DNA from: Vicugna vicugna
Lineage: Eukaryota
Reading direction: 5' to 3'
DNA length: 64,000 nucleotides
NCBI GenBank assembly: GCA_013265495.1
Contig: MU058226.1
Span: 644,741-708,740 of the forward strand
In this document: positions 1 through 64,000 of the stretch, piece after piece
How positions within the stretch are numbered: position 1 is the stretch's first letter
How the letters are laid out: every line of letters begins with the position of its first letter
The notes under the pieces: generated by a model
Database searches by the model: none
What the model saw: only the letters and a program-made list of their open reading frames with translations
What the model was told of the DNA's origin: nothing
Position numbers and translations under genes: made by a program

Positions 1-169
1 ACCACAGCCAGGCACGGAATCCTGTCTACTGACTTCCTTTTCTCCCTGATTCAGACCTCCCGAGTCCAGGCCACCTCCCAAGCTTCTTCCCCAAACACAC
101 TCCAGTCTCCAGACCCAAGAAGCAGCTGCAGCCATCTCCGTGCTTCTACCTGAGGAGTTTTTGTTTTCC

Positions 170-670
170 CGCCACGGGTAGCGAAGACACTCGGGACTGG
201 GCGGGGGCTCGCACCGGGGCGGGGCCGGGCAGCCGTGGGCGGAGCTGGACCGCTGGGTGGCGCTGTTTCTCGCGGTGAGATACCGGGTCTTCCGTCGGCT
301 GTTCTACCTGCCCGGCTCCGCTCCCTTGCCTCTTGCTTCTCCTTCCTCGCCGCTTCTTCTCCCTTGCTCTCCTTTTCTTTCCTTCCACTCTCACCCTCAA
401 CAGTTGAGGGTTTTAGCTGTGCTGGCCCAGGGCCCGGGGATTTTACCTTCTCTGAGGCGGCTGCTTAGAGGGCCTGTGACCCTGTGGGTGAGGCTGCGGT
501 GTGAGGCCACGACGTGGACGACGAAGGACGAAACCGGGGTCTCCTCTCAGGTTGCTGCCTCGGGGAGTTCCAGGCGGGGCCCTCACGGCGAACACCCCGC
601 CTGGAGGAGACGCGTGCTTGTGAGTTCGAGCACACACGGTTGCGTCCCTGTGCTTCTGTGCCCATCGTAA
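170..670. promoter_or_regulatory. CpG-rich, promoter-like segment with GC boxes
   Basis: Dense CpGs against the CpG-depleted rest of the window; GGGCGG motifs at ~199-242, including ggggcggggc. Confidence 0.55.
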
Positions 671-841
671 AAGAGAATAGTGTATCTCTGCAGAAGGGGT
701 TTGATCCATGAAGAATAAGGATTACCCTCAGGGCCTGGAGTATACTGACGTTTCCTGTTTTAATGATGTTTTCCACCACCTAAATACATTAGGAAACCCA
801 CTGAAGTGAGATATGTTCCTCATTAAAAACGACCCGGGTCA

Positions 842-927
842 GGGGTGGGGTGGGTATAGCTCAGTGGTAGAGCGCATGCGCAAGGTCCTGGGTTCAATCC
901 CCCAGTACCTCCATTAAAAAAAAAAAA
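842..927 (+). mobile_element. tRNA-derived SINE (camelid vic-1-like)
   Basis: gggtatagctcagtggtagagcgcatg...ggtcctgggttcaatccccagtacctcca with A/B boxes and an A-tail. Confidence 0.85.
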
Positions 928-2439
928 GATCCAGTTAACTTCTCCCATAACTGCTAAATTGACTCTTTAGCTCCCCTCCCTGCTGAGGGCATATCCCTGA
1001 ATTAATCCTCTAACATTCATCAGTTCAGATCTCTACGGTGACAGTCTGCAGGAACATTTCCATTCCTTGACTCTCCAGTGATTCTTAGCCCTTCACCAGC
1101 AAACCAGACCAGAAAACTGCAGTCTTGTGCCACAGACATTGGCTTGGATTGATCTCAAAGCACTTCCTCTTCAAAGGGCGATACTTTGAAAACTATGAAC
1201 CTATTTTGTTAGTGACGATGGAACGAGATTTCTTGGGTGTCAAGTTCCAAATCTACCTACTGTAACTCAATGCACAGAGGAAAGAAATGTATTGGTTCCC
1301 AGTTTTGAAAATGTACTATAGTACCTGAGATGTTACCATTACAATAAGCTTGAAGAGTGCATGGGACATCTCTGTACTATTTTTGCAATTTTCTGTGAGT
1401 CTAGAATTATTTCAAAGCAAAAGAAGGAGGGAAGGAGGGAAAGAGAAAGAAGAAAAGGTGGAGAAAGAGGAGAGGCATTAAAAATATGTCCTTAGGGGAA
1501 AATTTGATAACATTAAGGAAAAGGGACTCTATTCCTGACATTTAGCTACGGCTCTATTGTGGCTTCCTGCTTTAGTGAACTGGATTAATGAACATGTGTG
1601 GTTGCAATGACTTTGCCTAGACAAGAGGCAGGGATGTGTAGAAGCCCTCAGCCTGTCCTGTCACATGCCCCATGAGTCCCTCACTCTTGGGCCTCCCAAA
1701 GAGAGCCAAGTGTCCTTTATCAGCAGGCGGGGGCTCTGAATAATTCCTAAAGCACCAGCTTTAAAGAGTGATTCTGCCTGGAGCGACTGTCACGCATGTC
1801 TCCCTCAGGACTCCAGTAGGCTCACTGCAGCTGGTAGGTGGCTAATGGAGGTTTATAGGATGGAGATCTTGATTATGTCATCTTTAAAGACTTGACCAAC
1901 ATCTGGCGTGGTCTGGAAGATGCCACTGAAGAGGGTATACACACAGAGCCCTGGGAATTGGGGAGCTGAGTCACTTGAGAGTCTGAAAGCCTGAGAGCAG
2001 CTGCCTTCTCCTGGGCACAAGCTGAGACTGAGGGAGATTGAAAATATATTGAATCCCCTTGGTCCCCAGGGGCACAGGCTCATTTGTGACCATAGCAGCC
2101 TCATTGGCACCAGGCTGAGGAAGCCTTGGGTTTCTGCAGGGGTGTGAGGAATCAGAGAGGAGAGCAGCAGATGAAACGGTGGAGACTGTAGGACACTGAA
2201 ATTGACTTGAGTGTCTGCTAGAAATGTGAAATGTCATATTTACCGAAAAGTGTAAGGATACCAGTCTCAGGGTACCAGGGGAAAGGGATAAATGAAGACA
2301 ATTTCTTGTCTGTTGGAGAGAAAGACTGAGAGGCTTATACATTTATGAGAGGCATCCCTATTATACATTTGCAAGTTTTCCACGATGTGGGAATGCCACT
2401 TTTTTTTTTAAGAAACTATCCTCTTCTCTGAACTATTTT

Positions 2440-3681
2440 TTTTAAGAATGTAATTGTTTTAATTTTTTTTTCCCTAAGTCAACAAAATATATTTCTTAAT
2501 TTTTTTTCTCTGTGATTTATCATAACATTTTGTGTATATTTCCCTGTGCTATACAGTGTAATCTTGTTTATCTATTCTACAATTTTGAAATCCCAGTCTA
2601 TCCCTTCCCCCCCTCTACCCCCCCCCCCCGGTAACCACAAGTCTGTATTCTCTGTCCATGAGTCTATTTCTGTCCTGTATATATGCTTTGTTTTTGTTTG
2701 TTTGTTTGTTTGTTTGTTTGTTTTTGTTTTTTAGATTCCACATATGCGCGATCTCATATGGTATTTTTCTTTCTCTTTCTGGCTTACTTCACTTAGAATG
2801 ACATTCTCTAGGAGCATCCATGTTGCTGCAAATGGCATTATGTTGTCGGTTTTTATGGCTGAGTAGTATTCCATTGTATAAATATACCACATCTTCTTTA
2901 TCCAGTCACCTGTTGATGGACATTTAGGTTGTTTCCATGTTTTGGCTATTGTAAATAGTGCTGCTATGAACATTGGGGTGCAGGTGTCATCCTGAAGTAG
3001 ATTTCCTTCTGGGTACAAGCCCAGGAGTGGGATTCCTGGGTCATATGGTAAGTCTATTCCTAGTCTTTTGAGGAATCGCCACACTGTTTTCCATAGTGGC
3101 TGCACCAAACTGCATTCCCACCAGCAGTGTAGGAGGGTTCCCCTTTCTCCACAGCCTCTCCAGCATTTGTCATTTGTGGATTTTTGAATGATGGTCATTC
3201 TGACTGGTGTGAGGTGATACCTCATTGTAGTTTTGATTTGCATTTCTCTGATAATTAGTGATATTGAGCATTTTTTCATGTGCTTTTTGATCATTTGTAT
3301 GTCTTCCTTGGAGAATTGCTTGTTTAGGTCTTCTGCCCATTTTTGGATTGGGTTGTTTATTTTTTTCTTATTGAGTCGTATGAGCTGCTTATATATTTTG
3401 GAGATCAAGCCTTTGTCGGTTTCACTTGTAAAAATTTTCTCCCATTCCGTAGGTTTTCTTCTTGTTTTATTTCTGGTTTCCTTTGCTCTGCAGAAGCTTG
3501 TAAGTTTCATTAGGTCCCATTTGTTTATTCTTGCTTTTATTTCTTCTAGGAGAAAATTTTTGAAATGTATGTCAGATAATGTTTTGCCTATGTTTTCCTC
3601 TAGGAGGTTTATTGTATCTTGTCTTATGTTTAAGTCTTTAATCCATTTTGAGTTGATTTTTGTATATGGTGTAAGGGTGTG
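2440..3681 (-). mobile_element. Young 5'-truncated LINE-1 (ORF2 C-terminus plus 3'UTR)
   Basis: Uninterrupted ORF2 C-terminal frame ([29 protein letters not shown]...[16 protein letters not shown]). Perfect 15-bp TSD tctctgaactatttt (2425-2439 and 3682-3696). Confidence 0.95.
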
Positions 3682-3744
3682 TCTCTGAACTATTTTCTAA
3701 AATTTTTTTAACTTTTTAAAAATTTTAACTTTTTATTTTTATTA

Positions 3745-3834
3745 TTATTATTTTTTAATTGTACTGGGGATTGAACTCAGGACCTCATGCAAGCTAAGCA
3801 TGTGCTCTACTACTGAGCCATACCCACACCCCCA
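3745..3834 (-). mobile_element. tRNA-derived SINE (vic-1-like)
   Basis: Reverse complement of the same consensus. Confidence 0.85.
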
Positions 3835-4568
3835 GATGCCACTTTTAAAGAAATGGCACGGTCTGCATGGATTGTGGAGCTTATTTTTAAAACTCAGTAT
3901 ATGTCTTAGTGCTTTACTGTATATTATCTCCCAAGTGTGTTTTTGCTTATTTGACTATTTTAAATTTTTACCAAACTTATACATGCATGGAATTTTAAAA
4001 GGCAAAAGGTCCTACAAGACTTATAACAAAAAGCTGTGGTCTCTTAACACCACTTTCACAATCTCTAATTCTCTTTTCCTAGATGCCAAAATTTCAATGC
4101 TCAATTGGTTTTATCTTCTTATTTTTTAATAACAAGTTGTGTCAGCCAGGGTTGAGTGCAGGAAATGGCGATTACTCTAGGTATATTAAACAGGAAGGGA
4201 TTTTACAAAGACTTTTAGGAGCTTTTGAAATCTTTTAGGAGGGCTGAAGGAGCAGGTTCTCGGCTGAGCCTTAGGGAATGATAGCAGAACAGTGCAGATC
4301 TATTAGGTGACCCTTTGATTGCTTGTCTGTAAATTTATCACAAATTTGTCATCAAATTCTCCTTCAACAGTGTGGTTTTCCTCTCCATTCAAATGCACAA
4401 TAATTAATCAATTTGTCTTTTTCTTGGACGTAGCCTTCTGTAACCAGGTAAAGAAATTCTCTTTATTCCTGAGGTTTTGGCCCCAAATTCCTATTTCAAT
4501 CTGGACCTGTTGATCCCTAGGTGTCCCACATAGCTGCCTCTTGGAATGTCCCTTTAGCATTTATATAT

Positions 4569-4570
<2 letters not shown>

Positions 4571-4605
<35 letters not shown>

Positions 4606-4625
4606 TGTGTGCGTGTGTGTGTGTA
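4571..4625. repeat. (GT)n microsatellite; others at ~8422-8454, ~12955-13003 and ~42415-42446
   Basis: Direct inspection. Confidence 0.9.
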
Positions 4626-7600
4626 TGTATAAAATGATACTGCTTAACACCTGAAGGTGACAAGAAAAACTCTGGAATTTTCTTGACCCAAGGAGGGATA
4701 GGAAAGAAGACAGAGCTATTGGTTGTCATGGGCACTGTTTCCACAGCTGCATTGCCATTTTGACTGTCATTACATATAGTTTGATGGACTGTGCTGTGAC
4801 AAAAATATAACTTTTTCTTGATTTGACAGTGATCTAGGCAGGACAGACAACAATAGCCCCACTTGATAAATGGACAAACTAAGGGTGAGAGAGATTATAC
4901 ACTCTATTAAGGGGCAGCACTGGATTAGGACCCAGGTTTTCTGGCTTTTTCTTTTCTGATGTCTGTTTTCACTCCGTTAACTCATTCACAGTCAAAAAAT
5001 GACTGCCTTACAGTTAATGTGGCAAAAATCATCAGAAATCCTACAGTCACTAGAAGAAAAATCCCACAAAGTAGGACACCTGCTCACTACTGGAGCCTCA
5101 GTGCTGAAGTCAGTGCCTGTCCCAGAGCTGGCACTTAATGAATGTGTATAAAATGAATGAATGAACGGTGTAGCTGTTTATTTAGTGAGGGAGCAAAGCT
5201 CCAGAAATTTTAAGTGACTCATCAAAGGTCATTTGTCATATTTTATAAATTACAAGATGTGTAATAATTTTCACACTTAATATCTCTTAAATGGGGGTAT
5301 ATCTTACAATCAATAATACGTCATAGTTAATTGACTGTGTTTTTCTTTCTTAGTGGTGCATGAAACAGTGGTATGTTGACAGCAAATGGAGTCTTAGATT
5401 CAATGAAAAATGGTGGCTGTTTGTGGCCATAAGCTGGGCCTCAGTGCCCAGAAAGTGCAACACAGGGAGGGAGCTGGGGTGTTACACTATGAGCTGTAAC
5501 GCCAGCCAACTTCCCCTGAGGCACTCAGAAGTAGGCGATCTATTTTGAAGAGAGATGCCAGTCTCTGAGAGGGCTGCTCTCCAGGCCTGGCCACTAGGGG
5601 CCTCATAAGACATTTCATCAGAAAGATACCGGCAGTCTGAGAGCCTGTCTTTGGCCAGGCTATTGGTTGCCATGGATACTGTTTCCACAGTTGCTTTGCC
5701 CTTTTGACTGTCACTGCATCCGTACCTACCCCCGCCATTATCTCTTTTGGTTGCTGAATATATATTTAAATTAAATCTTCATTCATGTCAATTTAACAGG
5801 TTTACCATATCCAGATTTTTCTAATGGCTGATTTTCATTAATGTTGACGTTTATGGTATCTATTTGACTTTACTAGTTAGTTCCGCTTTTTATAATACTT
5901 GCAACCCTGTGGTCCAGTATCCAATGCTCCATTATACCTCAGCTCCATTCAAGTTGGGTATCAGCTGCAAGCAGCTAAACACAAGCCGTGAATACTGATG
6001 AGGACGAGGAAGAATGGGTCTGTTGTGAGACCCAGTGTGAGAGAAAATGCCTCTGATCAGTGGGTACGTCTGTAGCTCATCTTTCTCGCTGCTCTGAATG
6101 GTTCAATTGCTGATGGTAAATGTCACAGCTGAGAGTTCCATGAGTTTTTTTGTTAAGGTTCCCAAAGAGGGTGTAGTCACAGCTTTTGCATTTTTGTAAC
6201 AGCCATGTCCACCAGCTTCCACCAGCCTCTTGAAGGCAGATGCTGTTTATATGACTCTCCACTGTGTCCTCAGAGCCACATGTAGTAACTAGCGTATGTG
6301 TCCTCATTAAAGATCCGATGTATGGTGAAATGAATCATCACACATCACCTGTCCCGTGAGTAGAGCATAAAAGCTGAAAAACTCTCCTGGGCGGAGAAAA
6401 TCATAAATACCTTGAAGCATCATTGACTTAGGGCTTACAAACCCTTGGGTGGAGTCCTGAGCTTAAAACAGAGCGACTCTGCTAGTGTCCAGCCTTCAGA
6501 TTCTTTCAAGGGTGGGGCCTGAGATGCTGCAAATATTTTAAAAAGCAGAATGCATCTGTCAAGGCAAATAAATGTCAAAACTGACCACACATTTTCCTCT
6601 GTATTTTACACACAGAGATGGGTTTAGTTGTGTCTGTGTATCCACAGCTCATTTTCAGACTGGGGGCTCCCCAAGAATGAGGACGGTGTCTGGTTTCTAT
6701 TGCTTGGCTTAAAGCCCAAAACAGATTAAAGACAAGGTTATTCATCACCTGAGAGGCAGCTGTAACAGTGAATGATCTTGTGGTCAGAAGACCTGAGTTT
6801 AACTCCACCTTCTCCCTCCCCACTCTGCCACTCACCCTCCATGTGACTCGGGGATAATTTATTTAACTCCTCTAAGCCTCAACCTTTGCATTTCTAAGAG
6901 GGGATGATTTTCTTACCTCACCAAGCTGATGTGAGGATCAAAAGAGATCACACATGTGAAAGCAGCACAAAGTGCCCATAAACATGTCATAAATGTCAGG
7001 TCAGTTACCCCCTCCCTTGGAAAGCTTTCCTGGGTCTCTGGCAGCTGAGAGAGGCCCCTCCTTTGGGCTCCACCTTAACACTTACCTCTATTATAGCACC
7101 TTACAATGTAATTGTTGGTTTTCTCGTTCTCCAGGGCAAGACCTCTGTCATTCATTTCAGTTAGTCTCATGTCCTTGTTCTCAAAAGAACACCCAGTACA
7201 TGCTGGCCACTTATTTAAAAAATTTTAATTTCTTTGTATTTCCTAACACGACCAAAACCAAAGAAATAGCATCAAAAGAAAGCATGCATTCATTCCTTTA
7301 TTCAGAAATACATATTTTGTCAAATCTAAGATGACACTGAGTTCAAGATGCACTATCACTTATGTCCCCCTAAGAAAGAAAGACCTCTGCCAACTAAACC
7401 ACGAATCGCCACCAGTGGTAAGACACATCTTCATTTTATTTTTTTATTTTTAAACACCTCCTTTCCAGTGTTTTAATGTCAAACTGAAATTTCAGTTTAA
7501 AATGATTTGTTTTATAATTTTGAGTGCACGCACATGCAAAAATCCCCAAATACATAGTAAATAATTAATACAGGAAAGAAACTCAGCTAAGTGTTCTGAA

Positions 7601-7995
7601 GTTGCACTAAAAGTGGGGAATGGGTGTTATACAGATTTTGTATTTTTAGATTCAGATATTTGTTCATGACAGTGTTGGTTGGAAGGGTTTTGTTTGTTCA
7701 GTATAACATTGATCTAATGATAATTTCCTTTAGTATTTTTTTAAGAAGAAAAACTAGCTATTAACCTTATCAGTTTGTTTAGAAGTAGAACCTGGTATTT
7801 TTTAATTTCGTTAAACTTTGGTGGAGACTTTTGGTACTTTTAGATCCAGCCCTCATGTGCGGTTGTAATCTAAAATCTTAAGGCTTCTGCTGTCTCCGGT
7901 AACATATTTTTCTTATAGGCCATTTCATTAATAGCCAAAGGCAACTATAGCAGTTAAAGGAAAGAGATTTAATTGAAAATTTTAAGGTAACACTA

Positions 7996-8418
7996 TTTTT
8001 TTTGAGGTATAGTTGATTCACTATATTATATAAGTTTCAGGTGTACAATTTAGTAATTCACAATTTTTATAGGTTATTTTCCATTATAAAACATTGGCTA
8101 TATTCTCTGTGTTGTACAATATTTCCTTGTAGCTTAATTATTTTATACATAGTAGCTTGTACTTCTTAATCCTCTCCTCCTGTCTCCCCTCTCCCCTCTT
8201 CCCTCTCCACACTGGTAACCACTAGTTTGTTCTCTATGTCTGTGCATCTGTTTCTTTTTTGTTATATTCACTAGATTTGTTTTATTTTTCAGATTCCACA
8301 TATAAGTGATATAGTATTTGTCTTTCTCTGACTTGTTTCACTTAATAATACCCTCCAAGTCCATTCATGTTGTTGCAAGTAGCAAAATTTCATTCTTTTT
8401 TATGGCTGAGTAGTATTC

Positions 8419-8456
<38 letters not shown>

Positions 8457-8769
8457 CACATCTGCTTTATCTAGTCATCTGTTGATGGGCACTAGGTTGC
8501 TTCCATATCTTGGCTATTGTAAATAATGCTGCTATGAACATCGGGGTGCTTGTATCTTTTAGAATTAGTGTTTTTGTTTTTTTCTGGTATATACCCAGGA
8601 GTGGAATTGCTGGGTCATATGGTTGTTCTATTTTTAGGTATTTGAGAAACTTCCATACTATTTCCACAGTGGCTGCACCATTCCCACCAACAGTGTAGGA
8701 GGGTTCCCTTTTCTCCACATCCTCACCAACATTTGTTATTTGTGTTCTTTTTGATGATAGTCATTTAGA
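7996..8769 (-). mobile_element. LINE-1 3' fragment
   Basis: Degenerate ORF2 end ([29 protein letters not shown]) and 3'UTR with an internal (GT)n. Confidence 0.9.
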
Positions 8770-10819
8770 CTCCATTTTAAACTATAATGTAATGGAGGAA
8801 AATGTACATCTTAGGGTCAGTGAAGAAAAATGTTTATTGAATGCCAATTCTTTTTTTCCCAATTCTTGTTTCATATATTGCCCCCAAGATCCCTTTTCTC
8901 AAGGAAGTAAATTCTAGTGGAAGGAGACAGTGAACAAATAAAACAAAAGTTCAACTTGTGATCAGTTCCACAAAGTAAATAAAAATGATGATATATGGAA
9001 ACTAGAGTTAAGAGTTTTAGATAAACCACAGGAAAAGTCATGTCTAGGTTAGAAGAATAACTGTGTGTTATTAAGGTATCAAAGAATATCTTCTGTAGGG
9101 AGAATGATGAATCACTTTTGCTGGATAACTTCACCAGGCATTCTCTTCTATAAATATGGGGAGACTGAACCAGAATGTGCAGTCGTAGACATTCTTGTGA
9201 GAAGTGACACACCCAAACGGGCAAAAATCCTGTTCAGGCACAATTCTTTAAGGGGTATGCTTGCTCGGTCTCCTCAACCTGGCCAGCCTAGTAACAGCAA
9301 GTGCCAATTTGGGTCACTTGGATGTTGTACCACTTTTTAACAATAAATGCCTAAAAACATTCTCTAAACACTGGACTTCATAAAGAAAAAAGGAGGATTA
9401 GCTGGCCCTACATGCTGGAATGAGCTGTATACATTCATTGAAGAGATGACAAGCATTGATACGTGTAACAAATTACAAGTGTCATAATGAGTATGAGTAT
9501 AATGTGACTTGGAATCCACCCACCAAAGCTTGTAGTTCAAGGTCCCAGAAGTGGTCAGGGAGGGATTTCCCTTATTCTTTAAGGCTTCATTTTTCCCTTC
9601 GGGGTGTTTTTGCAGCATCTTTACCTTGTCCCTTTCTACCTTCAATACTGTCCAGAGACCAGATGATCGTGCATTTGTCTGGGTCCTCACAGGCAGGAAC
9701 CATGCCCTCCTTCCCAGCAGTACCTTGCAGAGGTGGCCACATTCTGGAGTTGGAGGCTACGTGATGAGATGAGGGAGGCTGACTCAGCAAAGCCTCTGTG
9801 CTTTTGGCAGAACTGCTGACCCAAAGGGACATGAGTGTCTTGAGGGTAATCAGTATGGACCAGTTGACTTTAAGAATTTCACTTATCCTATGTGTCCTTA
9901 TGCCTCTAACTTATGTACAGCCCCAGGATCTTTGGAGAGCAGCAAAAAGGACTAAGATTGAATTGCCCTCTAGTCCAACAGGAACAGAAATTATTTTAAG
10001 TGAAAGAAAATAAAATGCTTCAATAGGTCTTGCACGCTAAGGTTTCTAGGCTGAGTCATACAAGCTATGCTACTTACAGAGATTTCACCTTCTCTGCAAT
10101 TGCTCAGTTATCCTTGAGGCGCGGAAACAATATGCAGACTCCCTCAGCTAGAACTTGCGGCTCTAGTGATTCCTATGACATTGCACAAACCAAGACTGCA
10201 TAGGTGCTGCCCCCTTGAAGGCCAAGGCAGATTCTGGAATTCTTTCTGCTTGCCAGTGCTCTTTAGTGAATGCTCAGCCCCAAATCCCAGCCTGGACTGG
10301 GAGAGTTTTATGGTGAAGATCAGACTTTTTTTTAAGTGTTTGGTAACTAAGAGACCATGATCTCATGCATCACGAAGAAAAACACAGTTAATTAAATTAT
10401 GATATGCCATTGACTGTAAGATGTATTCCCATATGAGAGGTGTTGAATGTGAAAATTATTATATATCTTACATTTATGAAATATGATAAATGACTTCTGG
10501 TGAGTCACTTAACATTTCTGGGGCTTTGTTTCCTTATGAAATAGACAGATATACCATTCATTCATTCACCCAATCACTCTTCTTTCCTGGTATAAACTGA
10601 TACCCTTGCTACAGAGAGTTTCTTGAATCACAAACTTCCTTTTCCATCGCTGCTTCCATGGGAGGTCATTTTATTATTATTCTTCCACTCCCTACTTGTG
10701 CATAGGTTACGTGTTCTCAAACTCTTAGCACTAGAAAGGACCTACTGTAGTGTTTCCCTAGATGGAGTCTGTGGATGTATTCTTGGAAGTCCATCATGTC
10801 CATATGATATTTAGAAAGA

Positions 10820-11322
10820 CTGTCATGTAAGTTAGGACCCTGTTTGGCTGGGATTACAGAAGGCTGCTTACCTGAGCTGCAGTACACTACTCGTCTCATA
10901 TGCAAAAGGTTGGGAGTAGCAGCCAGGGTGTAGAAAAGCCATCAGGGACCCAGGTGGTTTCTTTCCCCTGCTCCACTGTTAGCATAATGGTCTTCCCCTT
11001 CCAGTTTGTCTCCTCGATTTGCCAGACCTCCAGATCTCATACTTACCTTTCAGGCAGGAAGAAAAGCAGAGGGTGAAGGGGTGAAGGACCTTCTCCTGGT
11101 GAGCCTCTACCTTTTCACTTCAAGAGGGACACCATCCCCAGAGACTTCTGCCTCCACCCCACTGGCCAGAACCATGTCTCACCACCACACCTGGCTGCTA
11201 GGAAGACTGAGAAACTGGATATTTCCAGTTAGATGCATTGCCATCCCACACAAAACTTGGGTTCTCCAAGTACTAAAGAATAGGAGAATGGATTTTGGAT
11301 AGTGACTCGGTGTTTCTGCCAC
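10820..11322. mobile_element. Degenerate MaLR (MLT1-type) LTR
   Basis: tgtc...ccactggccagaac...ttctgccaca, MLT-like motifs recognised by eye. Confidence 0.5.
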
Positions 11323-12946
11323 ACATGTTTTCTTTAGATGATAATCTTTAAAATCTCCATAATAAAATCTTTTCCTGGATTTTGTTGATGACCAATCTAA
11401 AACCAATATAAAGCTAACAGAAATGATGAGTCTTTATAATTGTCACAGGTTAGCAAGAATAGAACAAGGACTGTCTTAGAATTTGAATGATGCCTTTGCC
11501 TTAATCTGAAGGCCAGATAATCTCACAGCTCAGTGAGAGAATGAAGTCTTGAGAGCTGGCGCAGGGAAAGCCCATGGAAAGGAGATTTGTTTAACTATGC
11601 TGTAGGAATTAATACCATGTCAGTGTTGGGAGCAAATAATTCTTTAGCAAAAAAAATCATGCATCATATTAAATTACCACTGTAATCTGTAATTTTAGTG
11701 GAACAGTAGACTACAAGTATCAGGAGTTTGTATGTCATTTTCTGGTTTATACATACTTAGGTAATATAATAACAATCACAATAATTTAAGCCAACACTGG
11801 GAGTTCTCAAAAATATTTTTTCTCCTTAAAAGAGTTATCACTTAATTTTGAGAAATAGTGGCATTTCTCAAAAATAGTAAGTAATAAATATTTATGTATT
11901 AAATAAGGATTGCTAGTACTTATTTAATCCCATTCTTTCATTTTAAGGATGGGAAAAGAGTCTCTGAGAAGGAAAGGGGTTTGCTCCAAGTGTGCCGAGC
12001 TACCTGATAATGAGCCTCAGTCTTTTAGCTTCCAGCAGCCCCAGTGCACCAATGGGTCAAATGCATCACTGGTTGTATCATAAAAATGATCAGCGCACCT
12101 GTCTGTCTTGAGCATTATCTGGTAAGCAATTTGAGTCTCATTCAGTTTGTAGTGCCAGTACTTGGATGATGACAGGTGTTATGTAAAGTTTGGAAACACT
12201 GACTGAAACTGGATTTTAATATTTCCATTTATCATTCTGTGTTTCCGATTCTCTACCATAACACCATAATTCCATTATCAGACAAATGGTGGAGATGCTA
12301 ATAGCAGTGGCTAGGAGGGCAATGAGTAACCAGCCATCTTCAAAAGTCTTTGCTTTCTGCTTTTAGTCCTGAACTCATGGAGCTGTTACACTTAATATTT
12401 TGGCCTTGTCTGTGGTCTTAGCCATCTTAAGCATCCTTTGTAAGCCTTTCTGTGAAAGAAATTCCACCTCAATGACTCACAGGGACAGAGGTGTTCTCCC
12501 AGTCAGAGGTCAGATCAGGACCTTGCTTTCCTCATTTCATACCATGATTGAGATGGGACTCAGCTATTTGCTATGGTGGCTTGTCCCCACAGTGAGTGAC
12601 TAGTTGGCTACATCCTGTAGACACGGCTTTTTGGCCTGGGTGTTGGGAGGGCTTGGGTGTGGTGCTTTCGAGAGAACAGAAGCTGTTATCCTTCAGCTCG
12701 ACAGACTGCCATGAACAGACAGAAAGGCATGGAATGTTTGGCCCGTGCTAGGCAGTTAATAATTATTTCATTAAATGAGTGAATTTAGATATGTGACCTA
12801 GACAGAAACAGACAAACATTTGCTTTATTTCTTTGATCAGGCTTAATAAATCTCTTTTTTTCCTTCATTTGACTAATTTTTAAATTGAAGTATAGTCGAT
12901 TTACAGCGTTGTGTTAATTTCTGGTATACAGCACAGTGATTCAGTT

Positions 12947-12992
<46 letters not shown>

Positions 12993-13416
12993 GAGAGAGA
13001 GAGAGGGGGGCCTTTTCATATTTTTTTTCATTGTAGGCCATTAAATGTATTGAATGTATTTCCCTGTGCTATACCGTAGGACCTTGTTGTTAAGAATATC
13101 TCTTATATTTGAGTTGTGTGTGTCTCCCCCAAATAGTTTTTAATGACTAAACCTGGTAGATAGGAAAAGGCAATTTTCCTGAGGCTGTAATCATGGCCAG
13201 ACAGAATTAGGTGATACTAAGAGCAGACAGGCATTCTTCTGAGTGTCCCTAAGGTGCTTATCCCCAGGGCCAGCTGCCTTCTTCATCTGGTGGTTCCGGG
13301 GCTCCAGATGGGGGGTGTGGAGGCCCCAGGACACACACCCTGCTTCATGGTCCCGTGGAGGCCGACAGAAGTCTGATTTGCTCTATAACCAGCTGTAGTC
13401 ACTGCTGGGATCTTCT

Positions 13417-13497
13417 TCATGGAGTGCTCCGATCCATGACAGGGGGGTGATAAACAGCTCTGGCGGGTGGATTAAATGGATGCAGGAAACAGTTTTT
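13417..13497 (-). CDS. HCG22: HCG22 orthologue exon 3, cytoplasmic tail
   Basis: Acceptor ctttctttcactctag|, then KNCFLHPFNPPARAVYHPPVMDRSTP*. It shares the AVY.P motif with the MUC21 tail. Candidate AATAAA at 12824-12829. Spliced product is 251 aa. Confidence 0.7.
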   Translation of the reverse strand, partial: KNCFLHPFNPPARAVYHPPVMDRSTP

Positions 13498-14532
13498 CTA
13501 GAGTGAAAGAAAGCGGTTTGGTTTCAAGACTTGGTTTGTCCTTTATGCTGTACACCAGAAGTTGACACATTGTAATTGACTATACTTCAGTTAAAACAAT
13601 TACCACCACCAAAAAAAAAAAAAAAAAGACTTGGTTTGTCTTTTAACCCTGGTGGTTGTGATTTATCAAGATCCATCCAGTTCATCTCTCTGACTCCTTC
13701 CTATTTACCATTTTCTTCAGATCCTGACACTTCCCACAAAAGAGACACAACTTCCAAAAATGTTGATGTCATGTGGGAAAAATAAAACTATTTTGATCAG
13801 TGGAATTGTGGGGAGGAATGGAAATAAAGATAATTCATATTTTAAAAACTTTTTTTGTCAAATGTTTGAAAGTTTAAAATTCAGCAAGTTCGGGAACACA
13901 GACTTTCCCCTTACTTCCTGTACCCTGAGACTTTTGAACCATCTCTTGTTTTCAGTCTCTACAAGGGGTTAAGAAGGTGCCAGTGATCACTCAGTGCCAC
14001 ACTTAGAGGCTGGTTTGGAGGGAGGAAAGGACCCACCAGCCTGGAGCAAGAGAATCTGACTTTTCATCATGATTCACATGATCAAAAGCTCACTTGTTTG
14101 TGATCACAATGAAGTCAAGAAGGTCCTCCCTCTACTGATGAATATTGAATGTGACTCATGCGTGTGCCAAGTAGATACTGAAGCTTTCATTTTGTCAGCC
14201 GTCCTTCAGAATGCCCTAGTTTCACAGTGTGATTTTGGTGAGATTAAACCATGAACATCTCAACTGAGCAGAGCATTACTTTTGGCTTAATCACACTTAT
14301 AAACCGATCCCGAGTTGTGGGTCTGCTGCTTGGGCCAGAGGTCAGTGCACAATGGCATCAGTGACCAACAAGAATGATTGAGGGTTTTTTTTTTTTGAAT
14401 GAGGTTTTAATGACCTGTATGAGCTAGCTAATTGTCTAAGCCACCCCTTGCTAAGATTCCACCGTAGGATGACACCAAAGGACCAGTCCTTCCCCATCCA
14501 GCAGAGACCAGAAGTTGAAGGCTTGGATTTTA

Positions 14533-14635
14533 ATACTTGTTCTTCTTCTTCTTTTTTAAATGGAGGTACTGGGGACTGAACCCAAGACCTCGTGCATGAG
14601 GCATGAGCTCTACCATTGAGCTATAGCTTCCCCCC
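14533..14635 (-). mobile_element. tRNA-derived SINE (vic-1-like)
   Basis: Same consensus; TSD aaggcttggatttta (14518-14532 and 14636-14650). Confidence 0.88.
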
Positions 14636-15365
14636 AAGGCTTGGATTTTAGACCAAAAGTCAGCAAGAGGAAGTCACAGGCTGGCACAGAGTCCTTTTAT
14701 CTCCTTTTGTAGAAACGAGGCCCCTCAGAGACATTAAAAGACCCAGAACTCCCCACTGAGAGCTGTCACGCATTGTCTCTCCAGGAAAGAGTAGCTGTGC
14801 TCATTAAAACCTACCCAGTCCTGATTTTAATGATCTTTTGCAGAATTTCAGGGTGGGTGGTATTAATACAAAACAGCACAATTTCTGACACAAGTGGCCA
14901 TCTAAAATGTTTCCATTTTCTCCTGTTACCCCTCAATTTCTCATCTCTGAAAAGTTCCAAACATCTATCTTTAACCTTATAGTTTAATCCTTGCTCCAGC
15001 TCTCACCATGTCTCACTATATTTGTGTTTTTGTGGTCCTCTTTCTGTCCATTTTATCTCTCTGCATACTCTCTCCCCTTCCCTCTTCCTCTCCTTTCTCC
15101 CTCTGCCTTTTCCACCTTCCTCCCTCCACCTCTTCCACCTTCCTCCCTCCGCCTCTTCCACCTTCCTCCCTCCCTCAGTTCTGCCCTCAATTTTTATGCT
15201 TCCCTTTCTTTCTCTCCATCTCTGTCTCTCTGTGTCTTTGCAAAGCTCTATGCAGGTGTCCTCATGCCTGATGATTTCACACGCCTCAGTTCCCAATGCC
15301 CACCTCATCCTCCTCAGATGCCCTGTTCCCATGATGTCCTTAACATTTCAGGGCCAAATACTCAC

Positions 15366-15973
15366 CACAAGGAAGCCAAATCCAACAAAGAGTGCAACAG
15401 TGACAGCGGTGGCAGCCAGGGAAATGAGGATGATTCTGATGGGTGTCTGGAGCCCAGGGGGTTTCACTGCCGTCACTGAATCTGTTTCCTCTGGGTGAGT
15501 GTCTGGGTGTTTAGTGGTGTAATTTTCTGTGTCTTCAGTCCCTGGTTCTGAAGTGGTGTAGTCCTCCATGGTCCCTAGGTCTGCTGTGGTGTAATCCTTT
15601 GTGGTCCCCAGGTGTGCTGTGGTGCGGTCCTCTCTGGTCCCCGGGTCTGCTGTGGTGCGGTCCTCTGTGGTCCCCGGGTCTGCTGTTGTGTGGTCCTCTG
15701 TGGTCCCCGGGTCTGCTGTGGTGTGGTCCTCTGTGGTCCCCGGATCTGTGGTGGTGTAGTCCTCTGTGGTCCATGGGTTGGCTATGATGTAGTCCTCTGT
15801 GGTCCCCGGGTCTGTGGTGGTGTAGTCCTCCATGGTCCATAGGTCTGCTGTGTTGTCCTCCATGGTCCCCAGGACTGCTGTGGTGTAGTCCTCTGTGATC
15901 CCTGGGTCTTCAGTGGTGTGGTCCTCCCTGGTTCCTGAATTCAAGGTGGTGTAGTCTGCAGAGGCTCCTGTGT
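15366..15973 (-). CDS. HCG22: HCG22/PBMUCL2 orthologue exon 2: DPGTTED repeat domain and TM helix
   Basis: Acceptor ctttctctacag|AC. Stop-free 608 nt with ADPGTTEDHTT repeats and TTKHPDTH (recalled human PBMUCL2: ADPGTTEDSVT...TTKHGDTHLL), then [33 protein letters not shown]|gtgagt (phase 0). Confidence 0.82.
15549..15941 (-). repeat. Coding VNTR, about 12 x 33 bp (11 aa, DPGTTEDHTTA)
   Basis: Visible in DNA (gtcctctgtggtccccgggtctgctgtggtg) and in the translation. Confidence 0.9.
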
Positions 15974-17074
15974 CTGTAGAGAAAGTCTTTTTTAATGTGG
16001 ATCATTGATGCCCATCATCATCTGTTCTGCTTAATATTTTTCATAACTTTCTTGCCCATTCAAATGATATCTTTCCCCATATAATGTGGTTGGACTTATT
16101 TGAGTTAAGTATCATCTGATATTTTAGATTTAATTCTGATTAAACGTATTCCACAAGATGCCCTACAATATGGAGTATCCAGATCTAATTCATGTCCTTA
16201 GACGGTCTTCTCATCCAGCCTTTGATTCTCCCTTTGTGGTTCTAGTCTCTTTGTAGACCTCACTTCCCCCTGCATTGGTATGTCAGCAATCCAGCCATTC
16301 TGACTCCACGTTTGTATGTGTTGCCTCTCATCCAGGTATGCCTGGGTCTCTGGCAGACAAGTGAGGCAGGAGCTATGACTTTTATTAGAGATTAAATTCA
16401 GGTCATGGGTTGGTATATGATTTAGAATGAGGCATCTCCCGGGTTGGATCCGGGGCAGAAGTGGCAAGATCGAAGGCAGGTAATAGTCAAGGTGGTCTGA
16501 GGGTAGGAGGAGTCATAAGGGGTGGTGAGTGTGGTTTGGCTGGGGTTGACAGCAGCACTGAGTTGGATATAAGTAGAAGGAAGAAATTAATCTTTTCCCC
16601 TCCCACCACCCCCACCTGCAGGGCATCAGGACTGAGAGTATTTACTCTCATCAATAAATGCAGCCTAAATGGCATAAATTTTAGAGTCTTGGGTTCCTTT
16701 GCCCCAGAGAGTTCATCCTACCTGCTGCTGATTCCCCCAAATTCCTCAAATAAGGCTCAAATCTTTCATTTCTTAAGGAAAGTTGAAATACAGGAACTTA
16801 AAGTCTAAACAATCAAAATCAGAGAATTTCCTTAAGAGAAGATGCTGGAAAGAGATGAACAGGAACCCTGGGAACACTGCTTCCCTGTGATAGGGAGTTT
16901 GGGGCAGGTCACTAGGTCCAGAGATCCCCAAGGTCCTCTCATCTATCCTGTTAACTTCACTCAAGACTGACCCTGCCTGAGTCCTAAGAGGACCTTCTCC
17001 AAGGATCCCGATCCCCACATCTCCAGACCCTGGGGAACTTTTGTGCCCTTTTCTCCAAAAAATAGTTCACTCAC

Positions 17075-17141
17075 CCAGTTCTAAACACCCAAAGAGAAGC
17101 AGCAGCAGAAGAGATGTGGCAGGGCATTTTCTTGTTTTCAT
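17075..17141 (-). CDS. HCG22: HCG22/PBMUCL2 orthologue exon 1, signal peptide
   Basis: ATG at 17141 gives MKTRKCPATSLLLLLLFGCLEL-G|gtgagt (phase 1). TATAAA at 17243-17248. Confidence 0.78.
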
Positions 17142-18231
17142 CGCTAGAGAATCCACATGGGCTGGAAGCCAGGATGTCTTTTCCTCCCTCCTCGCTACTT
17201 TTTCTGTCTTCCCTTCTCCTTAAGTGCACAGTGGCTGTGACGTTTATATGAGCTGCTGCTAAAGGAATCAGGAAGCCTGGGTCTTCTTTCCTTCTTTCAG
17301 GGAGGAACAACCGCTCCTCTACTCTCTGTCAATCAAGGGAATAAGAATCTGTTAGAGAGGAGTGACAGGGCGGAAGAGAGATGTCACAGATGCAAGAAGA
17401 GGATCTTGGCTCTGGTCCAGGGCCCAGAGTTGAGCGGTAACAGGGGATCAAGCTTGTCATCATGGGTGGCATCACTTTCAGATGCAGAGCCCTAGGCAAA
17501 AGCTGTCCGCCACACCATGTCTCAGTGCTCGGAGAAGGGCTTGAACTTCCTTTTCTGCAGGTGGGCGTGGGAAGGTTGGGGTGACTAAGGAGGGTACATG
17601 CCAGGTCTGCCTGGGGGACAGTGCATGGTAAGAGGAGAACTAGATGTCAGAGGGCATAGAGCATCTTAGTCCTTAACAGGAAGGAGCATTGATGAGGGAG
17701 GTGGAAACACTCAATCTCTTTATCTTAAAACCACCCTCTTCTCTCAGTCATCCACCAAAGTCTTTTTCAGTGGCTCATCTCCCACCTGCAGTTTTACCTC
17801 CTTGCTCCTATTACTTGATTGCCCTCACCCCACTAAGCTTCCCTCAGTGACTAGATGAAATTAGTTCACCTCCAAGGGTCCCATTGGGCTTGGAATGAGA
17901 AAACCCATGCTCCTTCCTTTTCTGACTCCCATCCCGGCCTCATTCAACATTGTCCAGAAAATTATAGCAGCTTGTTCTCATTCAGAGGCAGGAAGTTTCC
18001 TGCCCTTTGGGGGGCATCTCTTTCCCAGTGTCATCCTAAGTGGAATAGGAACTAGGGATTACAGGAAGGCTGGGACAATGTTCCCGTCTCTGATGGCAGC
18101 TGATTTTATGAAAGCCAATTTAATGAATGGCCAGTATACCAAACTTAATTGATTACTTCAACTACTAACTTTATTTGAATGGATTAAATATTTTTGAGAA
18201 AAATATTTAGATAAATTAAGAAGGTATTTGT

Positions 18232-18361
18232 TGGGGGGGAGGATATAGCTCAGTGGTAGAGTACGTGCTGAGCTTGCATGAGGTCCTCGTTCAACCCGCA
18301 GTACCTCCATTAAAAAAATCATAAATATACCTAATTACCTCCCCCACCAAAAAAAAAAGAA
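18232..18361 (+). mobile_element. tRNA-derived SINE (vic-1-like)
   Basis: ggggagg-atatagctcagtggtagag...cagtacctccattaaaaa...cctaattacctcccc; TSD aagaag[g/a]tatttgt. Confidence 0.88.
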
Positions 18362-18439
18362 AAGAAGATATTTGTATATAGTTAATATAACTGATGAATA
18401 TATTTTAAAGGATTATCTAAGGAAAAGATACTATTTTTT

Positions 18440-20330
18440 AAGGCAAGGGCTCAATTTGCATATAGTAAAATTCACTTTTGTTCATGTAGAGATCTATGAA
18501 GCATTTTTTGTTTTGCTTTGCTTTAAAATTTTTTATTTTGAGATAATTTTAGATTATAGGAGAGTTGTAGACATAGTACAGAGAAATCACATAATTTATA
18601 CAATTACAGAAACTAAGAAATTAACATTATATAACACTATTCACTAAACTACTGAATTTATTGAGATTTCACATGTTTTTCCATTGATGTCCTTTTTCTA
18701 CTCCAGGATCCAATCCAGGATTCCATGTGGCGTTTACTCATAGGTCTTCCTGGTCTCCTCCAACCTGTGACAGCTCCTCTGTCTTTGTCTTTCCTAATAT
18801 TGACGCATTTGAAGAGTATCGACATTTTGTAGAATGTCGCAAAACTTTGGTTTGTTTGATTTCTTGCAGCTAACTTGATTTATGATTTAATCAGGGTCAT
18901 AGATTATTGGGAATGTTACCGCAGAGATGATGTGCCTTCTCAGTGTTCTGCATCAGGGAGCTGATGGGATCAGTGAGCCTTATTCCTCATGATGTTAATC
19001 TTGATCACTCAGTGAAGGTGACGTCTGAAAGAATTCTCCACTGTAAACTTACTATTTGTCCCCTTGTAATTACTAAATATTTTGTGGGGGGAAGATATTT
19101 TGAGACTCTACAAATATCCTATTTTTGCTTAAACTTTCACTCACTGCCTTTGGTGCACCTTGCCCGCAGCAGTTATTATTGTGGGTTGGTAGTGGTGTCC
19201 CTCCTTCCTTCTATATTTAGGAATTGGAATTCTTCTGTAACGAAAGTTGTACCCTCTCCCAATTTTTTTATTTGGTTATTTAAATTAGTATGGACGCATA
19301 GGCCTTTACTGTGTTCTGTGAGTTGTGATCCAGTATTACCGCTATTTATTTTGTTGCTCAAACCTTGGCTATTGGAAGCTCTTTCAGTTTGGCTCCAGTG
19401 CCTTTTTAATATTCCGCATCCTCTTTTTAAAGTACTTTCTTCCATTTTGACATCAGAAGATGCTCTATGCTCATTTTGAATTTTCTCTGCCCAGGCCTTG
19501 GAATCAACCATTTCTTCACACATCTCTGATTTTTTTTATCAGAGAATAGTATTTAGAAACAAGATCTGGGCACTAGGTGTGCTCATTGCTGATGAAGTGT
19601 TGCTGCTTTTTGTCCCCCACAGAAATTAGAGCTAGGAAATATATGTTAAGTATACTAACTCATGCATAAACACATCCCTGTATTTATTTCTGTAATTATC
19701 TATCTGTATGTGTGTATTAAACAAAAGCATGAGTCCATTTTGATACCTTCAACTCCAGTCCAGCAACACAGTTCATTCTAGCTTCTCCCTTTCCCTTATT
19801 TGTAACTTCTTCCTCTGACATGGCTCCTAATATCTATAATATTTCCACTTATTTGTTCACCCTTAGTAAACCAATAGTGGCTTCAGAATTGCTAATCCAT
19901 ACCTATGTGAGAAACAAAGTTACCAACTAGACTACAGTGTTTGTGCACATGCTTTCTGTCTTTAGTCTTACAGTCAAAACACTGGTTTTCAAAGCTACTT
20001 AGGATGACATCTTCTTCCCCATCCCCTTCAGAGTGATTATGTGATTCATTGTCAGCTCTGCATTCCACCTCTGCCCCTACATCTCTGTTGATTTGCTAAA
20101 TTTCCATACAGTAAAATTCACTCTCTGTAGTTTACAGTTCTCTGGATTTTGATAAATCATGTACTCACCACACGGAATCTGCATCATCTCCCAAAGCCTT
20201 CTCGTGCTGTCCCTTTATAGCCCGCTCTTCCCTTGAACCCCAGATCCTGGCAAAACAGATCTGGTCTCTGCCCCTGTAATTTTACTGTCTCCAGTATGTC
20301 ATCTGAATGGAATTATACAGTCTGTAGCCT
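18440..20330 (-). mobile_element. Old L1M-type 3' fragments
   Basis: Typical old-L1 3' end motifs (ttttgagataattttagattataggagagttg; ccaggatccaatccaggat). Boundaries are approximate. Confidence 0.6.
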
Positions 20331-21985
20331 TATTGTTTTGAAGATAATCTATGTATTATTCATAGATGATATCAGTAATTATTCATCAGTCAAGAATAAA
20401 CTATTTTTCTGGTATATATTCTTGAATATATTCTTTCATATGAAAATTTTAATAAATATATTTTTAAGTATGTTCTTGATTATAAAACATATCATAATCA
20501 AGAAGATATTCCCAGTATCCCCTCTGCCTGTCCCCCAGTCTCTAGCTGCAGCGGGAGGGAGACAAATTGATTATTATTTAAAGAAAATAAGATAATTTAA
20601 AAAAAAAGAATTCAGAGAATTAATTTTAAAAGAATTGTTTTGAGTTTTTAGATGAGGACCTTCTTAAAACAAACTTTAAATAAAAATCACCATGGATTCT
20701 GGAGATGAAGTTTTTTTTTAACTGCTGGGCAAAAGCCTGTTGAAATCCACTTTTCTTCTTGATTCCTATTTCCATGTTTTTGTGGTCTTGGATTTGTTTG
20801 TTTGTTTGTTTGCTGAGACATTACAAAGACCTCTGGATTCCCATCCTTATGAGATTCCAGCCTCTACTTTCTACCCAGGTGATCAGAGTGTTCTCCCTTG
20901 GAAAAAAATTTGTCCTGCAACATTGTAAAATGAACTGTTGGCTTCCTGTTGTCACGGGTTCTCGCCTCCTTGGTATGGCATTCAAGGACACACAGGTCAC
21001 CCTCTAGTCACATCTCCCTGTGCTGTCCCATCAAGTCCCATAACTCTTTTGACTATTCCTGTCCATGTCACACCTTGTTGTGCACAAAGTTTTCACTTGC
21101 CTGGCATTTCCCCTTCTCCTCCTTGTCAATGCCTGCTAAGTCTGTAATCCCCATCAAAGTCATCTTCTGTGTGAGTCAGCCCCTCTTCCCCTTGGTCAAG
21201 TTACATGCTTCCTCCTTGGGCACTTCAGTTTGTGTTGCTTGATGCATTGGCCTAAACTTATTTGTCTACAAATCTGTTTCCTTTACCAAACTGTGACCCA
21301 CGCATTCATCCTTGTTACCCCAACTTCTCAGGGCCTGGTGCCAAGCAGGTCAGTGCTCTGGAATTATGGTGAATGGATGAATGAAGAAATGAGTGAGAAA
21401 TGTGATCATTGTTTTAAGATAAAGGACTAGAGACTATTAAAGTTGAAGGGGAGATAACTGATAGACTAGTCAATGCCTTCAAGAATAAAACCATATATAG
21501 TAAAAAAAAAAAAAAAGACAAAACCCTTTTTTTATGATTTAAATGTACAGTTTAATGAATTGTTCTAAAATAAAAATCCGTGTAACCACTACCCAGGCCA
21601 AAAAACAAAAACCGGTCACTGCCCTAGAAACCTCTATGTGCTCCTTCAATTACGCGCCTCTCTATCCCTGCTAAAGGTAGCCGTTGTCCTGACTTTTACA
21701 GTAATCGCTACATCAATGTTCTTTGTACTAATGGTACCTAGCTTCGCATTCCTGAACACTCCAGTTTAATTTTGCCTGGTTTTGAGGTTTCTATTTATAA
21801 AGTGAAAATTTTTTGACCTCTTATATCTGACTTCTTTAGCTTAAAAATTAGCTTTGAAGCATTTATCCATATTGTTGTGTAACAAAAAAAACCCTATTAA
21901 ATATAACTAAAAACATTTTTTTCTGAAGTAAACTTGTAAACAGTGAAATGCACAGATCTTAAGTATTCAGTTAGATAAGTTTTTT

Positions 21986-22237
21986 ACCTGAGAGCTTGTT
22001 TGGAGGTTCTAGCAGGAGAGCGCAGCTACTCGTATACCCTTGACCGAGCAGAACAGTCCTCCTCTATCGGGGATGGTCGTCGTCTTTGATCGACCAACCG
22101 AGTGCTCAGCTTGGGGAGGGACGCACATGAAGCAGTGAGGGAGGAAGGGGGACACCCACCTAGCCAGCCAGATCAGCTGAATCAACCCTGGCGATCAATG
22201 GAATACCAGATGTTGCAGCCTGATTGCCCTCACATCC
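21986..22237 (-). pseudogene. RN7SK: 7SK RNA retrocopy, 3'-truncated
   Basis: The minus strand reads GGATGTGAGGGCAATC...CCATTGATCGCCAGGGTTGATTC...GGTCAAGGGTATACGAGTAGCTGCGCT...GAACCTCCAAACAAGCTCTC, i.e. the 5' ~240 nt of 7SK. Flanked by TSD tag[a/g]taagttttt (21972-21984 and 22238-22250). Confidence 0.92.
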
Positions 22238-22314
22238 TAGGTAAGTTTTTAAAAATTTTTTAGCAGATAAGGCTTTTTTTTTTTTAAAGCCCAATATTTT
22301 ATCCTTGTTTTCTT

Positions 22315-22450
22315 TGGAGGTGGGGAAGGGAAGTTAGGTTTATTTACATTATTGTTGTTGTTGTTGTTGTTGTTGTTTTAATGGAAATACAGGAGATTGA
22401 TCTCAGGACCTCACACATGCTAAGCACATTGTACCAGCTATACCCTCCCT
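22315..22450 (-). mobile_element. tRNA-derived SINE (vic-1-like) with (TTG)n tail
   Basis: caggacctcacacatgctaagcac...gctataccctccc. Confidence 0.8.
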
Positions 22451-23404
22451 GCCAGATAAGCTTTGACAGATGTCTATTTACCTGTGTAACCAGTAGCCCA
22501 GCCAACATATAAGACATTTCTATCATCCAGAAAGTTCCCCCTTCCTAAAAATTCTCATCTCAGTGTTCTGCTCTCTGTCACTGTAGACGAGATTTGTCTT
22601 TTCTTGAATTTCATAACAACTAGAATCATACACTAGGTCCTCTTTTGTGTTTGGCTTCTATACAGCTCTTTAAAACTGTTTTGTTAATAGTATTGCAAAA
22701 TGTATGTAAACAGCCTTGGTCCTGTTAAGAAGGCTCTGGCAAAGGCCCAGCCTAAGAGAACCATAGCAAGTGCCAAGTTGTGGAAACAAAGAGGAGTGAT
22801 TCATTTGCAGTGAGGGAGAATCAGAATCAGCAGAATGCATGTCATGAACACGTTGCACCAGACCCTTGACAAGGCCGTGGCTTTCAGCAAGAGCACGGCG
22901 CTGACACACAGGCTTTGTGTCCCTGTTCTGAGTGTGGTTTTGCAGGGGCTGCTGAGAGCCTGGATCCTGGTAGGGCAGGCCTGGCTAGCCTGTGCAGAAA
23001 CTGGGAGCATGTTCTTCCTGCCCAGGAGGGCTGCTGGGGCTGTGAGCCCACAGGAGAGAAAGGTGGTCACTTACACCTGACTTCCCAGTGAGGAGCCGAG
23101 CCCAGACTAGACCTGAGCAGCCAAGGAATGTGGCCACTCCTGGGGGAAGCCCTAGAAGCCCCATTAGCAAGACATTCTTTACTTTACATCTGGGTGATGG
23201 CTCCCCTGAGCCCTCTTCATTATGTAACATGTACCTGTTAAGTCCAGCACCTGCCTTCTCCTATCTTCCCTGATTCCATTCTTCCATCAGCCTGGAGGCC
23301 TCCAGGGAATGAGGACAGAATGAGGAGGAAACTGGGACAGATATAAAGTCTCTGGACTTCACTCTAGGGTTATGAGAGTCGGAAGAACAGAAGGAAGAGG
23401 GGCC

Positions 23405-23511
23405 TTTTTTTTTTTTCCCCCTTTTTTGTTGATGGAGGTGCTGGGGATTAAACCTAAGACTTCCTGTATGCGAAGCATGTGTTGTACCACTGAACTTTAC
23501 CCACCACCCCC
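23405..23511 (-). mobile_element. tRNA-derived SINE (vic-1-like)
   Basis: atggaggtgctggggattaaacctaag...; TSD ggaagaggggc. Confidence 0.8.
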
Positions 23512-23800
23512 TGGAAGAGGGCTCTTAATGATATAAGGAACCTCTATTTACAGTGATATACAAACACACTCACAGTCTGGCTCTCACGTATATTAGGCAC
23601 AATTATTTAATAATTTATTCACAGCTGCAGCCTCCTTTTCCTGGTTTGGAAAAACCAAACGGGAAGGCAGACAGTCAGAGACTGAAGGAGAGCTGGGAGA
23701 AGCAGCCCTAGAGGCAGGACGGGGTGACACTCAGGTCCCCAGTCCCTCAGGCCAGCTCCCCACACCCACTGGATGGTGATGCTTCTGCCTTCAGGGATGC

Positions 23801-26151
23801 TCAGGACCACTCGTGTCTCCCAGTCAGCTCCATGGCTGCAGGAAGAAACAGGTCTCCTCTGAAATCAGTTACAGTTGCCCTCGACCCTTCTGGGACTTCA
23901 TAAGAGCCATGAGGGTATGGCCATGGTGGTGGTGCGAGATCTACGCTGAAGAGGTTTCTTAGGCTCAGAGAGTTTCTCTAGAAAACAAAAGGCTGAATAG
24001 TTTCAGAGCTTTGCCCCTTCTTCCAGTGCTCTCCAGTCTCAAGCACCCTCTTCCTGCCAGCTCTCCCCACCTCGTTATTTCTTTTTCCCCTCAGCAGTTC
24101 TTTTTCCCCTCAGCAGTTCCGTCTGAATATGTCTTGGCTTTTCTGACCCTCTGTCTTGCTGGCTGTAACCTGGGGTTTCTGTGTCTTCCCTGATTTTTCA
24201 TCCCTGTTACTCCCACAGTGACCCTGCTCTCTCTAGCCTAGTTCCTTCCTCACTTCCCTGCTCTCTTTCCCTTAGAAAAAGAGTTTCCTATACATCAGGC
24301 ACTCACAAAATGGAAGAGGAGTCCAGTGAGGAGAGTCACCGCCATTGCAACCGAGGCCAGAGTGACCAGGACGACTTCCCCAGGCCTCAGGTATCCTTTA
24401 GCGTTTTCCTCTTTCCTTGGTGGGGCAGGACTTGTGCTGGTGCCATTGGAGGTTGTAGCTGTTGTATTAGTTCCACGGGGTGGTGTGGTTGGTCCAGGGG
24501 AGGTGACTGTGGTGGTCCTGCTGGATGGTGTGGTTGATTCAAGAGAGACGGCTGTTGTGCTAGCATTAGAAGTGACAGCTTATTAAAAAAGGTTGGCTGG
24601 TTAGTTCCATTAGAAATTGTGCTTGGTTCTGCAACTACCACTCCTGCTGTCAACAACAATAATAGCTATCACTTATTGAATGCTGACGATGTTCCGGGCG
24701 TTGTGCTAAGTGCCACAGAAGACTTAGTACTTCAAATACTCATAATACCTTCGTGAGATAGGAACTGCTATTACCCCCATTTTACAGATAGGGAAATTGA
24801 GGTTTAGAGAAGTTAAACAACTAGTCCCAGGTTAGACAGCTAGCAGGACACAGAACAGGGATTTAAACCAAGGCAGCCGGACGCTAGAGGCAGCCCTTAA
24901 CTCATATTCTGGTCTGTAGCCTAGGTCGCATAACCTGGGGACTCACGTGACCCGGGGTCACAGGTGTTATTCCTTCTCTATTTGTGATGCTCTCCAGATA
25001 AAGAATATAAAAGAGATGGTTGCAGGGTCCATGTGTGTATATTGAGCTCCTCTCCAGATGAACTATACCCTTCTTCTAGGGGAGACATAATCAAGGGGAA
25101 GTGTGGGAGGGGGAATAATGCGCATTTTTACTACTATCAGGTAATTATTATGCACACAAAAGTTTGGGACCCCACGCAGCCTTGGCCCCTGGCCTGGCAG
25201 AGAACTAGCCACATGAGCTGGAGGAGGTGAGATCTCCCAGGGTTCCTGGAAGGGACCCAACCTCCTTGGTTAGTGAGTTAGAGTTAAGGTGAGGCCCGTG
25301 CTTTTCCCGTCTGCCTCATGCCTATTTTCTACCCTGTTCTGATTTTCCATCCCAGTAAACAACCCAGCTCTTGGCCTCCCGGGTGCCTAAATACCCTCAC
25401 GTCATCCATGGTCCTGTGCTTCTGCTGGGATATGGGTTTTCTTCCCCTTGCTCTATGCATGTGTTCCTTTCTTAGTGTTGTCTGGACTGACATAAAGATT
25501 GCAAGTTTAGATTTAGGGGAAGAATCCAAAAACTTCCAACGAATGCCTCTGATTAGGGTTAGGGTCAGGGTCAAGAGGGAAACTAAGTGAGATGAGAAAC
25601 TGGCCTGTGGAGAGGGGATAGATTTGTTGTGTGTTGTTCAGGGGCATAAAACAAAGGAATCAAAGCCATGTGGGGCAAATTCTGGAAAGAATTTAAGTTA
25701 TTCGAGGATAGAACAGCACACCCCCTGACAATTTTAGTTAGAGGCTAGGTGACCGCCGTCAGAGATGCTGGAAATGGACCCCTGCCTACTGTGGGTGATC
25801 AGACATTAACTTTAAGTTTCCTTTCAACTCGAATGCATCTCAATCGGAGACTGATTTATTACAAAGGAAATAGGCCAGACTTCCAGGTAGAAGAGTTGTT
25901 ACTGGGACCAGAATGAAGAACAAATGCTAGGTTGGATTGAAGAGAGTAGAGCAAAATATTGGTCCTTGCTCTTTGGTGAGAATGAGAGCTAACAGGACAG
26001 AGTGTGCAACCCAGGATTGGTCAACATTTCTCCCACACTCTCCTCAAATTTCAAGACTATCCTCTTTGAAACAAAAACACTCACCATTTCCTAAAAGTAG
26101 TAGAAGGTGAAACCACAGCCAACAAGCAAAGAAAGATGTTTTTCTTTTCAT
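23801..26151 (-). pseudogene. MUC21-like duplicate, disrupted or rescued by an alternative acceptor
   Basis: Exon 1 is 26085-26151 (MKRKTSFFACWLWFHLLLLLGN-G|gtgagt), with TATAAA at 26427-26432. Exon 2 ends at 24307 with KGYLRPGEVVLVTLASVAMAVTLLTGLLFHF|gtgagt. The paralogous acceptor at 24646 is out of frame with the TM; an AAG acceptor at 24578 is in frame. Exon 3 (23801-23977) starts [16 protein letters not shown] at 23614-23619. Confidence 0.7.
24660..24900. mobile_element. MIR abutting exon 2 of the MUC21-like duplicate
   Basis: Core cccattttacagatagggaaattgaggtttagagaagttaaacaact. Confidence 0.75.
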
Positions 26152-26968
26152 CTTGAGATACTCTGCCTGCCAAGCCTGGAAGGGACTCCCAGATGTGACT
26201 AAGGCCTAGAAAGGAAAGAAAAAAAAAGGTCTTGAGAAAGAAGAGTCCCAAGGTGGAGATCTGAGGCCAGAGGGCTAGGAGTTTGGGTCTCCAAAGAATG
26301 GGTCTTTCACCTGAAGAACAACACCAGGAGAGGGTCCGGGGGCTGCAGACTGGGAAGGCTGGATGCCTGGTCCCTTGGGATCCCTGCACAGAATGACACT
26401 TCATTCTTTCTCTTTCAAAGAAGGCCTTTATAGCGTCATCTGGGCTGGGCAGGGGCTGGACATGTGACCTGTCATTCTTCCAGCTGTGGGCAGGTAACAG
26501 AATACCTGAACTCAGAGAGGAGGGGTACAGAGGCCGGGAGGTACAGAAGAGTGCAGAATGACGTGGTCCCATTAGGCATGGCCTGGGGAGGAGCAGGAAG
26601 TAGGACAGGCCAAGGGGATCAAGTTGTCAAAGTGAAGGGGACTCACCCTCTGAGGCAGAGATGGGGCTAAAAACCTGTTCTAGCTCAAGACCTTGTTTCC
26701 TGGAAGGGAAATCCTGAGTAACCGGGATACTGGGCAGGTGCAGGGCGGGTGAGAAGGAAGCCCCAATACACAGAGCTTAGTGGGAAGGACACATAAAGTG
26801 AGACTCAGTATGAATGGGAACTGGGGGCCGGACCTCTGGGCGCTGGTGAGCATGCGTAGGTACACATCTTGAATGAGGGGGGAAGAGAGGCTCAGGGACA
26901 GACTCTGGGATCTCTGGGGCATAGGAGGTGGGGGTGGGGAGACTGGGGCTTGGGCTGTTGAGATGAGA

Positions 26969-27440
26969 CCAGTGGTGTACTGGTGTCAATGTGTGCCTAT
27001 TTGCAAGGAGTCCAAGTTGTTCAGTTTTCAGGATTTTTTGCAACACAGCCATCATTAAAAATTAAATTATATTAAAATAAACAAGCTACAAGGATATATG
27101 GTACAACACAGGGAATATAGCCAATATTTTAAAATAACTATAAATGGAGTATAATCTTTTAAAATTATAAATCACTATGTTGTACACCTGCAGCTTATAT
27201 AATATTGTACATCAACTATACCACAATAAAAATTAAATCATATCATCTTACAGTGAACTAAATTATATTAAAAACAAAGGTAAAAATACTCAAAACTCAT
27301 CACTTCCTGATAACTATAATCTATGCTCATGAAGTTATGTGCATCTACTGTGTCTGTCCGGTGGAAATAGTAATATAATGGTGTGTAATATAATAGTGTG
27401 TTGCACATCTCTTTCCAACTTCGTGTTTAGTGAAGTCTAC
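26969..27440 (+). mobile_element. MER63-like DNA element interrupted by an L1 3' tail (~27075-27230)
   Basis: ccagtggtgtactgg...aaaaacaaaggtaaaaatactcaaaactcatcacttcc. The L1 insert is flanked by taaaaattaaat[t/c]atat. Confidence 0.65.
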
Positions 27441-28779
27441 TTAATCTCCATTGGTATCTCATTGACTTGCTACAAGCTGGACCTGCTGAAATACCCTATA
27501 CCTAGAATGGAACACACACCATTAAAAGAGGGGAGAAGTTGGGGGTCCTGGTCTAGGATATTCCACCTTCAATCCGTCTCCTCATGCCTGGCTGCCTCCC
27601 CCAGCCAACATGTGTGATGTGCACACCAGGTCACATCCCTAAAGCCTCCAGCCTCCCTCTCCTAAAAGTCAGATAGGCGTGTTCTGTCTTCCACTGGGAC
27701 AATCATTTGGCCACCATCTTTTCCCCTCCATTGGCCCGGAGGACATTATAGCACACAGAGAAGCCTTTACTAAATTCACCCATCTAACCTTAAACGATAG
27801 CTAGCAAAGGCTGCCTTTGCTGAACTCTGAAACGTCTCTAATGAGAAAAGCTGTTCTCCAAAATAGGACGGCCATTATTCAAACAGCATGTTAAGTGTTC
27901 ATACCTGATAAGTCTGCTAATGTGTCATCTGTATTAAATCACATGAGAACACAAGTGAACGCTCTGAGTGATCCAACCCCCAGCCTAGGGAACTTCACAA
28001 ATCAGTGGTTCAGATCATGGGTCTCTTGGTGGAAAAAGTTGTCCTAGATTTTGGGGATCATTATCTTAATCTATGTTTTCTCTTGCGTATGCCTAGATTG
28101 TTCCTGTGACATCTGCCTCCAATGCAGCCAGATACCTCCCAAACGAGCCATCTCCGTGCTAGTGAAACCCCTTGCTGATCACTTAGGACACACTGCAGAA
28201 GCAAGGTGGTTGGTGCATAAGATTATAAGAGCCGGCCATGAGGTGGCAAGATGTCAGAGGAGGTCATCAAGGAGATGTGACCTGGGTTTGACTCACGAGC
28301 TGGCCCTGGGTAATTGGAGGCTCCTCCTGCCCTCCCCTGTCCTTGGGATAGTTGAGCGACTCCTACACATTGGACAACCAAGAAAGTACCCACCTAAAAA
28401 CGGATAGGAAAGGCTGAGACAACACTCACTGTATAACCCCCTGTTCCAGCACAGTACCTTACAGTTGGGAGGGAACACCCAGCTCCCAGCTTCTCCTTGA
28501 GGAGTAAAGAGTTTAGCCCACACATCCAGTGCCCCAACTTTTAAGGCTGCCACCAGAGGGATGGGCCTCCAGATTGCTTAGCTCTGAAAGCCAATGGGGC
28601 TTCCATTCAAGAATCCCACAAGACTAGCAAACAAGGGAGCAGTTGTTAAATGGATGTGCAAGCACTTCCTACACCTGTTCTTCCAGGCTCAGGCAGTGGG
28701 AGCAGGCGCAAATACCTATCTCCCGCTTACTGCCTGGAAGGAGTTTGTCTCCCAGCTTCTGCTTGAGGATACAGCTTCT

Positions 28780-28921
28780 TTATTTATTTATTTGGCAGAG
28801 GAGTTAATTAGGTTTACTTATTTATTTCTTGATTGGAGTTACTGAGGATTGAACCCAGGACGTTGGGCATGCTAAGCAGGCTCTCTACAACTAAGCTATA
28901 CCCGCCCCACCCCCCACTTGG
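28780..28921 (-). mobile_element. tRNA-derived SINE (vic-1-like)
   Basis: Same consensus; TSD ggatacagcttct (28767-28779 and 28922-28934). Confidence 0.85.
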
Positions 28922-29994
28922 GGATACAGCTTCTAATCAGCCTAAATATGGGAACTGACTGGGATCCTCCAAGGAGCCTGCTCTCATCCCAGCTGGTCAC
29001 TAGGAACCTATATTGGCATCCAACAACCCCAAGACAAGGGCTACTACTGTCCCCATTTTATAAATGAGGAACCTGAGTCATGAAGAAGTCGGGTAACTTG
29101 GCCAAACTCACAAAGCTAGTAAGTGATAGAGTCAGGAATAAACAGGCCAGCTTCAGAGCCTGTGCTCTTCACTGTTAGAGTGGGTGTCATGCAAATAGGG
29201 CTTCAAGTCTGGCTGGCCCCCTTCCTAGCTTCTTCCAACCATATTGGCTCTGCCCAACCCATCTTATGTAGAAATTCCAGAGCCATCACTGCTGGAAAGT
29301 ACCTAGAATATAAGATTGCAGAAGCTCAGCCACGTGGAGTTTAAAAAACAAATGAAATAGTCATCAGAAGGCACTGATTAGGGGAGTTTATGAATTAGAA
29401 GCAGGTTGCCTGAGTGAATTGATGGGTCAGAGGTTATTTTTTGAGTGCCTGTTTGGAGAGTCAGTTCTGTTGATTGAAGGAAAGAGCACATGAGGGGCTG
29501 AAGGCTTAGCGCTTTTGTTCATTTTAGAGGGTAAGAGATTAGTTTATCACAGGGTTAAGAATTTCAGGAGCCAAACACTCAGGGAAAGTAGACAATTTGT
29601 AAACATTCAGCATAGATTTGAAATTCATCCTGCTGAAAGTTTTATTTGAGCAGTGCCTGAGTTCCAGCTTCTCACTGCCGTGTCCTGACTCAGGTCTTGA
29701 ACCTGCCTGGACAGGAGATCTGCTTTCTCTTTCTGCTTTTAGTTTATTCTCAATTCAAGTGGACTTCTCGTCATTACAAGGAACCTCAAAACTACCTCCC
29801 TATAGGGCATATCGTTTATCAGAAAATGAATAAGACTAAAAGAAACAATATTTTCTGTGAAATACAGACCTATATGGTCTATGCTTATGACCCATCTTCC
29901 TATAAGCTGCTCACACCACCTCTCCCAGTAGTCATCCTTGGATGTGGGGCTAGAGCTCTCTCATGAAATTGCTTAGACGTCAAGTATCTTTTTT

Positions 29995-30700
29995 TAAAAT
30001 TGTTTTTATTGGAGTATAGTTGGTTTATAGTTGTGTTAATTTCTGGTGTTCAGCATAGTGACTCAGTTATACATATGTATACATTCTTTTTCATATTCTT
30101 TTTCATTATAGGCTATTACAAGTTATTGAATATAGTTCCCTGTGCTATATAATAGGACTTTGCTATTTATCTATTATATATAACAGTCAGTATCTGCAAA
30201 TCCCAAACTCCCATTTATCCCTCCAACACCCCTCCTTCCTCCTGGTAACTACAAGTTTTTTTGTTGTTTTTTTTTTGTCTGTGAGTTTGTTTCTGTTTGT
30301 AAATAAGTTCATTTGTGTCATTTTTAAAGATTCCACATGTAAGTGATATCATATGGTATTTTTCTTTCCCATTCTGGCTTATTTCACTTAGTATGACAAT
30401 CTCCAGTTCCATCCATGTTGCTGCAAATGGCATTATTTTATTCTTTTTATGGCTGAGTAGTATTCCACTGTATATACGTACCACAAGTTCTTTACCCAAT
30501 CAACTGTCAATGGACATTTAAGTTGCCTCCATGTCTTGGCTATTGTAAATAGTGCATCTATGAGTGTTGGGTGCATGTATTTTTTCGAATGAGAGTTTCA
30601 TCTGGATATAACCCAGGAGTGGGATTGCTGAATCATATGGTAAGTCTATTTTTAGTTTTTTGAGGAATCTCCATACTGTTTTCCGTAGTGGCTGCATCAT
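29995..30700 (-). mobile_element. LINE-1 3' fragment
   Basis: [28 protein letters not shown] and [21 protein letters not shown], plus L1 3'UTR. Confidence 0.9.
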
Positions 30701-33700
30701 CAAATATCTTGAACCACCATTTGTGTAGAAATGTCTTTATGTGCTTGAGCAATGGTCTTCAATTTTTCCTTTCATATCCTCTGAAAAAGAATTTTGAAAA
30801 ACTATATTCCCTCATCTGCTTATGTTTAATCTAATGTTTAAACCAAAAAGTTAATAATTGCAAAGAATGCACTATCTACTGTCTTGAATATATAAACATT
30901 GAAATAAAACAGTTTTACTACTCTTTAAAATGTTTTAACTAGACTCTAATCATTGCAGCACCTAAATATTCACCATTATCCTTTTAAATAACACAATAAG
31001 CAAGTTCTTCCTCAACAATCCAGGGTTTTTCATAGTTCCTTCAGCTCTGTGAACATTTTTCTTCCCCCACATTATTCTACTGTAATATGTTTTGCTTGCA
31101 TGATTCTTGCTGATCACCCTACTATGCCTTCCTGTACCACAAGATATGTTTACAAACTTAAACTTTTTCCTGTGTCTTGTCAGACTCTAAGTGTTAAGTT
31201 TCTCAGTCCTCAATAACCTTTTGGTGAAAAGTAAATGAAAATTTTTTCCTATGCAATGTTTTTCTCCATCCCCTGCAACTCTGCAATGTTTTCCTCTGTT
31301 TTCAAGAAAATGTGAAACATCAACCTACCCAATATAAAAAATAAAAACAAAATTTATAGCGTGCTACCAAATGCAGGACTATTCTAAGGGCTTCCCAGCA
31401 ACCTCGTGAAGTGGGTACTATTATTGCCTTCATTTTTACAGATGAACACACTGAGACCCAGGAGAGTTAAGGAATTTGTGCAAGGTCACACTGAGCTTAG
31501 ATTTGAAACCAGAAATTCTGATTCTTCAATCTGTGCTCTTAGCTGACATGTTGTATAGTTTCTCTATCTTCCTTTCACCTTAAGAGGTAGCATTAATCAG
31601 CTGGAAGTAAACACGGAACGCATAGCATCTTTCTCCTTGAAGTCATGCAAACTATCCAACTGTACTCTAGACAAAGAAACTCTTGAATGGAACACTCTTT
31701 CTTCTTATGGAGAATGATGTACAAGCCAGGGAAGTGGGCTTCAGAGTAAGTTGCTGTTTCCCAGCAAATCTTTACAAATCCTGAATATCCTGGAACAGGC
31801 AGACAGATGAGGTGGGTTGCCCTGCTGTAGGGTTTTCGCCATGGTTAAATAAAGCACTGTCACCCTTATTACTTCTCACTGATGCTGTGTTTGCTCTCCT
31901 TTCATGAAATGCTACCTCAGGAGGGATGCATTCTTTGACAGGGGATGGAAGAGAAGAAATTGTCAAACAGAAATCTGTATTACTCGTGCTACTTCACTCT
32001 GTGATATAGCTGAATAAGTAACATCTTAACGTGTACCAAAATTCCCAGTTTGTTACACTTCACTTAGCCCCTAACAGGATTTATGTGAGGCAAAGGAAAA
32101 CATGAAGCCCTACTCTGGTATACGATGCCTAAATTAGAAGGGATTTTGAGTTATTTCTTTACTTGCACCCTGGAATTTTCTGCACCCTAGGGAAGTGCAC
32201 CATAATAATATAGGAGCTAGAAAGTAAAAAGTGGGTGGCTATAGAAGGAAATCTAAAAAATTACAACTAGCTGATGCTCTGCAGGAAAAGAAATATACAT
32301 GGAAGTTGAAGACCTGGAAAATGATACCTGTAAGACATCCCATACCTGCATAATACTCTTTAGAAAGTCTTCCTGTACCTCCAAGAGTTTGGGCAGATTC
32401 CATTTAAAGATTAGACCAACAGTGCAAAGGCACTTAACTCTGTCCAATTCCTAGACTTCTGCTTGGGTCAAATATGCTTGGTGGGCTGGGGCTTTGTTGG
32501 GTTAAAAATGCTTTGTCCAAGTAAGCAGATCTCATGATGAAAGTTGAGTAATGATGCTTCCTAACTCTGCATACACGCTCTAGTTGCTGGGAGTAGCGAG
32601 ATGTTTACAGCGTAACCATGTGAATTAACCATAAGCTGAATTGCTCACCATGGTTTCCTCCCTTTTCATCTCCCTCTATCTCAAAGTGCCATTGCTTTGA
32701 GTCATTTGCTGTTTACCTTTGGAAATCAAACATTTTATTTACACAATATACCTAGTAATAATATTTTTACAACTTACTGAGATATTTATATACCATATAG
32801 TTTACCTGCTTAAAATAGATAAGTTAACAGGTTTTAGTATATTTACAGAGCTCTCATTAGTGAGTGCTTGCAATTTGCAGACTAAAATCTTTCTTCTCTT
32901 CTGTCCTTTTACTTTCTCTGGTCCATCTCTTCCTTGTTTCTGCTTTGAACCTTACTACTTGCATGTTCGTCCTTCTGAATCTATCCTTCAAGTGTCTTCT
33001 ATTGTCTGGGTGATTTTCATCTCTGATTTGTTGTATCTAATTGAGCAACTTTCCCCACTTGCTCTTCCAGATTACTAATTTTATTTTCAACCAGCCTCTT
33101 TGAATTTGTCTATTACAGTTTTAACCTTGAAAAAATGCATGTTTTACAGTTTTTAATTATCTAAATGGATTCCCTTGCCTGATGTCATTCATTTTCACCT
33201 TTTTCACATTCTGCTTTCCACAGTTCACACCAGTGGGAGGCAACATTCTAGGGGGTTCAACTCAACTTATTCTGGTTGCTGGACCCTTTAGGTAAGCTGA
33301 TGGTGGTGGTGATGGTGGGCCTGCATATGGCTCAGCCTGGCCTCACTGATTGGGATCAATCGTCTGGTTTGCTGACATTTGAGAAGCTCAATGAGTGGTA
33401 GAAGGCAGAGCAGTTTCCATTGCTGTGGGTTGGGATGGACACACCAACAAAGTGCTAATTCTCTCCTGAGGGCTCCATCCCAGGTGGGAGCCCTCTTACT
33501 GCCTCTTGGATTCAGAGCAGCCCAGCCTTTCAAAGCAGCTCCCCTCTGTCCTCCAAGACCTGTAGGTTCAGGGAGGCTTCTAGCCTAGACCGTGAAAGGA
33601 GTATGTGCAGCCCTTCCAGGAGAGAAATTCATGAGCAGCTCAGGCTTTACCCCAGGTGTCTCTGCCATGAGCCTCTGGAAAAGTTAGATCTTAGCAAGCC

Positions 33701-34492
33701 AGGAAGTCTTTCCCTTGATAAAAGAGGAAGTGCTTTCTCTCTGCTTCCGAGAGAAAACTATCAACTAGCACCTTTATTCTGACAAGTAGCCCAGGTCTGG
33801 AGCTTTTGTAGATGCCCTGGAAGCTGTGACTGTGAGTGACCACACCCCACCCCACAGCACACCTCCACCTGTCATGCTCTGGGTTCTCTGTGTGCTACCA
33901 CGTGATCTCTTTGTTCCATAGGCCTATTCCATGAGCCCCGCTGGGATCCTGGCACCTGCCCTCCCTTCTCATCTCTCCCAATTCAATTCTCTTGTCTGTC
34001 TGGGTGAGTCTTGGGGACACCGGGTTCCTGCTTGGGACAAGAAGGATTAGAAAAAGGGGACAGATATAAATGACATCTCTCAGGTTTACTGTGGAGATTC
34101 TGAATGACAGGTGGACTCCAGCATGAGGTTCTCTTATACCACTGGGAAATTCAGCTCGGCGCTGCAGACACCCACTCATGTGCACACACAGGTGTTCTCT
34201 GGGATATAGTTTGTATGTGTTTATTTCTTAATTGTTGTTAAATGACCAACAGAGTCTCCTCTTTCCAGTGTCTGGTAAAAGCAAGAGAGAGGGAGGAAGT
34301 GTCTTCCCCAAGGCTGGCAGAGACCCAAACAAAGCTGCAAAGGGGACTCCTGGGGACAAATGAAAGGACACTCAGATCTCTGGTTCCCCAGGTCAACTTT
34401 CTCTGTAAAGAATGTGGCCCTCTGGCTCCTGCAGCCACTCAGAACCCATTGTAGCTCTCTCATCTCCAACACTATTGAGGAACTGGTCTTCT

Positions 34493-34624
<132 letters not shown>

Positions 34625-34960
34625 CTAGAAAAAGAAGAGAGAATCATTTCAGAATTGTATCCCCCCTCCAAGCCTTCACCATGGACTCCTTCAGGAATCT
34701 TCTCCCCCTTTAAACCATCTCCCTCAGTCACTGGTCATTCTTCCAGCCTTTGTTCCTTCTTTTGTCCCCGTTCCCACAAGTCAATAGTTACCTCTGCACG
34801 TTGATTGGCTCGTCTGGTTCTAACTTGCTATTTCTCTTTAGTAACTTTCTCTTGATCTTTCTTTCCTCCCTATCTACCCCTAACTTGGTGGCCCTACTAT
34901 TCATACCCCATTTCCTTATGTTCCTGCTGCTCCTTCCCCCAGGAACTTTCCTATATATTA

Positions 34961-35689
<729 letters not shown>

Positions 35690-35699
35690 TCATAAATGA

Positions 35700-35920
35700 T
35701 AACAAGTATAGTTTCTGCTCAATGCTTGGTTAAATTCATTACGTGGATAATTCTATTTAATGCTTACTACAGCCCTATGAAATACATACCATCAACTGCT
35801 AAGATGAAAAAGCTGAGGCTTAGAAATGTTGACATTTGCCCAAGTTTATACAGCTAATGAGTAGTGGAACAGGAATTTGAACTCAGGCCATTGAATCTGC
35901 GCTTTTAGCGACCATGCTAA
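35700..35920. mobile_element. MIR abutting exon 2 of MUC21
   Basis: Core agatgaaaaagctgaggcttagaaatgttgacatttgcccaag...ggaatttgaactcagg. Confidence 0.7.
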
Positions 35921-37516
35921 TTCATCCTCCCCACCCATCCCCAACGCCAGGGTCACAGGGCCTGATTTCACTGGTAGTAGGCTTATTCCATCTTCTGATG
36001 TACGATAGCCAATACAGAGGGAAAATATTATAAAGGATCATAGAACCCAGGTGAAGCTAGTGTATATTGATTAATTCATTATTAAAGTAGGATTGCTTTT
36101 TTCTTGGAAAATATTGCTGAGTGTTATTCAGAAAACACCTATATCAGAATTATCTGAGGAGCCTGTTGAACATAAAGATTTCTAGGCAAACCACTTCAGA
36201 CTAAATGAATGAGTTTGTGATGACCCTAGGTATCTGGGTGGTTATATATGCATTGAGGTTCCAGAGGCTCCTGATCACAAGGCAAAGGCTGAAGAAGAAC
36301 AAGTTATAGGTAGCTTAAATGTGTAAGATCTCCCAGGATTAAGGGCTACAAATTAAGAATCTACAGGTATAGAAAAGCATTTCCACCTTCTTGAAGGCTC
36401 AGCTGGAGTTACCTCACTACTTTGAAGGAAGAAGATACTCAGCCACCCCAGATAAACAAAATTTATCTCATTTGTGGCTCATTTTACTACTAACTGGGAC
36501 ATAAGTGCCTATCGTCTCACCCCACGCTTATTTGAACTCACATAGGAGTAGAGTTCAGCTCTTTGGGGAAGGTTCCCAAACTCTGCAATGGGGTACAAAT
36601 TGGAATTAACATCAGAATCATGAGTAAAACTAAATAAGAAAGCGAGATGAACAGTGGGGTTGATATGTGAAAGAGGGAGTGGATTTGATCTGAGAAGTTT
36701 TGGAGGACAGAATAGATGAGTCAAAATCATATGAGGGCTAATTTTGATTCAAATGATAAATTCTCTAAGAGGTCTTGCTTTCTAGTTGCATGACAGGAGA
36801 TGGCCCAAGTTGTTTAATTGAGGGTCAGAAGTGTGGAAATAGAGTGTGAGTTGGTTTTGACTCTTGAATCCTTTTCTCTTTGGTCTGAGGTTAACTTAGG
36901 CTAATTGTGAAATTGGAGTTGAGGACAGGAGGAAAATTAAGTTTGTAGAATATAGAAGAGTGATATTTTAAAACAGCATTCAACTCTTCTTGTTCTTAAT
37001 ATTTAACCCCCCAGCCAAGTTTGAGATTTAAAAAAGAGTTTCTTCTGTAAAGCACAGGGAGCTAAGTTTAATATCTTGCAATAACCTTTAATGAAAAAAA
37101 ATATGAAACTGAATATATGTATGTACATGACTGGGACATTGTGTGCTGTACACCAGAAATTGACTGTACTTCAACTAAAAATAAATAAAATAAAATAACC
37201 CCCCAGCCATATCTCACTGGTTATTACCATTTTATAGATGTAGAAACTGAGGCACAGAGAAGTTACTCACCCAAAGTGCACAGATAACAGATGGAGCCAT
37301 GATTCAAACGTAGGCAGTTGGAGACCAGAGTCCACAGTTTGAACCACTGTGCTCTAACTGCCTCCCAGGCGGTACTTTATTAAATTGAAGTGACTGGAGT
37401 GAAATGATGACCCTCACTCTATGGAGGAGAACCAGTGCTATTCCTAGTAGTGGTCATCATCTCCCAGAATCCCTCAAAAGTTCTCAGATCACCCACATTT
37501 AAAGAAAAGCACTCAC

Positions 37517-37580
37517 CATTTTCTAAAAGTAGGAGATGTAATAGTAACCAATACATAAGGGCAATGTTTCTTTTCTGCAT
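37517..37580 (-). CDS. MUC21: MUC21 exon 1, signal peptide
   Basis: MQKRNIALMYWLLLHLLLLEN-G|gtgagt (phase 1), similar to recalled human MKMQKGNVLLMFGLLLHLE. TATAAA at 37849-37854. Confidence 0.82.
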
Positions 37581-40260
37581 CCTGAACTGCGCCTCTGTGG
37601 CTGGAAAACAAGATGCCTGGATCCCAGATGTGGCTGAGACCTAGAAGGCAAAGAATAGTATTCTTGAGAAAGGAGAGTTCAAGGTGAAAATATAAAGGCT
37701 GGAGCTTCTAGGAACGTGGGTCTCATAAGTATGTGTTCTTGAAAAGAATCTTGAGCTTGGAGGGTGGGAAACTGGATGCCGGGCTCTTTAAGCTTCCTCC
37801 ATGCGATGTTGTTGCCTCTTTCTTTATCATGAAAGAGCTACATGGGCCTTTATAGCTTCATCTGGGTCAGGGAGGGGTTGGAAATTTGACTTGTTTTTCT
37901 GCCAACTGTGAGCAAGTAACAAAACAATACTGAGTCTGGGAAGGAATAGACTGGGGGTCAAGAGGAAGGTGAGAAAGGAGAATGACATGATCACACTAGG
38001 CAGGGCACTGGGCTGGGTTTGAGGAGGAAGTAGAACTGAATAAGGAGATCAAGTTTGTCAGAGTGGAAGGGACCCACCCCTGAGGCAGGGATGGGACCAG
38101 AAACCTGTTATAGTTCAAAACTTTGTTTCCGGGGCAGGAAGTCCTGTGTGCCTGCTTTAGCATGGAATAAGCCCTAACAGACCTAACTGAGGGGGCAGGA
38201 CCCCACATTTCTGAGTCAAAGAAAAATATAAGATGTCAAAGAGAGCAATAACTAGGGAGCTGGGGTCCTGGGATCCAGGCAGAAGAAGACAGTGCATTGC
38301 TGAGCATGTAGTAGGCACTCAACAATGCACGTTGACTAAACAGGGAAAGAGATCCATGGGTAATGTGTCATCTTTGGGGTCTTTGGGGCATAGAGCTGAG
38401 GGTGGGGGAGAGTGTTGAATATGTGGGAACAAGCCACCTGCTACACTCATAGCAGCTAAAGGGGTGGTATAGGGACCTCTTCTGATTCTCAACCATAGGG
38501 GTTCCCCTCTTATTTCTTTTCAGAGGAATGCATGGGAGCTTTTCCTCCCTGGGATCATTCAGATGTTCCTTCTCATCAGCCTTAATGCAGCATCTCTCTG
38601 TAGGCTATCCCATGGGCACCACATTAGGAGATTTCAAGTCTGTTGGGAGAGGGAGATACATAGTCCAAGTCCTCTGGGAACTTGGGTCTGGACACAGATA
38701 TAGCAGCAGAAAGGACACACAGTCAGCTAAATGAGCGTGACTGAACAGACCCAAATGAGTGGAGAGTTTGGGGAGTTAACAGAAAAGCCTTCTTGCAGCC
38801 AGGGTGAGGGGCGTAGGATTGATGGGAGTTCCAGTGACAGTCTGTATGACCAAAGGCAGCTGTCTCCATTCCCTGTCAACAAAGAGAAACTTCGTGGAAG
38901 AAGCGACATCTCAGGTAATTTATTTATAGGTGAACGGGCATCCCCATTATGTAAGACCTGCTAGAAAGAAACTGGCAAGCAGAAGGTGGCTAGAGACATG
39001 AAGGAGCTTGGAATAAGTGAATCTGAGAATCAGGAGGGATGGGGTGTGCTAGGAAAGGCTACATGCTGATGTGCCTAGCGTCTGTGATCGGCAGCTCCTG
39101 AGGCTGAGATGTGAGGGGGCAGTGACAGGTGGCGGCCTGGACTCCCAGCAACCCTATTCTGTGGCTGTAAAGCCAACAGCATTCTAAGAAAGAAAACTTT
39201 TCTTCCCTCTAAAATTATTTGGAGGCAGAGGTCCTGAATTCAGATCAAGATTTTACCTTTTAGAGTTATCCTAAAAATTTTTACACGCATACTTACCAGT
39301 CTGAATGTAATTAATATCTTTACCCTCCTTCAAAACAATACAAGGACCTTGGAACACTTTTCATTCTGATTATCTGTCTCCCAACTGATACCCTAACATT
39401 ACTGAGTATATTAATTCTATCTTTTTTTTTTTAACTTCATGAGAGATCATTGCCGTCTGCTCACACACCATTAAGAACATAGTCATACGGCTGCAAGAGA
39501 AATACAGTCCCTTGCTGGGCGGACGTGCTCAACTAAAACTTGGGAATTCCATTGTTAAAGATGGAGAAGGGATACTAGTAGACAATCACAAAGCTACGAC
39601 AATACCTAGTTTTTTTTTTGTGGATCTGATCTTGCTGTCTGTTCTGTTTTGTTTTGTTTCTTACTAGCTTTCACTCATGGTGCCTCGTTTGTGATTAGAG
39701 ATTTATGACTATAAATTTATTTTTCTTGAATTATTATCTGTATAAGTCTTTTGAAACCTGAGATGAAGGTCTGATCTTCCACAGAGAATTTGCGTGTTTT
39801 TACTAAGCATATGGAGACAATCCCATTTGAGGATTACTTTAAATTAAATTATAAGCTTGAAGTCTTTTGAATTACCCAGATTGCATGATTTGGGGCTGCA
39901 AACTCTGTAGAGTATTGTGGTTACAAGTTATTTCTCAAGATGTACTTCCTCCATTCTTCCTTCCCATGCACGGAGTTTAGAGACAGGCAGTTTGCTTGCA
40001 TTTCCTGGGAGGAGGGATAGGTTTGTTTTTATTTTACACTCTCCCTGAACGTCTCAGATTTATGTGAAGGTCTGTTACAAGAGTCCTCACCTGGGCTGGT
40101 CCAACTGAGGCTGTGCTTCCTAAAACTTAAGTTCACTGGTTTGACAAAATTTGGCTTGAGTACTACACTTACCTCCTTGGGTTCCTACCTTAACTTAGTG
40201 TTTCCTTTCAGCATTCCTTATTTTCTTGTCAAATCATTGACACATTTAAGAAGAATTGAA

Positions 40261-40442
40261 AAAAAAAAAAGCCTGGTTTTTCTCACTTCACCTTTAAAGG
40301 GTTTAAAATTGTTTCATATCTGGTCAAGTTGAGATTTTTAAGAACTTTATTTTTAATTTTTAATAAAAGTTTACAGCTTGGTTTTTTTTTTTAAAGTCAG
40401 CAATCTGCAAGCACCTGTTAATAAAGGTCTTAAATAATGAAA
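40261..40442 (+). pseudogene. YBX1: 5'-truncated processed-pseudogene fragment, YBX1 3'UTR end
   Basis: gcctggtttttctc...catatctggtcaagttgagatttttaagaact...gcaagcacctgttaataaaggtcttaaataat matches the recalled YBX1 mRNA 3' end. AATAAA, a short A-tail and TSD aagaagaatt (40248-40257 and 40443-40452) are present. Confidence 0.75.
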
Positions 40443-41849
40443 AAGAAGAATTTTTAGTTTTTCAGTATATTTTAAGTCAATACACCTAGAGCCAGAAATT
40501 TAAGTTCTTATTAGATTGCTTTGAGAAATAAATGATGGTGTATTTACAGGCACAGCACAGCGGCACATAAAAACATGCAATAATAAAGGACAAAGGAAAA
40601 GCGTAAATATACAGATGCCAAGTGTGTTTTGAGATTTTAACAGTAGCGCATCCCAGTGGTTTTCTCCTTACTTGTCATATAGCATTTGGAAAAGACAAAG
40701 AAGTAGGGAGGAAGAATCTTCCCAAAGATAAAGGAGACCTGGAGGGCACTGAGTAAGTCAAAGATGGCTTTCTATCTACCCAGTTTGTATGATTTGAACT
40801 TACAGACCCAAATGAAGAATGTCATGCAAATTCTCAGGGAGGTTTTTTTTTTTTAACACCCCCCTCCATTCAGTGTCAAGTTTAGAGCCAGACATTTGTC
40901 TCAGTCACCGATGTGCGTGGTGGGCAATACAATTTTATTCTAGTTTAACCATACACTGAAGCGTTAACCCTTTTAGATTTCAGCTTTCTTTAGAGTCTCC
41001 TGTTAGGCTCCGCCCCTTATGCAGATCCTGGAATTTGTCTCCTATACCCTAAGTGCTAAGAAGCTGTGAGAAGATAAGCTTAAATTCACCAGATTTGGCA
41101 AATACCCTCTTTATGAAGGTTGGATCAGATTTCTCCTTCATCCTCTCAGTCTCTGCCTTCTCTTGACTATTGATCTAAGTGTTACTTACTATCTACCCAG
41201 CTGACTGATACAGGTACAAAGATTTTTTTCAGTATTTTATCCAGCAATTTTTGTTCCTTTCATTAAGAGGGGTGGTTAGTGTATCCTTTCCACTATATTG
41301 CCAGAAAAGTGGAAGTTCTCAAAAGATTGTTTTGAAGTTACAAATTTCAGAATCGTTAAATGGTAGTGTATTTAAAGTTACCTAGTACAATGCTTAGCAC
41401 CTAGTAAACACTCAGTACCAAAGAGAAAAAGGAGGGAAAAGAATGCCCAAACAGATAAACAAGGAAACAGGTCATCCTGCTACCACAAATAGTATGAGTT
41501 GTTTTGGGTTTTTTTGTGTTTGGGGGATTTGTTTGTTTGTTAAGTTCTAATAATATCATCTTTCCTCCTACTGGTCTTAGTGTGTCCTGAGGAAATAAAA
41601 AAGAATTCCCAAGTGAAAAGGGCACAGGTTATTATTACTTGCACATTAGGAGTGCAAAGAGGAATTGTTCTGGTCACTGTGACTTCCTAAGAGGTAAGCT
41701 CAGGGAGTATCTTTACTTGAGCTATCCCAACCTGATGAGGCTACAGATCTCCTCCAGAAACACTCTTTGTTTTTCTGGCTGCCCTGTTAGTCAAACCCTC
41801 TGTGACCTCTATTCTCTGGTTCTTTTCTTGACCTTGCTGATGATCATTT

Positions 41850-46170
<4,321 letters not shown>

Positions 46171-46196
46171 AAAATTAGTTTTGGTCTTAGATTAGA

Positions 46197-46402
46197 GCAA
46201 GGGTTGGCGAACTTTTCCTGTAAAGGGTCAGATGATAAATTTTTAAGATATTTGATCACAGTCTCTCTCATAATTATGCAAAGTAGCTGGAAAGCAGCTG
46301 TAGATGTGCACAAGTAGGTGTGGCTGTGCTCCAATAGGACTTTATTTGGGAAAAGAGACAGCAGACAAGACTTAGCTTATGAAGTATAGTTTGCAACCGC
46401 TG
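46197..46402. mobile_element. MER58-like DNA transposon
   Basis: gggttggcgaacttttcctgtaaagggtcagat...tagtttgcaaccgctg. Confidence 0.7.
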
Positions 46403-49013
46403 GACCAGCGGTCAGTATATTGAAGACGAAGTGGTGATGTCAGAGGTGGCCTTGTGGGGGTTGGGGGTGGGGTCCCCATTTACCTGCATCTGGGACATGA
46501 AGAACCTTCCCCACTCCCCCAAACACACACCCTTTGAGCTCCAGTGCTCCATTTTGATCCTTGAGGCCTTGGTTGGGTTGGATATTTTGCTTTATTTTGT
46601 TTTGGTTTTTATTTATGTATGTATGTATTTTTATTGAAGGGTAGTAGGTTTACAACATTGTGTTAATTTCTGTTGTACAGTGTAGTGTTTCAGTTATGTA
46701 TATAAGTATATATATTCCTTTTCATATTATTTTTATAAGATATTGAATATAGTTCCCTGTGCTATACAGTAGAACCTGGTTATTTTGGTTTGGTTTGGTT
46801 ATTTTTAAATTAAGGTTTTTAAATTAGGGTTCAGCCTGGGGAAATTCAATGGTTAGAGGCTGGGGTTGGGGGTTATCTGCTTTCTGTCCAGGGTGAGTGA
46901 CACTCCTGTCCTGGCAGCTGCCTCATGCTGAGTCCCATCTGCCCAGATAACTAAAAACTGGGCAGCCTCCTCCTTTTTCCTATGGCACTCCAGTGCTCTT
47001 CTGGAACCCAGGTGTCCTTCTCTGCCTCAAGGCTTTCTCTCCAGGGATATAAATCTGAGGTCCCACTGGCACCTGTGTGCCTCCTTTCTGGGCAGAGCAG
47101 ATCTCTAGTGGGAGATTCAGAGACTCTTGGTCTGAGGGCCCTCCTGGCAGATAATTCAGTGACAAGAGTGTCCAGATTAGGATTATTGTCCAGGATGGGC
47201 CTCCAGCTTTCCCACAGATAGCTACCCACAGCCCTGCTAGTTGCTTCTGGCAGGAGTTAAGGTTGGAATGCCTGTGGAAAACTAGAGTGCCTTCCCGATC
47301 AGTGAAGACGCTGATGCCACCCTCCTCTGGTCAGAGTGACAGCTGAGGCTACGTGGATGATGGGCAGTGGTCCTGCTGGGACTGACACCTGGGCCCTGAA
47401 GCAGGGCTGGTGTCCTACTGTGAAATGGGATATGGCAGATGCCCGTAGATATTGGGTTTAATTCTTTAGAGTCTGGTTTTATACTATGTGGTACTGCCTT
47501 GTGAAAACTCTTACTGAATTATTTAATTCTCCTGTCTCTGTGTCTCAGATGGGAGCTGTGTCTTATCCTTCTTTGTAGTCCTCAACAAAATATATAAAAG
47601 GTGCTTAGAAATACTTGCTTGTGAATTAACACATTTCCTCCTCATTGGGTCACCATGCAAATGAGCCCAGCATGAACTCAGGCTGGCTCTTCTAATGATG
47701 CTTTACTTTGTAAATAGTGTATACTTTATTATAAAAAGACCAATAGATAGAAAGAAGCTATCTGTCATCATTTGATTCTCCCTTTTCCCTCTACCCAACC
47801 AGTAGTAGGTGAAAGGGCTTTAACAAATTGGAGAGAAAATCCAGAAAATGTACACAGATGAAATGTCTCTGGGGAAAAATACCAGAATCTGGGATGAAGG
47901 CATGAGGGGAGAGGACAGGGGCAATAGAGAAGACTCCTACAGGAAAAAGCCAAGACTTTGGGGCTTTGGAGGAAGAGACAGGAAAATAAATGATGCGTGG
48001 GAAACACCCTCAGGGAAGGTCTGGGATGGGGATCTATGCATGAGACTGCAGGCCAACAAAAATCCCTCCCTGCGTGCCCACCCACCACCCACCAGTCAAA
48101 CCCACAGGAAGCCCACTGTAGACATTTAGAAAAACTAAGGGATTCAGGAGGAAGAGGGAAGAGCCATCTGGGTGAGAGATATTTATGATCTTTTCTGGAA
48201 TTCTCCTGGGATTGGAGAGGGTGGAAAGGAAAATAAATCTTTTCTCCTTGGATCCTATTTAAAAAAAAAAAACCAAAAAGTCACTAAAGGGGATAGGAAG
48301 GGATAAATTAGGGGTTCGAAATTTGCACCTCTTGGGGAGTGATGGAAATTTTAGGTATCTTGATTGTGGCGGTGGTTTCATAGGTGTATACATCTATCAA
48401 AAGTCATCAAATTGTACATTTGAAATATATGTAGTTTATTGTACAGGAATTATAGCACAATAAAATTGTTAAAAAAAAAAAAAGAACAAAACAAAAAGTC
48501 AGGGGCCCTGGAAACTCAGAGATAAGCCTGTTTACACACAAACTCTAAGTGATGGTAGGTGGAGATAATATAGGTTGGTCCTGAAACCCAGGGGCTCTGT
48601 CTTCCATCTCCCCCTGCCCATAATCCTGATTCAGTCAGGCCTGGGGCATTGCTTTCTAAGGCTCCCCAAAATCCCTTCACTGCGCCACCTCTCACAGGAC
48701 TCAGAGCCTGTATTTGTCCCCACCTCATGTATCTATCAGACATCTTTTCATTTTCAGATCATCATCTTCTACAGAGAATACTTGCTTGTATTACTCATTC
48801 TTTCTTTTTTTATACTCCAAACACACACCCTTTTTGCTTATCCCTTCATCCCTTGACCAGTTTCAATAAGAACACAGCAGTTGAAGGGTTAATGTGTTAA
48901 CTGTCAGTACTTTGCCCTTCCTGGAGTCAAGGAAATAGGAATTGTGGGTCTAATCTTCCATCTAGGAAAGAGACAGGGCATGGAAGAGCTGAGGGTGGGC
49001 GATTTCTGAAGGA

Positions 49014-49154
49014 TCATCGTGGGGAAGGGGTCTTTCCAAGAGTCTGCTGCTCCATCAAGTGGACTGGGTAGGAATTGTGGCCGCCATAATACTCTGGGTC
49101 ATTGTCCTCAGTGTTCTGGATCTGTGCACTGTGTGTTCCCCTCAAAGAGCAGAA
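49014..49154 (-). CDS. MUCL3: MUCL3 exon 3, cytoplasmic tail
   Basis: Acceptor ctcctctcacag|, then FCSLRGTHSAQIQNTEDNDPEYYGGHNSYPVHLMEQQTLGKTPSPR*. This matches the recalled human tail ...GGPNSYPVYLMEQQNLGMGQIPSPR. Spliced product is ~460 aa. Confidence 0.88.
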   Translation of the reverse strand, partial: FCSLRGTHSAQIQNTEDNDPEYYGGHNSYPVHLMEQQTLGKTPSPR

Positions 49155-49658
49155 CTGTGAGAGGAGAAAAGAGGAATGAGTACCATCTGCCATGCTGTTT
49201 GCTTTCCTCAACACCCATCTCAGGTCCTTTGATTCTCTTCTCCCGGACCCTGGGAACTTTGGCTTACTGCTTCCCCAAGATTCCATCCAAACCTTGATCC
49301 TTATTCCAGCCCCAGATCCAATACACTGAGTCCCAAACTTTATCTGCAATTTCTTCTTCTGTCTTATTTTCCCTATCCTAATATCCCCTATTCTCACACC
49401 CTAGACTCTATCTCTAACCTTCAAATTTTCCCTACTTTATACCTTTTTCTCCCAGCTACAGCTTGCTTCCTAATTTCACTTTTCATGTCCCACACATCTA
49501 TTTTCTCCCCCCATAGTTTCCACCACCACAGCCCCTCTATTACCATCCCACAAACCATATGTCTTTTCCTAGACTCATTATTCCCTCTAGTGCTGGTCCA
49601 TAACTTTTCAACTCCCTATCCCATGGGTTCACTCCCCTGGGGCATAACTCTCCCTTAC

Positions 49659-50821
49659 CAAGAAGATCAGGCCAATGAATACCAGGAGGAGAATCACACT
49701 CAACAGGACCACAACAACTATGGCCCATGCAGGGAAGGAATCATTCTCCCCCGAGCTATTCTGGTGTGGTTGGCTCTTGCTGCTAGGGGCTTCTGATGTG
49801 ATGGAAGGGGCTCCTGTGGTCCTCTTGTGGCCTGATGTGTTATTTCCTCCATGTTCCATGGGTTCTGCCGAGGCACCTGTGGTCCTCTCGTGACCTGGTG
49901 TGATCTTTCCTCCGTGTCCCGTGGGCTCTGCCGAGGCGTCTGTGGTCCTCTCGTGGCCTGGTGTGGTCTTTCCTCCGTGTCCCGTGGGCTCTGCCAAGGC
50001 GCCTGTGGTCCTCTCGTGGCCTGGTGTGGTCTTTCCTCCATGTCCCGTGGGCTCTGCCGAGGCGCCTGTGGTCCTCTCGTGACCTGGTGTGGTCTTTCCT
50101 CCATGTCCCGTGGGCTCTGCCAAGGCGCCTGTGGTCCTCTCGTGCTCTGGTGTGTTCTTTCCTCCGTGTCCCGTGGGTTCTGCCGAGGCGTCTGTGGTCC
50201 TCTCGTGACCTGGTGTGGTCTTTCCTCCATGTCCCGTGGATTCTGCTGAGGCGTCTGTGGTCCTCTCGTGGCCTGGTGTGGTCTTTCCTCCATGTCCCGT
50301 GGGCTCTGCTGAGGCGTCTGCAGTCCTCTCGTGGCCTGGTGTGGTCTTTCCTCCATGTCCCGTGGGCTCTGCCGAGGTGTTTGTGGTCCTCTCGTGGCCT
50401 GGTGTGGTATTTCCTCCATGTCCCATGGGCTCTGCCAAGGTGCCTGTGGTCCTCTTGTGGCCTGATGTGGTCTTTTCTCCATGTCCTGTGGGCTCTGTTG
50501 GGTACTCGTTGCTTGTTTCTCTTCTGATTGTTGTGCGCTTATGACAAGTTGTCTTGCTGTTGCGTGTTGTGGCTGCCTGTTTTTCAACAGATCCCGCACT
50601 TGTGCTAGTGATTGTGCGTTCATTCCGGTTACTTAGGCCTTCTTGATTGCTGGCATTTTGTTCAGAAGTCAGAGGTGCTTCAGGATGAGTTACAGAGTTT
50701 ATGGAGTTATCTTTAGCCTGGTGATGGGGTGTGGTATTGCACTGATGTTTTGGCTTACTGGATTCTGTAGCTTTAGGGAGGTCTGGAGAGCTGGTTCCTG
50801 AAGATATTCCGTCAGAATAGC
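49659..50821 (-). CDS. MUCL3: MUCL3 exon 2: mucin ectodomain with tandem repeats and TM helix
   Basis: Open frame (ORF 49629..50840) with KHQCNTT, AEPTGHGG repeats and GENDSFPAWAIVVVVLLSVILLLVFIGLIFL|gtaagg (phase 0). The 5' boundary is uncertain: the orthologous acceptor before 50896 reads AA, so the in-frame acceptor ttccttccaactccag|GC at 50821 is used here. Confidence 0.85.
49806..50498 (-). repeat. Coding VNTR of MUCL3: 11 x 63 bp (21 aa, AEPTGHGGKTTPGHERTTDAS)
   Basis: Units counted directly in the translation; internal copies are nearly identical. Confidence 0.92.
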
Positions 50822-53800
50822 CTGGAGTTGGAAGGAACAAATGAATGGATGGTGGTAATTCAGGAGTTTGCCGAGATGTTTGAAGTGTGATAACACTTGT
50901 GAAAGGAGAGAAGCGAATAAGAAACTTTCTCCATCCTCTTCCCTACTTCCCTTCTCACTTCATCTCTAGGGGTCCCTTATTACCCGAGGTGTGTCCCCCC
51001 AGCCAGTCTGTTCAGAATATTGTGATATCTAATCCCCATTCTCACCTCCAGTCCCTGGACCTTTGTTCAGGCTGTGCTTTCAGCAAGAATGCCACCCCTC
51101 TCCTCTCCATCTCTACTCTTCAGTTCTCAATTTCAGATCTTTCTACCTTTATGGCATCTTTCCACCTTTATGGCATCTTTCCTGATCTTTCCAAGCTGAT
51201 AAGATCCAGCTTCATCTCAGTGCTCAAAAAAAATTCTTTGTTAGTTACTCTTTCCTGCTACCTTCAACTTGACCTTACAGTTGTTTGTGTGCTTGTCAAC
51301 TTCTACCTCCTGTCTGGCTTATCACATTGTAAGATTTTTTTTAATTGAAGTATCATCGATTTACAATGTTGTGTTCGTTTCTGGTGTACAGCATAGTAAT
51401 TCAGACCAAATTGTAGGATTTGAATAGTACACATTGACTGGCATTTTGCTTTGCAAGTGCTCCCTTAGGGTTTATATACTTATGGAATGGAGTTGCCTTT
51501 TCCATGGCAGAGCTGAGAGGCAAGGGAATAAATATGAGAATCTCCATCTTTCCATAATATTCCAGCTCCATCCCAGATGTAACTGTGTGAGAGACTGAGG
51601 TTAAGACCTCTGGCAACACTTCCCACCGGGATTAGTAAGTAGGCACAGGGGACCAGTGAGAGGATATGAGGAGGGGTGGAGGATGCGTGGAGGAGGGGAT
51701 GGGAAACTTTCATTTTGGTGATTAAAGTTGGTCTGGATTCAGGGAAGCAGATGAGATGATTCAGCCCTTATGGTTCCCCACTGGCTCCCCCTCTTCACGC
51801 ACCTGAAGCCGTCTGGGATAGAAGAAGGTGGCCTTTCTGAAAGAAGGATATCTACCTGGGGGTCCTGGGAGGCGTGAGTGGGACAGCTGCATTCTGGGAG
51901 GGACTGGCTGTGTTTAAGGACAGGGTGTGAGGGGAACACTCCTATCGATGAACAGATATTGGCTGTAAATCCATGGAAGAACAACCAGTGGGGACAGAGG
52001 AGGTGTCTCTGATATCTAGCCCAGAGAGTGCAAGCCAGGAGATCACCGGAGAGTGAGAGAGAGACAGTGGGGTTATAGGACTGAGATTTCCAGGCTCTGT
52101 TAGCTCAAGGTGGCAACCAGAACCCAGACACACTCCCAATCCCAGGAAACCATGATATGCCCACTTCCCTGCTGACAGGGAGGGTTGAGGGTTGCGGAAC
52201 TCAGTCCTTGAAAGAAACACAAGTGGGATGAGAAGAGGGTGAGGGTGGGAGAGAAGTCCAAGTCTCTAATGGGATTCGAGGTTGGGGAGAAAGAGGAGGG
52301 CTGAACTGCCAGGTCCTCACTTCACCGGGCCAGTTCCATTCTCTAATTCCTTAGGCAGCAGTACCGACAAGGGCCATCACTTCTTGGGCCCCTTCTCTGG
52401 GTCAGATGCTCGACTGGGTTGCCCCACAGTTGTCCTCTTTCTGGGTTGTCCTCTCGGGGTACTGACTTCCCAGCTCCCCATGAGGTACTTTAGAAGCTGT
52501 CAACTTCCCTATTTTATAGCCAAGAAACTTGAGTTTCATGGAGAAATGGTGACTTGCACACAATCCCACAGCCACAACCATGGCTGACCTTTCTGGAACA
52601 CTCACTGTGAGACAAACAGGTCCTCAGGAGGAGGACGTATATTAACTCATTTACTTTTCACAACACCCCTTTGAGGTAGAGAACTATTTGTTAGTCTCCC
52701 CTTTTTATAGACGAGGAAACAAGGTTCAGAGAGGTTAAGTAATCTCCCCAAAGACACCCAGCAAGTAAGAGGTTGAGCCACAACTTGGAACACACATTCC
52801 GGGCTCCCAGGGCCAGGTTTTTACTGGTTAAGACCACACTATACATTCTATAGGTCAAGTGTGTTTTATTCATCGCTATGTCTCCAGTGCAGAATGTCTG
52901 GTCCATAGGAGGCACTTCATAAATATTTGTTGAATGGATGAATGAGAGAGAATATTTTAAGACTGGTGAAAACTCTTCAGAAGCCATGCCAACAACTTTT
53001 TGTTATGCACATTAAGTAAAATCAAGCATAACTGTGACCACCAAAGATTGGAAGACCAAGGGGTAACTTCTGCTGTGTTAAGTAATTGAGTCCCTGAGAT
53101 GAAAAGAAGTTGGAAGAAGGTTTCTAACCCACCGGTTTTGGGCTATTGGTTGTTATTTAACCATAGGAACCACACAGTCAATAATTAGACTCAGATAACT
53201 AGATCTTGGAATTCTAGATCTGCATCACATGGTTGTGGATCCATCAATTAGAAAATCTGGAGTCAAAACTCAAGGAGTCCTTGGTCCTGAGCTATGAAGC
53301 AAGTCAGTGACTAAACTCCCAGGATGAGAGGACCATCTCTCTCCCCAGGAGATCTACCATTGGTAGCAACTTTATTTTCCTAGGAAATTCTCACCATGAG
53401 CTGTTCATTCCCCTAACTACAACAACGGTCTGAAAAAAACCTTTTTGGTCACTTTTTGGCAGAGAAGAAAATCTGGTTTTAGCATAAGACACTGGAGGTG
53501 GATGCCTAGCCTGGATGAAAGAATGGAAACAAATCTCACAACATCGAAACTATATACAATTCCAAAGGCCTCTTCAATCTGCTTTATTCACTCATTTGAA
53601 AAGAAGATGGACATCCTGCTAAGTGACTTGTGCCTTGGGGTTTCTGTCAGAGCAGTCTCACTTTAGAAGAGCGTTTCTGGTGTTTCTTGGTGTCCTGCCC
53701 TTCAAAAATGACTTACTCCATTTGCAAAAATTAAATGCTTGCTAAAATGTCCATACAGTGTAAGTTCAATATGTGACCTAAATCACAGACAGAGTCAAAA

Positions 53801-56044
53801 GACTAAAAAGAAATACACTCAAATGGTTGCCTGGGTGACAACAAGAGCTGATTAGGAGAGATTTGATTTTTCTTCCTAATTTTTTTTTCTATTTTCCAGT
53901 TTCTGAAATGAGCAAGTATTATTTTTGTGGTAGAAATTATGACAGAACTGTAGGCAAATGTCCTTTTCAGATTCTCTTCAGGACCCCAGCCCCAACTGTG
54001 CTTTCCTCAGCGATGATTTAATCTAGGTTCAGCTCCTATGGTTCTGTGGCAGCGTGATGCAGCCCCTGGGGTTCTAGGGTCTCATGATCTGCATCTGGGG
54101 TTGGCTGACCCTATGGACAAATGGCAGGTCATACCCCAGAACTGTGAGCCAAAGGTCTCCATCCATTCTGCTCATCACTCTTCCCTCTCTGCCCTGACCT
54201 CACTCTCTGCTGGACACGGTCATCGCCCAACCCTGACTCACACTCCAGTTCCACCCTGTGCCCATCCCAACCCCACCTCAGCTCAAACCCTCCTCACCCA
54301 TCACCTTTTTGCTCTTCTCTGTAAGATCTGAGCAAGACCAGAGGCTCTTGCCCTCCCTACCTGTCCCCTCCATCCCGGCTAGCCAAGTTCTAGCATGCCA
54401 TCTCCCAGACCACACCCACAGAGCCTAGCGTGTCCTGCACTCAAATTCGGATTTCAAGTCCACCCTGTGCCTGTCATGTGCCCTAGAATAAATCGCCCTC
54501 AAAAGTGAATGTGAGAAGAAAAAGGACGGGGGAAATGTGTGTGAGTTGATTTAGGACGCATTCCCTTCTGCCCCCTACAGGTTCTGCATCCTGGGCAGCA
54601 ACACCAACAGGAGGGGGTGGAGAGCAACAGGTGGGACAATCAGCCTGACCGGAAGGGGCAGAGAAGGTGGGTGAGACTGGAGAGTGGGCGGCTGAGAACG
54701 GCTCTGGTGCCTCTGTCCCCAGACCTCCAGGTGGGAGGAAGAGCATCAAATCAAGGCACTGCTGAGACCTAGCGGACACAGCTCAGAGCTTCCTCAGCCC
54801 CTGTCCCTGCTGTCTGCCAGCTGCCCAGGCTACCCACCCAGTTCCCCCTGAGCTCGGGGGAGGAGAAATCCTGTAACATCACCCTTGGTCAAACACTATG
54901 GGAAGGAAAAGCTGCCACCTGCCCCACCCCCAGTACTGCCTGGAGCATCCAGATGCATGACTTTCCCAGCCCTGGTTTGGGGTCATCAACGCCATTACCA
55001 TGGATGAGCCCATGCAGTACTCAGAGAGACTCTCTGAATCTATTTTTGCCAAGCATCTACCTTGTGAAGACCCTCCTCCGATTCGCCCAGGCCCCTCTAA
55101 ACTGCCCCTGTGTTTGGGCACCTCCGCTCCCTGGGCTCAGCCTCAGAAATATCTCTTCACTAAGTGAACTAATTTGGCAATTTCGCTTTAACTTGGAGGG
55201 TCTGTTTTGCTCATTAAACTTTTCCATATTTACTTTCTCACCTAAGCCCTGGGATGTTTCCCAACTGTAAAACGGGGACAAACCACACACACCTTTTCAA
55301 GTAACTGTGAGGATTAAATAAGCAAACATGGAACAATGCCTGGTGTATAGTAAACACTTAGGAAGCTGCAACCGTTGGCGTCAGCCAGGCAGCATCCTTC
55401 CCGTTTTGCAGAAGCCCAGACGAGTTACGTGGGTCAGCACCCACATTCAACACTGAATAGGGCTCTTGGGAAAGAAATGCACCCTATGCCTCCAAGGGCG
55501 GTGGCGGGGATGGTGTGGCAGAATCCCTGTTTGCCACCGTGACTTTGGACAAGCCCCTTTACATCTCTGACTCTCACTCTCCTCTTTAGAAGATGGGATC
55601 ATTATTAACCACCCCAGGGGATTTGAGGACATGACGTGAAATGAAGTATCTCAAGCATCTGTGAATTCCTTGCACATAGCAGGTGCTCTGGGAGTGTCAG
55701 GTCCTTGCTGCTGCCCACCCCAGACTACTAGCCCAAACGGTGTCTATATCCAGACTAGCAGAAGCCCCTTCTTTGGTGGCTGCAGCCTTGCAGGCCATGT
55801 CTTCAGGAGCAGAGCATAGGCTGTATTTCACCTCTGACATGCCCCTTAGCCAGCAAACTTGAGCAGTGAACACCCTAGACAACCAAATGCGGCAGCTCCG
55901 TACCCACCCCACGTCCCACCACACATTCACCTGCTGCTCATTTCTATGATTGGCCATCAACCCTATGAGTGGTAAGATACAACTCCCCTCTGCCTTCTAT
56001 CCCCCTGTGTGATAGTGACCCCTTCGCCTCTGAGAGCATCTTAC

Positions 56045-56123
56045 CTGCCTCCAGAAAGAGAAAAAGGAGAAAGCAGCACTGGAGAACAAAGATGGAACGG
56101 AGACAGTGGGCGAGCTGGGCCAT
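56045..56123 (-). CDS. MUCL3: MUCL3 (DPCR1) exon 1, signal peptide
   Basis: ATG at 56123 gives MAQLAHCLRSIFVLQCCFLLFLFLEA-G|gtaag (phase 1). It resembles the recalled human MUCL3 N-terminus (MAQPVHSLCSAFGLQCCLLFLL...). A TATA box lies ~50 nt upstream. Confidence 0.85.
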
Positions 56124-56171
56124 GATGGAGCTGGACGGCTGCTTGAGGCTGTGGGCTGGGGTCCCCTCAGC

Positions 56172-56196
56172 TTATATAGGCCCAGGTTTGACGTCA
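56172..56196 (-). promoter_or_regulatory. MUCL3 core promoter: TATATAA box plus a perfect CRE palindrome TGACGTCA
   Basis: TATATAA on the minus strand at 56172-56178; TGACGTCA at 56189-56196. Confidence 0.6.
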
Positions 56197-57826
56197 TGGG
56201 GCTGGGGCCCCTCTGGCCTGAATCTTAAACAAATGGAACCACCCCATCCCGCAGGGGTGCCCTGATAACACGAGACCGCAGCTGCTTCGTCACGGAGTGA
56301 GGAGCGTGGGTGCCTACTGAAGGGGTGGGGTCTGGGGGCAGGGAAAGAAAACTGGGAGGGGGCAGGCTCCTGCCCCAGCCCCAGTGGAGGAAGTGGGGTT
56401 GGGTGAGGGGCTCTGGGTAGGTTGCTGGCAGATGACGGGTTCTAGAAGGACTGAGTTCTGGCTGGAGTTGGGTGGGGAGGGGGACGGTTGGATGCTGGGT
56501 TCTGGGAGGAGACTCAAATTCTGGTTCCTCTCCAGCTGCACACCTCACCTCTCTTACATCAGCACAGCTCTCCACACCCCTTACTCACACATGGTCACTC
56601 TTTTTGCCCTGGGTGGAGCTATCTGTCAGTATCAGGTGAAAGAGTATAGGAGCCGAGAAGGGGGAAAGCCCTCCCTTGACACCGGTGGAAAGCCCTCACT
56701 TGGCTCACTGCTGCGGACGGCTGCTTCCAGATGTCCAGAGACGACCCAACAAGAAGTGGGGACAGTGGGGACACTGGGGCAACGGCAGAGATGAGACAAG
56801 GCAGATACAGAACCCCAGAGACTGACATCACCTGCCTCACCAGGGATGCAGGCAGGTCCAGGTCACCCAGAGGCAATGAAGCTGAGATCTTTGGCAGAGA
56901 TGCTCAGCTGACAGGGGCTCTGCCTCCCCTCCCCACTTTCCCTCCTCATCTCAGCCCAGTGCTATCTCTTTGTCTCCAAGCCCCCATCCACCCCTAAACA
57001 GAAATGCAGACATCTCATTTCCAGGATCTTCCTGGAGTCTCCACTGTCCCCTTCTTCCTGATTCCTTGCCCGAAGCAAGCATTTGCTCAGAGATTGTCAA
57101 AATTTATACACTGGGCTGCTGAGTGATAGTGCCTGGAGCTGGAGTAGGGGGGAGGACAAACTACCAGGGGCTGTAAGGAGAGAGACAGCTGTGGGTCCAG
57201 GGGCCTAAGTCACCACCCCCATCACTCACTTAATTTGTTCCCTTTGGGTCTCCTGTACTGGAAGGTAAGCATCCCGCAGGGAAAGTCTTTGCCTTGATTA
57301 CTGCCGTGTCTCCAGCACCTGGGACGGGGCCTGGTTCCCAGGAGATATCGGTAATGTTGACTTGGCTGAAAGGAGTGGAAGCCAGGGCTGGCTTCTGCCT
57401 CTTTGGGGGAAGTGGAGCCAGCAGAGGGGGTGGAGAGGGCTGGACCTAGAGGGCAGGAGGCCAGGACCTCGGGGCTGCGGGGTTCCACGGGAGGACAAGA
57501 GGACTGAATTTGTGAATTCCTCTCATTACTTGATGTGACTGGTCCCTAAGCCTGAGGCAGGGTCGGAATGGGTAGGAAGAGGAGAGGCCAACTTCTCATT
57601 AACGCCATTAATGAGAGATTAATGAGGCTTCCTGGAGTCAGGCCAAAGAGCGACTACTCAGAAACAGGCAGCCTGCCTCCAGAGCCATGCATCCTGCAGG
57701 ATGGGGAAACTGAGGCAGAGGCAGGCCCTCCCCTGCCACTCCGTCTGGACCCAGAAGTAACTGACTACCCTCCTTTCCACTAATCTGCTACCCCACCATT
57801 TCCCCCAGGGACGCAGGCCTCTAGAA

Positions 57827-58043
57827 GAGTGGTTCTCAATAGGGAGGGGCAACTTAGCCCCCCAGGGGACATTTAGCAAAGTCCAGAGACATTCTTGTCA
57901 CAACTGGGGGAGGGGGTTTGTCCTGGCACCTAGTGGGTAGAGGCCAGAGGTGCTGCTGGCCATCCCATAATGCACAGGACAGCCCCACAACAAAGAACTC
58001 TCCAGCCCAACATGCCACTGGTATCAGAGGTTGAGAATCTCTG
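57827..58043. mobile_element. MER20-like hAT DNA transposon
   Basis: agtggttctcaa...ccccccaggggacattt...tagtgggtagaggccag...ggttgagaatctctg, with inverted termini. Confidence 0.8.
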
Positions 58044-59173
58044 TTTTTGTTGTGTAGATAAACGTCTCCTTCTCTTTTAGGCACAGCTTCCTCCAGAGGA
58101 CACAGACATCTTGGGTGGAGGAACCTGGAGGTAGGTGGAAGCTCACATGGACCTCTTAGTGTCAGTAGAGCTTGCTGTGTCTGAGCTAGAGGCTGAGGGG
58201 CCGGTCACAAAACAACCCTTCCCGCTACTGCTGTGTCAGCTGTTCCAGCTACTGAAGCATGCTGAGCACCGTACCTATGAGGCTGTAACCTACGAGGTTA
58301 GCAACGTCAGCCTCACTTTACAGATAAGAACAAACAGTCTCAGTTCAGGGAAGTGACTTGTCCAGGGTCACACATCTTGTAAGCAGCAGAGACTAGACCT
58401 GGCTGGTGCCTGCCTGACAGCAAAGTCCACGCACTTGGACAAATTAAAAAGTGGCTGGGAGACCAGTGGAGGGGGTGCTGTTTTATTTAGCAAGAGTTGT
58501 GTCCACCACCCACCTGGAGTGGGCATCAAAGAACAGGGTTCCTCACCTGTTCGAGATGAGAGAATTGGGGGTCTTGAAAGGGTCAGAAGCCAGCCCAAGG
58601 GGGCTCCATATAGAAGGAGGTGGTAAGGGGGACCCTGGTCCTGTGCCCTGGGGGGGCCCAAACAAAGTATCCTCAGCCAAGGAGCTTCTCTGATAGGCGG
58701 GGAAGAGGATGGGAACAGAGGGAGGAAGGTTCCAATTGCCCAGACTCCGTGAGCCCTGGGAGAGCCCTGGAGATCATCCAGCCCCGGTGCTTCCTTCTAC
58801 AGAAGAGAAAACTGCATCTGAGTGGTTAGGTACCAGACGGCAGGCTGGCGGCAGGGCTGGGACTGGTATCTTAGCCTCTCATTCAGTGGCTGACAGTGGT
58901 CTTCCCCTTACACTGTTGGTGGAAGAGACCCGGGGTGCCAGTGAGCCCAGAAATCCACCCACAGGAAATGTCTCCAGTTAGTGTGAGTACGAAGGCTGAG
59001 TCCTGAATGAGTCTATTCAGGAGAGGAAGGAGGGAGGCCAAAGGCAGGGGGGCATGTGGCTATCCTGGCCCCGCCCTTTCACTTGACAGAGTAGCACTGG
59101 CTGGTGGCCTCATGGTGGCAGCTGTAGGAGTCACAGAGCCACAGCCTCACCCCACACTCATCTCCTTCCGGAA

Positions 59174-62100
59174 CTAGCAGCCCTGTGAAATGAGAGATGG
59201 AGAGGATGGGTTAACCGAGGGCCCCAGGAACCTGCTGGCCAGCCCTCAGCTCTCCCCACGGACTGCTGCCTCCCTCAATAACTCAGGTTCTCAGAGTGCC
59301 TCTTCCAGCAAAAACAATCATAATAATGAATTGGACTAATTTACTGAGCACTTACTATGTGCCAGGCACCTAAGTGCTTTACATGCATAAACTCATTTAA
59401 TCTTCCAACAGCCCTGAGATGAATACTATCCTTCTCATTTTATCCAAGACTAAATTACCTCATTGGTAGAATGAGAGGAATAATATTACCTATATCACAG
59501 GGCTGCTGTGAACTAAAATGTGGCACTTGGCACATAATAAGTGCTGTTCAAGTGTTAGTTATTATTATTATTCATGAGGCATCTGGAGCACAGAGAGGTT
59601 GAGTAACTTGAACAAAATCACACAGTTATAATGGCAGAGCCAGGATTCAAAACCCAGGTTCTGTAACTTCATGGAGTTGATTCTTCACTGCCTAGAGCTG
59701 AATTTAGTGCTTCCAGGGGCTGGTCAGCCTGCAGTGCTCCCCGGCCTCTCCTTCAGTGGCCGCATCCCTGCCTGGTCAATGCTTCTCAGCCACCCAGACT
59801 GGGGTTCCGTTTTCCCCTTGCCCCTCCCTAAGTGTGGCAGGCTGTCATCTTTTCCCGAAGCCCCTGTTCATCTTGAAGTTCCGGGGCACTAGGTCCCAGC
59901 CCCGCTGGCCTCAGAGACCCACATATTTGGACCATAGCTTCCACTCACCTTCTTAATACCATACAGTAGGCTGAAGACTGCTGTCACCACAGTGAGAGTG
60001 ATCAACACGATGGCCCAGTCTGGGACAGAGCCCTTTCTCTGAGGCTTCAGGCCTGAGGAACAGAGGGGGACAGTGACCAAGGCCAGTGGGACCCCAATGC
60101 CCCCATCCTCCACTGCCCTCCATGACCTCCCATCTTTCCTTCTGTGATGCTGATGTCTGTGCAATTCTAAGACCACGTTTCTCTGTGGAGTTCTGTCTTG
60201 TCATCTTGGGAACAGAATCTCACTAGAGGGGTTTTAAAGGGCATCAATCCAAGCCCCAGCCACTCTTCCCTGACACCTGTGGGCATGTCCTTCAATCTCT
60301 AAACTCCTCACTGACATCCACATCTCTCCATCTTTCTGAACCCTCCTCCATATTGCAGGCTCTACTTTCCGTGTCTCTCTCCACCTGTGATGTCTGCCCT
60401 GCAAGGGTCCCCAGGTGGGCCTCTCTCCTTCTTCTGAGGCCCTTTCCTCTCCACTGCCCCAGCCCAACTCTGGTCACTAAAAGGAGCCAGAGCTTGTTGT
60501 CCGGTTTTCTCTCCACTCATTTCTTGCCTTCAGACTGTCGGGAGAGGGTGAGAGGGGTAGACTAGGATTGAAGGGGCAGGGAGAAGGGGACAGAGGGAGG
60601 AGGGAGGACAGGATCTCTGGAAGGGATGCTTGTCGCCCTGGATAGGCAGATCGGGCCACAGGGAAAGAAGTCAAAAACCAGGTAACAATCAGGTAACAGA
60701 CATCTGGCTGCTGGTCTGACCAGAGGCTTTGAGAGGGCACTGAAACCCTTTTAAGAATTGGAGACATCCTCAGACATCCTCAGAACACAGTTGAAAGCAG
60801 GCACTAATGCCTGTCCCTACACTCATCTCCAGGAGCCAAGGTGCCTGCAGGTCAATGACCCAGTGCAAGTAAGAGTGCCTTACTGGTCAGGATGCTGAGC
60901 CCTGGGGATGTTGTGGCTGTGCTAGCCATGGTGGTCATGGAGCCTCCTGACACAGCCCCACTGGGTGTGGAAGTCCCAGGTACAGCTGAAGCAGTTCCAG
61001 GGGCTGTCATGGGGGAAACATATCCTAGAAGGGCAGAGGGGAAAAATGGCTGGAAGAGATCTGAGTGAGAGCAGAAGCAGAAATTATGTCTAGTGTCCTC
61101 TCCATTGAAATCCTGGGAAAGTTTTTTGGTAGAAATTGATCAACTGAGTCAATAAAAATGAAAGGATTGAGAATAGCTAGGACAATCTTAAAGAAAAACA
61201 AAAGTGGAAGACTTACACTACCAGATCTCCAGACTTGCTGCAAAGCTGCAGTCAGTAAGTACGGCAGCCCTGGAGTGAGAATAGACAGAAGAGAGTCCAG
61301 AAACAGACTCAACATGTATCTGGTGACTTGATTTTTGATAAAGAGATTCACACAATTCTATGGTGGAGAAAGAAGGGGGGTCTTTGAAATAAATAGTCTT
61401 GGAGCAACTGGTTATCTGTAAGGGGAAAAAAGGAAACTTGACCCCTACCTCACTCCATACACAGAAATTAAGCTGAGATACACCATAGGCTTACATTTGA
61501 AAGCTAAAGGAATAAAGCTTCCAGAAGAAAGAATAGGAGAATATTTTCATGACCTCAAAGTAGGCAAAAAAAAAAAAAATGTCAGGCAGGATACAAAAGA
61601 CACTATAAGAGAAAAAGTTGACATGTTGAAAAGCAGAAAGAGGGCCTTTGTATAGCCACCAAGGCCAGCGCACTGCTTCAGTGAGTTTCCAGGGAACTCA
61701 TATCTTACTCGTGGCAGAGAACCGGAAGCCCCCACCCAGAGCTATGGGCCAAGCTAAGGAGTCCTTCAGAGACAGATTGAGCAACAGAAATATCACTTGG
61801 CAACATTGACGCTGCTCCTGAAGTGCTCCCAGGAACTGTCAGAGATAAAGTCTGAGGACTACTGGGCAGCACCCCAGAGGCTGGAGAAACTGTTGGGAAA
61901 CTCGCTGAGATGGTGGGGAGATCTGCAGAGATGGTAGGGAGACCTGCAGAGATATCCCCAGAGGCAGGGGGTATGCCTTCAGCTACAGTAGAGATCCCCA
62001 ATGGGGTCAGCTGAGCTGTTGGAAGAAGAACATGATAAGATGGTGTCATAAGAGCTGGCCATCTCTCTCGGTCCAGTGTCCACATCTTGACCACAAGGCC

Positions 62101-62176
62101 TCAAGTCAGAGCTCCAATGCTCACCGTATCCAGCCAAGGCCTGCAGGCCCAAGATCAGTACCAGTGTGGTGTCCAT
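59174..62176 (-). pseudogene. Unnamed TM mucin-like gene A upstream of MUCL3 (5 exons; apparently disrupted)
   Basis: Exon 1 is 62125-62176 (caccATGG; MDTTLVLILGLQALAGY-G|gtgag). Exon 2 (61709-62015) is S/T/P-rich and ends in phase 2. Exon 3 (60884-61024) is S/T-rich, phase 1-1. Exon 4 (59949-60052) reads LKPQRKGSVPDWAIVLITLTVVTAVFSLLYGIKK|gtgagt. Exon 5 from 59182 reads GC* (TAG at 59174-59176). Confidence 0.7.
61100..61640 (+). mobile_element. Old LINE-1 ORF2 fragment in intron 2 of gene A
   Basis: ...agaatagctaggacaatcttaaagaaaaacaaaagtggaagacttacactaccaga... is degenerate ORF2 sequence. Confidence 0.75.
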
Positions 62177-64000
62177 GGTGTCAGCTGGTGTGTGTTTCCA
62201 GGACTGTCTCCCTGGCTCTTTAAAGACTTTGAGGCCTTATTACAAGTCTCGAGAGAGTCAGGTGTGCCTTGGCCTTCATCAACACCAGGATCTCCATCCC
62301 GAGGGAGAGGTCACCAAGCTGTCCCAGAGGATTGATCTGTTCCAGTCTGATCCCAGGAAGCACTGGGTGAGGGGAAGAGTGAGTAAGAGCCTGAGGATTC
62401 CCCTACTGGGCTCTCAGGCTCTTTCCAGATTAGGGATCTCTCCCCCAGACCCGAGTTGATCCCCAGCCCAGACTCCCATCGAAGGGAAGAGATCCAGGCA
62501 TCCTATCCCCAAATCCTCCCCTTGTTTCTAGAAGTACAACCACTGGGGGTGAGAATATATAGGTCCCTCGGGGAAGCAGGAATTGGGAGCTGGGTGGGGG
62601 TGGAGAGCGTCACCGCCTGGGGACTGCATCAGACCCTTAGGAAAACCCAGGGCAGGGGAGGAGGGTGAACACCTGGGCCATCTCTCGTCCAGATGGCTGC
62701 AGCCCACAGAGCTTTCCATTCCTTTGGCAGAAGAGGAGTGACAGGAGAAGAGGGGCACCAGGCACAACAAGCATCGTGTTCAGGGACAGTGCAGTGAGGA
62801 AGTTCAGAACCCAGCTCTGAATCCACCACTTCCAAGCAATGGGGTCTTGGGCAAGTCACGTGGCCTAAGTTCTTGTTTCTTCACCCCTAAAACTGGGGTA
62901 ACGCATCTACTTCAGAGGCCATAATTAAAGCATTAAAGGAAATAATGTTTCTAATGTGCCTGGCATGGGACAGCCTCAGCTCTGATTATATAGAAAGAGG
63001 GCGCCAGTTGGGAAAGATATAGGGATGCTCCCACCCTCCTCCTATGCAGACTCAGATGCCGGAAAGCAGCTGTCTTCCCACTTTCTACCCTCTGCTCATA
63101 TCTGCTAGGTCTGCTGATCTTTTTGTCCATCAATTCTTCCCGCTCTGGTCTTCCTGCTCTCCGGTGCGAGTCTGGGAGTCCCTGGATTGCACTTTATTTA
63201 TATTTATGGTATCGACAGTGTCTCCCTCTGCCTCTCCATTTCCCTGGTCTTGCTTTTGCCTTTTCTCCCTGACTCTGCCTTCTCTGCTTCCATCCCTCTG
63301 TGCTGGGGCCCACTGGGTTTTTTAGGGGTGGGTTGTAGATACTTAGGGAGGCAGCTAATAAGATAAGAGGCATGTGTCTTTGTATGCTCTAGAGGGTTTA
63401 CGTGACTGGTGCGTCAGTCTGCTGTGCTTATTCTGTGTCTGGCATCATGACGGATGGGTTCTAACCTCTCTGCTCCTGACTTGCTGTGTGACTTTAATAA
63501 GTCAATAAGTCTCTCTGGGCCTTCGTTTCCCAGCTTTTAAAGAAAGAGGGTAAACACAATGGGTTCCAAGCTCCCTCTACACATCTGTCCTCATGTTTGC
63601 CATTCCAAGGCCTGTGTGAAAGGGTGTTGGCTGAGGGGATCCCTTTTGCGTGAGTGCACAAGGCGGGGTGGATGGGAGGATGTTTGAGGAAACTCGTGTC
63701 TCCACCTAAATAGCTAGGATGTTTCAGAGCAACTAAAACAAAACATTCAAAATGAAAGTTCCCTGTCACCCAGATTTCTCACCTAGAAAGTCAGCTGTGG
63801 CTGGGGGGACAGAGCGCCTGGGTTTGGGAAGAGCTTTATGTAATCCACCCCTCCCTTTTGGGTGCACATTCCTGAGCTCTTTGGTGGCATGAATGATAGA
63901 AATTAATTGCAGTTAATAATTAATCCCTCAAGAGCAGTGACAGGCCCAGGCTTGGGTGGGGCCCAGACACCCACAGGACGGACACCTCCTCAACTTCCCT

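Follow-up and report, generated by a model that had tools for sequence, protein, structure and literature searches.

The HCG22-type gene analyzed here lies on the minus strand of a 64,000-nucleotide stretch of the Vicugna vicugna genome (contig MU058226.1; hereafter the window) and reads from an ATG at 17141 over two GT..AG introns to a TGA that ends at 13417, giving a predicted protein of 251 aa. An earlier note on this DNA had described precisely such a three-exon frame, and we recovered it with canonical splice sites throughout: both donors read GTGAGT, both acceptors combine a pyrimidine tract with AG, and the junctions are of phase 1 between exons 1 and 2 and of phase 0 between exons 2 and 3. 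Since the unspliced frame runs into a stop within two codons past the exon 1 donor, this donor is required for the frame. Exon 2 is intact with 202 codons in the spliced-frame analysis, and the gene is single copy in its own genome (1 match). The features of the locus are as follows:

17248-17243, minus strand: TATAAA, about 100 nt 5' of the ATG; a pattern match that likely represents a core promoter element
17141-17075, minus strand: coding part of exon 1; MKTRKCPATSLLLLLLFGCLEL plus the first base of the following codon; predicted to be a signal peptide
15973-15366, minus strand: exon 2; ectodomain (repeats and stem) plus transmembrane helix; phase 0 end at a GTGAGT donor
15538-15926, minus strand: tandem array of a 33-bp unit in 11.9 copies; TRF score 442, 81% matches
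15443-15366, minus strand: transmembrane helix; hydropathy up to 2.5, conserved in relatives
14552-14640, minus strand: tRNA-derived SINE in intron 2, assigned by sequence; very high contig depth and many loose ends at 14552-14598
13497-13417, minus strand: candidate exon 3; 26-aa tail KNCFLHPFNPPARAVYHPPVMDRSTP plus TGA; paralogous to the tail exon of the MUC21 family; use putative
9756-9364, minus strand: alternative terminal exon; AG acceptor at 9757-9758, 130 open codons in phase with exon 2

We use "intact" in the sense of an open frame, and expression as well as both splice junctions are predictions. Intron 2 measures 1868 nt versus ca. 330 to 345 nt in the paralogues found in the window, and the SINE together with a second repeat near 13541-13640 (where contig depth is likewise very high, with loose ends at 13541-13546) helps account for this enlargement. 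Contigs from a relative of ca. 3% divergence look genomic over 13300-17300, with introns covered like exons; one contig crosses the exon 2 donor unspliced, and none joins 17075 to 15973 or 15366 to 13497, which bears neither way on splicing or expression.

The leader and the helix were called from hydropathy and conservation in relatives. For the leader, Kyte-Doolittle averages over 19-residue windows exceed 1.5 at residues 6-28, which together with the helix described below agrees with the signal peptide and transmembrane segment proposed in the earlier note. The repeat array encodes an acidic, threonine-rich 11-aa unit of the DPGTTED-xTTA type, and the approximately 12 copies announced for it are borne out by TRF (11.9 copies of the 33-bp unit) and by a regular expression that finds 12 D-x-T-T/A repeat starts in the protein. 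The ectodomain of 177 aa contains 52 Thr, 4 Ser, 42 Asp or Glu, and 7 Lys or Arg and includes a VKPPG-type stem. The other two frames across the array are open as well (124 aa and 68 aa), so that an open frame inside the repeat is in itself no evidence of coding; such evidence is provided by the splice sites together with the leader and helix.

Orthology to HCG22/PBMUCL2

Of 7999 candidates scored in a protein search, 14 matched at E <= 0.01. Five of these (sheep, marmoset, colobus, capuchin, and crab-eating macaque) are named PBMUCL2-like, while two (rhesus and elephant seal) carry uninformative names and seven are effectively unnamed; none of the 14 bears the name MUC21 or MUC22. When mapped back, PBMUCL2-like proteins match best at 15366-15998 and 16992-17132, whereas they match the paralogues at 35 kb and 45 kb much less well. 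In a second protein listing, 12 of the 64 matches were inspected and the remaining 52 are probably of low complexity. A metagenome locus (L008) was discarded as a chance match that lacks the helix on translation.

The genomic neighborhood points the same way. POU5F1, TCF19, CCHCR1, CDSN, and C6orf15 are located just beyond position 1 of the window, with C6orf15 ca. 25 kb from the 3' end of the gene and CDSN, CCHCR1, TCF19, and POU5F1 further out. A search of the interval between the gene and C6orf15 found no further helix exon, so that ours is the first mucin-like gene beside C6orf15, on its MUC21 side. The human order is reported as ...CDSN, C6orf15, HCG22 in PMC7848197, and human HCG22/PBMUCL2 (UniProt E2RYF7) and the vicugna gene thus both adjoin C6orf15. 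By named matches, map-back, and position next to C6orf15, the vicugna gene is the HCG22/PBMUCL2 orthologue as far as its predicted product and location can tell, as the earlier note had proposed.

Primate PBMUCL2-like models share with the vicugna gene the leader exon, the 11-aa acidic Thr-rich repeat, and a post-repeat segment of the type ...TKH-D-H...; their N-termini map to 17132-16992, and they differ in that exon 1 is longer and the acceptor of exon 2 lies earlier. The elephant seal model (P0012) has an exon 1/exon 2 junction identical to that of the vicugna gene. Sheep "PBMUCL2-like isoform X1" (XP_042093387.1, P0001) has the repeat type, the stem, and the helix in common with it, whereas the sheep models take their tail from the exon at ca. 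9.7 kb and come without the leader exon that is present in vicugna. Sheep also differ in having at least two loci (the second represented by P0015 and P0016) versus the one in vicugna. The 11-aa repeat type itself is found in both sheep and primate PBMUCL2-like proteins.

The predicted membrane anchor and the source of the cytoplasmic tail

The helix at the end of exon 2 comprises 24 to 26 aa, and 19-residue Kyte-Doolittle windows reach 2.5 within residues 197-233. The survey of orthologues suggested in the earlier note, for which we compared 14 relatives, revealed a helix core identical at 24/24 positions in sheep P0001 and at 18-22/24 positions in eight further relatives. Over the final 53 aa of exon 2, identity to sheep amounts to 79%, compared to 60% over the whole exon and 47% in the exon at ca. 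9.7 kb. The contigs from the ca. 3%-diverged relative show two changes in the helix, both of them synonymous, though these are tiny numbers. As the helix is encoded in exon 2, tethering would be independent of the choice of 3' exon.

We consider it probable that the gene at 13417-17141 on the minus strand is an HCG22/PBMUCL2 orthologue whose predicted product is a small type I membrane-tethered mucin-like glycoprotein. Its leader would be cleaved, and the repeats, judged from composition only, may be densely O-glycosylated. By analogy with MUC21, the ectodomain might extend from epithelial cells as a negatively charged coat of anti-adhesive or lubricating character, with the short basic segment after the helix presumably facing the cytoplasm.

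The cytoplasmic tail would come either from the 26-aa exon at 13497 or, for a protein of 355 aa, from the terminal exon at 9756. The former had been put forward in the earlier note as a third exon carrying an AVYHP motif. Its DNA aligns to two paralogous tail exons with a summed gapped score of 91 compared to 43.9 +/- 6.2 for shuffles, a value reached by 0/2000 shuffles and 0/292 control pieces; its acceptor at 13498-13499 is canonical and kept in the paralogues; and its frame is open. By this DNA alignment, exon 3 is homologous to a MUC21-family tail exon, with its use being a prediction. At the protein level, Smith-Waterman comparison to the two paralogous tails gave no significant score (reached by 1064/5000 and 2395/5000 shuffles), a tblastn search with the 26-aa tail returned no paralogues at E < 0.05, and a Pfam scan of the tail alone found no match. 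A regular expression for AVYHP-like motifs finds only this one copy in the window, with the paralogues reading AVYRP or being diverged, and in the DNA alignment exon 3 ends at a point where the MUC21-like tail continues. The contigs of the ca. 3%-diverged relative show two non-synonymous and one synonymous change in exon 3. An AVYHP-type exon is used by 0/4 groups of spliced models from other species that continue past the helix exon, and because this tail exon is unused in those models, the three-exon gene with an AVYHP tail stays a prediction.

A realistic possibility is that the same gene with the same anchor produces an mRNA that skips the AVYHP exon and ends in the 9756 exon, giving a tail of 130 aa and leaving the 13497 exon as a relic of the family's tail exon. 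The models of sheep (P0001 and the P0002 cluster) and Old World monkeys (P0008 and P0019) all have their terminal exon at ca. 9.7 kb: the tail of sheep P0001 maps to 9753-9478 with 47% identity (E 5e-19) and that of P0008 to 9815-9699, the latter placement having also led us to reject the idea that the monkey exon is the AVYHP exon read in another frame. In vicugna, a pyrimidine tract and AG at 9757-9758 precede 130 open codons in phase with exon 2, and the enlargement of intron 2 by repeats just before the AVYHP exon likewise fits such skipping. However, the sheep and monkey models differ from each other in frame and acceptor, the 47% identity to sheep is interspersed with indels and looks like that of unconstrained sequence, and the acceptor of the AVYHP exon is conserved with the paralogues. 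Moreover, since P0020 takes an exon at 12.6 kb and P0021 has a tail without match, the models taken together show no conserved tail.

Probable primate truncations and possible lineage decay

The earlier note had observed that the vicugna frame reads through the point at which the human protein stops. It contrasted this with human PBMUCL2, which it described as a secreted, polymorphically coding product that ends in ...TTKHGDTHLL and has no transmembrane segment. Among the primate models compared, those of capuchin (P0009) and crab-eating macaque (P0014) stop at ...HLL in the alignment, 24 residues before the helix through which the vicugna frame reads, whereas colobus P0008 (HLLR...) and pig-tailed macaque P0019 (HLLQ...) continue past this point into the helix, as does rhesus P0011 before a frameshift inside the helix itself. 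The HLL-ending models lack the downstream helix and would therefore be secreted. Most simply, these forms would be derived truncations of a tethered form, and a tethered ancestral form is well supported by the non-human sequences compared.

In elephant seal P0012, a frameshift precedes the helix, and the helix is shortened or shifted in P0002, P0010, and P0032. Given that several lineages carry broken or shortened versions of the gene, it is not universally under selection. A decaying or non-coding RNA gene in vicugna too, with a leftover frame and no working membrane protein, would be an alternative that we consider unlikely. The breaks in seal and rhesus, the truncated capuchin and crab-eating macaque models, and the variation of 3' exons between models would all fit such a reading, and many papers, e.g., PMC8815030, treat human HCG22 as a long non-coding RNA. 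Within the collection searched there is also no protein model above 69% identity and therefore none that is plausibly camelid. Yet the leader, the splice sites, the 202 codons of exon 2, and the helix are all intact in vicugna, and the 24/24 identity of the helix to sheep stands against 47-60% for nearby sequence. In addition, human PBMUCL2 (UniProt E2RYF7) has been measured as a plasma protein (PMC12190617, PMC11916961). In many papers on cancer, the human gene figures as a "lncRNA", while plasma proteome studies list its product as "Protein PBMUCL2".

Kinship with the MUC21 family

Kinship of the gene with the MUC21 family, to which the earlier note had assigned its ancestral form, is supported by the exon layout and the tail-exon DNA, together with a PF14654 match over stem and helix that stays below the cut-off. 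When exon 2 alone is compared to PF14654, residues 167-201 match at 24.5 bits (E 3e-5), below the gathering cut-off of 27, and the match spans positions 6-40 of the 91 in the profile, i.e., stem plus helix; the colobus orthologue P0008 scores 27.4 bits. The Pfam scan found no match of exon 2 to the epiglycanin repeat PF05647, against 82.4 bits for the MUC21-like exon at 35 kb. The helix exons of all four family members found in the window end in phase 0 at GTGAGT, and the exon and phase layout of our gene is common to its three paralogues. The MUC21-like gene at ca. 34.5 to 35.7 kb resembles it in its stem and helix (PF14654, below the cut-off in our gene) and in the DNA-homologous tail exon that follows, and both MUC21 and the vicugna gene product are predicted to be type I tethered mucins that lack SEA and VWD domains. 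They differ in their repeats (45 bp, Ser/Thr, and PF05647-positive in the MUC21-like gene versus 33 bp, acidic, and PF05647-negative here), in their PF14654 scores (63.8 versus 24.5 bits), and in their tails (at least 43 aa versus a predicted 26 aa).

Between the two genes lies another small mucin-like gene with its helix exon at 24310-24579 and its tail exon at 23804-23977, which corresponds to alpaca LOC116284500; in the alpaca model P0078 of this neighboring gene, the helix exon is joined to an RNSLSLRN tail exon. It is this different small gene, at 23.8-24.6 kb, that occupies the position of MUC22 in the window. That our gene should instead be a MUC22 (PBMUCL1) orthologue with a collapsed repeat array is very improbable: MUC22 does belong to this cluster and is a transmembrane mucin (PMC5411776), and the window contains no large MUC22-type exon, but the place between our gene and the MUC21-like gene is taken, the named relatives of our gene are all PBMUCL2-like, it abuts C6orf15 like HCG22, and its 33-bp unit is unlike the 90-nt unit of which human MUC22 has 124 repeats in 1773 aa (PMC5411776).

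As a speculation that we regard as doubtful, HCG22 might have begun as a membrane mucin of the MUC21 family whose anchor was lost repeatedly and independently, by a stop at one codon in some primates and by frameshifts in rhesus and a seal, while camelids, ruminants, and some Old World monkeys kept the tethered form. These switches within the MHC, from tethering to shedding or secretion, would then have been selected, e.g., for a soluble decoy, rather than reflect mere decay.

HCG22/PBMUCL2 has also come up in association studies, namely on asthma, on psoriasis, and on steroid-induced ocular hypertension. Our literature searches, whose scope did not extend to the primary papers on the human gene, found no discussion of a membrane-anchored HCG22 ancestor. 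The advance is a modest one, given that helix-bearing PBMUCL2-like models of sheep and colobus are already listed by annotation pipelines and that no new mechanism is involved. Nevertheless, the conserved anchor in intact orthologues suggests that the gene is built to encode a tethered mucin of the MUC21 cluster, small and acidic in kind. This would frame the human product as a truncated, secreted derivative and may offer a protein-level hypothesis for a locus that is usually interpreted as RNA.

A predicted membrane mucin in the MHC class I region

The window covers the mucin cluster of the mammalian MHC class I region, in which every gene lies on the minus strand, and the gene at 17141-13417 carries a predicted three-exon frame for a product of 251 aa with the following features:

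17248-17243, minus strand, TATAAA (pattern match)
17141-17075, minus strand, exon 1, starting with ATG at 17141 and opening MKTRKCPATSLLLLLLFGCLEL (sequence, translation)
15973-15366, minus strand, exon 2 of 608 nt, with a phase 1 acceptor before 15973 and a phase 0 end at a second GTGAGT after 15366
15538-15926, minus strand, tandem array of a 33-bp unit in 11.9 copies (TRF)
13497-13417, minus strand, candidate exon 3 of 26 codons, preceded by a pyrimidine tract and AG and closed by a TGA ending at 13417

An unspliced reading of exon 1 meets a stop two codons past 17075, so the frame needs the GTGAGT donor found there. The ectodomain of 177 aa contains 52 Thr and 42 Asp plus Glu residues and only 7 Lys plus Arg (composition count), and a leader at residues 6-28 as well as a strong helix were called by hydropathy and conservation only. 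The earlier note had described a 3-exon, 251-aa ORF with leader, acidic repeats, helix and tail, and this description proved accurate, with splice sites, TRF and hydropathy in agreement.

POU5F1, TCF19, CCHCR1, CDSN and C6orf15 lie within 60 kb beyond window position 1, no additional helix exon was found between C6orf15 and our gene, and the human order runs CDSN, C6orf15, HCG22 in the excerpt of PMC7848197 consulted. A protein search with exon 2 gave 14 matches; five are named PBMUCL2-like and none MUC21 or MUC22. The PBMUCL2-like ones have the 11-aa unit and the post-repeat segment in common with the query and, when mapped back, fit its first two exons much more closely than they fit the paralogues. 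From these names, the mapping back, the position next to C6orf15 and the shared unit we conclude, by comparison with non-human proteins, that the gene is the HCG22/PBMUCL2 orthologue that had been proposed, a predicted membrane mucin of the MUC21 cluster with a named human counterpart. It is single-copy in this genome; sheep assemblies hold at least two distinct PBMUCL2-like loci with locus tags five genes apart (P0001, isoform X1, and P0015/P0016), one of them with a shortened helix matching the window helix core at 12/24 positions.

Other genes of the cluster

23804-23977 and 24310-24579, minus strand, small mucin-like gene: RNSLSLRN tail exon and a Ser/Thr/Pro exon of ~90 aa ending in a helix
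35 kb, minus strand, MUC21-like exon (epiglycanin repeat PF05647, 82 bits; Epiglycanin_C PF14654, 64 bits)
49.6-50.9 kb, minus strand, MUCL3-like exon

The small gene (23.8-24.6 kb) shares 94% identity with alpaca LOC116284500 (214 aa, P0078), which marks the genome as camelid-like, and it occupies the place of human MUC22. The counterpart of that 1773-aa protein appears to be tiny here, unless its array went missing or was collapsed during assembly. In the region 34224-34624 (minus strand), the MUC21-like tail exon ends at a stop following ...TPNWY, past which another frame stays open over 34502-34224 (minus strand; ...SSSIVLEMRELQW...), and this points to a frameshift in the part of the MUC21-like gene that encodes the cytoplasmic tail in this genome. 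Between the MUC21-like gene and MUCL3 lies a gene with exons at 42002-42306 and 45005-45232 (minus strand), both matching the N-terminal part of the fused spliced model P0021; its helix exon, at 45.0-45.2 kb, equals the MUC21-like one in PF14654 strength (63.5 and 63.8 bits) and its downstream exon is Gly/His-rich. A hydropathy scan placed another helix-bearing exon at 59892-60200 (minus strand) in a membrane-protein gene upstream of MUCL3, and a LINE-1 ORF2 fragment with an open frame of 321 aa lies at 2731-3696 (minus strand).

Predicted membrane anchor and candidate 3' ends

The helix core is identical to that of sheep P0001 at 24 of 24 positions, and eight others among the 14 relatives examined match it at 18-22 of 24, while window and sheep agree at ~60% in the repeats and at 47% in a downstream exon at 9.7 kb. 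PF14654, which spans stem, transmembrane segment and tail, matches stem and helix with an E-value of 3e-5 and 24.5 bits, just below its 27-bit cut-off, as would be expected when the exon scanned, here exon 2, carries no more than half of the domain. Both helix changes (n=2) seen in contigs from a relative diverged by ~3% are synonymous, a sample too small to carry much weight.

The AVYHP tail exon that had been proposed is the weakest part of this reading. At the DNA level, the stretch 13400-13540 shows homology to two paralogous tail exons, one in the MUC21-like gene (34496-34624) and one in the 24-kb gene (23804-23977), with a summed score of 91 against 43.9 +/- 6.2 for shuffles that was reached by 0/2000 shuffles and 0/292 control pieces; the acceptor aligns too, as does the reading frame at KN... 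and AVYHP. In an alpaca model, the helix exon of the neighbouring gene is joined to a tail exon of this type, which shows that such splicing does occur in the family. However, none of the spliced models from other species uses an AVYHP-type exon, and protein-level similarity between the tail and its paralogues is not significant. The tail ends where the MUC21-like one goes on, and the preceding intron 2 (1868 nt) has been enlarged by repeat insertions.

A form of 355 aa with a terminal exon at 9756 is a live alternative, since the window retains an AG and 130 open codons there; sheep model tails map to 9753-9478, and those of Old World monkeys to 9815-9699, though in another frame. The tail of P0020, a further spliced model, aligns with 12655-12584, a stretch interrupted by a stop in the window, and no match was found for the tail of P0021. 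As exon 2 encodes the helix, the 251-aa and 355-aa forms would both be tethered.

Probable loss of the anchor in primates and other mammals

In the alignment, the capuchin (P0009) and crab-eating macaque (P0014) models terminate at ...HLL, which is presumably also where the human PBMUCL2 protein ends. According to excerpts of PMC12190617 and PMC11916961, human PBMUCL2 has been measured in plasma. This would fit a secreted product. The codon after HLL is R in colobus (P0008), Q in pig-tailed macaque (P0019), G in non-primate relatives and E in the window, and both monkeys continue via TTSVTAVKP... to an intact helix. This comparison of proteins supports the earlier view of an ancestral tethered form truncated in primates. 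The rhesus model (P0011) passes the HLL point and then shows a frameshift within the helix, and that of elephant seal (P0012) has one immediately before it. Helix-bearing PBMUCL2-like models of sheep and colobus are already in annotation pipelines, and our literature search found no paper making the tethered-ancestor evolutionary point for HCG22. Since the tethered form is present in artiodactyls, several further mammalian contigs and two Old World monkeys, and since the anchorless forms are unlike one another, the comparison fits an ancestral tethered mucin whose anchor would have been lost later in separate events.

Follow-up and report, generated by a model that had tools for sequence, protein, structure and literature searches.

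The closest described system is the human 6p21.3 cluster of MUCL3 (DPCR1), MUC21, MUC22 (PBMUCL1) and HCG22 (PBMUCL2). The available text of two papers states the clustering of MUC21 and MUC22 (PMC8020203, PMC10588101), one of them also describing MUC21 as shielding the cell surface by steric hindrance through its O-glycosylated repeats (PMC10588101), and the accessible part of a third gives the human order as MUC21-MUC22-HCG22 (PMC7848197). The portions of the literature available further link the interval with diffuse panbronchiolitis, with ocular hypertension caused by steroids and with immune evasion by tumours. In the accessible sections of the survey Pajic 2022 (PMC9417175), MUC22 is classed as an orphan that human and chimp alone possess and that mouse, cow and ferret lack, and cow is listed without HCG22.

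The window analysed here, a stretch of 64,000 nt of Vicugna vicugna DNA without a single N, is the MUCL3–MUC21–MUC22–HCG22 interval of a South American camelid MHC. It holds six mucin loci, all co-oriented on the minus strand (Table 1), and all four orthologs of the human cluster are among them: B is MUCL3, C a broken MUC22, D MUC21 and F HCG22/PBMUCL2 with its transmembrane (TM) helix present. Of the other two, A is the ortholog of human LOC124901299 and E is a MUC21 paralog without a name. The window thus differs from the human cluster in the extra paralog E, the broken MUC22 and the intact helix of HCG22, and also in gene order, which runs MUC22-MUC21-E-HCG22, with MUC22 ahead of MUC21, the reverse of the human order. 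The name MUCL3/DPCR1 for B, drawn from position and search, is presumably correct. The searches here found no named human counterpart of E, and the human genome has a model of locus A, so that the proposal of a family larger than the four named human genes was borne out as to number.

Table 1. Features of the six mucin loci in the window, with the phase-0 donor that follows each TM helix
Locus	Feature	Positions	Strand	Post-TM donor	Evidence or remark
A	Signal exon, 52 nt, phase-1 donor	62125..62176	-		Same exon in homologs P0002, P0071
A	Mucin exon 1, weak 7-aa repeat	61797..62015	-		Match to P0002 stops at 61799
A	Mucin exon 2, phase 1-1	60884..61024	-		74% identity to bat P0013
A	TM exon, phase 1-0	59949..60052	-	59948	PF14654 16.4 bits, under cut-off
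A	Cys-rich tail exon, two stops and one frameshift	59078..59182	-		73-87% identity to bat P0013
B	Signal exon, 79 nt	56045..56123	-		Homologs
B	Mucin+TM exon, 21-aa repeat	49659..50896	-	49658	Homologs' acceptor position (50896) reads AA
B	Tail exon, open	49014..49154	-		ORF and homolog matches
C	Decayed Ser/Thr-rich region, stops in three frames	45430..46300 (approximate limits)	-		
C	Stem+TM exon, phase 1-0	45008..45378	-	45007	PF14654 62.3 bits
C	Gly/His-rich tail exon, frameshifted	41980..42306	-		57-74% identity to P0001, two frames
D	Signal exon, 64 nt	37517..37580	-		
D	Mucin+TM exon, 15-aa epiglycanin repeats, open	34970..35679	-	34969	PF05647 85.6 bits, PF14654 63.1 bits
D	Tail exon	34493..34624	-		Stop after 43 codons, last conserved motif lost, 301-aa ORF
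E	Signal exon, 67 nt	26085..26151	-		Alpaca LOC116284500 and sheep 'mucin-21-like' counterparts
E	Mucin+TM exon, 340 nt	24307..24646	-	24306	One base out of frame near 24580; PF14654 24.1 bits (E about 4e-5)
E	Tail exon	23801..23977	-		Open in ruminant models' frame
F	Signal exon, 67 nt	17075..17141	-		
F	Mucin+TM exon, 11-aa repeat, open	15366..15973	-	15365	PF14654 24.5 bits (E about 4e-5)
F	Candidate tail exon 1 (251-aa ORF)	13417..13497	-		No significant likeness to MUC21 tails
F	Candidate tail exon 2 (355-aa ORF)	9364..9756	-		Sheep model's choice; 47% over 92 aa

A sequence-only reading of this DNA had proposed a single mucin family with one exon grammar. The six juxtamembrane strings that it aligned were all located on the minus strand, and all six TM exons end, as it claimed, at a phase-0 GT after the helix, with an in-frame GT(A/G)AG donor; this motif has a frequency of 0.0021 per base on the minus strand of the window, and in each of the six ortholog groups the gene models of other mammals have their post-TM splice at this residue. 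The five phase-1 signal exons of 52-79 nt were likewise found. The single grammar broke down for A, whose five coding exons include a pair of mucin exons and a TM exon apart from them, and for C too, where the TM exon opens at a phase-1 acceptor of its own. The repeats show clear periods of 21, 15 and 11 aa, but the 7-aa period ascribed to A is weak, with 2.8 copies, a TRF score of 67 and an autocorrelation of 0.25. With S+T+P fractions of 0.46-0.52 (A), 0.37 (B), 0.58 (D), 0.64 (E) and 0.39 (F), the ectodomains of these five loci are Ser/Thr/Pro-rich in the manner of membrane mucins. The count of five lesioned loci holds only if mild changes are included: the damage is clear in A, C and E, F is open, and the mild cases are the late tail stop of D and, in B, the altered acceptor position with an in-frame AG 75 nt downstream (at 50821, giving an ORF of 460 aa).

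Our preferred reading, to which we give a probability of about 0.78, is that C, D, E and F form one TM exon family, likely of old tandem duplicates, with MUCL3 and the LOC124901299 ortholog as neighbouring predicted membrane mucins whose kinship is weak or unproven. C and D pass the gathering score of 27 bits of the PF14654 (Epiglycanin_C) membrane-mucin family, and D passes PF05647 as well (Table 1). E and F count with them on ortholog scores and DNA paralogy, their window exons alone lying under 27 bits; the cut-off was passed by all three E orthologs (30-37 bits), as by all four C orthologs, and the F orthologs reached 26.8-27.7 bits, two of the four being over the cut-off and the other two within 0.2 bit. 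A profile of C, D, E and F homologs from which the window's own rows were left out scored 48-67 bits on the window exons of C-F and 11 bits on A, with B unlisted. Among the four loci hhalign gave 72-99%, and TM-exon DNA identity was about 65% for C/D, C/F and D/F. D and E are 65% identical over 817 nt (promoter and exon 1) and 59% identical over 846 nt including introns.

A profile of all six exons was also run against 1.84 billion representatives, yielding 43 matches of which 41 fell into the six types, a search that is partly circular because the profile held all six types; the remaining two (P0022 and P0039) were discarded as unrelated. Most of the orthologs are automatic gene models, several of them fused or partial. 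In the TM-exon tree (57 of 68 rows and 36 columns, after nine near-duplicates and two rows with a frameshifted helix were dropped), each window locus joined the orthologs of other mammals, those of A, B, E and F in starred clades, but C and D were unresolved. Support for C+F was 84/0 and A and B were not joined, and a two-gene block duplication (D-C, E-F) would therefore be only a hypothesis. The copies appear from these sequences to be old ortholog groups, with mostly ancient births and lineage-specific deaths. Of the birth-and-death turnover proposed earlier, loss by lineage stands, and so does duplication in at least one case, a sheep assembly that carries a pair of F-type models, but recent camelid births do not.

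It is possible, if not the likelier case, that a single ancestral membrane-mucin gene gave rise to the whole set of six, as the sequence-only reading had it, with A and B as the oldest and most diverged copies. Such a descent would fit the six co-oriented neighbours, the post-TM phase-0 donor in six and the phase-1 signal exon in five, as well as the weak PF14654 matches in five of seven A-type proteins (14-18 bits, the top family in four) and four of five B-type proteins (15-19 bits, the top family in two, with other TM families scoring alike). These 14-19 bits, however, fall short of the 20 bits reached on C by Smim3, an unrelated family, and the PF14654 scan of the B window exon gave no match. 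The hhalign values point both ways, with A-D at 92%, A-B at 91%, A-C at 86% and B-D at 61% against B-C at 16%, A-F at 4% and B-F at 1%. For A the Atlas ranking puts SMAGP, TMEM154 and syndecan ahead of MUC21, which comes at rank 13, and for B a MUC21 row is absent among the matches listed; neither A nor B exons had DNA similarity to C-F at E 0.01, and the loci also differ in signal peptide, tail and number of exons. Small type-I membrane proteins (SMAGP, TMEM154, glycophorin A, SMIM3 and syndecans) resemble the mucin loci in helix features and, as Atlas matches to A and B, stand level with MUC21 or ahead of it, but against C-F they gave no significant match beyond Smim3, and kinship is not claimed. 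For B, MUC21 is no better a match than TMEM154, stannin, opalin or syndecan, and its membership is therefore unsupported on the refuting test that the sequence-only reading had itself proposed, namely TM-exon similarity no better than to unrelated type-I membrane proteins; B stays under the gathering score of PF14654. The common scaffold holds for C-F, with B unsupported and A, which seems only weakly linked to them, borderline. Set against the Pfam epiglycanin families, A and B reach 14-19 bits or do not match, the repeats of B and F differ, and the tails of A, B and F are unmatched.

In no species did protein profile searches find an A protein complete from signal through mucin part and TM helix to tail. 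The probable donor of the first mucin exon of A (GTGATA, phase 1) is weak. The stretch at about 61040-61640, ahead of the second mucin exon, we take to be L1-like; a reading in which it interrupts a mucin exon was rejected, since a clean acceptor at 61024 and the alignments to homologs show it to be intronic.

Returning to the family of C-F, D is MUC21 by its 15-aa epiglycanin repeats, its TM exon and its MUC21-type, stop-shortened tail (34.6 bits), and it groups with named mucin-21 proteins. D and E appear to share repeat ancestry, which runs against the idea of independently amplified repeats, and the 15-aa period that the Galemys E-type ectodomain shares with D contradicts that of unrelated repeat units. 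E models are open in sheep, goat and reindeer and frameshifted in the vicuña window; the sheep 'mucin-21-like' model would, on this comparison, be E and not MUC21. The TM and tail of C are of the MUC22 type. No signal exon of C was found, even with a signal-peptide profile, and in its stem+TM exon the helix is intact but preceded by frameshifts and an internal stop; because of the missing signal exon and the several lesions, C is taken as a pseudogene. MUC22-type TM exons also occur in Galemys and in a wombat model. In contrast to Pajic 2022, then, MUC22 would appear to be neither an orphan nor primate-only, and MUC22 and HCG22 would be paralogs. A mixed A/C profile run against longer proteins gave at least three matches, all A-type, among the best 8000 candidates, which is weak evidence on the range of MUC22.

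We take the human HCG22/PBMUCL2 protein to be secreted and to lack a TM helix. F, by its repeat and signal peptide a predicted ortholog of that gene, had 14 matches with its 11-aa Asp/Pro/Thr repeat and signal peptide, five of them named PBMUCL2-like, at 55-69% identity. It has an in-frame helix, as do the Piliocolobus, pig-tailed macaque and sheep models, and so departs from a secreted protein without one; the primate HCG22 models that lack the helix resemble truncated forms of a TM mucin. PBMUCL2-like models in sheep differ from the absence of HCG22 from cow in Pajic 2022. The exon at 13417-13497 was dropped as a MUC21-tail homolog (4.6 bits, rank 10 of 2319, not significant). The second candidate tail exon of F lies beyond the stretch that the sequence-only reading had covered. 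The F stretch, whole or in part, was present in 20 of the 24 sequencing-run rows listed, with no RNA run among those.

A wider scenario is rather doubtful: a single-ancestor family of six membrane-mucin loci in the therian MHC, two of them unnamed (the LOC124901299 type, and E, lost in humans and intact in ruminants), a MUC22 older than the marsupial-placental split, an HCG22 that went repeatedly from membrane-bound to secreted by a stop at a CpG codon or by frameshifts just before or in the helix, and a camelid MUC21/MUC22 reordering by tandem duplication and reciprocal loss. Duplication and loss as the cause of the swap finds no direct support, because DNA comparison within the window revealed no leftover of a second MUC21 or MUC22 copy between the loci. 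That the lesions and the MUC22-before-MUC21 order are instead assembly errors, with no real camelid turnover, is improbable: the loci are repeat-rich and the frame break of E adjoins a T run, but the window has no N, one and the same part of the E mucin+TM exon is bypassed in the alpaca model and in the wild-camel one, and there are many independent lesions in C and three in A. Improbable too is an independent origin of these mucins, each de novo or out of some unrelated small membrane gene, with a generic TM likeness, for although the repeat periods of B, D and F are unlike, the Trp-before-helix motif scores against Smim3 too and MUC22 is an orphan in the available text of Pajic 2022 (PMC9417175), the Pfam and profile scores, the TM-exon DNA similarity of C, D and F and the MUC22-type exons of Galemys, wombat and vicuña all speak against it, and the intron-level and promoter similarity of D and E refutes it for C-F, leaving it to A and B only.

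Under the preferred reading of one TM exon family in C-F, old tandem duplication of an ancestral membrane-mucin gene would have given rise to MUC22, MUC21, E and HCG22, in an order that we can only infer. The intact members would be type-I proteins with a signal peptide, a Ser/Thr-rich repeat stalk, one helix and a short tail, whose O-glycosylated repeats may shield the cell surface by steric hindrance as those of MUC21 do; glycosylation, expression and function of the camelid loci are put forward here as predictions. The TM exon would have been kept as repeats and tails drifted, and different members may have been lost in each lineage by frameshift, nonsense change, exon loss or helix loss. 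This resembles the repeat-driven mucin evolution of Pajic 2022, in which repeats are quickly gained or changed on a conserved scaffold, as well as the patchy presence across mammals in what was accessible of that survey (PMC9417175, Fig. S9a).

The genes of this interval have so far been treated as neighbours or orphans, with MUC22 regarded in one survey as primate-only. An old paralogy of MUC21, MUC22, HCG22 and an unnamed fourth gene, lost differently in different lineages, would change the assignment of orthologs and bear on the validity of animal models, and the proposed origin of HCG22 as a truncated membrane mucin becomes directly testable. The outcome is a tidying-up of a known cluster and not a new kind of system.

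Judged by Pfam and its named homologs, the interval is the MHC mucin cluster, in mammalian DNA with an N count of zero. A profile of the six transmembrane (TM) exons, searched against 1.84 billion representatives, yielded 43 matches, 41 of which fell into six types (by best stretch, 10 for A, the LOC124901299 ortholog; 9 for B, named MUCL3 presumptively, from its position; 6 for C, the MUC22 type; 12 for D, MUC21; 3 for E, an unnamed MUC21 paralog; and 1 for F, the HCG22/PBMUCL2 ortholog). The remaining two were unrelated to these types and were rejected. The sequence-only reading had assigned the six loci one exon grammar, aligned juxtamembrane segments and independently amplified repeats. 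The juxtamembrane segments held at all six, each ending on the minus strand in an in-frame GT(A/G)AG donor (a motif with a frequency of 0.0021 per base), and the splice residue after the TM exon was identical in gene models of other mammals. Phase-1 signal exons were likewise confirmed at five loci (52 nt in A, 79 in B, 64 in D, 67 in E and 67 in F), and that of C was looked for in the window and not found. Cell-surface genes often carry a phase-1 intron after the signal exon, and this feature is weak evidence of kinship. The coding sequence of A is spread over five exons, and in C the stem and TM share an exon of their own, so the arrangement of signal, mucin plus TM, and tail exons is limited to B, D, E and F. 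Repeat periods were 21 aa in B, 15 aa in D, 11 aa in F and, weakly, 7 aa in A, and since the E-type stalk of Galemys shares the 15-aa period of D, the idea of independent repeats had to be dropped for D and E.

TM-exon comparisons support C, D, E and F well as one family. Their kinship was supported by PF14654 scores, their window exons reached 48–67 bits against a profile built without the window rows, hhalign gave 72–99% among them, and TM-exon DNA identity was approximately 65%; D and E were also similar over promoter, introns and tail. The MUC21 and MUC22 types are already joined in Pfam. A family of all six loci, as first proposed, is in contrast doubtful, with roughly one chance in three. 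For A, PF14654 was matched in five of seven orthologs at 14–18 bits, and hhalign gave 84–92% to B, C, D and E and 4% to F, a repeated signal that points weakly to kinship with the C–F family. The signal for B is weaker still: the window exon gave no match to PF14654, four of five orthologs scored 15–19 bits, with TMEM52, TMEM9, TMEM154 and PRIMA1 scoring alike, and hhalign to C–F ranged from 1 to 61%. Given these weak scores, the 20 bits reached on C by the unrelated Smim3 family, and the neighbours of A and B in the Atlas (SMAGP, TMEM154, stannin, opalin and syndecan), the likeness of B to the C–F family is no better than that to unrelated type-I membrane proteins, and that of A hardly better. 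By the standard that the sequence-only reading set itself, this tells against membership of B, and nearly against that of A.

Locus A has counterparts in human LOC124901299 and Rhinolophus LOC141571854. If splicing takes place at the weak donor 61796, its frame stays open over 172 residues, the helix included; its Cys-rich tail contains a stop two codons in, plus a second stop and a frameshift. The sole work found under the name LOC124901299 (PMC10078292) counts it, in the part accessible, as one of the human MHC genes whose ortholog is missing from a macaque haplotype. On the Pteropus alecto map, as tabulated in PMC4753418, unnamed plus-strand models lie between VARS2 and DPCR1, one of which may be locus A. 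B has AA where homologs place the acceptor; with the in-frame AG at 50821 in its place, the product would be 460 aa long. C is, by its sequence, a MUC22-type pseudogene, and in D (301 aa) a stop precedes the last tail motif.

E is a MUC21 paralog in its own right. Its tail exon matches a Vicugna pacos model at 100% identity and one of Camelus ferus at 98%, which points to a South American camelid; the window copy is out of frame, and the alpaca and wild-camel models each bypass the break. E-type models of reindeer, sheep and goat are open (154–159 aa). The D and E introns have sequence in common (35500-35888 and 24486-24874, 56% identity). Part of it is apparently an old interspersed repeat, inserted at corresponding sites in both, which would date the D/E duplication.

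F is open through an intact helix and has two candidate last exons, of which the tabulated one may be real. Directly past its signal-exon donor, 16990-17075 (-) resembles the sequence coding for an N-terminal extension in primate PBMUCL2-like models (match to P0001; P numbers denote homologous protein models from other mammals); a donor shift in some lineages is suggested. Among eight primate PBMUCL2-like models, two have the full helix (P0053, P0070), two a frame shift inside it (P0056, P0069), two (P0054, P0059) stop exactly at the site where an Arg or Gln follows in TM-bearing models, and two exit the exon earlier (P0050, P0068); a seal model has a frame shift at the helix too. Arg, Gln and stop at one HCG22 site would fit, judging from proteins only, a CGA codon mutated at its CpG. 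Human HCG22 is a secreted protein and is not known to have a helix. TM-less HCG22 is likely a truncated membrane mucin, the alternative being repeated decay without function.

The window order on one strand is MUCL3, MUC22, MUC21, E, HCG22, with a gap of approximately 2.7 kb between MUCL3 and MUC22, the latter without a first exon. The human order is MUC21-MUC22-HCG22, based on the distances from HLA-C (279 kb, 234 kb and about 215 kb, respectively) in the accessible part of PMC7848197. In fused models, MUCL3 is followed by MUC21 (P0003), and MUC22 by E (P0004) or by F (P0001). The short gap after MUCL3 and the missing first exon of MUC22 would fit a duplicated MUC21-MUC22 pair that later underwent reciprocal loss, and a remnant of such a pair was looked for in the window and not found; transposition or misassembly are possible explanations as well.

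In a TM-exon tree of 57 rows and 36 columns, every window locus fell beside its orthologs of other mammals. Starred clades were obtained for A, B, E and F, and the tree did not resolve C, D and the deep forks. Based on this grouping, the duplications would predate the camelid-primate split, and a wombat model auto-labelled mucin-22 suggests a therian age. Losses vary among lineages: A, C and E are lost in this camelid, and in the Pajic table (PMC9417175) mouse and cow are scored as lacking both MUC22 and HCG22, and ferret as lacking MUC22 and MUC21. Two diverged F-type models whose locus tags lie close together in one sheep assembly suggest one recent birth. The MUC22-type TM exons present in this camelid and Galemys contradict the view of MUC22 as a human- or primate-specific orphan.

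Among the other elements, the 7SK match is likely a retrocopy. ARAGORN found no tRNA gene at the three tRNA matches, which are members of a dispersed repeat family and likely tRNA-derived SINEs. The GC-rich stretch may be the start of another gene or non-coding RNA past HCG22, and the 321-aa frame presumably resembles the C-terminal part of LINE-1 ORF2.

Table. Candidate exon and other elements in the window
Feature	Position	Strand	Remarks
GC-rich, CpG-rich stretch	1-680		possible splice donor near 488
Weak tRNA matches	850-913, 3761-3823, 14561-14630		Rfam
321-aa open frame	2731-3696	-	
Candidate last exon of F	9364-9756	-	open exon-like frame, 130 codons; 47% identical to last exon of sheep PBMUCL2-like model
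Full-length 7SK RNA match, between E and F	21899-22237	-	Rfam RF00100, 176 bits
Two intergenic stretches	27950-28450, 46900-47350		open frames of 100-120 codons; resemble repeat-element remnants

Our literature search found no comparative study of this cluster, locus E or TM-bearing HCG22; the paralogy may already have been pointed out in the founding papers (Itoh 2008, Hijikata 2011, Jeong 2015) or in subscription reviews. The array is real and belongs to a known cluster, to which it adds members, and two published views are corrected. Its intact members are predicted type-I mucins. In the accessible part of PMC10588101, the glycosylated repeats of MUC21 block cell-cell contact via steric hindrance, and MUC22 ranks third in the screen. 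By analogy with MUC21, such a contact-blocking role may extend to B, D and F of the window and to ruminant E. If stalk bulk, and not signalling by the tail, carries the function, the members would be partly redundant, which would permit free repeat change, tail decay and loss in single lineages.

Follow-up and report, generated by a model that had tools for sequence, protein, structure and literature searches.

The 64,000-nt window of the Vicugna vicugna genome analysed here (positions 644,741 to 708,740 of contig MU058226.1) carries the single orthologue of an unnamed, conserved gene for a small type I membrane protein. Its tail exon is broken by two premature stop codons and a 1-nt deletion, and the locus thus encodes at most a tail-less protein ending in ..GIKKGC. 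Few parts of the family are as well conserved as this tail, and the best explanation, which we consider probable, is therefore a recent loss of the ancestral function, with the locus on its way to becoming a unitary pseudogene.

Gene structure and surroundings

The five exons, the GT-AG sites, the TTTAAA box, the ATG in a Kozak context (caccATGg) and the two tail stops reported in a preliminary description of this DNA were all recovered on re-reading (Table 1). The signal exon ends in phase 1, exon 3 has an S+T+P content of 0.51 over 47 aa, and the translation of exon 4 reads ..GSVPDWAIVLITLTVVTAVFSLLYGIKK, with ..SVPDWAIVLITLTVVTAVFSLLYGIKK as the part from the juxtamembrane segment to KK. 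All exon junctions are GT-AG, and exons 1, 3 and 4 are open with splice sites of 5.9–12.4 bits (rough donor matrix). Joining exons 1, 3, 4 and 5 yields an open frame of 101 aa. This form, which results from skipping exon 2, had previously been put forward as an intact product; its frame is indeed open, but rather than a special rescue it is the exon arrangement of the reindeer model, only without its tail.

Table 1 Features of the candidate gene and its downstream neighbour (window coordinates)
Feature	Position	Strand	Description
TATA-like box	62219..62224	-	TTTAAA, ~45 nt 5' of the ATG; read in the sequence, putative promoter element
Exon 1, coding part	62125..62176	-	ATG at 62176 and signal peptide MDTTLVLILGLQALAGY; 52 nt, phase 1 end, donor GTGAGC
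Exon 2 (putative)	61709..62015	-	Ser/Thr/Pro-rich; 307 nt, 102 open codons, strong donor GTAAGA, phase 2 end
Tandem repeat in exon 2	61895..61953	-	21 bp, 2.8 copies (7-aa ISAxLPT repeat)
Exon 3	60884..61024	-	46-aa Ser/Thr/Pro-rich stalk exon; 141 nt, phase 1 to 1
Exon 4	59949..60052	-	Juxtamembrane segment, transmembrane (TM) helix and KK; 104 nt, phase 1 to 0, donor GTGAGT
Exon 5	59079..59182	-	Tail exon with three lesions; ancestral stop TGA 59081-59079
Lesion 1	59176-59174	-	TAG at codon 3 (alignment column 55)
Lesion 2	59149-59147	-	TGA at codon 12, replacing an invariant Cys (column 64)
Lesion 3	near 59126	-	1-nt deletion ahead of YSCHHEATSQCYSVK and the ancestral stop
AATAAA	58482..58487	-	Likely polyadenylation signal, ~600 nt past the ancestral stop
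MUCL3-like neighbour, TATA box and signal exon	56043..56178	-	Outside the candidate gene; TATATAA 56178-56172, ATG 56123
MUCL3-like neighbour, exons	56123; 49629-50942

The putative exon 2 is rich in Ser, Thr and Pro (S+T+P 0.40 over 102 aa), and the 7-aa repeat noticed earlier corresponds to a 21-bp tandem repeat. Its frame is open in the phase inherited from exon 1, an outcome seen in no more than 716 of 20,000 mononucleotide shuffles. The first 39 aa share 60% identity with the fused database model P0004 (26 of 43 aligned columns, E 6e-9), the one sequence from which conservation of this exon can be argued. Exon 2 is absent from all in-frame orthologue models and has no paralogue elsewhere in its own genome; its peptide matched none of 1600 candidates among proteins of 178–2000 aa, and Pfam recognized nothing in it. 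The previously described phase clash with exon 3 is present in that the strong donor leaves exon 2 in phase 2, but its reading as a lesion, with the G-run at ~61729-61737 as a putative indel site, is doubtful: with a second, weaker donor at 61797 (CAA|GTGATA), the exon would end in phase 1, and the apparent defect may only reflect donor choice.

The gene lies head-to-head with SFTA2, which is found 2.1 kb upstream on the opposite strand (ATG at L002:306, equal to window position 64306; exons at L002:579-890 (+), Pfam scores 57.3 and 52.5 bits). The TATA box and ATG of the next gene are located ~3 kb downstream; we take this MUCL3-like gene to be MUCL3/DPCR1 from its motif and the gene order, no tool having given that name. 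The order is SFTA2, candidate gene, MUCL3-like gene, with the candidate on the MUCL3 strand, while the synteny of the orthologues themselves was seen indirectly, via P0004. A search of the own genome returned no locus but the candidate gene below E 1, making it single copy.

The evidence supports a distinct gene between these two neighbours with its own start, stop and AATAAA, as had been proposed. The fused model P0004 (488 aa), the one sequence to suggest splicing into MUCL3 exons, points another way, joining exon 1, an exon 2 homologue, exon 3 and exon 4 to the downstream 5' UTR and signal exon, as expected if the exons were mere 5' extensions of the MUCL3-like gene, produced by read-through transcripts. 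A matching cag acceptor, in frame with exon 4 and its phase-0 end, lies in the window 15 nt ahead of the ATG of the MUCL3-like gene, and sources label orthologues 'DPCR1-like' and 'Mucin like 3'. However, the tail exon has its own stop and an open frame in 11 of the 11 sequences of alignment A1, an AATAAA is found 3' of the stop, and the MUCL3-like gene starts from a TATA box, an ATG and a signal peptide of its own. In P0004, moreover, exons 2 and 3 are read in shifting frames and the start of exon 3 is unlike that of the reindeer model, so that it looks like a patched automatic model. We therefore judge read-through a very improbable origin of these exons.

Orthologues in other mammals

Gene models of the family were found in nine named species, from primate, lagomorph, bat and ruminant sources. 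They include human LOC124901299 (XP_047275580.1 and other isoforms; UniRef A0ABJ7HAP4, 108 aa), Rhinolophus sinicus LOC141571854, Ochotona princeps LOC131481837 and a cattle 'DPCR1-like' entry, as well as models from reindeer, Rousettus, Pipistrellus and Myotis; bat entries mislabelled 'Mucin like 3' are among them. Searching with the TM exon retrieved five proteins among 15 candidates (E 2e-11 to 4e-8, database of 5.8 billion proteins). With the reindeer model P0006 as query, 17 proteins among 148 candidates were found at E≤0.01, and 16 proteins at E≤0.001 among 1.84 billion representatives; P0024 (355 aa, proline-rich repeats) from this search was set aside as a low-complexity match.

By tblastn, the orthologue exons map onto exons 1, 3, 4 and 5 at 60–88% identity, which bears out conservation in other mammals. 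For exon 1, identity to its counterparts in the reindeer, Rousettus and human models is 67–88%, and exon 3 shares 74% identity with R. sinicus P0007 and 60% with the reindeer model, with whose exon boundaries its own coincide. In exon 4, 16–20 of the 24 core positions from DWAI to KK are the same as in the named orthologues. The preliminary description had regarded the gene as unknown; it does lack a gene name, but it is already annotated in human, pika, bats and ruminants as RefSeq LOC models and UniProt entries.

Members of the family share a signal peptide, a TM exon and a 34-aa Cys-rich tail, and optionally have a 46-aa Ser/Thr-rich exon between the first two. The LOC124901299-type models share their signal, TM (SVPDWAIVLITL..YGIKK) and tail exons with the window, and exon 3 is common to the window, the reindeer model and the R. 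sinicus model; four models (cattle, Rousettus, Pipistrellus and the human UniRef entry) are without any Ser/Thr-rich exon. Their tail is open, whereas that of the window is broken, and in the human model reading continues past the ancestral stop position. The intact product would carry a presumably cleaved signal peptide, an optional short Ser/Thr-rich stalk that is probably O-glycosylated, a single TM helix preceded by SVPDW, and a cytoplasmic tail, e.g. ACQFRKEMSVGCGCGSVTPYSCHQEATSQRYSVK in R. sinicus, with a possible role such as palmitoylation or partner binding. The AlphaFold2 prediction of the Rousettus orthologue shows helices at residues 2–15, in the segment equivalent to exon 1, and 29–62 (mean pLDDT 59.8, tail <50), and a PDB profile search gave no matches at E≤10.

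In the literature searched, LOC124901299 appears only as a human MHC gene without an annotated macaque orthologue, and nothing was found there joining DPCR1, SFTA2 and bat, or SFTA2 and PhyloCSF. The human lncRNA XXbac-BPG27H4.8 (LINC02570), considered as a possible human counterpart, was dropped, since the distances in a TWAS table of PMC12529646 place it ~0.1 Mb away by our own arithmetic; PMC6562477 merely lists it. A sheep 'DPCR1-like' entry, given in a paper on the sheep MHC (PMC4613773), cannot be assigned to the candidate gene rather than to MUCL3 itself.

The tail exon and the fate of the gene

Read from 59182, exon 5 gives GC*FRKEMSVG*GCGSVTP. The decay of this exon had been recognized earlier from its TAG and TGA, and to these we add a third lesion that was missed at the time, the 1-nt deletion near 59126, which adjoins a short pyrimidine run. 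Exon 5 is clearly homologous to the tail exon of the orthologues, yet the open 34-aa Cys-rich cytoplasmic tail can no longer be translated from it. The 11 sequences of alignment A1 show no variation at tail columns A53, C54, R57, E59, M60, G63 and C64, and the window has two further replacements, A53 to G in one of these columns and R82 to C in a nearly invariant one. Lesions aside, 29 of 34 tail positions are identical to the R. sinicus tail.

All three lesions lie 3' of the TM exon, while exons 1, 3 and 4 (297 nt) are lesion-free and have kept good splice sites. Assuming equal rates, the chance of all three falling within the 102-nt tail is ~0.017, or ~0.065 given the first, and such confinement speaks mildly for a retained protein without tail rather than for a dead gene. 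Such a functional mini-mucin, consisting of signal peptide, Ser/Thr-rich stalk and TM helix and anchored at the epithelial surface, would measure 101 aa through exons 1-3-4-5, or 174 aa (own arithmetic) if exon 2 is included with the donor at 61797. The open frames and GT-AG sites upstream are consistent with it, as is an exon 2 that is open in the phase of exon 1. The same holds for the TM core, which matches bats at 19–20 of 24 positions and ruminants at 19 of 24 and is no more diverged from the former than from the latter. Furthermore, as the first stop is not met until the last exon, nonsense-mediated decay should spare the mRNA.

The locus is also present in contigs of RNA sequencing runs. 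Of the words sampled from 59050-62250, two RNA-seq runs from one study contained fractions of 0.43 and 0.23, although contigs from RNA libraries may hold pre-mRNA or DNA; other RNA runs, with 0.06–0.17 of the words, were left out of the evidence. A decaying locus, too, may still be transcribed. Against a functional tail-less product stands the conservation of the tail, whose loss probably removes the main function. In addition, the near identity of the remaining tail positions makes the lesions look recent, and an open upstream frame is then expected by chance anyway. On balance, a working tail-less protein appears possible but doubtful, and a recent loss of the ancestral function remains our preferred reading.

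A further explanation is that the gene is intact in the animal and that the three tail lesions represent assembly errors or one null haplotype. The assembly is fragmented (12405 contigs), DNA runs under the species label contain 0.92–0.94 of the words, i.e. not all of them, and the rest of the tail is nearly unchanged. However, two of the lesions are stops created by base substitution, which would be unusual as assembly errors, three independent changes fall inside ~50 nt, and the replacements of A53 and R82 come on top of these. An intact gene is thus improbable, and the lesions are probably fixed.

Relation to membrane mucins

The gene had been called a transmembrane mucin with a family motif, a designation that our comparisons did not bear out. 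Epiglycanin_C (PF14654) was a Pfam match for the TM exon and for four of four orthologues scanned, in every case below the cut-off of 27 bits (window TM exon 17.1 bits; orthologues and P0004 11.6–17.6), whereas the MUC21 copy of the window (34958-35689) scored 63.8 bits. In hhalign, used to look for common descent, the TM region reached 27% probability against MUC21 and 34% against the MUCL3-like gene, the latter over 15 columns. Nor was a long Ser/Thr/Pro-rich tandem-repeat domain found, the 21-bp repeat of exon 2 being the only repeat.

A few features are shared with both mucins. MUC21/epiglycanin belongs to the same cluster and strand, and in all three genes, the candidate, MUC21 and the MUCL3-like gene, the TM segment is followed by a phase-0 donor. 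Compared to MUC21, however, the candidate has no Epiglycanin_TR (PF05647) repeat, its TM segment is on a small exon of its own and its tail is unrelated. MUCL3/DPCR1, which shares cluster and strand with the candidate, resembles it in the juxtamembrane segment (SVPDWAIVLITL in the candidate, SFPAWAIVVVVL in the MUCL3-like gene), but the candidate lacks a long tandem-repeat exon, and the two have separate promoters and signal peptides. The short isoform (80–108 aa) resembles SMIM-type microproteins in its plan of signal peptide, single helix and short tail, without any sequence relation (Pfam Smim3 13.3 bits, cut-off 25).

More speculatively, the genes of primates, lagomorphs, bats and ruminants might constitute an undescribed microprotein family that arose as a shrunken MUC21/MUCL3-type mucin, in which exons 2 and 3 became optional or decayed while the TM segment and a new Cys-rich tail came under strong constraint. 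The window would then present the reverse, with the tail lost, exons 2 and 3 open and a tail-less mini-mucin on the mucosal surface; we consider this scenario unlikely. Whatever its origin, the family is located in a part of the MHC class I region that is a hotspot of disease associations, and it has been modelled by annotation pipelines without having received a name or a study. With a tail conserved from human to bats, the gene merits both a name and a functional test. The window offers a natural case of tail loss. Several database entries named 'Mucin like 3' or 'DPCR1-like' do not represent MUCL3 but the small gene described here, alone or in fused form.

A five-exon locus between SFTA2 and the MUCL3-like gene

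All listed elements of the gene proposed in the preliminary description (promoter box, start codon and five exons, e1 to e5) were found in place on the minus strand, with GT-AG junctions at every intron as had been claimed. The form said to survive without exon 2 was likewise reproduced, as joining e1-e3-e4-e5 in silico gave an open frame of 101 aa. Part of intron 4 (~59330-59650, minus strand) resembles by eye a MIR-type SINE core.

Features of the candidate gene and its neighbours
Feature	Position	Strand	Remarks
TTTAAA box	62224-62219	-	sequence reading
ATG	62176	-	context caccATGg
Exon 1 (e1)	62176-62125, 52 nt	-	hydrophobic leader; phase-1 end
Exon 2 (e2)	62015-61709, 307 nt	-	102 open codons in the frame set by e1
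Tandem repeat within exon 2	21 bp, 2.8 copies	-	repeat analysis
Exon 3 (e3)	61024-60884	-	Ser/Thr/Pro-rich segment, 46 aa
Exon 4 (e4), TM exon	60052-59949	-	encodes ..GSVPDWAIVLITLTVVTAVFSLLYGIKK; phase-0 end
Exon 5 (e5), tail	start 59182	-	reads GC*FRKEMSVG*GCGSVTP
AATAAA	58487	-	3' of ancestral stop
SFTA2, three exons	L002:282-890; ATG L002:306 (= window 64306)	+	L002, sequence just past window end
MUCL3-like TATA box (TATATAA)	56178-56172	-	downstream of candidate gene
MUCL3-like ATG, second signal peptide	56123	-	signal exon within 56043-56178
MUCL3-like large repeat exon	49629-50942	-	AEPTGHGGKTTPGHERTT-type repeats
MUC21/epiglycanin exon	34958-35689	-	Pfam Epiglycanin_TR 82.4 bits, Epiglycanin_C 63.8 bits

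The contig that holds the window is 1.09 Mb long, and the assembly totals 2.03 Gb in 12405 contigs. Since SFTA2 (two exons scoring 57.3 and 52.5 bits with the Pfam SFTA2 model) is encoded on the plus strand just past the window end, it stands head-to-head with the candidate gene, with an ATG-to-ATG gap of ~2.1 kb, and the two could have a common bidirectional control region of ~2 kb. On the other side, the MUCL3-like TATA box and signal exon are found ~5 kb upstream of the large repeat exon, a repeat-rich ORF that we presume to be MUCL3-like from its motif and the gene order, no tool having given the name. The MUC21/epiglycanin exon is clearly identifiable from its Pfam scores. A 217-aa ORF at 15348-16001 (minus strand) combines TTEDYTTxDPG-type repeats with a TM segment; its Epiglycanin_C score of 25.1 bits falls barely below the cut-off (27 bits). 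This ORF probably represents a further membrane mucin of the cluster. By eye, the 321-aa open frame at 2731-3696 (minus strand) resembles a LINE-1 ORF2 fragment.

Orthologues of the candidate gene

Searching with the TM exon, lengthened by six intron codons to meet a 40-aa minimum, matched five proteins among 15 candidates (E 2e-11 to 4e-8), including an 86-aa cattle entry (P0005, 'diffuse panbronchiolitis critical region 1-like') and a 133-aa reindeer protein (P0006). The latter as query returned 17 proteins from 148 candidates, and 16 matches among 1.84 billion representatives. Named orthologue models were found for nine species: cattle and reindeer, the bats Rhinolophus sinicus (LOC141571854), Rousettus, Pipistrellus, Myotis brandtii and Myotis myotis, human (LOC124901299 isoforms and a 108-aa UniRef entry), and the pika Ochotona (LOC131481837). 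The other matches were unnamed ORF calls on genomic contigs and P0024, a low-complexity protein that was dropped. The models have a common layout of e1, e4 and e5 (80-108 aa); that of reindeer also has e3, with boundaries identical to those in the window, and that of R. sinicus begins inside e3. Their exons map onto the window at 60-88% identity (tblastn), and a search of the window's own genome gave no second copy of the gene. The locus is a real, conserved gene, as proposed, and still without a name or a study, but it was already modelled in annotation. Two bat entries named 'Mucin like 3' (P0008, Rousettus, 86 aa; P0010, Pipistrellus, 80 aa) are orthologues of this gene and not MUCL3.

In the literature excerpts searched, LOC124901299 figured solely in a set of five human MHC genes for which a macaque haplotype has no annotated orthologue (PMC10078292), and the titles of papers on four genes of the region included none on a new gene at this locus. 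For DPCR1-like and MUCL3-like genes and the two other LOC models, one paper was found, on the sheep MHC; its 'DPCR1-like' gene could not be equated with the candidate gene. Sampled words of 59050-62250 were present at 0.43 and 0.23 in two RNA-seq runs of one study (X1 and X2, respectively), which must include intronic sequence, as exons make up only about one quarter of this interval by our arithmetic.

Exon 2 and the tail exon

Exon 2, described previously as a coding exon ending out of phase with exon 3, occurs in no in-frame orthologue model, and no paralogue of it was found in the window's own genome. A homologue is included in the 488-aa model P0004, residues 19-60 of which match the 39 aa at the start of exon 2 in the same frame (60% identity, 26/43 columns, E 6e-9). 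P0004 looks like a patched, automatic fusion of the candidate and downstream MUCL3-like genes, since it shifts frame within exon 2 and again within e3, starts e3 differently from the reindeer model, and passes from e4 into the 5' UTR and signal exon of the downstream gene. Its exon 2 end coincides with a GT in the window at 61797 (CAA|GTGATA); this putative donor would give a phase-1 end and keep e1-e2-e3-e4 in frame. Its score is only 3.1 bits, against 5.3 bits for the donor proposed originally (rough matrix). Of 20000 shuffles, 716 left the exon 2 frame open. Exon 2 may be coding but optional, may have decayed, or may not be an exon, and the earlier account of it, with its putative indel at the G-run, is unproven.

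The tail exon is broken in the window. It is among the best-conserved parts of the orthologue alignment A1 (n=11; invariant columns A53, C54, R57, E59, M60, G63 and C64), and the window has G at column 53, TAG (59176-59174) instead of Gln/Glu at column 55 and TGA (59149-59147) instead of the invariant Cys at column 64. Both stops had been reported, but a one-base deletion near 59126 was overlooked; beyond it, YSCHHEATSQCYSVK is read in another frame, followed by the ancestral stop (59081-59079). Judged from sequence, the damage is recent, since 29/34 positions, lesions aside, still equal those of the R. sinicus tail. The human tail end is altered too, as the 108-aa model (P0009) continues through the ancestral stop position, aligning to the window's 3' UTR (59019-59126, minus strand; 60% identity).

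Relation to the cluster mucins and proposed product

The transmembrane-mucin label given previously is unproven. With Epiglycanin_C, the window TM exon scored 17.1 bits, every orthologue scanned (four) 11.6-15.3 bits and P0004 17.6 bits, all below the cut-off of 27, and hhalign of A1 against the window MUC21 and MUCL3-like ORFs gave probabilities of 27% and 34%, respectively. In all three genes, the TM segment is followed on its cytoplasmic side by a phase-0 donor. Common descent with the MUC21 and MUCL3-like genes is plausible. The protein is without a long repeat domain and is therefore 'mucin-like' at most.

AlphaFold2 on A1 (Rousettus protein) predicted helices spanning 2-15 and 29-62, the tail being of low confidence; mean pLDDT was 59.8. 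A PDB search found no relative. The product would be a type I membrane protein, with signal cleavage predicted behind the ..ALA motif that exon 1 encodes, a stalk probably O-glycosylated whenever e3 is included, and juxtamembrane tail cysteines that may be acylated or partner-binding. In Vicugna vicugna it would be tail-less at most, ending ..GIKKGC, and its mRNA should be stable, the earliest stop being in the final exon.
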